Positions 1 to 64,000 of a stretch of 64,000 nucleotides of DNA are shown piece by piece. This stretch comes from Mytilus californianus. Its lineage: Eukaryota. Below the pieces are notes generated by a model. It had not been told where the DNA came from, did not search any database, and saw only the letters and a list, made by a program, of their open reading frames with translations. Position 1 is the first letter of the stretch, and every line of letters starts with the position of its first letter. The DNA lies in assembly GCF_021869535.1 (NCBI RefSeq), contig NW_026262692.1, positions 1,736,001-1,800,000 of the forward strand. The letters run 5' to 3'. A program made the position numbers and the translations under genes.

Positions 1-1439
1 AATTATAACCAATCAACAGAACTAGTACACATTTTTGTTTAGGGGCCAGCTGAAGCCTGCCTCCGGGCGCGGGATGTTCTCGCTGTGTTTAAGACCCATT
101 GGTGACCTTGGGTTGTTTTTTTTTTTTTGTTATTTGGTCGGGTTGTTGTCTCTTTGACACATTCCCCATTTCCATTCTCAATGAATCAATTGATACCATT
201 TTGTTTACTTCATACATGATTGGACTTTCTTTAACTGCTGGCTAGAAAATTTGTCCACAAACATGTACGACTATCGTAATGATTTCAGATTATGTAATGG
301 ATGTGGTTTGCGTAGTCTCCCTTTTAAAGTTCCAGATTAGTATTTTCTTTATCAAATGTTTAATTTAGTTTTAATTTCATTTAAACATACTATAATACAA
401 AAGAGCTTTATTATTAACTATAAAAGTATTCAAATTTCATATTACTTTATAAATTGGATGATTATTCATTTATTTGATATTTCTTCAATACCATATATTT
501 ATTTATATCTTTGGAGTGATAAGTTTTTCATTAAAGTGAGAACAGAAGTTGCTTCTGTAGGGACAAGTTTACTTTTCATATCAATGTAAAAGCTGGCAGT
601 ATACTACCATTTTTCTCTTATAACAATACAGGAATCTAATTCAATTGTGCAATTTCGCGCCTTAAATTTACAGAATTTGTTTATGCATTTGCATAACTTT
701 TTCCGTATGAATAGCTATCGAATATACGGAATTATGACGTAACAATTCTTTGAAAACGCAAATACAGACTTTACAGAATTTTAATTACGTTTATATATGT
801 GCAGAGTTCGAATTACGTTATACAGGGAATTATTTATACAGATTATCATCAAACTATTTTCAACAAATTAGGCGGGGTCAAAATATGATTTGCTTTATAA
901 AATACAGAATATATATTGGAAATTTGTGTGGCTCCAATATGGCCAAATCTGACCCGTCAACTTAGGAATTAGGTGGGGGACTCTGCGTCTCATTTAAAAC
1001 AACCTACAACTATAAAAAAAAAATCTTAAATTTGCTTAAAAGTGAGGCAAACTGATGCATTTTATTAACGTAACATATATAAGGGGGTATTCTACTGGGG
1101 CCCCGTATTGTCATGCATTAACACACATTGTACATTTTACAGATATTGTCAATAATAGTAGTATTTGTTTTCTTCAATATTCGCATTTTGAAATTGACAT
1201 TCAGCATCAAACGCATTTTAAGAGACATTGACGCTAGTCTCCTCCAAAATTAAAAAAAAAAAAATCTATGCATTATAGTGTTATGCACAATCAGTTTGAC
1301 TCAATAGTTTTTCTTGACTTAACCAATGAATGGTAGATAAACCAAGCGTTTGTCAAGGAGAAAGGAAACCATTTGACAAAGACACATGCGGGACAAGAAA
1401 GACACAGTGTCTTAGATACATGATTTTTTTTATAAGTTG

Positions 1440-1985
1440 TTATTGTAACTAGCTGTCAGTAACTGCGAGTACTCTCAGATCTGTACTTTGTGTTTTGTTG
1501 TTGTTGTAGTGAGGGATGTATAAATACCCTGCCACATCCGGTCTGTCTTTTTGTTAGATATTTTTTGCTTTGTATCGATCTGATGAGTTAAGCCCTGATT
1601 TGTATAGTTTGCTCTTATGTTGTACTGTTACACCACTGTCCAAGGTTGGGGATGGTTGGCGCCTTCAAACATGAAACATGCTTAACCCCGCCTCATTCTT
1701 TAAGTGCCGTCCCAAGTCAGGAGTCTGTAGTTCAGTGGTTGTCGTTGGTTCATGTCTGTCATATTTGTTTTTTGTAACTTGTTATAAATTAGGCCGTTAG
1801 TTTTCTCAATTGAATTGTTTCATATTTTTCATGTCGGGACCTTTTATAGCCGACTGTACGGTATGGGTTTTTTCTCATTGTTGAAGGCTGTACGGTTGTC
1901 AATATTTGCTTACATCCACTTCATTTGAAATTTGATTGATAGTTGTCTCATTGGCAAGCATACCACATCTATTTATTTATATATT
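1440..1985 (+). mobile_element. Abundant interspersed repeat family ending GGAGAGTTGTCTCATTGGCAATCATACCACATCTTC; this copy and 29340-29870 are long ones
   Basis: Further copies at about 10280-10345, 10580-11140, 17870-17950, 19500-19780, 21440-21570, 22565-22720, 24945-25160, 31765-32055, 41010-41250, 41960-42205 and 45500-45740, in both orientations. Confidence 0.8.
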
Positions 1986-2089
1986 CCACAAGTACAAACA
2001 ATAGTAAAACTAGTAAAATCAACGTATATATATTGACCTCAATTGGATTTTGTTTTGTTATGATTGTTTTTCACCAAAATATAAAAATG

Positions 2090-2490
2090 ATTGATTGATT
2101 GTTGGTTGCTTAATGTCCAGTGGCAAATTTTTCATGCATGTTCAGGACGAGAACAAATTAACAATCTTGTAATAGAGGGCGTCCGGGATGAAGGTCGGGG
2201 AAATTTAGACTGCCACTGGAAAATGAGGGTATATTGGATAGGGATAGAAATTTCACCTTGCAACAGGCCACTTATGGACCCTTCAAAGAGGTGTTGCAAG
2301 GGTTCTTGGCGTGCAAAGAGCGTGGCATCGAATTTAACGTCCCCATTCTGACCGGACGTGGCTGCGTACTTGATACACCCCGCACAGCCAAACAGACGCC
2401 CAACTTTGGCAAGGGTTTTACTGCCGGTCGGAAGAAGACCTGTGATGACCATATTTCTATTCCCAAGTCACCCTTGGGGGGTATAAAATG
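2090..2490 (-). mobile_element. SINE-like element with Deu/Nin-like central domain and (AATC)n tail; partial second copy at about 16995-17120 (plus strand)
   Basis: The minus strand ends ...GCCACTGGACATTAAGCAACCAACAATCAATCAATCA. The central GGGGACGTTAAATTCGATGCCACGCTCTTTGCACG is shared with 17040-17105. The overlapping short ORFs here are an artefact of higher GC. Confidence 0.55.
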
Positions 2491-3131
2491 AAAAAGAACC
2501 CCATTGTGATACATACAGCCATGCATTAAGAATAATGACCCGTGATTGTTCTGACTTAAGTGGTTATAGAGGCTCGTTTACATGTTTACAATAAAAGAAT
2601 ATACGCTGAGTTTACGAAAAATTACCCTGTTTCTCCTATTTTTTTTTTTACTTTCAGGAAAAATGTAACACTTCCGCTACAAAATTAGATAAAACCTAGT
2701 TGAGTGATACAAGGGGTTGAAAGTGTTACAACCAAATGGGGACGGTAGGGTTATCCAATTTTGAAATATTTATTTATGTAGTTAATTGTGGTAAAACCTC
2801 ACTCCCTTTATACAAAAGGAGGGAAACCGAAGATCTAGTAAAAGGAAAGTAAATCAAGAGACAAAAACAAAACCGGGGACTAGGACAGCACAGAATGACA
2901 ATGGACACACAAACGCCGAAATATAAAGACAAATAAAATACCCGATCCGTTTAAAGGAAAAGGGGGCAAGGATAAGGACTCAACATTGCAATATGCATGT
3001 ATATCAACTCTAAGGCACTGAGACAAATGTCTCGCATCAGAAAAATAATCGGAATCTAAACGGACAACCACAAATATTATCGAGAACAGAGATGGTCTTT
3101 TGTAGAAAATTACCCATACACTTGAGACAGA

Positions 3132-3278
3132 TGGAATGTCGGAATAACATGAATAATGAGCTGTCGGAATAACGGGATGTCGGAGTAATTGGCTGTCGGA
3201 ATAATGGGATGTCGGAATAATGGGCTGTCGGAACAATGGGATGTCGGAATAATGGTTGTCGGACTAACAAGATGTCAC
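3132..3278. repeat. 16-bp minisatellite (GGG[A/C]TGTCGGAATAAT), about 8 copies
   Basis: Direct reading of the tandem units. Confidence 0.9.
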
Positions 3279-4218
3279 CATTCCACTTGAGTTAATATTC
3301 AGCAACTACATTGGCATTATTTTTATACAATTTACTAAATTCTACAACACAACGCGAAGTATATAATTACATTTACATTTTCTTTTTAAACTTAAAGTTT
3401 GATTTCATTTGATTTAAAAGACTTTTCCTTTTAGTTTCATTTGCGAACTATTACTATTTCATTACATTTCGTTTTTGAACTTAACTTTTGAAATACTATT
3501 CTCTTTCATTTCATTGAATTGTTGAGTTCTTTTGATTTATGTCTTTGTTCGGCCAAAATCTGATATCAGGTATCCCGAGGATTGAATAGGGACGAAGTAC
3601 TAGCCACTACACATCCCAGGAGGGGTCGACACCGACCCCCTCCCATTACAATTAATATACCATAGAGGGTTTATTACCCGATCAAATATCACCACAATAA
3701 TTAGATTGTACTTTTTTTCACAGTAAGATTAAACTGTCCAGTATATAAATATTTCATTGAAATTCAATTATCCTAATTAACAAAACCCAGTATATTGTAC
3801 TAATAATTACTCAATGACATCTTTTTTGCATTTTGTCTCTGGTGGAAAGTTGTCATTGACAATCATCTCACGGTTTCATCAAATCAATTTATTTTCGTTT
3901 TTGAGATAAAAAAAATCAATCGACAGGTAAATGGTTAACGGATAGTTATCTATTGTCAAGTTTTTATTACTAATTGTTTCTTTCTATACTGTAACATTAA
4001 TACAATGTAAGTGATTTACGAACAATTTCCGAAGAACCCAACGACATACTGCTTTATAAGTATACTGGTTCCCTGTCCTTTATCTGTTTGGCTCTGACAT
4101 ACCCGTAGGTTGCAAGGAGAGGACCAGCCTACTTTATAAGTATCATAACAAGTTCGTCTTCTCTTTAAAAGATCAAAATGCTTCTAAATATTCCAGTTAA
4201 ATTTGATAGTCTAAAGGT

Positions 4219-4928
4219 GTAACACTCTCTCAAGTCGTTCGTTCGTTTGTCCGTCCGTAACACTCTCTCAAGTCATTCGTTCGTTTGTCCGTCCGTAACA
4301 CTCTCTCAAGTCATTCGTTCGTTTGTCCGTCCGTAACACTCTCTCAAGTCATTCGTTCGTTTGTCCGTCCGTAACACTCTCTCAGGTCATTCGTTCGTTT
4401 GTCCGTCCGTAAAACTCTCTCAAGTCATTCGTTCGTTTGTCCGTCCGTAACACTCTCAAGTCATTCGTTCGTTTGTCCGTCCGTAACACTCTCTCAAGTC
4501 ATGCGTTCGTTTGTCCGTCCGTAACACTCTCTCAAGTCATGCGTTCGTTTATCCGTCCGTAACACTCTCTCAAGTCATTCGTTCGTTTGTCCGTCCGTAA
4601 CACTCTCTCAAGTCATTCATTCGTTTGTCCGTCCGTAACACTCTCTCAAGTCATTCGTTCGTTTGTCCGTCCGTAGCACTCTCTCAAGTCATTCGTTCGT
4701 TCGTCCGTCCGTAACACGTGCACTCCGTTCGTAACATTCTCTCAAGTCATTCGTTCGTTTGTCCGTCCGTAACACTCTCTCAAGTCATTCGTTCGTTTGT
4801 CAGTCCGTAACACTCTCTCAAGTCATTCGTTCGTTTGTCCGTCCGTAACACTCTCTCAAGTCATTCGTTCGTTTGTCCGTTCGTAACACTCTCTCAAGTC
4901 ATTCGTTCGTTTGTCCGTCCGTAACACT
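4219..4928. repeat. 37-bp minisatellite (GTAACACTCTCTCAAGTCATTCGTTCGTTTGTCCGTCC-like), about 19 copies, in intron 1 of the left Kv gene
   Basis: Direct reading; highly homogeneous units with one interruption near 4711-4735. Confidence 0.95.
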
Positions 4929-6520
4929 TATCTGTTGCATTGTCTCACCAACTACACATCAGAGATTTGTTTTATATTTGTCACTTACTTATAAAAAGCT
5001 ATATAGTTTGACGCATTCTCATAGTATTTACTTGTCTACTTTCTATTTGCTGCATTATATGTGTATTTTCTTCACATGGGTGCATCTAAGATTAATTTGT
5101 GTGACCATTTTCTCAGCAACTGCAAATCAAAGTTCATCGATGTTTTAGTACCATGCGTCAGATTGGTAATCATATCGATTGCCACGTTTGTAATTCGTCA
5201 CCTTTTTACTTTTCTTTGCGCAATAGAATTATCAAAAAGGGAAAAGTTGTATAATTTCCATATAGATAACTATTCATTCAACAACAAACTTTAAGAACAA
5301 CACTGTGAATGATTACACTTGTAGTTCCTTCTTCAACAATAGAAATTAAAAAAAAAAAACAAACACTTGAATAGTAAGTGACGATCTGTATCAGCTTTGT
5401 TTTTACTAGGAAATGGATTAATATAATTTAACAGCTTGTTTCTGGATCCTAATTATAATGCAATTGAAATAATAATAATGTTAATGCCAAATTGAGAGTA
5501 TTATTTATCTTGAATTTAATTCATAAAAGATGTTTACACATTTCTATACTTCTATCGTTGCATTGTTTTCAGCAACTAAAATATAGCTTCTGCTTGGGTT
5601 ATTTTATTGGGTGAAACTTTTTTATTCCGTTCCTTATTTACCTCCTGTTAGATATGTACTTCATGTTGGTGCTCTTATAAGAAATAGTCGTCACAATGTT
5701 CTAAGCAACTACAGAGCAGAGCTTCTTGATATCTGGAACCAAGCTTCATATTGCTCATTGCATATTATTATATGAAGGATTTAGTTAATTACTTGATTAA
5801 TAGAATATAGTTTTTTCTCGGACTTGACCAGACTTTTTTAAGCTCCAAAAATAATTGACATTTGTGTTTTGATAGACTTTCTTGCAATATTGAAAAAATG
5901 GTTTCTAATAATAGGAAGTCCAATAATCAGATGGACTGACAATTTAGCTGAAGTACACATGCTAGACGCTGATATTTAACTGGATTTATAAATTGTTTTT
6001 TCTATTTTTTTTATGGAGTCCTCTAGGTAACCAGTACATAATAGGGACAATGTGATTTTCAATTGACGCTTGAGGTTGTTAAGTTATCAACTCTATGTTG
6101 TGTCCTTCTTTGTGGTTTGGTATACAGTACCTTATTGCACGCAAAAGAAAGTGCATAAAAATATTGTTTTTATCCTGAGATAAACATCCGGCACTTTCAA
6201 CTTTAGTTAAATCCAAATAGCTGTCCCGGATTTTTTTTTAAAGAATCGACATAGTTTAAACGCGGACCGCAAAGAGGTCCCGAAAATAAATAGTTACACA
6301 AAAAATTCCCGCCCTTCATCTGATCCCTACATGGTACATTGAAGAACATACATGTAGTGTTAACTGAATTAATTGTTATATTTTCTGACCCGGAATTTGC
6401 ATGAAATACTCGCAGATGGACGTTGATCAAGCAAGAAACAATTACACACTACATCTTCTTGTATCAAATATACATTATTATAAAAATTACTGCAGCACTA
6501 ATTTTAGATAACAGTTTTAC

Positions 6521-6997
6521 CTTGGCTAACATAGAAGAAGTTGGATATTCCATTACAGACCACACTCTTGCTTGAATAGAGCTCCATCCGTGTCCTCTGG
6601 CCATTGCAGCTACTTTTTCAAACACAAAATTTCTTTTACATTCCCCTTCTTCTAAAACTTTCAAAATGTTTAAGTTATCAAAGTACGAAACATACTTAGT
6701 GAAGCAACACGATTCTAAGGTAGTTTCTGGTAAACCCCAAAATTCAAGTTCTTCATTGAACTTCTGTGGACATATGTCTTCTGGCATATGTAATTTTCCT
6801 CCATTAAAATAATCAAAGATGTTGTTGGTAGACGAAGTGTGTCTATTAATACGAAAGTCCATACAATTAGAATCATCCTTTATTGTTGCTATGATATGGT
6901 CTGCAGCATCAGAGTTAGTTTCACGAATTCTTCCTAAAAGTTGGTCAGATAATTCGTGTCTTACACCTCTATTTGAAATGTAGCGTGTTTTCTCCAT
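6521..6997 (-). CDS. First coding exon of a divergent voltage-gated K+ channel (non-Shaker Kv2/Kv3-like T1 domain through pre-S1), left copy
   Basis: ATG at 6997, donor AAG|gtaaaa at 6521; 159 codons. GKLHMPEDICPQKFNEELEFWGLPETTLESCC carries the HX5CX20CC zinc motif of non-Shaker T1 domains; pre-S1 motif RVWSVMEYPTSSMLAK. Transmembrane exons not found in the window. Confidence 0.85.
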
Positions 6998-8224
6998 TTT
7001 TTGATACACTTTCTTATAGAACTATATCAAGCGTACATATTGAAACAGTAAATTAGCCATCTAAAAGTATTTAACTTTATCTATTTTTTTTAAAGATGTA
7101 CGTTATAGTTTCACAGTTTACCGACAGAGTGTATTATAATAAAAACTGAGATCCTATAGTTTATATAGAAAAACATTCATCAGTTTCTGGCATAACAATA
7201 TTCTAAGTCATCAATTAATCATCAAGTAGTAAGTAATTAAACTATTAAAACTTGTAAACTTCCATCTCAATATAGCAAACACAAGTATACTAATATTAAT
7301 ACATGGACAATGAACAATATATTCGCAGTTACAATCGTCAGTTTAAGTTTATATAATGGATTATCTAACCGGAAGTTCCGATTGAGGACAATGTTATATA
7401 TGATCAGAAGTATTGATTAATTTGAAATAATCATGTTCTTTGAGGACACTAAACAATTTGTTTTTGTTTTCATGAATTATTAATATTTAACATTTAAATG
7501 GACTTTCAAATATCCCAGGCAGAACTCAGATTGTTAATTTCAAATGAATAGACAAGAAATCTTCTGTAGCCTGAAACGAACAAAATAATTATGCAATCAC
7601 AATTAGCTTTGATATCTTGAACTGTACGCAATACGATACATTGCATGTATTATTTTGTCTTTCAAATCATAGATACAGTCTTCAGTTCAAATAGAAATAG
7701 ATAACATATGCTATGAGAATATGAGAATATGAAAGCGAATGTAATTTAATATTTAAGCTTATTGGATTTATTTCTATTAGCTATGCAAAGACAAAAAAAA
7801 AAAAAAAAAAAACATTTGGTGGAGGAAAGAGGAGGGACGGGAAGTAAGAGGGTTTAAAGTGAATTTGTATTCTTCTCTACAAACTGCAATAATTAATTGT
7901 ATACAAATTCGAGAATACCACTGTGGTAAATGTCGGCTACCTAGCAATGAGTGAATATATATTTTAATTAAAAGAAGCAGTAATGCATTTTATCAATATA
8001 TAACTCAGTGAAAAATGTTAAAATGGACTAGCATTTGTTTGGACAAAACGTTGCATCGGTGTAAACTATTCAACATTGACTTTATGATTTCTTCAGTCAG
8101 ATATCATTGAATTATTCGTTAATATACATATTCCATCTTCATGCCTTAAATATCATGTAGTGGGTACGACGCTAGAAAAAAAACTGAAGAGGAAAGGTAA
8201 CACCCGGCCACCGAAAGCTTGATT

Positions 8225-8398
8225 TCTGTCGAGCCTAGGTGGTCGATTGTGCTAGCGCGCCGGGCATAGTGCAAGACGATTTGGTGACACGATATCTCAG
8301 TAGCACGAATTCGAATCCCGGCCAGGGAAGAACAAAAATTTGCTTCCGTAAATTTACAGATCTAACATTGTTGGGCTGTTATTTTAGACGAATTATAT
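8225..8398 (+). mobile_element. tRNA-derived SINE
   Basis: A-box-like TGGTCGATTGTG at about 8240 and B-box-like GAATTCGAATCCC at 8307-8319, followed by a non-tRNA body and an (AT)n tail. Confidence 0.6.
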
Positions 8399-8499
8399 AT
8401 CCGGATATGGTATACAAATTTTCGCACCTGATGTTTGCGGTATACCATCTTTTCCGCAAGTTTATTGTTTTCTGTTTGGTAATAAATAAATAATAAGAT

Positions 8500-9008
8500 C
8501 AAAATTCAAGAGTCTATTCTAAATTGAGGTAATTTATATGTCCTTCCAAATACTGTTTCGATCCCTAACATCACTGAAAAGACATTAATTGTCGAAATCC
8601 GGATATGGTGTACAAATTTTTGCACCTCATGTTTGTGGTATACCTTCTTCTCCGCAAGTTTATTGTTTTCTGTTTAGTATTAAATTAATAATTAAGATCC
8701 ATGTTACATCTCGTGATCAATTTATTTGGCAATCTGTCAATGGCAGTAAGAAGGGTTTACGAACATCAGTTGGACCTGTTAGTCAAAATCCGATTTGTTA
8801 AAATATACTTTTCACTTTTTTGGTCTTTATTACCAAACAGAAAACAATAAACTTGCGGAAAAGATGGTATACTGCTACATGAGGTGCAAAAAATTTGTAC
8901 ACCATATCCGGATTTCGACAATTAATGTCTCTTCAGTGATGTTAGGAATCGAAACGGTATTTGGAAGGCCATATAATTTACCTCAATTTAGGATAGACTC
9001 TTGAATTT
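8500..9008. repeat. Fold-back of two ~180-bp inverted copies of a hammerhead-bearing repeat (about 8500-8680 and 8830-9008), plus a third truncated direct copy at about 8399-8495
   Basis: The reverse complement of 8830-9008 aligns to 8500-8680 with few mismatches. The left copy's hammerhead (8569-8610, plus strand) reads CTGAAAA, a G8A change. Confidence 0.85.
8900..8941 (-). ncRNA. Minimal type I hammerhead ribozyme motif (PLE-type) with intact core
   Basis: Minus strand reads CATCA-CTGAAGA-GAC-ATTAATT-GTC-GAAA-TCCGGA-TA-TGGTG. Stem I CATCA/TGGTG (5 bp, one G-U); core CUGAAGA...GAAA; stem II 3 bp; short stem III capped by palindromic UCCGGA; cleavage triplet AUA. Confidence 0.7.
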
Positions 9009-9289
9009 TAAAGAGTCGAAAAATAAGATGAACGGATCATATAAACCCGAAGGCAAATATAATAAATTCCAAACGAAAAAATATAAATAAGTCTAAATTG
9101 AAAACAACGTTCAAACTTATGATTGCGTTGGATAAAAACCGCAATTTTTATACGTGTGCATGCAAAACAAATTTCTTGGTAGAAGGGTCTAAATACAGCA
9201 CAGACAACATTTTCCAAAAGACCAAAAAAAGAGAAAAGTATATTATAGTTACGATACTTTTGTCAGGTCATTAAAGATTGCATATTTTG

Positions 9290-9975
9290 GCGTTAATATT
9301 GATTCACCTATAGGGTCTTTGCATCGGCACTAAACACATTTATTTAAAAACCAGTTGTTGGCATGACACGGGTTATGTTCTTCTCATATATGTTATGATG
9401 GTATGATACTAAACCCCTAACGGGAAGGATTGTGCCTGATATTCATATGATGAAGACATAATCTTTCAATCAGTTTAATTGAAGTCTGGAGCTGGCATGT
9501 CAGTTAACTGCTAGTAGTCTGTTGTTATTTATGTATTATTGTCATTTTGTTTATTTTCTTTGGTTACATCTTCTGACATCAGACTCGGACTTCTCTTGAA
9601 CTGAATTTTAATGTTCGTATTGTTATGCGTTTACTTTTCTACATTGGCTAGAGGTATAGGGGGAGGGTTGAGATCTCATAAACATGTTTAACCCCGCCGC
9701 ATTTTTGCGCCTGTCCCAAGTCAGGAGCCTCTAGCCTTTGTTAGTCTTGTATTATTTTTAATTTTAGTTTCTTGTGTACAATTTGGAGTTTAGTATGGCG
9801 TTCATTATCACTGAGCTAGTATATATTTTTGTTTAGGGGCCAGCTGAAGGATGCCTCCGGGTGCGGGAATTTCTCGCTGCACTGAAGACCTGTTGGTGAC
9901 CTTCTGCTGTTGTCTGTTCTATGGTCGAGTTGTTGTCTCTTTGACACATTCCCCATTTCCATTCTCAATTTTATT
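9290..9975 (+). mobile_element. Long copy of an abundant bivalve-type non-autonomous interspersed repeat ending ...TTTGACACATTCCCCATTTCCATTCTCAATT; other copies at about 20-185 (+) and 21050-21150 (-)
   Basis: The 3' block TTTGTTTAGGGGCCAGCTGAAG...CCATTCTCAA is near-identical at 35-182 and 9828-9968. Confidence 0.75.
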
Positions 9976-10625
9976 TTATTGTATATATATATGCTGTCCA
10001 TAGAAGTTATAGATGTTATAATATATGTTTTTATTACTGTCCCACCCGTATCAACCAAAAATGAAAAATGTGGGTTGATAGGATATGTGATATTGAAAAA
10101 TCCGTGTAATATAAACTTTATTATGTGTTAAAAACAATTAATGTTGCTGTTGGAATTTGATAAAGCTTGTACAGCCATGATTTCTATCGATAATCAATGA
10201 TGACTGGTACATGTACAGAACGATTACCATTGAATGTATAACATATTAAACTAACCTGTAACTATTACCAATATAACAAAAGAAGATGTGGTATGATTGC
10301 CAATGAGACAACTCTCCACAAGAGACCAAATGACACAGAAATTAAAGAACAAGTATTTAATAAAGATAAACTATTCACACCATAATATCATCAGTATAAA
10401 ATAATATAAAATCAAAACAACAGAGAATTTCCCGCAATATAAAACAGAATTCCTAAATTATTCGAATCATTTTCTTTACAATTAGACAATAGCTGTTCAA
10501 GTATAAAACAAGATAGTAATAAGGTTTAACATACGTCTTTCCTATTATTTAAAAAATTGATCCATTATGATTTCTAAACATATAATCTGATGTTCAGTAG
10601 TTGTCGTTTGTTGATGTGGTTCATA

Positions 10626-11237
10626 AATGTTTCTCGTTTCTCGTTTTTTATATAGATTAGACCGTTGGTTTTCCCTTTTGAATGGTTTGACACTAGTCAT
10701 TTTTGTGGCCCTTTATAGCTTGCTGTTCGTGCTTGAAGAACGTACTTTGACCTATAATGGTTAACATTTATAAATTTTGACTTAGATGGAGAGTTGTCTC
10801 ATTGGCACTCATACCACATCTTCTTATATCTATAGATATGGTGTTCCTTAACACAATTCCTTTCAAATGGTATGATTTCAATCATGGGGTCATCGAAATC
10901 ATTTTTTATGTATTTACTTTTAGTTAAAGATAATGTTTCTCGTTTCTCGTTTTTTATACAGATTAGACCGTTGGTTTTCCCATTTGAATGGTTTTACACT
11001 AGTCATTTTTGTGGCCCTTTATAGCTTGCTGTTCGTGCTTGAAGACCGTACTTTGACCTATAATGGTTAACTTTTATAAATTTTGACTTAGATGGAGAGT
11101 TGTCTCATTGGCACTCATACCACATCTTCTTATATCTATAGATATGATGTTCCTTAACACAATTCAATTCAAATGGTATGATTTCAATCATGGGGTCATC
11201 GAACTCATTTTTTATGTATTTACTTTTAATTAAAGAT
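10626..11237. repeat. 306-bp tandem duplication (repeat 3' end plus flank)
   Basis: 10626-10931 and 10932-11237 are near-identical. Confidence 0.9.
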
Positions 11238-14200
11238 GGTATGTGTTTTTTTTTTTTTTTTTAAATAATCAGATAAGATTTTTTTTTCATCTGCTTTCGA
11301 TGTTTTATGTGTTAGCATGTAGCGTTATACGTCACCAATGCCATTTGAGTCGCAGCAATGACACACTCTATCGTCTCTTAAAAAGACAATTTTCCTGTCT
11401 CAACTGGAAATCGGTGACTACCACATCTAAATTTGCATAAATTATACAAATGGTAATTGACAAAATATTAAAATATTTTTCAAACTTAATTTTTGTCTTA
11501 AAAATTCTATAACATAACCCTTTTGGTGAAACATCTATATTTGACAAACATGACTGTCTACATTGGTCTTGTTATGTTTTGTTCAACACTTTTTGATACC
11601 CATATATTTTGAATTTGCTGAATACAAATCTATATAGCAGACAAGATATTTTACTTTCTTTATCAATTAATTATCTGCCCTGACATTTATCATTCCAACT
11701 TTTGCATTTAAGGATATTGGATATTTGCCAAGTTCTACATAAACAATGAAAATTTGAAGTGCTTTGTTTTTAATATAGAATTCATTATTTACAAAATCTG
11801 AAGTTGATACGTTTAAACAAATCACAATTTTCAAAACCCCAAATTTCTAAGTTATAAGAAGTGGCAACTCTGGTTTATCAAAAATATCGAACTAACACTT
11901 ATAGTTTTATAGATTTGTCTGCATTGTTTATAGGCAGAGTACATATATTTTTATACCTTGTTCATATAAATATTTATTTGATATCCAAAACGAACATGAA
12001 CGTCTTGCCAACATTTTACCAAGTGACTTGCAGTCTTTGAACTTTTCAATTTTATTATCGTTAATAAAAAAAAATCAAATTTTGTGGGATTTTACTACCT
12101 GAAAAAAAGAATAGTATTTTTTTCAACACTAACTTTTAACTTCCATGTTGTACAATACTTTTAGAAAGCATTTAACATATTCTGTAAATCAGAATTGGTT
12201 TCTGCTAATCAGTGTCATCAGCATATAAACATTACATTTCAACTATTTTTAAGTAAACTGTAGGTTTATTTTCCATATCTGACCTATAGATGTCAAACCA
12301 GTTAAATTTGTTCATTCAAGATATTCTGAGATCATTTACTAGATAAATAAAAAAATAAGGCAGGAGGATGATGTTCTGCCTGTCGAACACCGATTGCGCA
12401 CGAAATAACAACTTTCTCATTATATACGTAACTTTTTATTCTTGTACGTATTCTGCATAATTCGAAAAAATCCGTTCAAGCTATCATTCTACTGTTTGCA
12501 TAAATGTCAATTTCTCAGCGTAACATTGGACGCTCGTTGGAAATCAACATTCGTTCATTTGAGCACAGTGTAATTTTTTTTTTTTTATTTTTTTATTCAA
12601 AAGCTCTAATAATTAGTACAACGAAAATATATGATGATTTGTGATATACCATGTTTAAAACCTGTTTGATTTACGTGAAGGAATAAAAGTTGGTCAAGTA
12701 ATCGCATAGTTTTTCATTCAATATAGAAGTAAATATTTTCCAAAGGCAAAATACAAGTGTTATTAGCCCGTAGTTCCTCGGCTTTGATATATTATCTTTA
12801 TTTCTGAACACTTGAATTACATTTCCCATAAGCTATGCCTCAAATAAAAGAAAAACGGTATCAAAAATTAAATTGAAAAGATACACATCAACACCACAAA
12901 ATAAATCAGCAGTTGAATATATGTATTAAATAATTATCATATCATCACCAGGCGATTTAATATTTTTATGTATACTGTTAACTTTGATAACCACGTCTCT
13001 TGTAATACTATTGTTCAAAAAATCTCATCAAAATAAAAATTGAAAATAGGTTAGAGATTGTAAGTCGACCTCTTTTTTAACTCTCTTTTTCATGTTAAAT
13101 GTCTGTCAAAACAAGCAGTTTTTTTTTTTATTGTAAGTGTTACAATGTATCATTTTCTATATCACTATTAAAGAGACGAATGCTACTGGTCATAGTTTTC
13201 TTTTAATGTTTTTTTTTTTCTAGCTATTTCTCATCTTTACTTAGATATATTTGACCCATAGTGCTTATTTAATCTGAGTGATTTTCTATATAGATGCACA
13301 CTTTTAATACTATCGCGATTAAAAAGTTACTTATTATTATTTCTAGTATTCTTATTATTCTCATATTTTGATATATTGATATCAGCGCAAAACGTTTAAA
13401 AAGAATATTTGTTACATCATCTACTATAACTTTCATACAGTTTTGATCAACAACATCGACATTTACTCTCTTCTCTAATCAACGTGAAAATAAATCATCA
13501 ACTTCATTGATATTTCCATTACTTTTAAACTGTTATGATTTGTCCATGTTTCCATTTACTTGTAATTGTATATTCGGTATCTGATGAGACTTTTTCGACA
13601 TTAAACTCAAGAAATAATTGAACGTAAATATCTAAATAAAGATTGCAAAAACATAAAACTTCGAAATCTGTAATTTTACAAATCATATTTGCTGAACTTA
13701 TCGCATAATCAACAACAATAGAAGCCTATCTACTCTATTATAAATTAATCGTCCGTTTTGTTGGGTTTTTTTTACAAAAAAATAATAATTTGTTTTACCA
13801 AATGAGTTTACATAATTATCAGGTAAAGTCCGTTGTCCAGGAATATGAACATTACCTAAAATAACTACACCTAAAAGTCATTATAATTAAACAAATCATT
13901 AGGAAATCGATTATCAAAATCATTTACTTCCTAATGATCGGTACGATTCCCAGTGCGACTATAAAAATCGTTAAATAAAATAACATACGATGTATCTTTA
14001 ACAACACTGTGATACTCTTTTCTAAAATAGCATCAATTACAATATAAACTATGTTATTGGTTGGTATTTAATTAATTCAAAATAAAGCTTTTTATGCTAA
14101 AATAGAAGTGTTCCCGTTAATTTTGAAACAGTGTACAGATAATCAGTCCGTATTTAATGGATGCAACATTTTTAAAAGTGATTCAGTTAGGCCAAATGCA

Positions 14201-15859
14201 ATCCCACCTGATTACTAACGTCATCTTGATCGTCTTATTTTATTTTAGTAAACATGCTATGGTTTTGTAGATGTTTTTAAACTCGGTAAACACATTCCTA
14301 GTCTTCAGACCACATAATTCAAAACATAACTTCAAATTGTAAATAACGTTAAACATTGATTACATAAGCTGTATTATGCAAGATCGTTTATAATGTCGGG
14401 TCCGCAATGGTCTTCAACTTCATCATTTGTTTTGCCTTTTTAATTTTTTTATTAGAGCGTCACTAGTGTGTCTTTCATAGACGAAAAACGCGTCTGGCCT
14501 ACAAATTTGAATGCTGGTATATATGATGATTTTTTTACTGCTGCTGTTACTTTAAATAATAAAAGTCTATTCCCGTAGATTTGATAAAAAAAAAGTCATG
14601 TGATCCTTACCGATACACTGATGTGTGGCTATTTTTGAGCTCGAGTCGCATGTTCAATGTTTTTTCTTGGGCGCACTCCTTAGCAAATACAGCCGTCTTC
14701 AAGTTTTCTATTCATCTCTCCATCGGCCAAATGCATTCGGTACCATCTATTAACAGTTTGTGTTTTTGAAATTGCTTTTACGCTTTTTTTTACTTTGCGG
14801 TATTCAAGAATGGTCATAATGATTGGCGGGGTTCGCCTTTTTTGGGGGGTATTGTATCTTGACACCAAAACAGAACACACAGCTTCCTTGTTCATGACGT
14901 TTTAAAGCGACTAACAATTAGCATTGCTTTAAAATGAGTTATACCACTCCGTTCTTAACAACCGAATCTGTTCCAAAACTATGTACACTACAAAACTCTA
15001 TTGGGGGTCCACCTCATCTCCATTGCAACAATTCTTAAAGTTGAGGCCTCCGTGTCTTTAGATTCTTGATTAAGAACGAATTGATGTAAACATCACACAT
15101 TTTCTCATTCTTGTTTGTAAGTTTAAATGAAGCTCAATAGGTCCCTCTGCAGCTGACCAACATCTTTGGTCACTTCATCATGCTGTGTCCTTAGCCCTAA
15201 AACTGATGTTGTTAATTCTCCTTTTTCGATTTTACTAGATTCAATTTGTGATTCATCAATGAAAATGCCTTTTTCAAAAATCGTTCATGCGCATAGTAAT
15301 TTTGTCAACATTTCTTACAGGAAAGCTCATAGTGGCTTCATTATTTTACCATTAACATTATCGAATGGAGTTCCTGAAACATATGTGCTGGGTTAGTGCG
15401 TACGGCAAAAATGTGAAACAATCAAAGCAAAATAAATCAAATAGCCTGATTTATAACAAAACAATAAACAAAAACAAATATTACAGACAACAATGAACGA
15501 CAATCACTGAATTACAGGTTCGAGAATTGGGACAGGCACAATAGAATATGTAAAACCTACTTGTAAGCGCACAACCCTCCTCTTACCGTGAAAAAATAAA
15601 TAAAACAGCAAACCATAAAAACAAAGCGTAAAAGAAAGTGGAAAATGTTTGACTCATCGAACTAGCACAAAGCACAAAGAAAACCAAAATTTACACAAAG
15701 TACTGATTTATGAGTATTCGCAGTAACTGAAAGCTAGTTCAAAATCTATTTCAAATAACAGATAAACTATATATTCCTTGACTAAAATAAGAAGGCATCA
15801 AATCAGTACATATCCAACACACATTTTTGTTAATCTAATGGAATTCTATGAAACAGTCA

Positions 15860-16065
15860 TACAAGTGGGAGGTTAAGCTAGATATATATACAACCAGGTT
15901 TAATCTACTTTTTTCTACATAAGGAAATCCCTGTACCAAGTCAGGAATATGGCAGCTGTTTTCCATGTGTTTGATGTGTTTGTGCTTTTGATTTTGCCAT
16001 TTTATAAAGGACTTTCCGTTTTAAATATCCATTGGAGTTCGGTATTTTTGTTATTTTACTGTTTA
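15860..16065 (+). mobile_element. Short abundant repeat (CATACAAGTGAGAGGTTTAGCTAGCTA...GGAGTTCGGTATTTTTG), probably PLE 3' ends; other copies at about 22150-22430, 29070-29330, 30974-31230, 32390-32600, 33060-33255 and 61088-61289
   Basis: Recurrent ~200-bp block; contiguous with the PLE coding remnant at 30974-31755. Confidence 0.7.
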
Positions 16066-16426
16066 TCTAATATATATTTAATTTTAAAACGTCGTAAACA
16101 GTATGCTTCAAACATGACTTTGCGCAATGCCAAACTATACGTATCGAGAAGATGTACATATAGGACCATAAGTTGTGTGTATTGTTGTTTCTGTTTAGTT
16201 TTATTTTATTTCATTTTTTTTTCAGGGCCGGGGTCTTGTTTGGAGATAGCAATACTTTAGTCCCTATTCAGAGTATATTATAACCAAAAACACGTCAATT
16301 GGTATAAGATTCATCTAATGTTTAAGTAATATTTTTTTCTGTTTTAAGGTATAAAAAATTAACTGTAGGAACATAACGAGATGTAAATTTATTGGCTTTG
16401 GGTAGACATCATTTTTCCATTTCGCA

Positions 16427-16602
16427 TTATTCGTCAATATCTGATAATGTTGGTTCGAAATCGGATACCTGGGACGCTAAGTCATTTTGTGTTAAGAAAG
16501 TATCAACTGTAGAACCGGTGCTAAGGTGTTGTTGGCTAGCATAAACTACACGCCGGTGTAATGAACGTGGATGGACGCAGGTTTCTTCAACAATAGGTCC
16601 AT
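16427..16602 (-). CDS. SHFL: SHFL-A coding exon 7 (terminal)
   Basis: tag|[15 protein letters not shown]...[14 protein letters not shown]...SDIDE TAA, 176 nt. Confidence 0.9.
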
Positions 16603-19600
16603 CTAAAATTAGGAATTAAAATACGTATCAATTGAAAATGAAGTAGAGACCAAACTGAGAATAAACAGCTTTGAAATCAGACTTGATTCATAAAACAAAT
16701 TTGTTAAACTAAAACAACATTAAAGTAGTCATATTTACATTATTAAAAATGCGTATCAAGTGGTGTATCGGTGGGTCATTATTTAGTTTATAACAGTAAA
16801 CGAACGACTTGATATGGATGTATAAGTGGTTGAACTAGTTTCGCTCTGAATTCATTTCAACTGACAATTTACTATTTCTTTCATCGAACATGAATCTTAT
16901 TAAGAAAACGGACATTGCTATAATACATATTTGCGTTATCGGTTATTAATCATTTTTAATAAAAGGGTTGATCGGGATATAGAATTCTTGTCACCTGGAC
17001 TTCTCCAATCTATATGTTAATTTAGGGTTAAAGAACGTATTCGTTTGGGTATGCGGGGTGTGGTAATCATGGCCATGTCCGGTTAGAATGGGGATGTTAA
17101 ATCTGTAGCCTCGTGTTAAGGGAAAACGAACTATTCTCTCTCTTTCTTTCTCGTTCATTTTAATAATATCTTGCAACAACTCTTTTATTGATTAATAGGT
17201 TACTTATGAGTTTGAATGTCTCTTTGATAAATTTCGCCTCGCTATTATCAAGTACAAGACAAACATTAATCATCGTATCTAAAATACTTTATTTCTAGAT
17301 TGCACTCTCTTAATTATATGTCAATCCATACCGCAGAGACTGCCTACCGAATGGTTAAATGGTTATGCATGAATAGTTACGTTAAGCAAAGAACAATCAA
17401 TCAGTTGTTTTACTAATCACAGGACATGTAACGACGACAAAAATGTTATACCTTCACCTATTGATTACTTTGTTAAAAACATGGTAGTGCTGTATTTAAA
17501 GAGTAATGTAAACAATTGTTTATTGATGGAAATTAGTTTATTAATTACAGAATGCATCTCCGGAAACAGTTGACACTGATATTTACATTTAGTTTTGTCA
17601 CACAAGTTGTTAATCAGGCCTTTAATCCCTTTAATCAGGCTTTGAGAACGCTAAAACACAGTAAATATTAGATATTTCTATCAGAACATTTGATTTTTTT
17701 AACGTATTCAAATTTCCAGAATGTCTGTCTGATAATACCTCATAAAGGTTATTCAATCAACCAACTAGTGTCATGCGCACTGAAATAATAATCATACGTC
17801 TCTATTACATGCGGCAGATATCAATCGTTACAACTAGTGTCATGCGCACTGAAATGAATATCATGATAAATAAGAAGATGTGGTATGAGTGCCATGAGAC
17901 AACTCTCCATCCATGTCACAATGTATTAAAAGTTAAGTCTATAATATCTAGTGAAGATATCAATCGTAGCAACTAAAAAGGGTTTCTTAAGTAACTTATG
18001 ACGTCAATGCACTTCATTTGGGCCGCTGTAATGATATTGTTGGCAATCAACAAACCTGCACGATTGAAGCAGTTCCGACAGAGACATGAATGCACATTTC
18101 TGGATCTTCTTCCTTCTAACCTCCGTCTTGGCAGAATTGAGTTCGGCGAACATACCGTGCTACATCTGTAACAAGGACTGGAAGCGACTCCCATTTGTCC
18201 AAATCCTCTGTAATAGTTTATAACTGAATATATTTATAAGTTTCTCCTATGCTCTAAAGTATTGTTCGTTACATACATTCATAACAACTTTTCCCCTGTC
18301 TGTTCTATTAAGCTCGGAATTTATATTTTACAATATCATTCAAAAGAATAAATCATAAATACACAGGAAAATACATATTCGAAGCAAGTTGTATATTTAG
18401 ATAAGATATTCGAAGCTATACTTTATTCAAAAAAGATATTCGACGCATTAAGACTGCAGCAAAATGTTGTTGGTCATATCTTAATGCACTAAATTTCACG
18501 TCAAAAGTCTGACAATTCTAAAAACTGAGCACACACACTTGTCTCTTATACATATACATAGAAATAAAGGCAACAGTAGTATGCCGCTGTTAAATAGTCA
18601 CAAATTGATTAAGCAAAAACAAACTAAAATCGAGGAAAACACATCAGCTATAAGAGAAAAACAACGGAACAACAGAAACACTGAACTGCAACAAAAACAA
18701 ACTAAACCATTAACCTGAAAAGGTATGTGGAGTATTTTTTCTCAGACACCATAGTGCCTGTGAAATTAAGATAACATAAAATATATGCAATGTAAAACAT
18801 AACAATGGCACAGAAACGGATATAAAACAGGGAAGAAATGTCAATGATAACTATACAAGCATAATTTTACAATTGGAGACGCAAATCCTTTCGGTGCATG
18901 AAACAGACGGACGCCGAAGGGATATAATCTATATCACACCTTTTGACAGGTAATGAAATTAGCTATATATATTTCGAGACTCCCTATTAAAGTATGATAC
19001 GTTACAATGGAACGAAGAGTTCAGGGATAAAGTGACTGAAGATTTAATATATTAAGAACATAAGTTGGAAGAACTATACCAAAGTATTACAGAAAATGAC
19101 AATTCTATTAATAACACTGTGAATAAAATAAATGTATTTTGACTGATATTTTTCAAAAACAATACACACAAAGAAGTAGAACAAACGATACTTTGTGATA
19201 ATTACACGGAAAAAATCAGAACTTTAAAAAAGACAAACTATGGATAACGATCAATTGTAAGATACTGTATAAGAACTACTAGCATGCCTTAATGAAGTTT
19301 AACAGTAATCACTCCGAGGAGAATAGACTGAAACTGAACTTAGATAAAATAGAATAGGAATGGACTAAATAGTTAACAAACATAGTATTGAAAGCATGCC
19401 AGTATGACTACCTTTTATATTTTAAATTGTGGGTTAATTGATTATAAAAATTGCGTTTTAAAATGTTATGCATGCTAAGTTATGGATCAAATTAGTTAAA
19501 TGTGGTATGCATGAACCAGTAATTCAATGTTGTCGATTGTTGCTATATATCATATTTGTGTTCATTCATTGTTTTGTACATAATTCAGGCAGTTAGTATT

Positions 19601-22600
19601 CTCTTTTGAATTATTTTACATTTGTTTTTTCAGGGCCTTTTATAGCTGACTATGGGGTATGGGTTTTGTTCATTGTTGAAGACCGTACGGTGACTTATAG
19701 TTATTAGCTTCTATGTCATTTGGTCTCTGGTGGAGAGTTGTCTCATTGGCAATCTTACCACATCTTCTTATTTTTATATAACTGAAAACTGTTTAAAGGG
19801 GCACTAGCTACGAAATATGAAAAAATTAGAATATGATTTCGTTTGGATCAATCATTAATAAAAGTGAAATATAATGAAATAATAATTCGTTTTTAGCAGA
19901 CAATTTGGTTCAATTTTGTCAAAATTAGCAAAGAAATATTGGTGATGAATTATTAACTTGCAAGTGAATAATGCGACCCAATTATATCCGTATTCATGTG
20001 ACCTTCAATTTAACCCATTAGATAGAGATTGTTTACGCATGCATAAGTCGTGTTCAGCCATTAGAAGGAAAAGAATGTCAACATTGAAAGTGAAACAAAG
20101 GTGAATCATTTCGTTGATTGATTCGACTGACAAAAAAATCATTCTGATACAGGTAAAAACGTTAATCAACTTATTTTTTTACCTATAAAATGAAATCAAA
20201 CAGACCTATAAAAATCCAAATGCAAGAGGTCGGTAGGCTATTTATATTTATGTTTATGTTTATATCGTGTTATGTGACCATCGGCAGTATTCGGAGGTCA
20301 TCTTGATAGTTAATTAGATGGCGTCTAAACCAAAATACACACGAAATTCTAATATATATTATCGTGTACATGCATTGTTAACTGCTTATTTCAGACTTAT
20401 TGTAATTTGGATATACGTTTTAGTATGTTATAAATCAAATATGAGAATTTGAGCAAAATCGGTGAACATGGATTTGACAGCTAGTGCCCCTTTAATCTAA
20501 TAATATCAATGCATTCAAACTTTAAATCACGTGTTAAAAATGAAGGAAATTTTTCTGAGATTGTTACATTTAGACTCTTCATTTTTATTTTTAAAGTGAA
20601 TTTTCAAAATGAAAATAGTACTACAGATTACATGATGTATTTTGAAATATGTAGAGCTCCATTGCATGTATGGGTGTATTGTAAATTGATGAAGTTGGTG
20701 TAAATTGTTAACAAATAACAATTATATTCAAGAAAGTGCTGGCGGCTAGATATGTTAAAAGTAAAAATAAATTGATTTGGTCGTGTAAAACAAGAGATTT
20801 ATTATGTTATTATGGCTTAAGTAATGTATGGTTGACAAACATTTTTTTTAAATGAAAATGGCTTATAGCTGGATTCAAACAGCGTGTAACTGATAGATTT
20901 ATAACCAATACAATGTCATTTCTAGGGGTTTCTTTTAAGGTCAGTTTTACAAAAATATAATTGTATGACAGTCATGGTTTACCGTTTTATCTAAGTATAC
21001 CTGTTAATTTTAGATATGAACCATTTTTAGGAAAGGATCCTTTACATGCAAATAAAATTGAGAATGGAAATGGTGAATGATTCAAAGAGAAAACAATCCG
21101 ACCAAAGATCATAAAACAGGCCACCAATGGGTCTTCAACTCAGCGAGAAAATAATCTATATATTGAAACTGGTTTTTAAATATCTACGGAAACGCTAAAA
21201 TATGTAATATTCTATTGAAGATGAACATCATTTCATTGTCGAAAGCATTATACATAAAGATATTCGAATGAATTTTATGGAACTATATAACTGGAGAAAT
21301 CCGTCGGGATTTAAACTTATGAAATTTTTATCGGTTCGTTATATATAAAAAAAAACTTATTAATATTGGAAATGTGTATGTATGCCGACAAAAATTGTTG
21401 AATGTGTATATCATGCTCCTCTTTAAAAATAAGGAGATAAGGTATGATTGCCAATTAAACAACTTTCCATCAAACTTCAAATATAGTGGATATAAGCAAT
21501 TATAGGCAACCGTACGGCCTTCAACAATGCGAAAAACCCATACCGTATAGTCGGCTATAAAAGGCTATATAATCCCAGATTGTATTAAATTGTATTATCT
21601 AATACCTTGCTCCCAGATTGGTTTTCAATTGTAAACATGAATAACTATATTGTACTATGTGATGCTTACTATATTTAATATAATATTCATTGCACTTGAT
21701 ACCTATAAGCTGTATTACCTTTGGACGAAAGAATATAAACATATATTTCACACTCTTTATTGAAAGTATAACATTTTGTACCCATAAATATAAATATATC
21801 GATTTTTATTTGAAATGATGGATAAATCTTTATAACAAAATCATAAGCATGCTATGCTTCAATTGCAGATTTATAAACAAGGTATACCACCAAGATTAAC
21901 ATGTGTAAGTATTAATAAGGATAAATGATTGATGAACGACTAACTTAAAACCTGCAATTAATTTCGTATTGGGTATAATGAACATTTTTTGGTCATTTAT
22001 TTTTTGTATTCTTGTCTTTCATTTTTTAGTATGTGCTTTGTCTTTTCCTATAGAGTGTCTATGTGCCATTTTCTTTTTCTTTGTCGACATATTTGTGTGT
22101 TTTTATGGTGATTAAGATCATAAGACAATATTGACTGCTGTACCCCCCAATGTTTGACATTTTCCCTAGTATGTCTGTTTGTTTTGTTAGACAGTATTGT
22201 CAATATAATGGAATTATATGCGACTGTCATACAAGTGAGAGGTTTAGCTAGCTATACAACCGGGGTTAATCCACCATTTTCTACATAAGGAAATGCCTGT
22301 ACCAAGTCAGGATATTGACAGTTGGTTTCCATTCGTTTGATGTGTTTGAGCTTTTGATTTTGCCATTTGATAAGGTACTTTCCGACTTGAATTTTCCTTG
22401 GAGTTCGGTATTTTAGTTATTTTACTTTTGTTCAATACCTTCATTATGTTTAATCTTTAAATGTAAGATTTTCTATCCGTAAATCTACTTTATGTACCGT
22501 GTGTATATTTTGTATGCGTGGTTTGATTTGTTTAGGTTCTCTCAAACTCAAAAAAAAAATACATAGATATAAGAAGATGTGGTATGAGTGCCAATGAGAC

Positions 22601-25600
22601 AACTCTCCATCCAAGTCACAATTTATAAAAGTAAACCATTATAGGTCACAGTACGGCCTTCAACACGGAGCATTGGCTCACACCGAACAGCAAGCTATAA
22701 ATGGCCCCAAAAATTACTAGTGTAAAACATCATGGATTGATGAGTTCTAGACTAATTTCTTTTGAAATTCGTACTGTTCTACTAGTAAATATTTTCTATT
22801 GTAGTAATGAAGTATGAAGAATACATTTAATTGTACAATTGTTATAAAATAGTATTAATCAAAGATAATATATATATATTAAACACTATCACTTGCTGTA
22901 CATGACAAAATATTAACAAACGTATTCTCGAATATTGACAATGACATTTTCTTCCTATCAGAGAACAGATCAGCTATAACACCAAAACTGTTATAATAGA
23001 TTAGCATCGATAGGGTCAAAGGTAACGAATTCCAAACTATAATCAAATGCGTTGAAAAAAGCAAGCATATGTGCAGTTCTTTTCAATATTTCCGTTTTTG
23101 AGTAAACCGTTTGATTTTGATAAAGTAAGAAAAGCAACTCTACGAAAGGTGAATAAATAGGCTGTTACATTTGACTGTGAAATATATCTGCTTTGCTTTT
23201 TGAATTATGCTTAGTTGATATACAATATACTTCTACATGTTGTATATATCTGAAATTTATTAACACTTTGTTATTCGTCTTGTTGAATACTATACATACC
23301 TGAAGACATTTCCACAAAGTTGACAATGAAATTCCGCTCTTCCCCATTCGTATTCTGTCGGTACTGCTTCGTATCGTATGTAACATCGCACACACCTCGA
23401 TACCTGTTTAAGTATTGATACCTGCATTATTTGTTTATTTTGTAGTCTAGTATAACATGTTTTGTTCATAACAAGAGTTGTTTGTTATTTTGTTTGTTTT
23501 AATTTTTGTATGTGTTATATAAGTTAAACCTGATATACAGGTCACCCCTATTAAACGATTAAACTAGTAAAACTGGAGAAGCTCGAACAAATAGAAGGGG
23601 AATCAGCTAACACTTGCCTGTTCACAGAATACCACTCTAAACGCAAACAACAATAAAATACGATGTTCTGTTTCTTTCAGAAGTCAAACGAGATTGTTCA
23701 ATATTTGTCACTACTTGAAGTCAAACATAACACGGCCGTTAAATAATGACAATATACTCTCAGAGCATATTAAGTAACGTCCTTTATTTTTCTAAAACCT
23801 CGAATGAAATAAAACTTTACCAGCTTGCGGTTAGGAACTTTTCTCCACCAGACATTGTCACACGTAATGCATGCAAACTGTCTCTCTTGTTTTGGAATAG
23901 TTCCTTGTCGTATTAAGTCTTTCCATATTTGATTATTTTTTATAACTTGCCACTGCAATAAAATATTAATATATTTAAGAAAAACTGTTGTATTTCAATA
24001 ACATAAAGCTTGTTTAAAAAACTATAAGAAACTTTTTCCGTTATTAGACTGTCATTTATTAGTATATATGATGTTTTTTAAAATTGTGTCTTACATGTTT
24101 ACTGTATGGCTTCAAACTTTGTCAATTTCGTGCAATCTCCAAAAAATGCCAAAACTAGTCCTTTTTGATTTATGACAGATTAGCATAATTTTTTAGATAT
24201 GAGTCAAAATCTGTCAAAAAAGAGAAAATAGCCTTAGTTCATATATCATTCACCATATTTTTAATCGAAATGTCACTTTATATAATAATATAAAACTTTC
24301 TAAAATATAATTTTTGTTCTCATTAATTGAAATTCAAAAAAGAATTATCATAACACTTTCCATTAACACATATAATTAAATACTTTCAAATATATATTCA
24401 GCTAAACGTACCGTTTGGTTTTCTGTCCCAATAACATCTCTGACTGTCTCAGGCTCCTCTGAAATACAAGTCTTATGACAGGAGAATATTCAAAACATTA
24501 CGCATAAGAAAAACGTTACTGCAACAAGAAATAAAAATGTAATAATGAAATTGTTTTTTAAACAAACATTTTGTTCATAAAATTGTTTGATGATTCGATT
24601 GGGCAGTAGATATAGGGTAGTTAAACACGATTTCCTCTTTCGATCAGGTGCTAAGCTCTCATTACGTTAGCACTACCAAACATGGCATCATGTGTTAGGA
24701 AAAAATAATAATGTATCGACTATCATCACCTTTTAGAGCTTTACCTCATCAGCTTATGTTACTGACTTGTTGACTTGAATAACCATGCAATACTTGTTCA
24801 ATGATATATAGCTAGCAATAAATGAGAAATGTCAGGAGATGTGACAAGATTGCCATTTAGACAACTACTCATCAGTTACCAAATAACGTGGATGTTTTCA
24901 ATTATCGTTCACTGTCCAAAATTCAACGACGAGCTAGACCCATACCGTATAGTCAGTTATGTATAAAAGGCCCCGGCATGACGAAATTTGAAGCAACACA
25001 AACGAGAAACCAACGGCCTGATTTCTGCTTAAAGAATAAACGATAAAAATAAAATAGCATACAGCAACCAACGAAACACACTTAGTAACATGTACCAGTT
25101 CCTGTCTTTCGAAGGTACAAAAAGCATGTTGTGCGGTCAAACATATTTGTGAGCGTTCACCAACATCTCCGAATCACCTCTCTCACTCATGTGTGCGTTT
25201 TCCTTTGTATGTTGTAAAATTGACAGTTAAAAAAAAAGACGAATTTATATTTCAAGTAACAGTAGATTGCTGATTCTGTACTATTTTATGATTAAACATG
25301 TCTAATGCAATACAATATTACTTTACATGAATTAGTAATTTTGATTAACAGACAACAACTGTAACATGTGTAAGGCATTCAAGAGTTTAAAGTCTATTTC
25401 TCAATGAAATTTAACATTCATGACTGCACGCGCGTGCTCCACATGACAAACTTACAACAATGCATTGGAAAATAAACGAATGGTTTTATTTGGAATTATA
25501 ATCTCACGGTTATAGCAGAAAATAAAAATATTTTTATATGAATTCAATGTTTCTCGATTAGTGTTGGAAAAACGGTGATCGTGTGCATATTATAAGTGGA

Positions 25601-28455
25601 AGCGCTCCATACGTAATTCGTTCAACGGTTTAAAACCAATGAAATTATTAAAAAAAACTCATGTAAGTCTTAGATATTAATTGTAATATAAAAAGACTGA
25701 CAGATTAGTATTTACCATCAAAAACAAAATTAGCAGCTGCCTGGCAGTCTCCATGGTGATGATTAATTAGTGAATGTGCTTCTTCAAACGTAAATCGTCC
25801 TCTGAACAGCTCCTGCAACCTTTTTATCTATATAAACATGATTACGTGAACTGTTAGTATTTTGCTGAATTCTCAAACACAATGCTCAATTTTGCGGTAC
25901 AGAAGAGTACTCGAAAATGTTAACTTTCAAATATTTGAAGGTCGCACAATTGGTAAAATCATCGATATTATAAAAAAAAGATAAATAGAGTCGACGAAAA
26001 GAATACATGAATACATTTATGCAAGATAGCCGAACGACGCAAGCCATTTAACGAACCTATATTAAATATACGCTCCTTAACAAATGATGAGTGTCTAAAC
26101 AATATGTCAACCGATAATCTAGAAAGTGGATAAACTTAAACTATTAAAGTAAAATATTATGAGGGGAAATTCTCCCATGGTTATCAAAATTACGTATATC
26201 CACAGATATACGCGAATGTCAACTGTATAACATTTAGAAATCCAAAAGATTTAAACGTCAATGGTCCCTCTTTAGTTGCATATTGGGTTGATATGCAATA
26301 TATTAGCCGCGAACTTTACTTTATAGAATATCTGGTTGTACGTAAAACTTTCTAGTGTCAATAGAAACGTGCTATATCGTATTCAAAACCTCGGCCCTTT
26401 GTTAATTTTTTTTTCAAGTAAAATACAAAAATGCTTTTAAGTTCATATCTCTCAGACATTTGGCTATAGGTCTCGCATCGAATTTTCAGTTCAAATTATT
26501 GCGATGAGTATAGGGTTCAAAATCAAAACTCTTAAATTTCCATCAAAATGTGTTTGCACGATAACCGGTTTTTAGTTTGAAGACTCAAGTGTGGTGAATG
26601 ATCATCATAACCTGGTCTTTCGGTCATAAAACTTTACTCAATAGTCGGAGTGCAAATTTGTGTCAAAAACCCAAAATTTTATATTTTGGTAAGTTGACTT
26701 TAACATGTTTAAGTTAGAGTGCGATAATCGTACTCGAAAGTTTTATTACCGTTAGTCGTAGAATTGATTCGTTTCGCTTCCCTATAAAACACTCATATGA
26801 TCATTTAAATCCGGACTGTGTTGTCATTTAACTATATAACACTCAGATGATTTATGGACAGAAATCAACAACCCGCGTTCCTTTATCTGTCAATACGAGG
26901 TGTAATCATTAATATTAAAGTTATGAGGTAGCATACGTAACTAAATGAAGTAGATTTTATTGAGAGTCAATAAAATGATAATGTGTTCAAGGGTTTAAAG
27001 AAGTTTCCAAAGAAACGTATGCTTCTTCTTACAGGGACATATTTTGTACATACTACAAAAGGTGTGTACAATTTATGTGGGTTTCTATATTGTATTTGCG
27101 ATGGAAAAATTATTAAGGCAGAAACCATCCAATGCCAGTTTTGCAAGAGGTAGACGTACATGAAACGTTACCTTTAGTCAAATATAATAAAATGTATTGC
27201 ATTGTTTTGTAAAACTTACGAACAAAAATATTTAAATCATATTAGTATCAACGCACCGGCTTCTTGGGTACGGGACAAATGACAAGTATTAAGTATTCAC
27301 TAACATTTGCCAGTGTTAAAGATTGATAACATGTACTGCCTAAAGTTGTTGCCAGCACATGTTGCCTATGTCTCACCAGAAAAATTTTTTTTCTATCAAA
27401 ATAGAATTACTAAAATGTAAGGGCACAAAATAGATCACATTTCTATTCAAAACAATTAGATTGTTTACAAAATGCACAAATATTAATTAATAGAACACTT
27501 TAAATACAAAAGGGATCACATATCTTCTAAAACATTTTGCTTGGACGGATAAAATATATATACTGCCATTGCATCGAAAGTGATACGATATTTCTCTACT
27601 CGAGACATTTAATTCGTTAACCTTAATCGTGAGGCTTGACGATTGTTTTAATATTTAAATTTGAAGGGTCGAAAGCGGAGAAATATGGCTTTGTACGAGA
27701 TTCGGTAGCGGAATCTGTTTCCGTAAAGTTTTTCAGACGATACGTAGGCATAAGTTTTCTTCCTCTCTCAATCATCTGGAAAAATGTGTATTTTGCAATA
27801 TGACGGCAATAATAAAGTCATAATTTAATTTTGACCAATGAAGAACTATGATCAAACGAACCCTACGTTGAATACAAATAAAATACTCAATGGTCAGTGA
27901 AAGTATTCAACGCCTAAAATTATAGTTACTTGTCTTTTATGTTGAAACATTTTATCAAATATCTGTAAATTTATTCGTCAGTAGTTGATCGGTGTTCAGA
28001 TCTTATAAATCGATTAAAAAGATACAAATATAGGTAACAAAAAATACTGGGGGATCGAATGAACTGAAAAGGCGGATCAAGACTTGTACATGTGTGTCGA
28101 CAGGGTAAGAGTCTTCTGCTATCCGTACATCACCTGACGTGCGAATCATATAATATCTATGCACTTTATGTACAATCCGATAGCACATTGATCTTTCTTA
28201 CAGTAACATACATGTACATGTAATATGAGACAGGTGTTACCTGTGAAAGAAAGGTAGTCTGTATTAGTAGCACTGTAGACTAATATTTATCTTTTTTTTT
28301 TATTTAGAATGCATAAACACGTGATATTCAAATATATATTTTATCTACTCTCCGATTCGAGGCTAAAAAAATATTTATAAATACTTATAAACACCATGAA
28401 CGAAACGTTTACTACATATACAAATAGACAATACCTCAAGTTCGCTGTCCTCCAT
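16427..28455 (-). CDS. SHFL: Shiftless (SHFL/C19orf66/RyDEN) homolog, paralogue A; 7 coding exons, 247 aa
   Basis: Exons (minus strand): 28455-28435, 25827-25716, 24458-24412, 23952-23821, 23403-23300, 18207-18056, 16602-16427. All junctions are GT-AG with compatible phases; total 744 nt. Translation: [247 protein letters not shown]. This is collinear with the human SHFL motifs as I recall them ([84 protein letters not shown]). AATAAA at 16393-16388. Confidence 0.93.
18056..18207 (-). CDS. SHFL: SHFL-A coding exon 6
   Basis: cag|[16 protein letters not shown]...[13 protein letters not shown]|gtttgt, 152 nt. Confidence 0.92.
19797..20491. mobile_element. Non-autonomous DNA transposon with TTAA TSD (Kolobok-like), in SHFL-A intron 5
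   Basis: TTAA|AGGGGCACTAGCT ... AGCTAGTGCCCCT|TTAA: perfect 13-bp TIRs starting with AG. Confidence 0.7.
23300..23403 (-). CDS. SHFL: SHFL-A coding exon 5
   Basis: cag|[36 protein letters not shown]|gtatgt, 104 nt. Confidence 0.92.
23821..23952 (-). CDS. SHFL: SHFL-A coding exon 4
   Basis: cag|WQVIK...[21 protein letters not shown]|gtaaag, 132 nt; first CxxC of the zinc ribbon. Confidence 0.92.
24412..24458 (-). CDS. SHFL: SHFL-A coding exon 3
   Basis: cag|(E)[15 protein letters not shown]|gtacgt, 47 nt; bridges phase 1 to phase 0. Confidence 0.85.
25716..25827 (-). CDS. SHFL: SHFL-A coding exon 2
   Basis: tag|[12 protein letters not shown]...ANFVFD G|gtaaat, 112 nt. Confidence 0.88.
28435..28455 (-). 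CDS. SHFL: SHFL-A coding exon 1 (MEDSELE)
   Basis: ATG GAG GAC AGC GAA CTT GAG|gtattg; paralogous to 53312-53332; phase 0 fits exon 2. Confidence 0.75.
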
Positions 28456-30973
28456 TATATGGACTATAAAATCATATCTGTTGAGATAAAACTATTTCCT
28501 GCTTTGTGTTAACATATCAGTTCAATACTTTTCTGCAGTTTATCATCGATTAAAATATCATTAAATGTTTTCATACAAAACACATTTAATTATTGTTTAA
28601 GAATCAATTCAACTAAACAGACATGATGACATTAGGTAATCTCGGGTAATTTTTTTGCATTTTGTTCTTATTTACAAATTATTGTTTAATAACTTATCAA
28701 TCAGCTTACTTATGCTAGTATTAACTATCAGTTAACAATCACCGTCTCAATTTACATGTTCTTATAGTCTGTATTATACCTTTTCAACAACTGTCCACAC
28801 CTACATGTACAGTTTACAACGACACCGACAGGTCAAAGATCGTAAAATGTAAGAGGTCGTCTCAAAAATAGTAATTATCGTGTATGAATATCGGCTTGAA
28901 AAAAGGTTCGTCCGTATGTCTGTAATACTTATTACAATGATATTTTCTTGTTTTAGTTGTATATGAATTTTAACTAAAACTCCGTTGTATTGTTTAACTG
29001 AGTATTACAAAAAGTTCGAAGGGTCATAATTATTTTATTTCATTTTTTTAGACAACGTGCTTCTTCGAGGAAATAAAGTAACAAATATACTGAACTCCAA
29101 GGAAAATTCAAAATGGAAAATCCTTTATCAAATGCACAATCAAAAGCTCATACACATCTAACGACTTGAAAACAACTGTCATATTCCTGACTTGTTGCAG
29201 GCATTTTCTTATGTAGAAAATGGTGGATTAAACCTGTTTTTATTACTAGCTAATCTACTCAATTGTATGACAGTCTTATTTAATTCCATTATATTGACAA
29301 CAATATGTGAGCAAAACAAACAGATGCGGGATTTTTTTTATTAGGTGTTATTGGCTTTGAACTAGCTGTCAGTAACTGCGAGTACTCTCAGATTTGTATT
29401 CAGTGTCTTTTTTTTTTGTGGGGATGTATAAGTACCCGTCCACGTCCTCTCTATGTTTTTGTAAGATGTATTTTATTTGTATCCATCTAAAGAGTAAAGC
29501 CTTTTTTAACTGATTTTTATAGTTTCTTCTTATGTTGTACTGATACACCACTGTCACAGGTTCAGGGGAGGGTTGGCGCCCTTTAAACGAGTTTGCCCCC
29601 TCCACATTCAGTATGGGTGCCTATCCCTAGTCACGAGCATGTAATTCAGTTGTTGTCGTTTGTTGCTGTATAACGTATTTGTTTTTCGTTCATTATTTTG
29701 TACATAAATTAGACCATTAGTTTTCTCGTTTGAATTGTTTTACATTTGTCATTTCGGGGTCTTTTATACCTGACTATGCGGTATGGACTTTGCTCATTTT
29801 TGAAGACCGTACAGTGACCTATAGTTGGTAATTTCTGTGTCATTTTGGTCTCTTGTGGAGAGATATATATACATGATAGTTAAAAATGTCAAAAAAGTAG
29901 GAACAGCAGTCATCATTGTGTTATAATCTTAATCACTATAAAAACAAACAACTAAGTCAACAAAGAAAAACAAAATGGCATGTAGAAAGTCTAAAGTCAA
30001 AGCACGACAGTTAAAGGAGTGAAAAATGAAAGAGGTCGTTTCAAAAAACAGGAATTATCGTATCTGTATACTGACTGTTTGCCCGTATATCTGTTATACT
30101 TATTGCAACGACAATTTCTCGTTTTGGTTGTATATCAAGTTTAACTAAATTTCACTTCCATTGTCCAGAAATCCACCCTTCCTATACCTCTAGCATATGT
30201 GTAACTAACAAACACAGAGCAATACGCACAGTAAAACTCAGTTCAAAAGAAGTTCGAGTCCGATGCTAGAATAGTTAATAGTTCGACTAATGAGTTTCAA
30301 TGTCCCTTTGCTATCCCTAGCCTCTCTTTAACAGAAGAAATTAACTTCAATAAATAAAATGACAATGATCAAAATAAATTTACAAAGGTTCAAAGTTCTG
30401 CAGTTAGTTAATTGATAATTATGACCACACCAAAGACATTAATTGCAACATAGAAATGATGATACCCTCTTTTCAAAAGGCAGTCCAAGTTTCTCCAATC
30501 CGCGAGGGCAATTATTACCGGACCAACCTATTGTATTCATTGGCATAATCAGGGCATCTACAAATTTGTTATACACGAAAAAAAAACATTTTGACAGTCT
30601 GTATAAACATGCATTGCAGATGCGGAAGATGTATACCATGCTGGCCTTCTTGAACATATACTGTCTGATTTAATATCATAGACTTGATTGCACGGTTTTG
30701 TCGGAATGTCCAAACAATTAAATTATCTGCAACCGTCATTCTTATATTTGATGTTAAAAGTTTGTACCATGACTTGTATTGTGTTACACTATGGAACTCA
30801 TCAAAAATGTGAAGCACTCTCCCAAAGAATGTACACATATCGAGTTCGAACAATTCATATACAAGGTTGTCTTTGTCAAATACTATCAACTTCAAAAACA
30901 TTTTATTTGTGTATTTGTTAGATTTATTTGCAAGTTTGTCTGATTCTTTTAGTCAGTTGTGTTGTTTGTCTGT

Positions 30974-31755
30974 AAAAAGTAAAATAAACAGAAATACCGA
31001 ACTTCGAGGAAAAATTCAAAACGGGAAGTCCATAGTCAAATGGCAAAATCAAAAGCTCAAATACATCAAACGATAGGATAACTACTGTCTTATTCCTGAC
31101 TTGGTACAGACATTTTCTTATGTAGAACATTGTGAATTAAACCTGATTTTATAGCTAGCTAAACATCTCACTTGTATGACAATCATTTAAAGTTCGATTA
31201 TATTGACAACAATGTGTGAACAAACCAAACAGACATAATAAGTAAAAACAAAACAAAAGACTAGAACACTAAAATTTACCATAGCACAATAATACAATGA
31301 CGGGATGTATAAGTATCATAATGGACATCACCTAAAATAGACTAAACAGTAAAAGTAATAATTTACACAGACATATGAAAGAACACTATAACACGTAATC
31401 AACATGATAAACAACGTCAGTGCCAAGAATCTATACTTCAAGACCATCGTGTATTATAAGTGAAGTTGATACGGAATATTTATTAACAAGGTCTTGGTAT
31501 CTTCCGATGAACTTTTTTAGAAAAAGGATGAGACGTTCTTTGATATAACCCTGGTGCATCAACTTTCTTTTTTAAAAAGTCTGAGTTGCAGCTGCAAGCT
31601 CTTGAATACCGAATGAGTTGGGAAATGTATACCCCATATGCAGGTGAATTTGGGATATTTCTACTAAGGTGGGTGAAATTGATAATTTCAAAATTAAAAT
31701 CGTCTCGTTTGTCATAGATTCTGGTACTGAGATGACAGCTGATGTCAAATTCGCT
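30974..31755 (-). mobile_element. 3' fragment of a Penelope-like retroelement (C-terminal RT/thumb region with one frameshift, plus 3' UTR)
   Basis: LSTRIYDKRDDFNFEIINF...NIPNSPAYGVYISQLIRYSRACS, then after a frameshift KLMHQGYIKERLILFLKKFIGRYQDLVNKYSVSTSLIIHDGLEV TAG (stop at 31433-31431). The YDKRDDFNF and PAYGVYISQLIRY motifs are typical of invertebrate PLE reverse transcriptases. Confidence 0.8.
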
Positions 31756-34088
31756 GCATTTGTTTGCACCTGTCATAAGTCAGGAACCTGATGTTCAGTG
31801 GTTGTTGTTTGTTGATGTGGCTCATAAGTGTTTCTAATTTGTTCGTTTGTTATATAGATTAGACCGTTCGTTTACCTGGTTGAATGGTTATACACTAGTC
31901 ATTTTTGGGGCCCTTTATAGCTTGCTGTTCGGTGTGAGCTAAGGATCCGTGTTGAAGGCCGTACTTTGACCTGTAATGGTTAACTTTTACAAATTGTGAC
32001 TTGGATGGAGAGTTGACTCATTGGCACTCATACCACGTCTTCTTATATCTATATATAAGTCTTAAAATGATGCAGAGGAAGTCGTGTCTGTTGTTTTTTT
32101 AATTTCCAGTTCTGGAGGATATATTAATAGAACCCAATCAGAAAAGTTTGGATTGTTAATGGAAAGAACATCATCAATATATCTGAATGTGAAATTAAAT
32201 GATCTGGCTTCTTTGGTCTTCTTGTTTTTGACAAGTGTCTGCAGGAACTCCGTCTGATATGAAAATCAGATGATACAGTAATGTAATGTATGTTTATACA
32301 GTTGTGTTTGCTGTTCTGGAACTATTGTCATAGTAACATAATATATCTGTTTGGGTTGCTCATCCAATTTTGTCAATAACATGGACCTAAACACGTTTGG
32401 CATATAAAACCTAGGTTTAGATAGCTGTAAAGTCAGGTTTAATCCACCATCTTTTTTTCGAAAAATGTCTGTACCCAGTTATGAGACGGTTGTTTTCCAT
32501 TCATTCTGTTTGTTGATAAAGTCTCGCATTTGATTTTTGTTTTGATTTTTTTTTTTAATTTGTCTAATTTGCCTTTTATTTGAAATTTTTGTTATACATT
32601 TTTACTATGATATTGATAGATATAAAACAAAAAATGCAAAAAGTATAATACAGCAGAAATACAGTATCAACACATTGATTGTCACTGTGTCAATGACAAG
32701 AATGATAAGGTTTACAGATCCTTGTAAAGGTAAGAAATTAGTAAATATATTATACATTATATTTATGGAAATGATTAGTTGTCATTTATTTAACTTAACG
32801 TTCGTAAAATGTCAATATACCTGCACAAAAACGCATACTGCAAATTCAACATTTAATATTGTATCTTTAATTAAGATTTTGAACAATGGCCGAGCATTCG
32901 GGATTAGTTAAAACGATTTCAAAATGCGACTTATTGTTTTCTAGAAACCTTTCAACACCTATTTTGAAATTTTTCGCGCTAAATAAAATATAACAACAGA
33001 GCATTGATTTACAACATCTACTTTCCAGAATGAAACTCCATAGAAAGCGACTGTCATTCAATTGAGAGGGTTAACTAGCTATAAAACCAGGTTTAAACCA
33101 CCATTTTCTACATAAGAAAATGCCTGTACCAAGTCAAGTATATGACAGTTGTTTTCCATTCTTTCGACGTGTTTGAGTTTTTGATTTTGTCATTTGGTAA
33201 GGGTCTTTCCGATTTGAATTGTCCTTCGTTTTCCGTAGTTTTGTTATTTTACTTGTTTGTATTCGTAACCTTAATATCGGATGTATAATGAATTTGTCAT
33301 GTACATGCACCATGGTAAATGGTTCACATTGGTTTATCTCATGTTTACCAGAGATAAAAGACATAATATTAAAAAATAACTCAATGTATCTAGTCAAAAT
33401 CTAAAGTAGGCCGAACTTCAAATACAATACGGTTATCTCTATTCTAATACTAAATAAACAAATCAGTCCATTTCAGTCTTATTCGGAGTAAAATTTCATA
33501 AAACCAAAAATCGCGAAAGGATCAATCCGAATGTATATGCCTACGACGCTAAATATAAAAAACCGGTCGTTTTCAGCCTTCTTGTACTCCTCAGAAAGTA
33601 GTTAAACTCCATAAAAACTGAGTTTGTTTTTATTTATTATTTGATAAAATGATCGAATATCAACCCCAAACCCATGGTTAAATGAAAACAAATCAACGGC
33701 TGCCATGACTTATTTCTTAAGCAATGAATTTATCGAATGTGGATGAATTTAATATTAGTATAACATAGAAATCTCCCAAACTTAAGTGTTTGCCGTATCT
33801 CGTTACATACAACGCATTGTCATGCACAGTTAATTTTGTATTGAGACATATAATTCTATATAGGATATAATCAAATTTGAACAATGCTTTTATCGACCTT
33901 TATAAAGGCATTAAGCGTCTGAGTTAAGTATGTGTTCCGGACCATACGCATATTGGATGACTGTTGAAAAATTAACCATTAATGCATGAGGTATGATGCC
34001 CCTTCAAGGTATAATAATTTAAAAGTTTCTAGACATTTAATTTTGACCTATTTATTCATGTGGCAATCATTGTTCCATTTTATTTACA

Positions 34089-34764
34089 CTAGAACACACC
34101 CGATAAATCGCGGGCATTTAGAGCGTTGTTGATGGTATGTAAACTGTTGTGGGATGAATTTTTGTAAAAGATTTTATGACTGGAGTATTTCAGGAAAGTT
34201 ATCAAAAGTCAAAGGTACTTGGGGACAGTACAATTTGTTTAGCCCTCCCCTTTTTTCCAAAGTCCGTTATTTTTTTGTTGTTTTCTGTTAATTTCAATTA
34301 CATTAGCGTTTTTTTCTGTACACTATGAACATACACAATAACATATAATATATAAATACAGTTTATTAGGTATTTATTATCAATCCATTGAAATAAACTT
34401 GGAATTGAAAGCAAATAGCAAATACACTGTATTTATATAGTATACATGTATGTTTGTTCATAGTATACAGAAAAACGCGAAAATAATTGTCCTGTCCCCT
34501 TGTACCTATGAAAATAATGTGTAAGTTTAAGTCCTAAACGGAAGTCTTATCTATGACTTAATAGTCAGTTCGAGGACGGAAACAATATCCGAACGTCTTT
34601 ATTTTTGTTTTTCACCCAAAAAACCCAAACGAAATATTTATAAGCGAGGATGACAAATGCGACTATGCATGGTACCTATAAAATATAAAAGCATGATGAT
34701 TGATTTAATGTGAAAGGAAGAGAAGCGACTCACAAAATGAGGTCTTCTCATTTAATAGTATAGA
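34089..34764 (-). mobile_element. Complete non-autonomous Helitron (676 bp)
   Basis: The minus strand begins A|TCTATACTATTAAATGAGAAGACC at 34764 and ends with the hairpin CCCG-CGATTTAT-CGGG followed by TGTGTTCTAG|T at 34089: canonical TC...CTAG ends inserted between A and T, with no TSD. Confidence 0.8.
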
Positions 34765-35608
34765 TGTTAGGATTATAGTAACAACATTTTGCAAATGTCC
34801 TTTTTCGATGTTTCTTTACGAAACACAACATGTGGACTTCGGAAAATAACTAATAAGTTATATCTAAATGAACTGTTAAAAAGAGGTGAATCGTTTTACC
34901 CACATGCACTTGGAGCATTGGAACTTTTTTTTATTTTTTTAAAAATGTATTATGGTGTTTAAATTAGAAGAACTAAAAGATAAACCAATTTAACACCGAA
35001 GAAAAACGGGAAAAAATCTTTACCTAACTGTTTCACTTATGGACGAAAAATGCACTTGAAAATGACTCTAGAGAATGCTAGATAACAAAGACAACAATTT
35101 TCAGAAAACATACGATAGATAGAGGATTAAAGCTAGTAACTTTTGCCGATTGTGGTTCGCAGAGCATGCTGTAGGTTGCTGCGAACGAAAACTGTCTATA
35201 AGGTTTTAATACTCATATGGTCCGCCCCATTTAGAAGTAAACGAGTATATACTCATATGGTCGCTCATACGCGTATGGTCAGACTATACGGGTATAGGCT
35301 AAGTAACCAAATGGTCCGAAACATTTACCTTATGTTTAAGTAAACTTACGTGAGTTTTGTTCTCTGCAGAACGATGGAGCAAAGTTTGAATTTGGTTATC
35401 TCCTTTCGCATAGAAACATTTAGATACAGAAATAACCTATATGAATAGAGCATTAGAAATCGATTATACATTAAATGTATGCGAGAAAGGTCAGTTAATT
35501 CAGTAAATTATAAGTTATGTTGCTTTTCTTTACGTGTCTTGTTTGTCATGCTGTATTTCAAAGATCCATAACACTTTTCTTTCTATTTCCTATTGCAGGT
35601 CATTTTAT

Positions 35609-37315
35609 TCACACAATATCATATATGAAAGCTTTTTCTTTATTGTTGCAAACGAGCAATCTATTGTATTCCCTGTCGTATGCTATAGCTCTAGGGTTAT
35701 TAAGTCCAGAATCCGTAGTTAGAACTTCTCGGCATTTTTTACCATCAGCTGATATAACTACAATATTTTCAGAAAGCCCACCGACTACAAAGACATTTTC
35801 CTTTTTGTCAACGACTATACCACGGGGTTGCTTTAAAATGTGTGTGTCTTCGAATGACCATAACACGTTTCCTTTAATATCACAACACTCAATGCTTGTC
35901 TCGGTTTTCGTATAGTAAAGATGGTCATTATAAATCGTTATGTACGAATATGATCCGCAATGAAACGAAAGAAGATCAAAAGCATTATTTGATTCATCCT
36001 CAATGTTCAGGCTTATGATTCCTTTTGAGAATGAACAACAGTAAAGTGTACCATTGTGATATGAAATGCCATTTGTTTGGCCGTTAACTGGTATTTCTCT
36101 CATTTTCGAATTTGTCAAATTTAACAGAAAAACTTTATTACTTCGGGTAGAGACTGCGATTGTATTTCCGTCTTTTGAAACTTTTTCTATGTCAAATATA
36201 GGAATCTCTTTCTCAATTATATTTACTCTCTTGTTTGACCCGTGTTCATTAACCAAAATTATTCGATCAAAGTAGCGACCAGTGTTAAATTCACCTATTA
36301 AAACCTTATTATCGGGCAAGAATGTACAACCGCATATAAAATTGTAATGAGTCCTTTGTTGGATTTCAATAGTTCTATTTAATTTAAGAGAAACTGTATC
36401 ATACGTATTTGAAGGTATTGCAAATATCTGCGCTTGTGTTGACTCGCTCTCAATTATATCTATACCACTTGGTGTTTTTGAAATTGCTAAAGTACCAAGC
36501 GAATTTACATCTCTAAGAATGGTTTCGATTTTTTTCCCCTCAAACACGATTGATTTACTGTCTGTATTTCCTTCTTTTCGGAAAGTCTCGAGAGTTCGTT
36601 TAGCAGTTACTAATGACGTTTCTATTGCCTAAACGCCTACAAGAATTTGCATATTCGTTGCATTTTCTTTAATTAGTTGTATGTTTTGTGATAAAATTGT
36701 AACATCAGTTTCGATCCCAACCAATGTATTGATGGATTGATCATTGTTTCTAATTTCAGTATGCACCACTTTGGAAAGTTCGCTCAAAGTCGCTTTTTCA
36801 ATATTATCAAGGCGGTCATTAATTATTCTACGAACTTTACTTATATCTTCTTTTACTGCTTGTTCTTGTTTTGAAAGTTTTCGCTTGTTATTAACCCTCC
36901 CGTTCTTTACTTTTTGTATATATTCTATAACATCACGAACGCCCTGCTCTGTGCTCGATAATTTTGTTTCATGTACGGTGTTTAGTGTTTCTTCAATGAG
37001 TGATATGTCTGGGCAGGTTTTGTGCTCTAAAAAGATACACTTTCTACAGCAAGTTACGTTGTGTGTTGGACAGAAAGAATAAAACTGCTCGTCATGTTCA
37101 ATACAGACGTGTTTTATTGATCGTATATAGGATGGAATTTTCCTGTATTCGTCAATGGAAACTGAAGTATGTCGTTTAGACAATCTTGAAACACTATGAG
37201 GTCTGCGACAATCAGAACACAGATAGTCTTGACATTCATAACACCATATCTCAGCTGTTTTTGTTATATGGAGCTGTTCACAGAGCGTACAAGACTCGTC
37301 CGCTAAAGTAGTCAT
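35609..37315 (-). pseudogene. RING-less TRIM-like gene (B-box1, B-box2, coiled coil, NHL-like beta-propeller), intronless CDS interrupted by one in-frame TAG at 36631-36629; nonsense allele, or possibly readthrough or a base error
   Basis: ATG at 37315 follows an acceptor (tcttatcacag|GTATTCATG). B-box1: CTLCEQLHITKTAEIWCYECQDYLCSDCRRPHSVSRLSKRH. B-box2: CIEHDEQFYSFCPTHNVTCCRKCIFLEHKTC. A heptad-rich coil follows. The two ORF-track ORFs share a frame: ...ILVGV TAG AIETSLVTAKRTLETFRKEGNTDSKSIVFEGKKIE... The C-terminal propeller repeats include PRGIVVDKKENVFVVG and PRAIAYDREYNRLLVCN. 228 aa + stop + 339 aa. Confidence 0.85.
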
Positions 37316-37929
37316 GAATACCTGTGATAAGAAATCAACAATGTCTGTATTATCGGCAATATGATTTAAAGTATTGTACTTGTAATATTTGTTTAAGTAA
37401 ATTGACACAAATTATAACATTTAAAAATGTTAGTTTCTCTGGCTTCATTTTTATTCGTGGAATACAAATTAAAAAAAAAAAACACAAAATCAAATATCCA
37501 CGAACATGCAAGTTTTCCTTAATCCACGAAAGTTGGTACCCACGAACATAAATGAATTCACAGTAGTAATATAATATCGTTTCTATTGGGTTTGCAATAT
37601 ATATGAGATATTCAATATTCAGAAAAACTAATCATTTACACATTTGCCCTGTAGCCTTACCAGTGTAGCTTACGTAGCAATATATTTGTCATTATGAAAT
37701 AAAGACAACAGTACAGAAACAAGTTTACCCATCTTCAATTCGTAAAATAAAATTCGGTCAAAAGATAAAAATCAAAGTAACAAATAGTAGAAAACGCTTA
37801 GCCTGTCGACACCAATTTTGAATATCGTGCGATACTCTCAGTTTTTGTTTTTACATTGATTTGTATCTGTTGAATATACTTATGGGATTAAAAATCGGTA
37901 AACCATAGTTACATGTGATAAACCGTGCT

Positions 37930-40740
37930 TGGAAATGTTTTATAAACTTTTGTTTCTCAAACTGTACATACCTTCAATGATGCAAGAAAGTATTGGTGAC
38001 AAAATGGTTATCGTTATTGATAGTATATGCAAAAAAGCACATACAGTATTGTCACTTTGCGAACCAGCAAAGATTGAAATGCAAAATACCTAAAACTTAA
38101 GGTTTAACAAATGCGAAATTTACAAAATCAACAGACAGATAACCATGATGGACGAGGACGCGAATCATTTTGAGTTGAGTGTTTGTTAACTTATCTGGGA
38201 ATAATATTGAGCCACAGTAGACCTGCTATCTTACCTCTGTTTTTAAATTCCTATATTGTTTCTAGTGTTTTCACAATTCATTTTACTCCGGCTCTTATGT
38301 GAGAGATCATTGGGTAAGCACAGATGAAATACACTGCACGAAAACACCTACGAGAAGGACATAAGGTTCTCTAAACAATTAGACGACTAGGATTATTATA
38401 GGTTTTATCATACTCTTTAGGGAAATTAGATTAGATCAGGTTCATTACACCACGCTTTTGTGACAGTGTGACATGACTCATCAAAATGATATTGTCCCTA
38501 CCAGTACACAACGTACAAGAATGGTACCGAACAGCTCGAGTTCGACTATCATAGGGAGTCGTACGATGACAAAACATGATAACAATAAACATAAAAAAGG
38601 GGAAAATAGTTCCAAACGATCTACACAGTGTCAGCCGATTCTGACACGGGCAAGTTTGAAGGAATGTATTGACATGCATACTGGTTGTCAGATCAAAGAG
38701 CACCAGCGAGTCAGAAAATGACTTTTAAGTTCATAAAATACTTTGATTTTGGTAAGACGATGGAGAAAATTAGGAAACTTGTCGATGTCAAGATGGTGAA
38801 CACTGCGAAACAAACCTAACAGTTTATAGCCAAACTTAATTTTGAAAATCAAGATCATGACCGATAACAATTGATTTTTTGAGGATGTGGCACCATTGAC
38901 CTCTTTACGATATTATGTAGGATTTTTGTAAACACCTTTGTACTAAAGTTGTATGAACGAAAGGTACAACCAGTCGATCATACGAAATCGACAAAGAAAA
39001 CATTTAAAATGCTGTGATCCACTATTCAAAAAGTAAATTGAATAATGCAAAGAGTAAACTTAACACGCCAAATTCCTCACCAATGACACGTCTGGCATGT
39101 CATCTTGATGAATAAAACAATATCGTAGACATGTTCAAATATGAAAGTTGTTCAATGTACATGGGAGAGTTCATTTCACTGCGTGTATCTATATCGTCGT
39201 TCAAAATAATAGACGACGAACACAAGTAAAAAAAACGGACTACGAAGAACAGCTTTCAGAGAAACATCAACTTCACTAACTAAAACACATATTTGTAGAC
39301 GCCGGGACTATTATACAAACTGGTGAACATCATCCGAAGTAGACGTTAGATATTGTACACGAAAGAAATTAACACTTTTTCATTGTCTGATGACAGTACT
39401 AAGAGATATAATCTTTAAGATAAAATTACCACTTAGGGACGCGTACACTACAAAATGAAAGACTGATCTCATAGCTTATAGATCATGATGATGAAGGTTT
39501 ATGAATGATGTATAAAGAGAAACATCAATGACTCAGATGTAGCAAACAATATTTAAAGGATTATCTAATATCAGATACAATGACAGGGTTATTTAATATT
39601 TGAAAACATACATTAAATGTCGATGCAATATTTAAACCAAGCACCAGATTACTGGAAAAAGCTGAAATCAAGGAGACAACAAAATCAATCAAAATGTAAT
39701 AAAAAAAAAAGAGGCGGAAGACACCAATGGAAAATTCATCGATCGAAGAGGAAGTAACAACGACATGGGGAAACGACGATCAGAGGATAGCAATGCACCC
39801 TACAGTGTCAACTGCATGGACGACCTGTTTTTTAGACATCTTCACATTTTATAGAGCTCAAATGCCATTAAACACTTCAAAACCTATAATTTGCATCTAA
39901 CACCATTCAACGTTATGGGGAATTCAACGTAACAAATATAATAACATTTTAAAACTTGTGTTTCTCAAAACTGTACATGCTTACTATGATGCAAGAAAGT
40001 ATGTGTGACGGAAGGGTTATCGTTACTGGTAGTAAATGTAAAAAAGCACATACAGTAGTATCACTATGCGCACCAGGAAAGATTGAAATGCAAAATACCT
40101 TAAACTTGAGGTTAAACAAATGCGAAATTTTCAAATTCAACGGACAGATAACCATGATGGACGAGGACACGAATCATTTTGAGTTGAGTGTTTGTTGACT
40201 CATCTGCCGGACAGTGATCAAGATCATATAACAAGAAAATACTGAGCCGCAGTAGACCTACCATGTTACCTCTGCTTTTAAATCCTATATTGTTTGTATT
40301 ATTGATGCAAACAAGAAATACACTGCACCCAAACACATACGAGAAGGACATAGGTGTTGTCTGAAAAGTTATATGTTTAAAATATTTATCAAATGTGGAT
40401 GCAATAACTAAAACAAACAAAAGATTACTAGAAAAAGCTGACACCAACGGGTCTGAGGATAGATCAAAATCAACCAAAACGTAAAAAAAAAGGCGGAAGA
40501 CACCAATGGGAAATTCTAAACTCATCAATCGAAGAGGAGGTAACAAAGACATGGGGAAACGACGATCAGAGGTTAGCAATGCACTCATCAGTGACAACTG
40601 CATGAACGACCTGTGCGTTAGACATATACACATTTTGTAGAGCTCAAAGGCCATAAAACACGTCAAAGCCTTTAATTAGCGTCCAGCACCATTCAACGTT
40701 ATGAAGAGTTCAATGTAACATATAATAACATGTTTAAGTA
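37930..40740. repeat. Diverged local duplication with layout X-U-Y-X'-Y' upstream of the TRIM-like gene
   Basis: X about 37930-38390 matches X' about 39945-40370; Y about 39600-39945 matches Y' about 40370-40740; the unique U block (about 38390-39600) is missing from the second copy. Confidence 0.8.
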
Positions 40741-43700
40741 TGACTCATCCTAAACATCCTCTCATCATGACTTTTCAACATAGAACCATGCCGAAGAGTA
40801 TCATCTCAGAATCTAGTGATCAACGGTATCATTTATCTATTCAAAAGTTTTTGTTACAGATTATCTGGACACATAATTGAGTGATACTGGCTAGGCCACA
40901 ACAATTTTCGTTGACCTATCCCGATGATTTTAGCAAATCGCCGGGTTTACCCCAGTTGCCTTACAAAGATTTCACGAACGACGTCGAAGATGACAATATA
41001 AAAATAAGACAATGTGGTATGATTGGTATTGAGACCACTTTCAACCAAATTACATAGAAGTAAACAACTATAGGTCACCGTACGGCTTTCATTGATGAAC
41101 AAAATCCATACTGCATAATAACCTATAAAAGGCCAGTAATGATAAATGTAAAACAATTCAAACAAGAACACTAACAACCTGATTTATGTACAAAACATTA
41201 AATGAAAAACAGATTTGATATACAGCAACGAACAACAACCACTAGATTGCAGTAAAGTTAGACAGGCCTTGACTATTTACCGAAACAATATGATCAAGAT
41301 AACGATACGCGTTGTTGAATTTATCAATTAAATACAAAGTATACGGTTTCTCTCTGAGTTTGGCCATAAACTGTGATTCATTACAGTTCAAAAACAAGAC
41401 TGTTATTTAAGAGGCGCAACCATTTTTTTTCAACATGTCGTTACACTGTTTTGACGAAACGTACATAACATTTGGCAATGAAGACACACGTTTGCTTTTT
41501 TAAGTAAACAAACAAGGCAAATATAAAATCCAAAGAAACTAAGGGCTTCGTTTGTAAGATAAAATGTTTGATGCAAAACGATATGAATAATCTCTAAGCA
41601 TGATGATCCCGATAATATGTATAATCTTCAATTGAAAATTGGATACATAAAATCAACATCATTAAATGCGCAAAAAAAAATATTTAGAAGAATTTAAAAT
41701 TTGAGTTCTTTTACATAACACTAAATAAGACTATTCCATACAAAGCAATAAAAATTTGTAATTCGAAAAGAAACCGACAAAACAATAAAAAAAACGTAAA
41801 ACGAACAAAAAGACAAATTTTATATAAAACTAAAGACGGAGCAAGACGAATACAAGCAGAAACTGTGGTGATCTGGAAGTGTAAACATATCAAGCTCCAC
41901 ATTTGGCAACTGTATTGATGATAATGGTCAGTACCAGTTCGGTACAAAATCTAGAAAGAGGCTTATATCATATTTGTTTTACGTTTTTTATTTTTAAATA
42001 AACCAGGCCGTTATTTTTCACGTTTCAATTGATTTACATTTGTAATTTCGGGGCCTTTTATAGCTGACTATGCGGTAAAGGTTGTGTTCATTGTTGAATG
42101 CCGTACGGTGACCTACAGTTGTTAATTTTTGTGTCTATTTCTTTGGTGTCTTGTGGAGAGTTGTCTCATTTGGAATCATACCACATCTTCTTATTTTTAT
42201 ATTTAAGACTTAAGTCTTTTTTGTACTTTCGATTAAGGCAAACTTATTAACAAACATAAGAGTATGAAAATGTGATAAATCAAAATATATGAATTCCAGA
42301 CACGTATCATATTTTTACATCAAATAAGTTGATCTTCCTCAGCTATCTACCATTATCCATGACTACATACAAGATTTCAATAAAAGAAAAAATATCTCAT
42401 ATGAAATAAATTACAAAATATTAACTACATATTGATAAATCATATAAAACCTCTTCTTCCGTTTTCACAGTGTAAATCCTCATGACATGGCAAAGTTCAA
42501 CTCTGTAATCTAGATAATATCATATCACCATTTTATCTAATATAAACACAGTTTTGGTTTTTACAATTTATTCATATTTAGGGCAAGGAGAATAAATCAG
42601 CTTATCCAAATGTCATAAATCGTGTAAATTTGTAAAGTTTATTGAAACTCATCTAGGGGGTTGTCGTGGATTAGCCGTTCCCTCATAGTAGTAGTTCGAA
42701 ATAAAAAAAAAGATAATTGCACATAACAAAATATTACGGTACTTGTTTCTTACGGAATAAACGGTCTATAATATTTTCAAATAAAATTTTGTTGTTTATT
42801 GTCGAAATTTACCTAGCGTAACTCGATAAACATTCCTCATAGAATCATGAAGCACGTGAAAAATTTTGTCATCACAGTTGTAAAATGATTTGGTGTATCT
42901 ACATTTTTCTGTCAGAATCAATTAACGCTATCTTAAACATCCTTTCTATCTTTTCTTTCAACAATGTTTGTCCCTTGCACTTGCGCTGTGCGCTTTCCAA
43001 AGTACTAGAGAGAGGTCTCGTAATGATGGTCACTGTATACGGAAAATCTATCGGCGAACTAGAGAACGTGAAGACACCATTCTTTGCACGATTATAATTC
43101 ATAATAATAGAATTGCAAACATCTGGTGAAATACAACTAAAGGTTTTATGGTATATAATGAGTGTAACAACAACATATTTTGAACGCAAATCCTCTAAGA
43201 CCATTTGACAGAAAGTTCATACACTTGGTAGAATTGTTTGCCATAATTTGTAGTTGACCATATTATACCATACGGTCATTTTGATTTTCCCTTTTTATGT
43301 GAATTGTCGGTTTTTATACATATTTTGACTATCGTACCAAAATGACATATTGTGACACACAATTTAATACCTCGTTTATACAGCACGGCGCACATTTTTG
43401 TTGGTTTAATTTTTGTTCTGTTAAAGTTTTTTGGGTTTTTTTATGCGTTATGTTTAAGTATTGTGACCTTTGGTGTTATTGTTGTTGTTTTTGTCTTTTG
43501 TTGATCCTAAGGTATTGTCTGTTTATTTGTTTGTTTGTTTGTTTGATTTTGTTGGGGTAGGACTTTTACCGAAGTGTCTAATGGCCAAGACAGCATCTCT
43601 TTGTTCTTCAAGAGATATTATATGCACCTGCTGTTTTAAAAAGTATTATCATTGTTCGTTTTCAAATAACAACATTGATTACAAGAATAATCAAAAAGCT

Positions 43701-44073
43701 GTTTATTTCTGTTTGGGGAGTGTTCGGGTAAGACGTCCTGGTGTAATGTATTTCGTGGTCATGACACGTTCTATTCGCGTCGAATGATATAATATTCACC
43801 TGATGTATGAGACATTATTTTTGTTTGATTTTAGAGTCACAAGAATAAACAAAAAGCTGCGATGTTTTAATTAATTTTGGTAGAAGGTTTGGATAAAATG
43901 CCCTGACGTAATGTATTTAATGGTCATGAAGCCGTCTATTCGCGTCATATCGTCAAATGATATAATATTCACCTGGTGTTTAAATAATTATATTTTGTGA
44001 GATTTTAGAGTCACAAGAATACATAAAAAAGCTGCTTTGAACATTTATTTTCTATTTGTAAACTGCTGCTCGA

Positions 44074-44249
44074 TTATTCATCAATATCTGATAACGTTGG
44101 TTCGAAATCAGAAGCCTGGGAAGCCAAGTCATCTTGGGTTAAGAAAGTATCAACTGTTGATCCGGTGCTAATGTGTTGTTGGCTAGCATAAACTACCCGC
44201 CTGTCCAATGATCGTGGATGGACACAGGTTGCTTCAACAAAAGGTCCAT
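44074..44249 (-). CDS. SHFL: SHFL-B coding exon 7 (terminal)
   Basis: cag|AT GPFVEATCVHPRS...[14 protein letters not shown]...SDIDE TAA, 176 nt. Confidence 0.9.
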
Positions 44250-47200
44250 CTGAAAAGTATATTTTAAAAATATACTCACAAAAAGAAAAAAAGGTCGATA
44301 ACGAGTTGGCAATCCTGCATGTTGGACTGAAAATTTATTAAAATAAAATTACATTTGTATTGAACATTTTAAATGGACAAATCACACAAATCACACAAAT
44401 GCTACAATTTTGAGAGTTTACGAGTTAAATGGGTTGTCATATATAAAAGCCTTAGATCAAAACATTTTATTGTATTTACGCATCCCAAGATTTTAATTGT
44501 TGAGGTTTGAGCGTTCTGGATGACAGTGATCTACGAAAAGCGCTTCGAACGCATGACACTTATAAAGTGTTAATTTCATACGGATTTTATATTTTGACAC
44601 TGTTTATTTATGTTTGCTTAGCGTATGCATATATTTGTTTTATTATGTATGTGTTAATGTAAGAACGAACAAAGTGTAGGAGCTAAGTCTGCTGGTGGAG
44701 TTTTAGTCAACACGCTTATCAACATCCCAGTATATGAAGTCAGTACTTCGCTGCGAATATTGTCTATTGAATTTTGCACTCATAAAATTTTAAAAATCAT
44801 GTTTAATTAAGGAATGCATCTACCTCATGCATAGCTCCGATTCCTTGGTTTGGCTTAATTTTAAGGTCATTTTTGGTTTAATCAGCTTTTCATCCCATGT
44901 ATTAGATTTGAGACTTTCATATATGTTGGCCTCAATCATAACTAAAGTGAAAATAATTATCGAAATGCGAATCTGTTACACTGAAATAAGCACTGATCAT
45001 TGGATGACAAGCTGTGCTTTGGTTCAAAGAGATGGCATGAAATATGTCTTAGTAGATGAACGATGATAATGGGAAAAAACAATCCTTCTGGTTTTTTCGA
45101 GTGTTATGAAAAAAGTCTTTGTCAACAATAAATTGTGTGTAAAACGTTGCAATTTTGCCTTTGCTTCGTCATTTCAAAAAACATGCAGAAGATCCGAAAC
45201 AGACATTAAAAGACAAGAAAAACTACAGTTCACTAAGGACTCAGCAACACGAACCCCACCAAAACCCCGGGGTGATCTCATATTCTCTGCATGCCCTCAA
45301 TTAGTCAAGATTAAAGCAAGTAAGGCGTTCAGTACAAATCACAGGAAGACCTGAAATTTAGGTAGCCAATACGTACAAGACCTGTACATGCTGTGCAAGA
45401 ATACTGTTACACAACTGTTCTTGGCTACAAGATGATTAAGCATTCACGATCATGATACAAATTCTACTAGTGTCTGTCGTAAGCCCAGACCTTAAAATCC
45501 AGTTGCTGTCTTACATATTTGATTTTTGTTTGTTTATGTTATATAGCTGTTGGTTTGGTTTATTTCATATTGTTTCACGTTTTGTCATACCGGGATTTCC
45601 GAAGCTTGTTATACGAGAAGGTTTTCATCATTGTTGAAGGATGTGAAGTGACCTGTAATTATTCAGAATTTGTTCTGTCTTCTGGTTTTTATGGATAATT
45701 GCCTCATCGGCAATCATTCCATATTTTCTTATTTTCATTGTATGCATGTCTGAAGTGTATTTTTAGTTGCAGAATGTTTAGTTGTTTGCATATTCGTGGT
45801 AGTCACGGTTGAACTCATACCCTACGTGTCATTTCTAGTAGCTACTCCTTTTTTGCGGGAATGGATATAATTTTATCTTACCTCCTTTACATTTCTAGGA
45901 ATATGATTGGTTAAAAGCGTCCGCGTGGAGACAGTGTATATTCCATATTAGGTCAGTAGGGAGGCTGGGCTTATTTCATACACGGTTAGTAGTAGTGTTA
46001 CATCCCTTTATAAAAACAAAACGGTACTGAGAAAAAATCTTAAAGGTTTCAACAGACGAAGAAATTGATGATGAAGATTGAAATAAATTTATAAAACACT
46101 TTTAAACTTAACAAGTTGTTATTGTTGGCATCTGTTTTTGTAGGATCAATGGAAGTAGCTTCTTAATGCTAACGGTATTGAAGACTTGCTCATTTTGATA
46201 GGTCACTTGTTTAAATTTCACACGTTAAGATAGTCGGTAAGATACATTCGTTACATAGTGTGCTAGTGACGTAATACGGTATATATGGGGTCAGTAAATT
46301 CCATATAGAATTTACTGACCCCATATATACCGTATTAGGTCACTAGCACACTATGTAACTAATAATGTTTGGTAAAGTTTTGTTCTAGAGAGATACCAAT
46401 ATGATATTGGTGTTACATGTATTAAACAAACCTGCACGATTAAAACAATTATGGCAGAGACATGAATGGACATTTCTTGATCTTCTCCCTTCAATTCTCC
46501 GTCCTGGCAGGATAGCAATTGGTGAACAAGCAGTTTCGCATCTGTAACACAAATTTGAAGCGACTCCCATTTGTCCGAATCCTCTGAAATAATGAATGAA
46601 ACTTTGTATGTTCAGCTTCTGTATGCCCTTGTCCATTATACATTGTGAACTTTTATTGAGTTTCTTCCTTTAAATTTCTTTAATCTCAGAAATTTACATT
46701 TCACAATAACACAAACATATTAAAAAAATATATCAGCATTAAACTTGATTATGGAAACTTACCCCACACTATGTTTTAAATCAACCAGTATATGAGCATC
46801 ATGACTAATTATGAATTATTTTATTAAGATAAGCAACTGTACCAGAGGTAAATGAATTAAATCTAACAATGTTAAGAAATCGACAATTTTTACTTTGGTG
46901 TTTTGCTAGTAAATATTCAATACATTTTAAAAATCTGTTAAGTTTAATTGGAAATTACTATTCGTTTTGCTGAATATTATACATACATGAAGATATTTCC
47001 ACAAAATTGGCATTGATATTTGGCTCTTCCCCATTCATGTTGTCTCGGTACAGCTTCATATCGTATACGACACAGCACACATCTTGAAACCTGAAACATA
47101 TCCAAACCGTTTTAGAATGACAAAGAAATGTCGAAAAATTAAAGTCGTTTCAAAAGTTGTGCAAAAAAACGATATAAATCAATAATGTTATTCTGATTTT

Positions 47201-50200
47201 GCTGTGTTCTTAGAGTTGGAAAATGTGTATTGACTGCGCGTTACATGGCTATACGTAGACATGACGATTTATCAGAAAAAATTACTTTGGCCATTACTGA
47301 GCCTCGGCAGGTCAGAAATACTAAATAGTTGGAGTCATGTTTATTTTTGTTCTTTTGGATAATCTTTGAATATTAAATACATATAGATATTCTCTGTGTT
47401 GCGAGTAGGTTCAATATATTTTCCGATTCTAAATAGCTAAATTAATTAGAGTTTTAACATGCAAAGAAGCATGTTGATGTTTCAAATTTACCTATTCAAA
47501 ATGGATAAATATTGTTACTAACGAAATGCAAAATGTATCTTTTCTTAAAAGCGATATACAAAATGTATTTTTTTAAAAAGAGATATGTATTGATAACTCC
47601 GTAAAATAAACCAACGGAACTGAAACACAAACTCGAGTTGTAACTATTCCTTACACAACTACAAGAATCATGTATCTGTCAAAAAGTGGTCTTGAAAGAA
47701 ATGATATAAAAGGATTCGGTTTTTATCACTCCTGTGAGGAAAGAACATCTGGTTAAATGATATATTACAACATATCTTTTCTGTCATGTATATTTATATA
47801 ACTAAGGAAATATGATCAAACTTCGCACTGAATTAGCTATGTCCTGTCATCAATATTTCAATAAAAAACTAACACTCATGCAATCACTCTTTTTTGAGTT
47901 CAGTGATAGCCAGTTGTTAGCAATATTTCTTACCCTAATCATAATACTTTTATTTTCCAGAGAACGACGAAATTCCAGCTATTAAACCGGGTCAGTCAGT
48001 TTTGCAGGACTCACCTATCAATTTATTGTTGGTTCAGTAAACAAATTTTAGTCTGAAACGGTCATTTTGATCTGAATAGCTCTTAAAGCACCGAACAATA
48101 GATTAAAATGATTACGTCATTTTTAGTTTTTCAGTAACTTTTCAGACTTCTCCACTACTGATTTGACGAATCGCTTGCAATCAGTATAGATCACTTCAGA
48201 CTGACCAGTAGTTGTTATTTACCTGTACAGATCACCAATATACTGAATTTTCCAAAACGCTTCTGAACAGTTGTGAATTGACTGAATGCAAATCATCTGA
48301 ACAGTACTGAATTTACCACCTCGGTCAATTAATCTGAAAATTGACTGAAAAATTGAACAAGACTAAATAATTAATTATTCAGATGATGTCAAGATCAAAA
48401 TGACCGTTTCAGACCAAAATTCGTTTAGAAGCCTTTGTTCTCGTCCTGGATATTTTTTAACCTTTTGCCATTAGACAAATAGTGAAGTTCAGCAAACAGT
48501 AATTAATCATGAACTGGCTTTTCAATATTAAATATTACTAGGCAACAATCTGAGAGATAACATATTGCCCAAATCGGACAGTCTGAGAAAAAATAAATCG
48601 CTCAAATCGGACAGTCTCAAAGATAACATATCGCCCAGATCGGACAGATTATTATTAATCCGAGTCAAATAGTACTGCTAAATGTCCTGGTTTATGGAGA
48701 TACATGTAAACTCATCGCAGATACCAGAATCAACATGTTGTACACAAGACGCACGTTTCGTCTACAGAAGACTCATCGTTAACTCTGTAATAAAACAATG
48801 TTAAAAAAAAGCCAAATAAAGTACGAATTTAAGAAGCATTAAGGACCCGAAATTCCGAAACGGGTTGACATTTGCAGCAAATGCAATCTATGCCTGGAGT
48901 AAAAAAACATCCTTAGTAGTTCGAAATATTCCAATTTTTTTGTAGACAGTTAATGTATGATGATTACCGTATTAATTCAGCATTTACTATTTCTATAGTT
49001 TTTGGCTAAATCCGGTCAGATACCTCCTCCTGCACTCAGGAGGAGCACGAGATTAACGAAATAGTTATATTCACTGCATAAATGCACACATAATACGACA
49101 GTTTGATAATTCCTTTGTAAATATGATTATACACCGAGCTTTGAATAAATAAACCCTTGCTTAAAGCAAGTCATTTGAATCAAATAGAAACTTACCAGCT
49201 TCCGACTTGGAACTTTCCTCCACCAAACATTATCACACGGACCGCATGCAAACAGTCTCTCCTGTTTTTCGATAATTCCTTGTCGCACTAGATCGTTCCA
49301 ATTGTGATTATTTGCAATAACTTGCCACTAAAAAAAAGATTTTTTAAGAAAAGCATTCTTATTTCTGTAGAAAAACAGCGTAAATAACTCTAGGAGAAAG
49401 TTATGTTTTAAAACATTGACAAAGATGCAATTATGTTTGCATAAAGTGGAATAAAACAACAAGGACGCTACGTTAAACCAAATTTTCTATCAAATCACTG
49501 AAAATCATGGCGAACAAAAAACAATGACGAAACGACAAGTAAAAGTCAACACAGAAAACTCAAAAAAAAATGAGCATTTGGAACCTATTCAAATTCTGAG
49601 AATGAAATAAGTTATTCAGGAAGGTTATGCAGGCCCTGCCAATCTATACACGCATTGTGATACTAATTCAAAGTGAAATTCCGATGATAATTTGCATTCG
49701 GTAATTTCACAATCAAGGAAAAAAGGACAGGATAGTGGCTAAAATAAGTGGAACATATAAATGAAAAATTACATCACTGACATTTCATTACGTCAACCCG
49801 TCAACCAAATGATGATGACGTCCGTAAAACTTTCGATCGGATGACTTCAACTTTAATTCTTTGTAAGCAGCCGCCCTCTACGAACGAATACATGATAGGA
49901 AACGTCTACTCGCAATATAAAAAAAAATGTGTTATATTGAGCACCACGAAGTTGTTTCCTTAAGATTCATTTAGAATCGGACATCCGGTTGTTCCATGTG
50001 ATTAGTTTGTACAGACACACTTTCAATACACCATGAACTACAATTGTACCTCTAGAATAAGTTAACAATTTATAACACGTAGCTTTATTGTTAATAGAAA
50101 ATGGTATAATACCAACAGAAAAAAACACATATAAATAGGGGAGAGAATTCCAGTTTATAAGTTATATAACCAACTTTAGATTATTTTCAAGTTTTTTATT

Positions 50201-53200
50201 TAATAGTCCAGTCCTAATAGATCTCGGTTTGTTTGAATGACCATGTTTTGGATTTCTGTGTTTGACTGTTTTGTCATAGAGGTTGTTTACTGATACATAA
50301 GTTAATGTTAACATGTCGTATTATAATAATAAAGCACTTTTCGCCTTACTTAACATATAGTCTAATTGTGTGGTTTTAAACATCCGTTGCTAACTTTATT
50401 TAACTTATAATTTGTGAGGAAAATAAGGGTAGGCATATATAATATTATTCAGGTGAAATTAAAAACAGAAAATATTGATTCGAAGTCTACTTAATAAAAA
50501 GGTTGAATAAAAGTAATTGTTGTGTTCAAAATTTGCGTCAAAGTGTATGAAGGTTAGTTGATTTTTGTATTGTGTTGCTATAATTTTCTACTTTACTGGA
50601 AGGTAGATTTTTTTATGAAAATTTGTTGAGTCGATGGACAAATTGAAAACAGACACGAACTTATATATACTTCATAAGATTGCCAACATATAATTAGTTA
50701 ATTTTACCGATTCATTTTCGGTGCCAATAACATCTCTGACTCTTTGAGGTTCTTCTGCAAAGCAAATCTTTATATTAATTTCATTATCAAAGAGCATGAT
50801 ATAATATAATGCACATTTATCAACTTTTACTGCAACAACACAATACAGAGAGAAAATAACATTTCATTATCAAATCACAGTTTAACTTTGCCAACTATCC
50901 CCCAGTATCAACAACTGTATTAGCCTTACCAAACGGTTTATTACAACACTGTAATTTATCTAAAATATGATGAACTATTTGCCACTCGACATAAAATAAT
51001 CAATAATCTTCCAATCGCCAATCAATACGTTTGATTTCGTCCAATAGTTTGGTTTAGGCGACGATATTTTACGTCATGTGTGCTATTGTTGGGCATACAA
51101 TTTACGTACATACATTGAGCAAGGCGATGAATATTATAATGGGGAACAATTGCCTTATGAATGCTTGGATATATGTGTTAAATGATGAAATTAATATATT
51201 TCTTAAGGTAGAATAAAACTTTATCTCTTATATTTTCTGAAATATTAAAACAGGAATATTTTCAAAATCCATGTACCTCTGACTTTATTTCTGTACCACC
51301 CTAGTCATGGTTTCTATAATACATGCTTTAGATTTTGTTCTCATTAAAAAAAGTTATTTACCATCGATGACAAAATTAGCAGCTGCCAGGCAATCTCCAT
51401 GGTGATGGCTGATAAGTGACTGTGCTTCCTCAAACGTAAATCGTCCTTTGAACAGCTCTTGCAGTCTTTTTATCTATTCAATGTAGAAAATGAATTGTTT
51501 ATTTGTCACAGAATGAACAACTAAAAAATTAAATCTTATAGTGGTAATGATGCAAACTTGTTTTAGGGATGTTCGCTACTGTTTTTCCAAATAACAAGCT
51601 TTTTAAAAGATTGTTATTAATTGATAGTTTATAAATAATAAAACTTAAAAAGTAGATAAAAATGACAGATCCGTGTCCTTGTTTTTGAGATATAATCAAT
51701 TGAAAATTTGGCGGGAAATGATTCTCTCTAGACTCTTCATACATTTAACATTAGCATCGTTTTTCATTCAAAAACTATGAAAAAAAAACAAGGATTTTAT
51801 AAGATTTTAAAATATTGCTTTTTAAATTATATGCAATAAAATTATGAAAAGAAAAGTAGGGGTTAGCGGGCAAAATTTTTATTGGTACTACATGGATAAA
51901 ACTAGAGGATTCCGAATATCTGACAAAATGTGGAAAAACATGAGTAGCGAACATCCTTACAAAAGAAAACAAATTGAAACATTCTGTTTCAACCATTTGA
52001 AGATTTTGCTTTGGGTCAATACATTAGAATGAAAATTGGAATGAAACGAGTTGTTTGGAATACATCAATGAGAAAGGAACTAAAAGACTGAAGAAGTCAA
52101 CAAAAGGTCTTAACTAAATTACAATATGTCAATCGAGTCTAGAAAGGGATTATTTAAAAGACTGTCACAGATGTATCGTCAACATCACCATTCCCTGGAG
52201 GAAAAACAAAAGTAATACACTTTTATACTAAAGATAGACATAGCATTATTAATTCGATTAACAAGTCAACGCATGTGTCATGTTTCAGTCAGTTATTACC
52301 TCTTTGAACATTTCATGTATATGCTGCACTACCCGCCTTTAACCATGAGTAATTGATATCTTCAAAATATTGGCGTTTTCCTTATTTCACTTATTGGTGA
52401 TAAACTGGTAGTACCCGTATGTATCATCAGCTCAGTAGTTAGAACCCGTGTACTGATGTGATTTCTATCATTCGTTTCTTAAATTCTCGGATGGTGAATT
52501 TAGAAATTATTAAGAAACAAAGGTACATACTCCCTCAGCTATAGTTGACAGTAGATGGATTTGGCTATTCTTTCCTGGGTTCCGTTTGGTTTTGTTGCTC
52601 CACGCATATTCATAAGCTAATTCGTTCCCAGTTTATTTTCTTTGGGGAAAGGGGGGGGGGGGGGGGGGTGGAGGATTCCTGAATAAGATAAATTCAGAAA
52701 ACGCTTCAGACGCACCAACTTTAAAAGATGCGCAGCTAAAGTCCCAACATTGGATCCTTGATATTTGCACCTCTTGGTGACCTGGACGGCCGCTCCGGCT
52801 TGCCTTTTTTCCGCTGGCGACTCGCTGGCCTGAACATTTTTTTCCCGCTGACAAGCCGGTGATTGATTTAATATCCCTAGAACTAAAAACCATGAGATAT
52901 AAACAAATGACACGGAAGTAATAACACAGTTTAATAAATCTGGTCTTATTGACATTTAAAATAAATATAAATATATAAATTAAACGCTACGTGCGTAACA
53001 ACAAAAACACACAAAGAAAACCAAAAAGGTCAGACGTCAACGTATGGTCATCAGCAATAAACATCATTCCATATCTAATGTCCAACTCTAAATCGTCGCG
53101 AGTCAAGAACAAACAAAACTTTTTTCAGCCGACAGTAAATCGTGGACAGATATTATCACAAAAAAAAACCGACGAAATCTAATCTTCAAAGAATATTAAT

Positions 53201-53332
53201 TTTGCATACTTGGAACTACTAAAATTAAATCACATGACATCAAATTAAGAGATAAAACCACGAAATGTTAACCATTAAACACTTAATGTTTCTACAGAAT
53301 ATTTACTATACCTCAGGCTCGTTGTCCTCCAT
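44074..53332 (-). CDS. SHFL: Shiftless (SHFL/C19orf66/RyDEN) homolog, paralogue B; 7 coding exons, 247 aa
   Basis: Exons (minus strand): 53332-53312, 51473-51362, 50754-50708, 49327-49196, 47090-46987, 46583-46432, 44249-44074. Sizes and phases match paralogue A; all GT-AG. Translation: [253 protein letters not shown] at 44049-44044. Confidence 0.93.
46250..46359. repeat. Near-perfect fold-back (52-bp arms, 6-nt loop, one mismatch) in SHFL-B intron 6; MITE-like
   Basis: GTTACATAGTGTGCTAGTGAC(G/C)TAATACGGTATATATGGGGTCAGTAAATTC-CATATA-reverse complement. Confidence 0.9.
46432..46583 (-). CDS. SHFL: SHFL-B coding exon 6
   Basis: cag|[16 protein letters not shown]...HSCLCHNCFNRA G|gtttgt, 152 nt. 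Confidence 0.92.
46987..47090 (-). CDS. SHFL: SHFL-B coding exon 5
   Basis: cag|VSRCVLCRIRYEAVPRQHEWGRAKYQCQFCGNIF AT|gtatgt, 104 nt. Confidence 0.92.
48044..48421. mobile_element. MITE-like element with ~30-bp inverted ends in SHFL-B intron 4
   Basis: AATTTTAGTCTGAAACGGTCATTTTGATCT (48044-48073) versus AGATCAAAATGACCGTTTCAGACCAAAATT (48392-48421), one mismatch; ACTGA/TCAGT-rich interior. Confidence 0.6.
49196..49327 (-). CDS. SHFL: SHFL-B coding exon 4
   Basis: tag|WQVIANN...[21 protein letters not shown]|gtaagt, 132 nt. Confidence 0.92.
50708..50754 (-). CDS. SHFL: SHFL-B coding exon 3
   Basis: cag|(E)[15 protein letters not shown]|gtaaaa, 47 nt. Confidence 0.85.
51362..51473 (-). CDS. 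SHFL: SHFL-B coding exon 2
   Basis: tag|[12 protein letters not shown]...ANFVID G|gtaaat, 112 nt. Confidence 0.88.
53312..53332 (-). CDS. SHFL: SHFL-B coding exon 1 (MEDNEPE)
   Basis: ATG GAG GAC AAC GAG CCT GAG|gtatag; paralogous to 28435-28455. Confidence 0.75.
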
Positions 53333-55341
53333 TTACATAACATACACTAGTCCTATCTTTTTAGATATAATTATTGACTGTTTATTGTTTACATTTGGTC
53401 AATACCAATCTACAGTCTATAATAAATCTTTAAAAGTATTTGTATACGAATTGCAATATTATTGTGGTTTAAAAATCAACTCAATATAATAGGCATGATT
53501 TCATCGATATCTTCGGATCAATGCATTTAAACATTGTGTTCATTTTTTCAAATTATTGTAGTCTAAAAACTAATATCATTTCTTATTGTTGTTACAAGTT
53601 TGCAAAAGTGTATTTGTTTTTTTACTTTCTCTGTGTACTTCTAAATGTATTTCATTAAATAATTACAATAGAGTTACTGTACGGATAAGTCTTCTAAGTT
53701 ATACTATTAAGAAATATATATTCGCCATTCGGGTATGTTTAAATCGCAAATGTAACATCAAAACAGATTACATAAACCTGGTATAACCACATTATACTAT
53801 ATTTACCGTGATTCTATAAATCTCTTATCGCGAGTTCGAGCGAAAACGACGAAAAACTTGTTTTCAGAATTTTCAATGTCCATCAAAATGTATTAAATTG
53901 ATTGTTCCAAAATTCATATCTAAAATAATAAGCATATAGTGCCTCGATAAAACTTTCAATATACATGAGAGATACTTTAAACGAAGACGAGATGAAGGGT
54001 TTCTCTCCACATCCCCCCTCCTACCTCCTCCGATTCCCATCTATTAATTCCGTTTTTTAAACACGTATAATACGGTATGCTTATTCGATATGCTACAAGA
54101 CAAGTAATGAACAAACTTCCGAACCTTTCATACCTAAATTAAAAAAATTATGATGTGTGCCTTCCATTTTAGGCTAATGTCGGAAATTTCGTAAAATCAA
54201 TGTGTGTTGCATTTCCAATGCTTTACTTCGGCATTTTATAAATATAAAGTTGATGAAAGTGTTGGACAATTGAGCCAATCGTAAGTCATGTTTCAATTTG
54301 TTTTTCAATAAACAACAATTTAATCACCGTCTCAGTACAATTTTGTAAATTGTAAATTGTATTTATGCTGAACTTCTTTTTGTTTTAATAAACTACATTA
54401 AGAATGTTTTGCATACAAGTGTTCTATTCAATAAACTCATCATAGATACCAGGATTAAAATTTTCCGTACTCCAGACGCGCGCCTCGTCCACACAAGACT
54501 CATCAGTTACGCTCGAATAAAAAAAAAAAAAAAAGGCCAAACAAAGCTCGAAGCAGAAAAGCACTGAAGAAGACCAAACATTCATAAGGAGCATTAGCTG
54601 ATTAATTTATATTCAATTGCGTTGCGTGTGTATTCTAGAATAGGCGCCATCGATATTTCGTAGGTCATATGAAATGATGTAAACATACATATAAATATAA
54701 ATACACAGACAAGCACGTATAAAACGATTTTTCTAGGTCTGTTTGGTTTCATATGTCATATTTAAAAACAATATGTTTTACCTGCATTTATTTGATATTT
54801 TGTGGTCAGAATCAGTATACCAAAGGCATCTTCTCGTTGGCTGTCTTGTTTCACTTTATAATGTTGTAATTCATTTCTTTTAAATAACTAAACATGACTA
54901 GCCAATGTGTAGTCCATCCCAGATAAGGGTTTAAATTAAGTTTGCATTAATACGGATTTCAAAAGAGTGGAATTTTTGACTTGAAAGCAAAAAAGGACAT
55001 CTTTGATTTTTTTTCAGTATATTTTGACAAAATCGACCCAAGGTGATTACCAGTAGCGAAATATTATTTTACATTTCAGTCATTATAAATGTTTGAATCT
55101 AAAAATAGTCTAAAATTGTTTTTTTGTTAACTTCGTAGCTAATGCTCCTTTAATTCTCTGTGAAGCTTTTATTTTATTTGCCACAATTTATACTCTTATC
55201 ACAACAAAACTAACAGATACAGATTGCAAATATCTGTCTACACATTTGAAGCCTTTTTACGGATTTACCATTATCAGGAACGTTAGAACCAAAACATTGA
55301 AAAGCGAAGTATGTATATGATGTATAAAGTACATAAAATAA

Positions 55342-55537
55342 TATTGTAAACCAAGTTATTTTTGCGGATACTTTATTTCGCGTTTAGCCCGTTCTAGCCC
55401 ACTACGCGGCGATTTGATTTCGCGATTTTCAAACTCATTTGTTGTAGCTAGAGAAGGAGAGATCCAAATTTTAAATTTTCGCGACGATTTATATTCGCGT
55501 CATTTTTATACTCGCAAAAATTAGTTGGTTTACAATA
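55342..55537. mobile_element. Short Tc1/mariner-like MITE (TA-flanked) with TTTCGCG-rich interior
   Basis: TATTGTAAACCAA ... TTGGTTTACAATA inverted ends. Confidence 0.55.
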
Positions 55538-55734
55538 ACCAAATCAATATAAAGTCCACTTTATCTGAAAAAAAATTTCTTACTTTATAATGGCTTGATA
55601 AAAAAAACCATTAAGCTGATGATAATCTTGGGGACTAGCAGTCCACAAACATCGGTATTACACCAAAGATAACAAAAAATTAATGTATATGTATTATAAA
55701 TTTGATGCGTCCGAAGCACTGTTCTGAATGTTCC

Positions 55735-55930
55735 TCCGTACCCTTCCGGAGCACCTGAGATCACCCCCCAGGTTTTGGTGGGGTTCGTGTTGCTCAGTCT
55801 TTAGTTTTCTATGTTTGTTTTGTGTACTATTGTTTGTCTGTTGGTTTTTTTTCTTTTTTAGCCATGGTGTTGTCAGTTTATTTTCGACTTATGAGTTTCA
55901 AGGTCCCTTTGGCATCTTTCGCCTCTCTTT
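55735..55930 (+). mobile_element. Fragment of another abundant repeat (ACCCTTCCGGAGCACCTGAGATCACCCCC...), likely a PLE 3' end
   Basis: Recognisable CCCTTCCGGAGCACCTGAG...GGGGTTCGTGTTGCTCAGTCTTTAGTTTTC block; a reverse partial copy lies at about 45225-45290. Confidence 0.5.
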
Positions 55931-58823
55931 TCCATATGAACGCAAAAAAGGACTCAAAAAGACAATCAAGGAAGTATGTAAATTAATATGTCTGTAGCAA
56001 AATACAAGAAATAACAGAAACGTTAACCTTAAAAGAAAAGCCAAATCCATATAAAGTCATCTTGGTTGAGGTAATAGAACCCCTTAGTTTCTTTATTATT
56101 TTAAAAAGTATCAACGGTAATTTAAAAAGGAATGCTATACATATTGTCAGTATCGAAGCACTGACAACTGAGCTGATAATAACCTTTCAACTAGCATCCT
56201 CCTAGCAGCGGTTTAAACCCAGCGTTTAAACATTAAATTCACTTTTGAAAGTTGGTACAGCCGAAGCACTTTTTGGGATTGACCTTCATCATAATCGATT
56301 ATACCCCAAAAGTTGTAGCCAATGGTGTATACATATCGAAGAACTGACTATAGAGCTGCTGCTAACATCAAGACTAGGCGTCTTTAAACAGTGGTATTGA
56401 CCAAGGTCTCACACATGAAGAATAAAGGATATTCAATCAATTTCTTTTCAAGCCCTTTTCTGGATTTGCCTACATTAAGAACGCTCAAAGTTCAATTGAA
56501 AGCTCAGGAAATATACATTACTTCAAATTTTGAGAAGTAATTTATTGGAGATATCGTTGTTATTAATTTACCAAACATCTGATGGTTATTATACAATTTG
56601 TACCCATCATTTGTTCGGACAAACAATTATTTCTGAATTGAAATCGAGAAATGTTTGGTCATATCAGTATGTGGACAAACTTGAAATATTTTCTTATTTG
56701 TTATACAACATATGTTATATAAACGTTGCTCAGGTAGCAAGGTCGCAACTTACCCGTATGCATATATTTTAATAGAATAAACAAATTGTAGTTCCGGTGT
56801 TTTTGTATTTTTTATTTTTCGACCTTAATATTTAGACTACAGAATTAAAATTAAAATTGCGCATAAGAGCGAATTCACTTTCTTCGATTTAAGATGTGGA
56901 ATTTATGTCACGCTATGTTTACACAAAGTTTGATCAGGAATGTATCAAGATTAGTAATTTTAATAAAATATTAATCACTTTAGAATGTGCTAAAATTAAT
57001 ACAGATATGTTAGATTTCTTTAACTCAGGATTCGTGATTAACATTCATTCACAGCTGTTCGTGTATAATCATACTGAACTTGGAATTGACTGATCAAATA
57101 GTTGATTTTTGTATTGGACGCTGTGCAATTATTAAGTCATTTACAATGTAGAAATGGATGCTTTATTTTATATAATAAAAGACCTATATATAATATATAT
57201 ACAACATGAACCATTCTTGATATTACAAGTATTAACACTACGGTTGGTCTTTCTTTGATCAATCCTGACACCCCTCGGTGTGTTCTACAACAATACTTTA
57301 AAATATGCATTATCTATAACATATATCGTTCGAATGGCGTGATTAAAAACGAATTATTAAGCCCTGAATTCGATTTTCTATGTTCTTTATATTTTAAACT
57401 ATTTTTTCATGAATATTTAAAAAATAATTGGACATGCTGAAGATTTTTGTTACAATCAAGTCAGCTGGTTTTGGAGCTCATTGTTCATACGGCGACTTTA
57501 AATAAACTGTAAGTTATTATATTTGCCTTTTAAACAAACATTAGACACAATATATTAAACAATCGAAGACATAGATTTCAGCGATTTACGCTGTAAATTA
57601 TAAACAATATTTATCCACTCTCGATATTAAGATTTGGCAACTTAAAAAATCAGTAGCAATATGACAAAAGAGACTTTTGAAAATAACAAAAGCTAAATTC
57701 TCCCAATGTCAACTTTGCCTGATAAATCTTGAACTTAAAGGGGTACCCAACACTTTTACTAAAATAGATTTGGTTCGTTTAATGTTCAAGAAATTTTGAT
57801 AAAATATTAACTTTGACCTGTTGGCAAAAATAAAAAAAATATTCAAGAAATTTAAACCACACGGGAATGATTTTAAAATTAGTTAACTCCCTTAAGTGTT
57901 CTGTACCCGCTAAAGATTCTTGATAATTCTCTGATTTATCAACGGACAATAGAAACAGATATCATGTTATTTCCGAGTAATATTAAGTTGGAGATATTCT
58001 TAGGGATAAACTTTCCACCAGCAACGGTATCGATCCAGTGCTACTAAGATATATAATTTACACTTTATAGAATTTATTCAATTTTCAAATGAAATACAAT
58101 CTTATCTATAGCATTTCGATATGACTACAACAGTTCCAATTATCGACTTTTAAACAGAAAAAGGAAATTAATTCAATAGGGTTCTTATAGATATGAGATT
58201 ACAAAGTACGTTGTTGTATTTCCACAACAGCAATTATCTCCATATACTATCTATCTACTGGCGATTTATTGTCCATCCATTTAAAAACAAAAATCATAAT
58301 TCTGTTAAGGATATTTGAAAGGATATTTAAATTTATCAAATATTGATATTCATGAAAACAAAAATTGTAAAGTGTCCTTAATAGACATAAATATTTTAGT
58401 TGAATCAATACTATTGATGCCAATGAATTTAATTACAATAGTCCTCAGTCATCAGAAAGTCAGGTTAGGTAATGCATTATTTAAACTTTTAATCTGACGA
58501 TTGTTACTGCAAACGTGTTGTTCAATTTTCATTATTACATCTTTAGAGTATACTTGTGTTATCTTTATTTAGCTAGATGGAAGTTAATAAGCTGTTATAA
58601 ATTAATTACTTACACATTGATGTCTAAGAATACTGCAATGTTAGAAGTTGATGAGCGTTTCCTATGTCAATTAGAAGATCTCAGTTTGTAATATAATTAA
58701 CTCAGCAAACTGTGAAATTATAACGTATACCTATGATAGTTGAGATTAAATTAAATAGTTTAAGATGGATGGTTATCTATTTTAATTACGCTTGATATAG
58801 TTCCATAGGAAAGTGTAGCAAGT

Positions 58824-59300
58824 ATGGCAAAAGTGCGTTGCATTTCAAATAGAGGAATAAAACACGAATTGTCAGATCAACTTTTAGGAAGAATTCGTGA
58901 AACTAACTCTGATGCTGCAGAACATATCATAACAGCAATAAAGGATGATTCTAACTGTATGGACTTTCGTTTTAATAGACACACTACGTCTACCAACAAC
59001 ATCTTTGATTATTTTAACGGAGGAAAATTACATATGCCAGAAGACATATGTCCACAGAAGTTCAATGAAGAACTTGAATTTTGGGGTTTACCAGAAACTG
59101 CATTAGAATCGTGTTGCTTCACTAAGTATGTTTCGTACTTTGATACCCTAAACGTTTTGTCTGTTTTAGAGGAAGGGGAATGTAAAAGAAATACCATGTT
59201 TGAAATAGTAGAGACGATGGCCAGAGGGCACGGATGGAGGTCTATTCAAGCGAGAGTGTGGTCTGTCATGGAATACCCAACTTCTTCTATTTTAGCCAAG
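58824..59300 (+). CDS. First coding exon of a divergent voltage-gated K+ channel (non-Shaker T1 domain), right copy; inverted paralogue of 6521-6997
   Basis: ATG at 58824, donor GCCAAG|gtaaaa at 59300; also 477 nt; 138/159 aa identical to the left copy (manual count); HX5CX20CC intact. Confidence 0.85.
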
Positions 59301-61417
59301 GTAAAAGATGTTATGTCAATTAGTGAAGTTTGTTTCAATTAATAGTACACCACAAGTGGTTTGTTAAATACATATATAAATGATAGAGGATACAAAAAGA
59401 TGTGATGAAAGATGGATTGATTGTTGCTTGCTTACAGGCCCCGAAATGATAAATGTATAACACTTTAAACAAGAAATATAACGGCTTGATTTATGTATTA
59501 AACAATAAACGAAAAACAAATTTTATAAAGACCAAAAACCGACAACCACTGAATAACAGTTCAATGCTAATTACAGCTAATAAAAAATCATGAAAATAAG
59601 ACTAAAATATCGATCAGTACACATCCAACATCCATTAAATTTAGTGTAAAGACGTCATTATCAGTTAAGAGAAGACATGCCCTTGTGCAATGCCAAAATA
59701 TAGGTATCGACAGATTGTAGTACCGTGAATGTATATATGTGTATAACAAAAATGTTTAGTTTGGTTTTAAATTTTTTATAATAAAATTGATATCTATACC
59801 GATAAAAAAAATATTCAAGGATCTAATTACAATGCTGAATTGGTAACCTTTTAGAAATGTTTTCTGAAAGAAACGACTAGTTTACCCGGATCTCATCTAC
59901 ATTTACGGGTTCGGATAACAACATCATCGTCACAATGAGGATGGGCTATCCCGCTTGTAAACGGTTTTCTTCAGCCACACTTCCAAACCAAATTTGTATA
60001 TCTATGAAAGAATTTTAACAAACGAAATCCTTTCCTTTATAACTTACCAGTATGCATAAATTAGGTTCATTGAAATCCAAACGTCACCACAGACGTGTGC
60101 ATAGAAAACGAGTTAAGATATATGAATACCAAAAGATGATGCAAAATGTATATTCTAATTAGTAACAAAGCTGATACGGAATGTCAATTACTATTCATGA
60201 ATGGATAGTTGTCTAATTGACGACCATACAATTTGTCCTTATCTTTATTATAAAGGCAAACAAAAGTTAAATAGGTGACGAACCTAATAATGTGGCAATC
60301 GCTAAAGCTTACAAATCTGACGCATAGAACAAAATAGCATGAAGCTCGGATTTGCAGTTGCTGGAGAAAATGCTAAGACAATATCTTGTAGATGTTTTCA
60401 TGTGAAGAACATACAGATGTGCAGCAAATAAGAGGTTGATAAGTGACGGCTCTGAAAATGCTTCACACGAAATAGCTTACAATTATAAAATTTGGTACCA
60501 AATAAAACAAAAACATTTAGTATGTGTAGTTGCTTAGAAAAGGCATCAGAAAGTGTTAAGGATTGACGAACGGACGAACGAACAAAATAAATTTAAACCA
60601 GTATAATAATGTCTTATACTTATAAGACAGTGTTTTGTTGTGTTCTTCTCTAGTTTTTAATTTATAACATGCAATTCATTACTGTAACAGTTGAAACAAA
60701 TAAGTGGCGATAAATGAGACAGTTATAAGTTTTATAAGTTTTAGGATAAACATTCACTTGTAGATGGATTCATTTCATCTTCAAAGTGAACATGAATTGA
60801 TTAATTAGAATAGAACATGGGCACCAGTAACTAATAGTATTACATAAATGTTGATGTTAGTTTATAAGCAGATAATTGACTGTCAATGACTTTTTAAAGA
60901 TTCAAGTTTAATCTTAAACTTGAATTAATTGCATGAATGAACATTCTTATTGATGTGGTGGTCGTTAAACGTGTCACGAACCCTATTGATTAACTATCTG
61001 GAGACTGTTATCATTATGTCTGTCTTGCATGTTTGTAACTATCCTTTCTGACAAGCAGTTGTTTGGAGGGATCAAGTCTGATGTAAAAGTGACAAAAGAG
61101 AGGTTTAGCTAGCTATAAATACATGTTAAATCCACCATTTCTACACAAGGAAATGCCTGTGCCAATTCAGGAATATGACAGCTGTTTTTCTTTCGTTTGA
61201 TGTGTTTCAGCTTTTGAATTTGCTGTTTGATAAAGGACTTTATGTTTTGACTTTTCATTGGAGTTCGGTATTTTTATCATTTTACTTTTTATTAATTAAC
61301 TATCTGGAGACTTTAATCATTATGTGTGTTTTACATGTTTGTAATCAATCTTTATGACAAACAACTGATTGGAAAGATCAAGACTGATGTAAAAATTAAA
61401 TGATACTTGTTGATTAA

Positions 61418-63778
61418 TTAGGTCTTTCCACTTTTCTGTGGAAAGACCTATTGGTTTTCTTCTGATCTTAGGTCTTTCCACTTTTCCGTGGAAAGACCTA
61501 TTGATTTTGTTCTGATTATTATTTTTTTTTTTCTTCCGCCTAATTTTTTTCTTGCGTAGTATTGTTGTTTCACAAGATGTCGCTAAGATATTTGGTATAT
61601 GATATCGAACAGTTTATACGCTTTTGAAACTGACAACCGCTTAACCGAATACTTTATGTTGTAAGAGTTATCTCCCCAAACACTGTTTTTCTTGTGGCCA
61701 CTACTCCTTCGCAACCGTAAAAGATTACTACAAATTTATTTTACCAAATTGCTCGCTATATCTTCAGAATGTTGAGTTTGGTTTTCACCGAAGCGTTCCG
61801 GAGACTCCATATGAGAGTTATTTCCCCTTATGCATTTGATATAAGTGATATGCATTTCTAACTGGTAAACCATAAGTGATAGAGACCTAGGGTATTTTGA
61901 TTTGAGGTCCCTGGTCCAAAAAAAAGAAAATTTGGTCAAGGTCAAAGGTCAAGGTCATATTCGAAATTTTGATTTTAGCTTATTTTCACTTCTTTTCAAA
62001 AACCGTATAAGATATCGACAACATATTATTACTAAATTGTTAGATGCGACATGTCGTAACACATACATTTTGGTTTAAAGGGTGCGCTAACATTAAATTA
62101 GAGTTTTCTCCCCTCTTGTATTTAAAAATACGTGTATGGTGATATAGCTCATTAACCATATATAATTAAGACCTAGGGTCTTTTGGTTTGAGGTCCTTAG
62201 TTAATGACCTTGAAATTGAGCTCAAGGTCATAGGTAAATTTGACGTTCTAGATTTTGACCTTTGCTTTTACCTCATATGTATACATGATAAAGCCATGGG
62301 ACTTTTTGCATTAGGTTGCAAGCCATTTGACCTTGGAAAAACCAACCGGAAGTGACCTTGTGTAAACCGGAAGTAGCTATTTTTTGTACTTATTTAATAT
62401 AAAAGCATATAGAACCATATATTTTTGGAATCAGTGTCAAGTAAACATTCAAATTATACCGGAAGTAACATTTTTCAAACCGGAAGTGACAAATTATCTC
62501 CTTTATTTAAAAAAAAATGTATAGAAACCATATATTTTCGGAATCAGCGTACAATAAGCTATCATTTGACGCTGGAAATGACATTTTAAACCAAATTGTA
62601 ATATTTTCATATCAAAATAGATCTTTGTGGTAGGAAAGACCTTCAAATGTTCTCTGAACAATTGGTTTTTAATTATTATTATTTTTTTTCTTCCGCCTAA
62701 TTTTTCTTCTTACGTAGTTTTGTTGTTTCATAAGATGTCGCTTAGATATTTGGAATATAATATCGTATAGTGTATACGCTTTTAAAACTGACAACCGCGT
62801 ATCCAAATACCTTACGTTGTAAGAGTTATCTCCCCAAACACTGTTTTTCTTGTGGCCACTACTTCTTTGCAACCGTAAAAGATTACAACAAATTTATTTT
62901 ACCAAATTGCTCGTTACATCTTCAGGATGAGGATTTTTATTTTGACCGAAGCTATCCGGAGACTCCATATGAGAGTTATTCCCCCTTATGTTTTGATATA
63001 AGTGATATGCGTTTCTAACTGGTAAACCATAAGTGATATTGGCCTAGGGTCTTTGGATTTGAGGTCCTTGGTCCAAAAAAAGAAAATTAGGTCAAGGTCA
63101 AAGGTCAAGGTCATATTCTAAATTTTGATTTTGGCTTATTCTCACTTCTTTTCAAAAACCTAATAAGATATCGACAACATAGTATTACTAAATTGTTAGT
63201 TGCGACATGTCGTAACACATACATTTTGGTTTAAAGGGTGCGCTAACATTAAAGAAGAGTTTTCTCCCCTCTTGTATTTAAAAATACGCGTATGGTGATA
63301 TAACTCATTAACCATATATAATTAAGACCTAGGGTCTTTTGATTTGAGGTCCTTGGTTAATGACCTTGAAATTGATCTCAAGGTCATAGGTAAATTAGAC
63401 GTTCTAGATTTGGACCTTTGCTTTTACCTCATATGTATACATGATAAAGCCATGGTACTTTTTGCATTAGGTTGCAAGCCATTTGACATTCAAAAATCCA
63501 ACCGGAAGTGGCCTTGCGTAAACCGGAAGTAGTTATTTTTTATACATATTTAATATAAAAGTATAAAGAACCATATATTTTCGGAATCAGTGTCAAGTAA
63601 ACATTCAAATTATACCGGAAGTAACATTTTTCAAACCGGAAGTGACAAATCATCTCCCGTATTTTAAAAAAATGTATAGAAACCATATATTTTTGGAATC
63701 AGCGTACAATAAGCTATCAATATAGATCTTCATGGGTGGAAAGACCTTCAATTGTTCTCTGAACAATTGGTTTTTAAT
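61418..63778 (+). mobile_element. Helentron/HINE (DINE-1/Pearl-like) non-autonomous element, two ~1.15-kb bodies head-to-tail
   Basis: The head TTAGGTCTTTCCAC-TTTTCC-GTGGAAAGACCT (12-bp inverted repeat) is duplicated at 61418 and 61468. Each body ends GGAAAGACCTTC plus a hairpin (final copy CAATTGTTC-TCT-GAACAATTG) plus GTTTTT, at about 62633-62670 and 63736-63775. Internal CCGGAAGT and CAAGGTCA motifs; the two bodies align end to end. Confidence 0.75.
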
Positions 63779-64000
63779 TATAGTTTGCTTCACTTCCTAT
63801 GGAAAAACTTTATGCAAATTAGGGACTAGAATAACAACGTTCATTTCAATAAGTAGGTTCTAGAAAGTGAGACACCAGGAAGAATGTAAGATTGTTGACG
63901 ACAATTAGAAAACGAGGATAAATTGGGGAGGAAAAACATGTTTGCCTTGCAACAAGCCCCAACTAGACCCTTAAAAAAGCTTATGAAACGAGAAAAGAGC

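What the first reader, a model, noticed from the sequence alone, without database searches (positions are those of the whole stretch)
16427..53332. Two intact tandem Shiftless (SHFL/RyDEN) paralogues in an invertebrate (bivalve-type) genome, invisible in the ORF track
Seen in sequence: two 7-exon minus-strand genes with identical exon lengths and phases, no stops or frameshifts, and 48/247 aa differences. Their introns have diverged widely in size (intron 5 is 5092 vs 403 bp; intron 4 is 417 vs 2105 bp), which implies an old duplication with both coding copies maintained. Established knowledge: the motifs match human SHFL, an interferon-stimulated zinc-binding RNA/ribosome-associated protein that inhibits -1 programmed frameshifting and restricts flaviviruses and other viruses; it is single-copy in human and studied almost entirely in vertebrates. 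Inference: an animal without vertebrate interferon keeps a duplicated anti-recoding defence module, which could act on frameshifting RNA viruses or retroelements of bivalves.
Basis: partly seen in the sequence, partly recalled or inferred. Interest (0 to 1): 0.92.

Follow-up and report, generated by a model that had tools for sequence, protein, structure and literature searches.

The report
Tandem Shiftless genes in California mussel
The window holds two intact, neighbouring mussel copies of Shiftless, a vertebrate antiviral protein that blocks ribosomal frameshifting; the gene models are right, but public databases already name both genes this way and nobody has tested what they do in an invertebrate.

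Summary
There are two minus-strand, 7-exon genes, A at 16427-28455 and B at 44074-53332. They share exon lengths and phases, all introns are GT-AG, each encodes 247 aa, and they differ at 48 residues. Intron 5 is 5092 vs 403 nt and intron 4 is 417 vs 2105 nt.

Homology to SHFL is secure:
- Pfam PF15135 scores E 2e-58 (A) and 1e-53 (B).
- Human SHFL crystal structure 9kbo matches at E 3e-43.
- The AlphaFold model matches only 9kbo.
- All 12 zinc ligands and the four phospho-loop sites are kept.

Transcript contigs confirm introns 1-5 of A. Splicing of B was not tested.

The duplication is old (dS 0.70) and both copies are constrained (dN/dS 0.15; 0.21 and 0.26 within each lineage). The pair is conserved in M. 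coruscus, M. edulis and M. galloprovincialis.

It is not new. The two proteins are identical to RefSeq XP_052059161.1 and XP_052059159.1, [quoted passage not shown] [Mytilus californianus]. Homologues are annotated in oysters, a scallop and gastropods, and one is listed in an octopus transcriptome.

The genome has at least three further family loci. The N-terminus looks UBA-like. Antiviral or anti-frameshift function remains pure inference. Earlier notes of this scan concern only this same window.

The parts
28435..28455 (-). Gene A (XP_052059161.1) exon 1, start codon at 28455-28453
   Evidence: Model. The junction 25827/28435 is seen in a transcript contig of run X7, which runs on to 28474, so the 5'UTR is at least 19 nt.
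25716..25827 (-). Gene A exon 2, UBA-like N-terminal helices
   Evidence: Model. Junctions on both sides are seen in transcript contigs. The exon hits the Ede1 UBA domain 2g3q at E 0.014 and Pfam UBA_4 at E 0.037, below the cutoff.
24412..24458 (-). Gene A exon 3
   Evidence: Model. Junctions 23952/24412 and 24458/25716 are in transcript contigs.
23821..23952 (-). Gene A exon 4, end of the helical bundle and first knuckle of zinc finger 1
   Evidence: Matches 9kbo_A residues 101-127 at E 5.8e-8. Junctions are confirmed.
23300..23403 (-). Gene A exon 5, second knuckle of ZF1 and first knuckle of ZF2
   Evidence: Matches 9kbo_A residues 129-160 at E 6.7e-7. The loose end at 23300 continues into exon 6 sequence.
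18056..18207 (-). Gene A exon 6, second knuckle of ZF2, the segment equivalent to human 164-199, and most of ZF3
   Evidence: Matches 9kbo_A residues 164-213 at E 7e-6. Pfam PF15135 E 5e-14 on the enclosing ORF.
16427..16602 (-). Gene A exon 7, last ZF3 ligand, phospho-loop, short acidic tail, stop codon
   Evidence: Matches 9kbo_A residues 221-265 at E 0.016. Pfam PF15135 E 2.3e-6.
53312..53332 (-). Gene B (XP_052059159.1) exon 1, start codon
   Evidence: Model. The translation equals P0020.
51362..51473 (-). Gene B exon 2, UBA-like N-terminal helices
   Evidence: It is 87.8% identical in nucleotides to A exon 2.
50708..50754 (-). Gene B exon 3
49196..49327 (-). Gene B exon 4
   Evidence: Pfam PF15135 E 1.5e-7 on the enclosing ORF. 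Model.
46987..47090 (-). Gene B exon 5
   Evidence: Pfam PF15135 E 1.2e-8 on the enclosing ORF. Model.
46432..46583 (-). Gene B exon 6
   Evidence: Pfam PF15135 E 1.3e-16 on the enclosing ORF. This exon was the query that recovered the family.
44074..44249 (-). Gene B exon 7 with stop codon
   Evidence: Pfam PF15135 E 9.7e-7. Model.
28456..28700 (-). Upstream block of A that is conserved with the block upstream of B (53333-53559) and with the M. edulis B orthologue; likely 5'UTR or core promoter
   Evidence: blastn 67.7% over 266 nt. Three-way alignment. It contains no ISRE, GAS or NF-kB consensus.

Best explanation
These are two functional, tandemly arranged paralogues of the SHFL (Shiftless/RyDEN/C19orf66, Pfam UPF0515) gene of the mussel Mytilus californianus.

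Shown here:
- Each encodes a 247-aa protein with the SHFL architecture: an N-terminal helical domain, then two CCCC zinc ribbons, an HCCC zinc loop and the conserved Ser/Thr loop.
- The first three helices of the N-terminal domain look UBA-like.
- The pair arose by a duplication within the mussel lineage, before M. californianus, M. coruscus and the M. edulis complex split.
- Both copies have since been kept under purifying selection.

Inferred from the human protein:
- Each works as a monomeric zinc-finger protein that binds RNA and the ribosome and lowers the output of structured or slippery mRNAs, including -1 frameshift sites. I put this at about 0.6.
- This serves antiviral or anti-retroelement defence without vertebrate interferon. 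I put this at about 0.35-0.4.

The two copies differ in the basic patch of zinc finger 1, so they may differ in RNA preference.
For: - Gene models with canonical splice sites and no stops. They are identical to RefSeq XP_052059161.1 and XP_052059159.1.
- Pfam PF15135 scores E 2.4e-58 and 1.3e-53 against a cutoff of 29.8 bits. Human SHFL 9kbo_A matches at E 2.7e-43 over residues 98-265.
- The AF2 model of A has pLDDT 82. Its only significant Foldseek hits are the chains of 9kbo, at E 9e-19 and TM 0.54-0.59.
- All 12 zinc ligands are present in both copies, and 11 of the 12 are invariant across 18 family members. The positions equivalent to human S249/T250/T253/S256 read S/T/T/T (with residue numbers from PMC12716391).
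- Spliced transcript contigs support introns 1-5 of A.
- dS is 0.70 and dN/dS 0.15 between the copies. dN/dS is 0.21 on the A lineage and 0.26 on the B lineage.
- In the tree, A groups with M. coruscus A (94/87) and B groups with the M. edulis/M. galloprovincialis B (99/98). The A+B clade has 100/100 support.
- A-type and B-type proteins lie on the same contig or chromosome in M. edulis, M. galloprovincialis and M. coruscus.
Against: - No functional data exist for any invertebrate SHFL in the searched literature.
- Of the three arginines needed for RNA binding in human SHFL (R131, R133, R136), A keeps one and B keeps two.
- The Glu-rich tail of the human protein is absent and the region of its nuclear export signal aligns only weakly. 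The protein ends in a short acidic tail.
- The 400 nt upstream of either start codon hold no ISRE, GAS or NF-kB-like motif. The transcription start is unknown, so this is a weak negative.
- The one raw-read RNA run gave a single read on gene A, so expression in that sample is low.
- Expression of B was not tested.
Confidence: 0.85

Rival explanations
1. The genes are real SHFL homologues, but their job is housekeeping rather than immune defence. They would act in ribosome-stress or frameshift surveillance, or in mRNA-granule biology. The antiviral role of the vertebrate gene would then be a later co-option under interferon control.
For: - A published view holds that SHFL belongs to the ribosome stress surveillance machinery and only later acquired immune roles (PMC10747187, abstract seen).
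- dN/dS is low (0.15-0.26) with no sign of an arms race in any domain.
- No ISRE, GAS or NF-kB motif lies upstream.
- The family is widespread in molluscs that lack vertebrate interferon.
Against: - The family has been duplicated repeatedly in Mytilus, with at least five loci. That is commoner for defence genes than for core translation factors.
- A TRIM-like B-box/propeller gene sits between the two copies.
- None of this is decisive.
Confidence: 0.35
2. Only one copy is functional. The other, most likely B, which has the longer branch, is silent or decaying.
For: - B transcripts were not examined here.
- The B lineage has the longer protein branch, about 0.19 against 0.10.
- RefSeq lists a truncated isoform X2 of 179 aa.
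Against: - B has an intact 247-codon frame and six canonical introns.
- dN/dS is 0.26 against the M. edulis orthologue over dS 0.30.
- Intact 247-aa B-type proteins are annotated in M. coruscus and M. edulis, and a shorter B-type isoform in M. galloprovincialis.
- All zinc ligands are kept.
Confidence: 0.05
3. The apparent duplication is an assembly artefact, that is, two haplotypes or a mis-join laid side by side.
For: Mussel genomes are highly heterozygous (general knowledge).
Against: - dS of 0.70 and 19% protein divergence are far beyond allelic variation.
- The two copies have different intron sizes, and a different gene lies between them.
- Each copy has its own orthologue in other Mytilus assemblies, on the same contig as the other type.
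Confidence: 0.01

Closest known systems
Human SHFL / Shiftless / RyDEN / C19orf66 / IRAV (PDB 9kbo; Pfam PF15135 UPF0515)
   Same: - The fold matches over the whole length (Foldseek E 9e-19).
- ZF1 and ZF2 are CCCC zinc ribbons and ZF3 is an HCCC loop, with every ligand in place.
- The segment equivalent to residues 164-199, required for -1 PRF inhibition in human, is present.
- The four phosphorylated positions of the buried loop are conserved as S/T/T/T.
- The N-terminal motif aligns with human residues 3-36.
   Different: - The mussel proteins are 247 aa against 291 aa.
- They lack an insertion of about 29 residues that the vertebrate helical bundle carries (seen in the Anolis sequence of alignment A1).
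- They lack the Glu-rich tail, and the export-signal region aligns only weakly.
- Only 1 (A) or 2 (B) of the RNA-binding arginines R131/R133/R136 are kept.
- The N-terminus still carries a recognisable UBA-like signature.
- The gene is tandemly duplicated and part of a family of at least five genes, whereas it is single-copy in human.
- There is no interferon system of the vertebrate type upstream.
RefSeq and ENA annotated SHFL homologues of molluscs (Mytilus spp., Ostrea edulis, Saccostrea cucullata, Ylistrum balloti, Gigantopelta aegis, Pomacea canaliculata, Plakobranchus ocellatus; Octopus maya transcript in PMC6522055)
   Same: - A and B are themselves two of these entries (XP_052059161.1, XP_052059159.1).
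- A-type and B-type orthologues exist in M. edulis, M. galloprovincialis and M. coruscus, and the 7-exon structure was checked in the M. edulis B and M. coruscus A orthologues.
   Different: Nothing differs in kind. Some public models are wrong:
- M. coruscus CAC5381432.1 fuses the A orthologue to a Mutator transposase that lies in intron 5.
- The M. galloprovincialis model P0002 reads exon 4 out of frame.
UBA / UBA-like domains (Pfam UBA_4 PF14555; Ede1 UBA 2g3q, FAF1 UBA 3e21)
   Same: - A profile of the molluscan N-termini hits the Ede1 UBA domain at E 1.7e-5 and FAF1 UBA at E 0.026.
- 5 of 18 family members hit Pfam UBA_4, best E 7e-6.
- The model of residues 1-60 is a small helical bundle. 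Its best Foldseek neighbours are almost all UBA or CUE domains, for example 2g3q at TM 0.77 and rmsd 1.6 A.
   Different: - A itself is below the Pfam cutoff (E 0.04-0.14) and B gives no hit.
- The Foldseek E-values are not significant for so small a domain.
- Ubiquitin binding is untested.
- In human SHFL the signature has eroded, and the region is described only as a distorted helical bundle.

Membership tests
SHFL / UPF0515 (PF15135) | Whole-protein score above the Pfam gathering cutoff | tested here: met
   A scores 198.1 bits and B 182.6 bits against a cutoff of 29.8.
SHFL / UPF0515 (PF15135) | ZF1 zinc ribbon, four Cys (human C112, C115, C132, C135) | tested here: met
   The ligands are C88, C91, C108 and C111 in both copies. 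Ligand numbering comes from PMC12716391.
SHFL / UPF0515 (PF15135) | ZF2 zinc ribbon, four Cys (human C155, C158, C174, C177) | tested here: met
   The ligands are C131, C134, C151 and C154, invariant in all 18 aligned members.
SHFL / UPF0515 (PF15135) | ZF3 short zinc-binding loop, HCCC (human H203, C205, C210, C223) | tested here: met
   The ligands are H178, C180, C185 and C198, with the same spacing as in human.
SHFL / UPF0515 (PF15135) | Buried phospho-loop with S249, T250, T253, S256 | tested here: met
   The equivalent positions are S220, T221, T224 and T227 (Ser to Thr at the last) in both copies. Phosphorylation itself cannot be tested here.
SHFL / UPF0515 (PF15135) | Segment equivalent to human 164-199, which is missing in the inactive short isoform | tested here: met
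   Exon 6 aligns to 9kbo residues 164-213 with one 2-residue gap.
SHFL / UPF0515 (PF15135) | Overall fold like the solved human structure | tested here: met
   The AF2 model has pLDDT 82 and pTM 0.68. Against 9kbo chains A, B and C it scores E about 1e-18, probability 1.00, TM 0.52-0.59. The next hit has E 0.15.
SHFL / UPF0515 (PF15135) | Basic residues R131, R133, R136 of ZF1 needed for RNA binding | tested here: inconclusive
   A has R, V, Y and B has R, V, R at these positions. Neighbouring basic residues (equivalents of K134 and R138) are kept. The paralogues on C99 are more human-like.
SHFL / UPF0515 (PF15135) | C-terminal Glu-rich domain and nuclear export signal (human 261-286) | tested here: not met
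   The alignment to 9kbo ends at residue 265. The mussel proteins end in a short acidic tail of about 12 residues without a Glu run. This is a feature of the vertebrate protein, not of the Pfam family.
SHFL / UPF0515 (PF15135) | Inhibits -1 programmed ribosomal frameshifting; binds RNA and ribosomes | not testable with these tools
   This needs reporter and binding assays.
SHFL / UPF0515 (PF15135) | Induced by antiviral signalling | tested here: inconclusive
   No ISRE, GAS or NF-kB consensus lies in the 400 nt upstream of either ATG. The transcription start is unknown and no challenge data were examined.
UBA-like domain | Sequence match to UBA models | tested here: inconclusive
   The family profile hits 2g3q at E 1.7e-5, and 5 of 18 members hit UBA_4. 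A alone scores E 0.037-0.14, below the cutoff, and B gives no hit.
UBA-like domain | Compact three-helix bundle that superposes on UBA structures | tested here: inconclusive
   The model of residues 1-60 has pLDDT 84.6. The top neighbours are UBA or CUE domains at rmsd 1.2-2.2 A, but every E-value is 0.9 or higher.
UBA-like domain | Binds ubiquitin or a ubiquitin-like partner | not testable with these tools
   This needs a binding assay.

The most novel reading that the evidence does not exclude
Mussels run an interferon-independent, multi-gene Shiftless system. At least five SHFL paralogues would have diverged in the RNA-binding surface of zinc finger 1, including the A/B pair kept since before the genus radiated. 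Each would restrict a different set of frameshift-dependent RNA viruses or retroelements. The UBA-like N-terminus, eroded in vertebrates, would tie the ancestral protein to ubiquitin-dependent ribosome quality control.
Probability: 0.25. Interest if true: 0.6.

Novelty: already known. Interest (0 to 1): 0.33.

Why it matters
All SHFL work I found concerns vertebrates as an interferon-stimulated gene. The 2025 structural paper stresses conservation only "from zebrafish to humans".

The mussel genes keep every zinc ligand and the phospho-loop. The core machine therefore probably predates vertebrate interferon. Mussels offer natural variants: a shorter helical domain, no Glu-rich tail, and a changed basic patch. 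These could be used to ask which parts are needed for frameshift inhibition.

That is a useful comparative handle, not a discovery. The genes are already named in RefSeq and their function is unknown.

Tried and rejected
1. The search for homologous proteins cannot take a spliced protein by reference. I therefore searched the 1.84-billion-protein representative library with exon 6 of B alone. The 50-aa query gave only 17 hits, but those led to the full-length database entries.
2. The raw-read RNA run X4 gave only one read on gene A. It says nothing about splicing.
3. A motif scan for ISRE, GAS, NF-kB and TATA in the 400 nt upstream of each ATG found nothing useful.
4. I looked for remains of the Mutator transposase of the M. 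coruscus intron 5 in the window. There are none, so the 5.1-kb intron 5 of A is not explained by that element.
5. Literature searches combined SHFL, C19orf66, shiftless or RyDEN with oyster, mussel, mollusc, bivalve, hemocyte or invertebrates. They returned no functional study. The only hit was a table entry for Octopus maya.
6. A Foldseek search with the isolated N-terminal domain gave a consistent list of UBA and CUE domains, but no significant E-value.
7. I did not build full gene models for the two C99 paralogues. Only exon-level matches are reported.
Full report
**What is there**

The window is AT-rich eukaryotic DNA with no N runs. A self-comparison of 16-30 kb against 44-54 kb gave seven collinear conserved blocks of 76-88% identity and one weaker block just upstream of the first. 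Translating these blocks on the minus strand and placing GT/AG boundaries gave two complete gene models.

- Gene A runs from 28455 down to 16427. Gene B runs from 53332 down to 44074.
- Each has seven exons of 21, 112, 47, 132, 104, 152 and 176 nt, with identical phases.
- All twelve introns are GT..AG. Each CDS is 744 nt with no internal stop.
- The two 247-aa products differ at 48 positions. Introns 4 and 5 are 417 and 5092 nt in A, and 2105 and 403 nt in B.

**Transcript evidence**

Contigs of three runs of the same species label (X5-X7) lie on gene A with the introns removed.

- They skip 417 nt (23403/23821 after the stated shift), 459 nt (23952/24412), 1257 nt (24458/25716) and 2607 nt (25827/28435). 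The ends read CT..AC on the plus strand, which is GT..AG on the minus strand.
- Their loose end at 23300 is the reverse complement of the first 30 bases of exon 6. Intron 5 is therefore spliced as predicted too.
- One contig reaches 28474, so the 5'UTR is at least 19 nt.
- The only raw-read RNA run gave a single read, so expression in that sample is low.
- Intron 6 of A and all of B were not covered.

**Family membership**

- Single exons already pass the Pfam UPF0515 threshold and hit the human Shiftless crystal structure 9kbo.
- A search of the representative library with exon 6 of B, followed by a word-index search, returned database proteins P0021 and P0020. These are identical to my translations of A and B.
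- Their accessions are XP_052059161.1 and XP_052059159.1. Both are named [quoted passage not shown] [Mytilus californianus].
- Full-length scores are PF15135 E 2.4e-58 and 1.3e-53, and 9kbo_A E 2.7e-43.
- An AlphaFold2 model of A built on an 18-member alignment (pLDDT 82, pTM 0.68) has the four chains of 9kbo as its only significant Foldseek neighbours, the best at E 9e-19 and TM 0.54-0.59. The next hit is at E 0.15.

**Functional residues**

The comparison uses residue numbers from the 2025 structure paper (PMC12716391) and the 2022 review (PMC9230503).

- All twelve zinc ligands of ZF1, ZF2 and ZF3 are present in both copies, and eleven of them are invariant in the family alignment.
- The four phosphorylated positions of the buried loop read S, T, T, T.
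- The segment missing from the inactive human short isoform (164-199) is present.
- Three things differ from human. Of the RNA-binding arginines R131/R133/R136, A keeps one and B keeps two. The Glu-rich tail is absent. The helical domain lacks an insertion of about 29 residues that the vertebrate (Anolis) sequence carries.

**The N-terminus**

- Exon 2 does not hit human SHFL by itself. It does hit the Ede1 UBA domain.
- A profile of 17 molluscan N-termini hits Ede1 UBA at E 1.7e-5, FAF1 UBA at 0.026, and residues 3-36 of human SHFL at 0.067.
- Five of 18 family members hit Pfam UBA_4.
- A model of residues 1-60 (pLDDT 84.6) has UBA and CUE domains as nearly all of its best structural neighbours, though without significant E-values.

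I read this as an ancestral UBA-like module that has eroded in vertebrates. The structure paper does not mention it. It remains a lead, not a result.

**Age and selection**

- Between A and B, dS is 0.70, dN 0.105 and dN/dS 0.15. No domain exceeds 0.28.
- I rebuilt the CDS of the M. edulis B orthologue and it translates exactly to P0019. I also rebuilt exons 2-7 of the M. coruscus A orthologue. All junctions are canonical.
- Within lineages, dN/dS is 0.21 for A (dS 0.11) and 0.26 for B (dS 0.30).
- In a maximum-likelihood tree, A groups with M. coruscus A, and B groups with M. edulis/M. galloprovincialis B. The A+B clade has 100/100 support, and its sister is the mussel paralogue on contig C121.
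- A-type and B-type proteins lie on the same contig or chromosome in M. edulis, M. galloprovincialis and M. coruscus.
- In M. edulis the B gene is followed by a B-box/propeller gene, as in the window, and preceded by a potassium-channel gene.

The duplication therefore predates the divergence of these species, and both copies have been maintained. Intron sizes are a poor clock. Intron 5 of the M. coruscus A gene is 17.9 kb and holds a Mutator-like transposase, which the annotators fused to the gene.

**Family size**

A six-frame Pfam search of the whole 1.65-Gb assembly found exon matches at three places: the window pair, one gene on C121, and two convergent genes on C99. The C121 gene is P0056, XP_052060090.1, 280 aa. 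All have the UBA-like exon.

**What is known**

- Homologues are named in Ostrea edulis, Saccostrea cucullata, Ylistrum balloti, Gigantopelta aegis, Pomacea canaliculata and Plakobranchus ocellatus.
- An Octopus maya transcript is listed among immune genes (PMC6522055).
- I found no paper that tests any invertebrate SHFL.

The finding is an accurate re-discovery of annotated genes. The biological idea remains open and testable, but no evidence here goes beyond conservation. I found no ISRE, GAS or NF-kB motif in the 400 nt upstream of either gene.

**Verdict**

- The duplication is old and both copies are constrained.
- Function is inferred only.
- Novelty: already known at the level of annotation.
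- Interest is modest. The value lies in comparative dissection of SHFL and in the possible UBA-like origin of its N-terminus.
- Earlier notes of this scan (s1-288009, s1-288022) concern this same window only.

Noticed in passing
window 35609-37408 (-): A TRIM-like gene (B-box, coiled coil, NHL-type beta-propeller) lies between the two SHFL genes. It is open for 599 codons apart from one in-frame TAG at 36629-36631. The M. edulis neighbour in the same position is annotated as an intact 546-aa protein.
   Followed up: partly
window 6464-7009 (-) and 58824-59342 (+): Two ORFs with the BTB_2 (potassium-channel tetramerisation) domain flank the SHFL pair, at E 3e-10 and 6e-11. The same neighbours are annotated next to the orthologues in M. 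coruscus and M. edulis, so synteny of the whole block is conserved.
   Followed up: partly
G000:C121:9257200-9273000 (+); G000:C99:12660350-12673810 (+) and 12679480-12692560 (-): Three further SHFL-family genes lie in the same genome, 35-60% identical to A exon by exon. All have the UBA-like exon. The two on C99 lie tail to tail about 6 kb apart and have a more human-like basic patch in ZF1.
   Followed up: partly
L020:6991-24867 (M. coruscus, GCA_011752425.2): Intron 5 of the A orthologue is 17.9 kb and holds a Mutator-like transposase. The public model CAC5381432.1 (601 aa) fuses that transposase to SHFL exons 6-7, although exons 2-5 lie intact upstream.
   Followed up: yes
P0002 (M. galloprovincialis 'hypothetical predicted protein', 155 aa): This public gene model reads exon 4 of the B-type gene in the wrong frame and skips exon 5. 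The SHFL genes of mussels are mis-modelled in some annotations.
   Followed up: partly
window 1-60 aa of both proteins (exons 1-3: 24412-28455 and 50708-53332): The N-terminal helices look like a UBA-like domain and align with residues 3-36 of human SHFL. The human region is described only as part of a distorted helical bundle.
   Followed up: partly
window 23854 and 23866 (exon 4 of A), 25792 (exon 2 of A): Transcript contigs of X6 and X7 read G for A at 23854 and 23866, and X7 reads T for A at 25792. X5 matches the window at 23854 and 23866. On the mRNA strand the first two are T>C, so they are not ADAR-type changes. They are most simply allelic differences between individuals.
   Followed up: no
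window 19662-19777 and 45620-45738: A 116-nt block is 71% identical between the two loci but out of order. It lies in intron 5 of A and in intron 6 of B. It is probably a dispersed repeat rather than a conserved intron element.
   Followed up: no
window 28456-28700 and 53333-53559 (-): About 250 nt upstream of both start codons are conserved between A, B and the M. edulis B orthologue. They include two nearly invariant blocks, despite dS 0.7 in the coding sequence. This is a candidate shared promoter or 5'UTR element of unknown meaning.
   Followed up: partly
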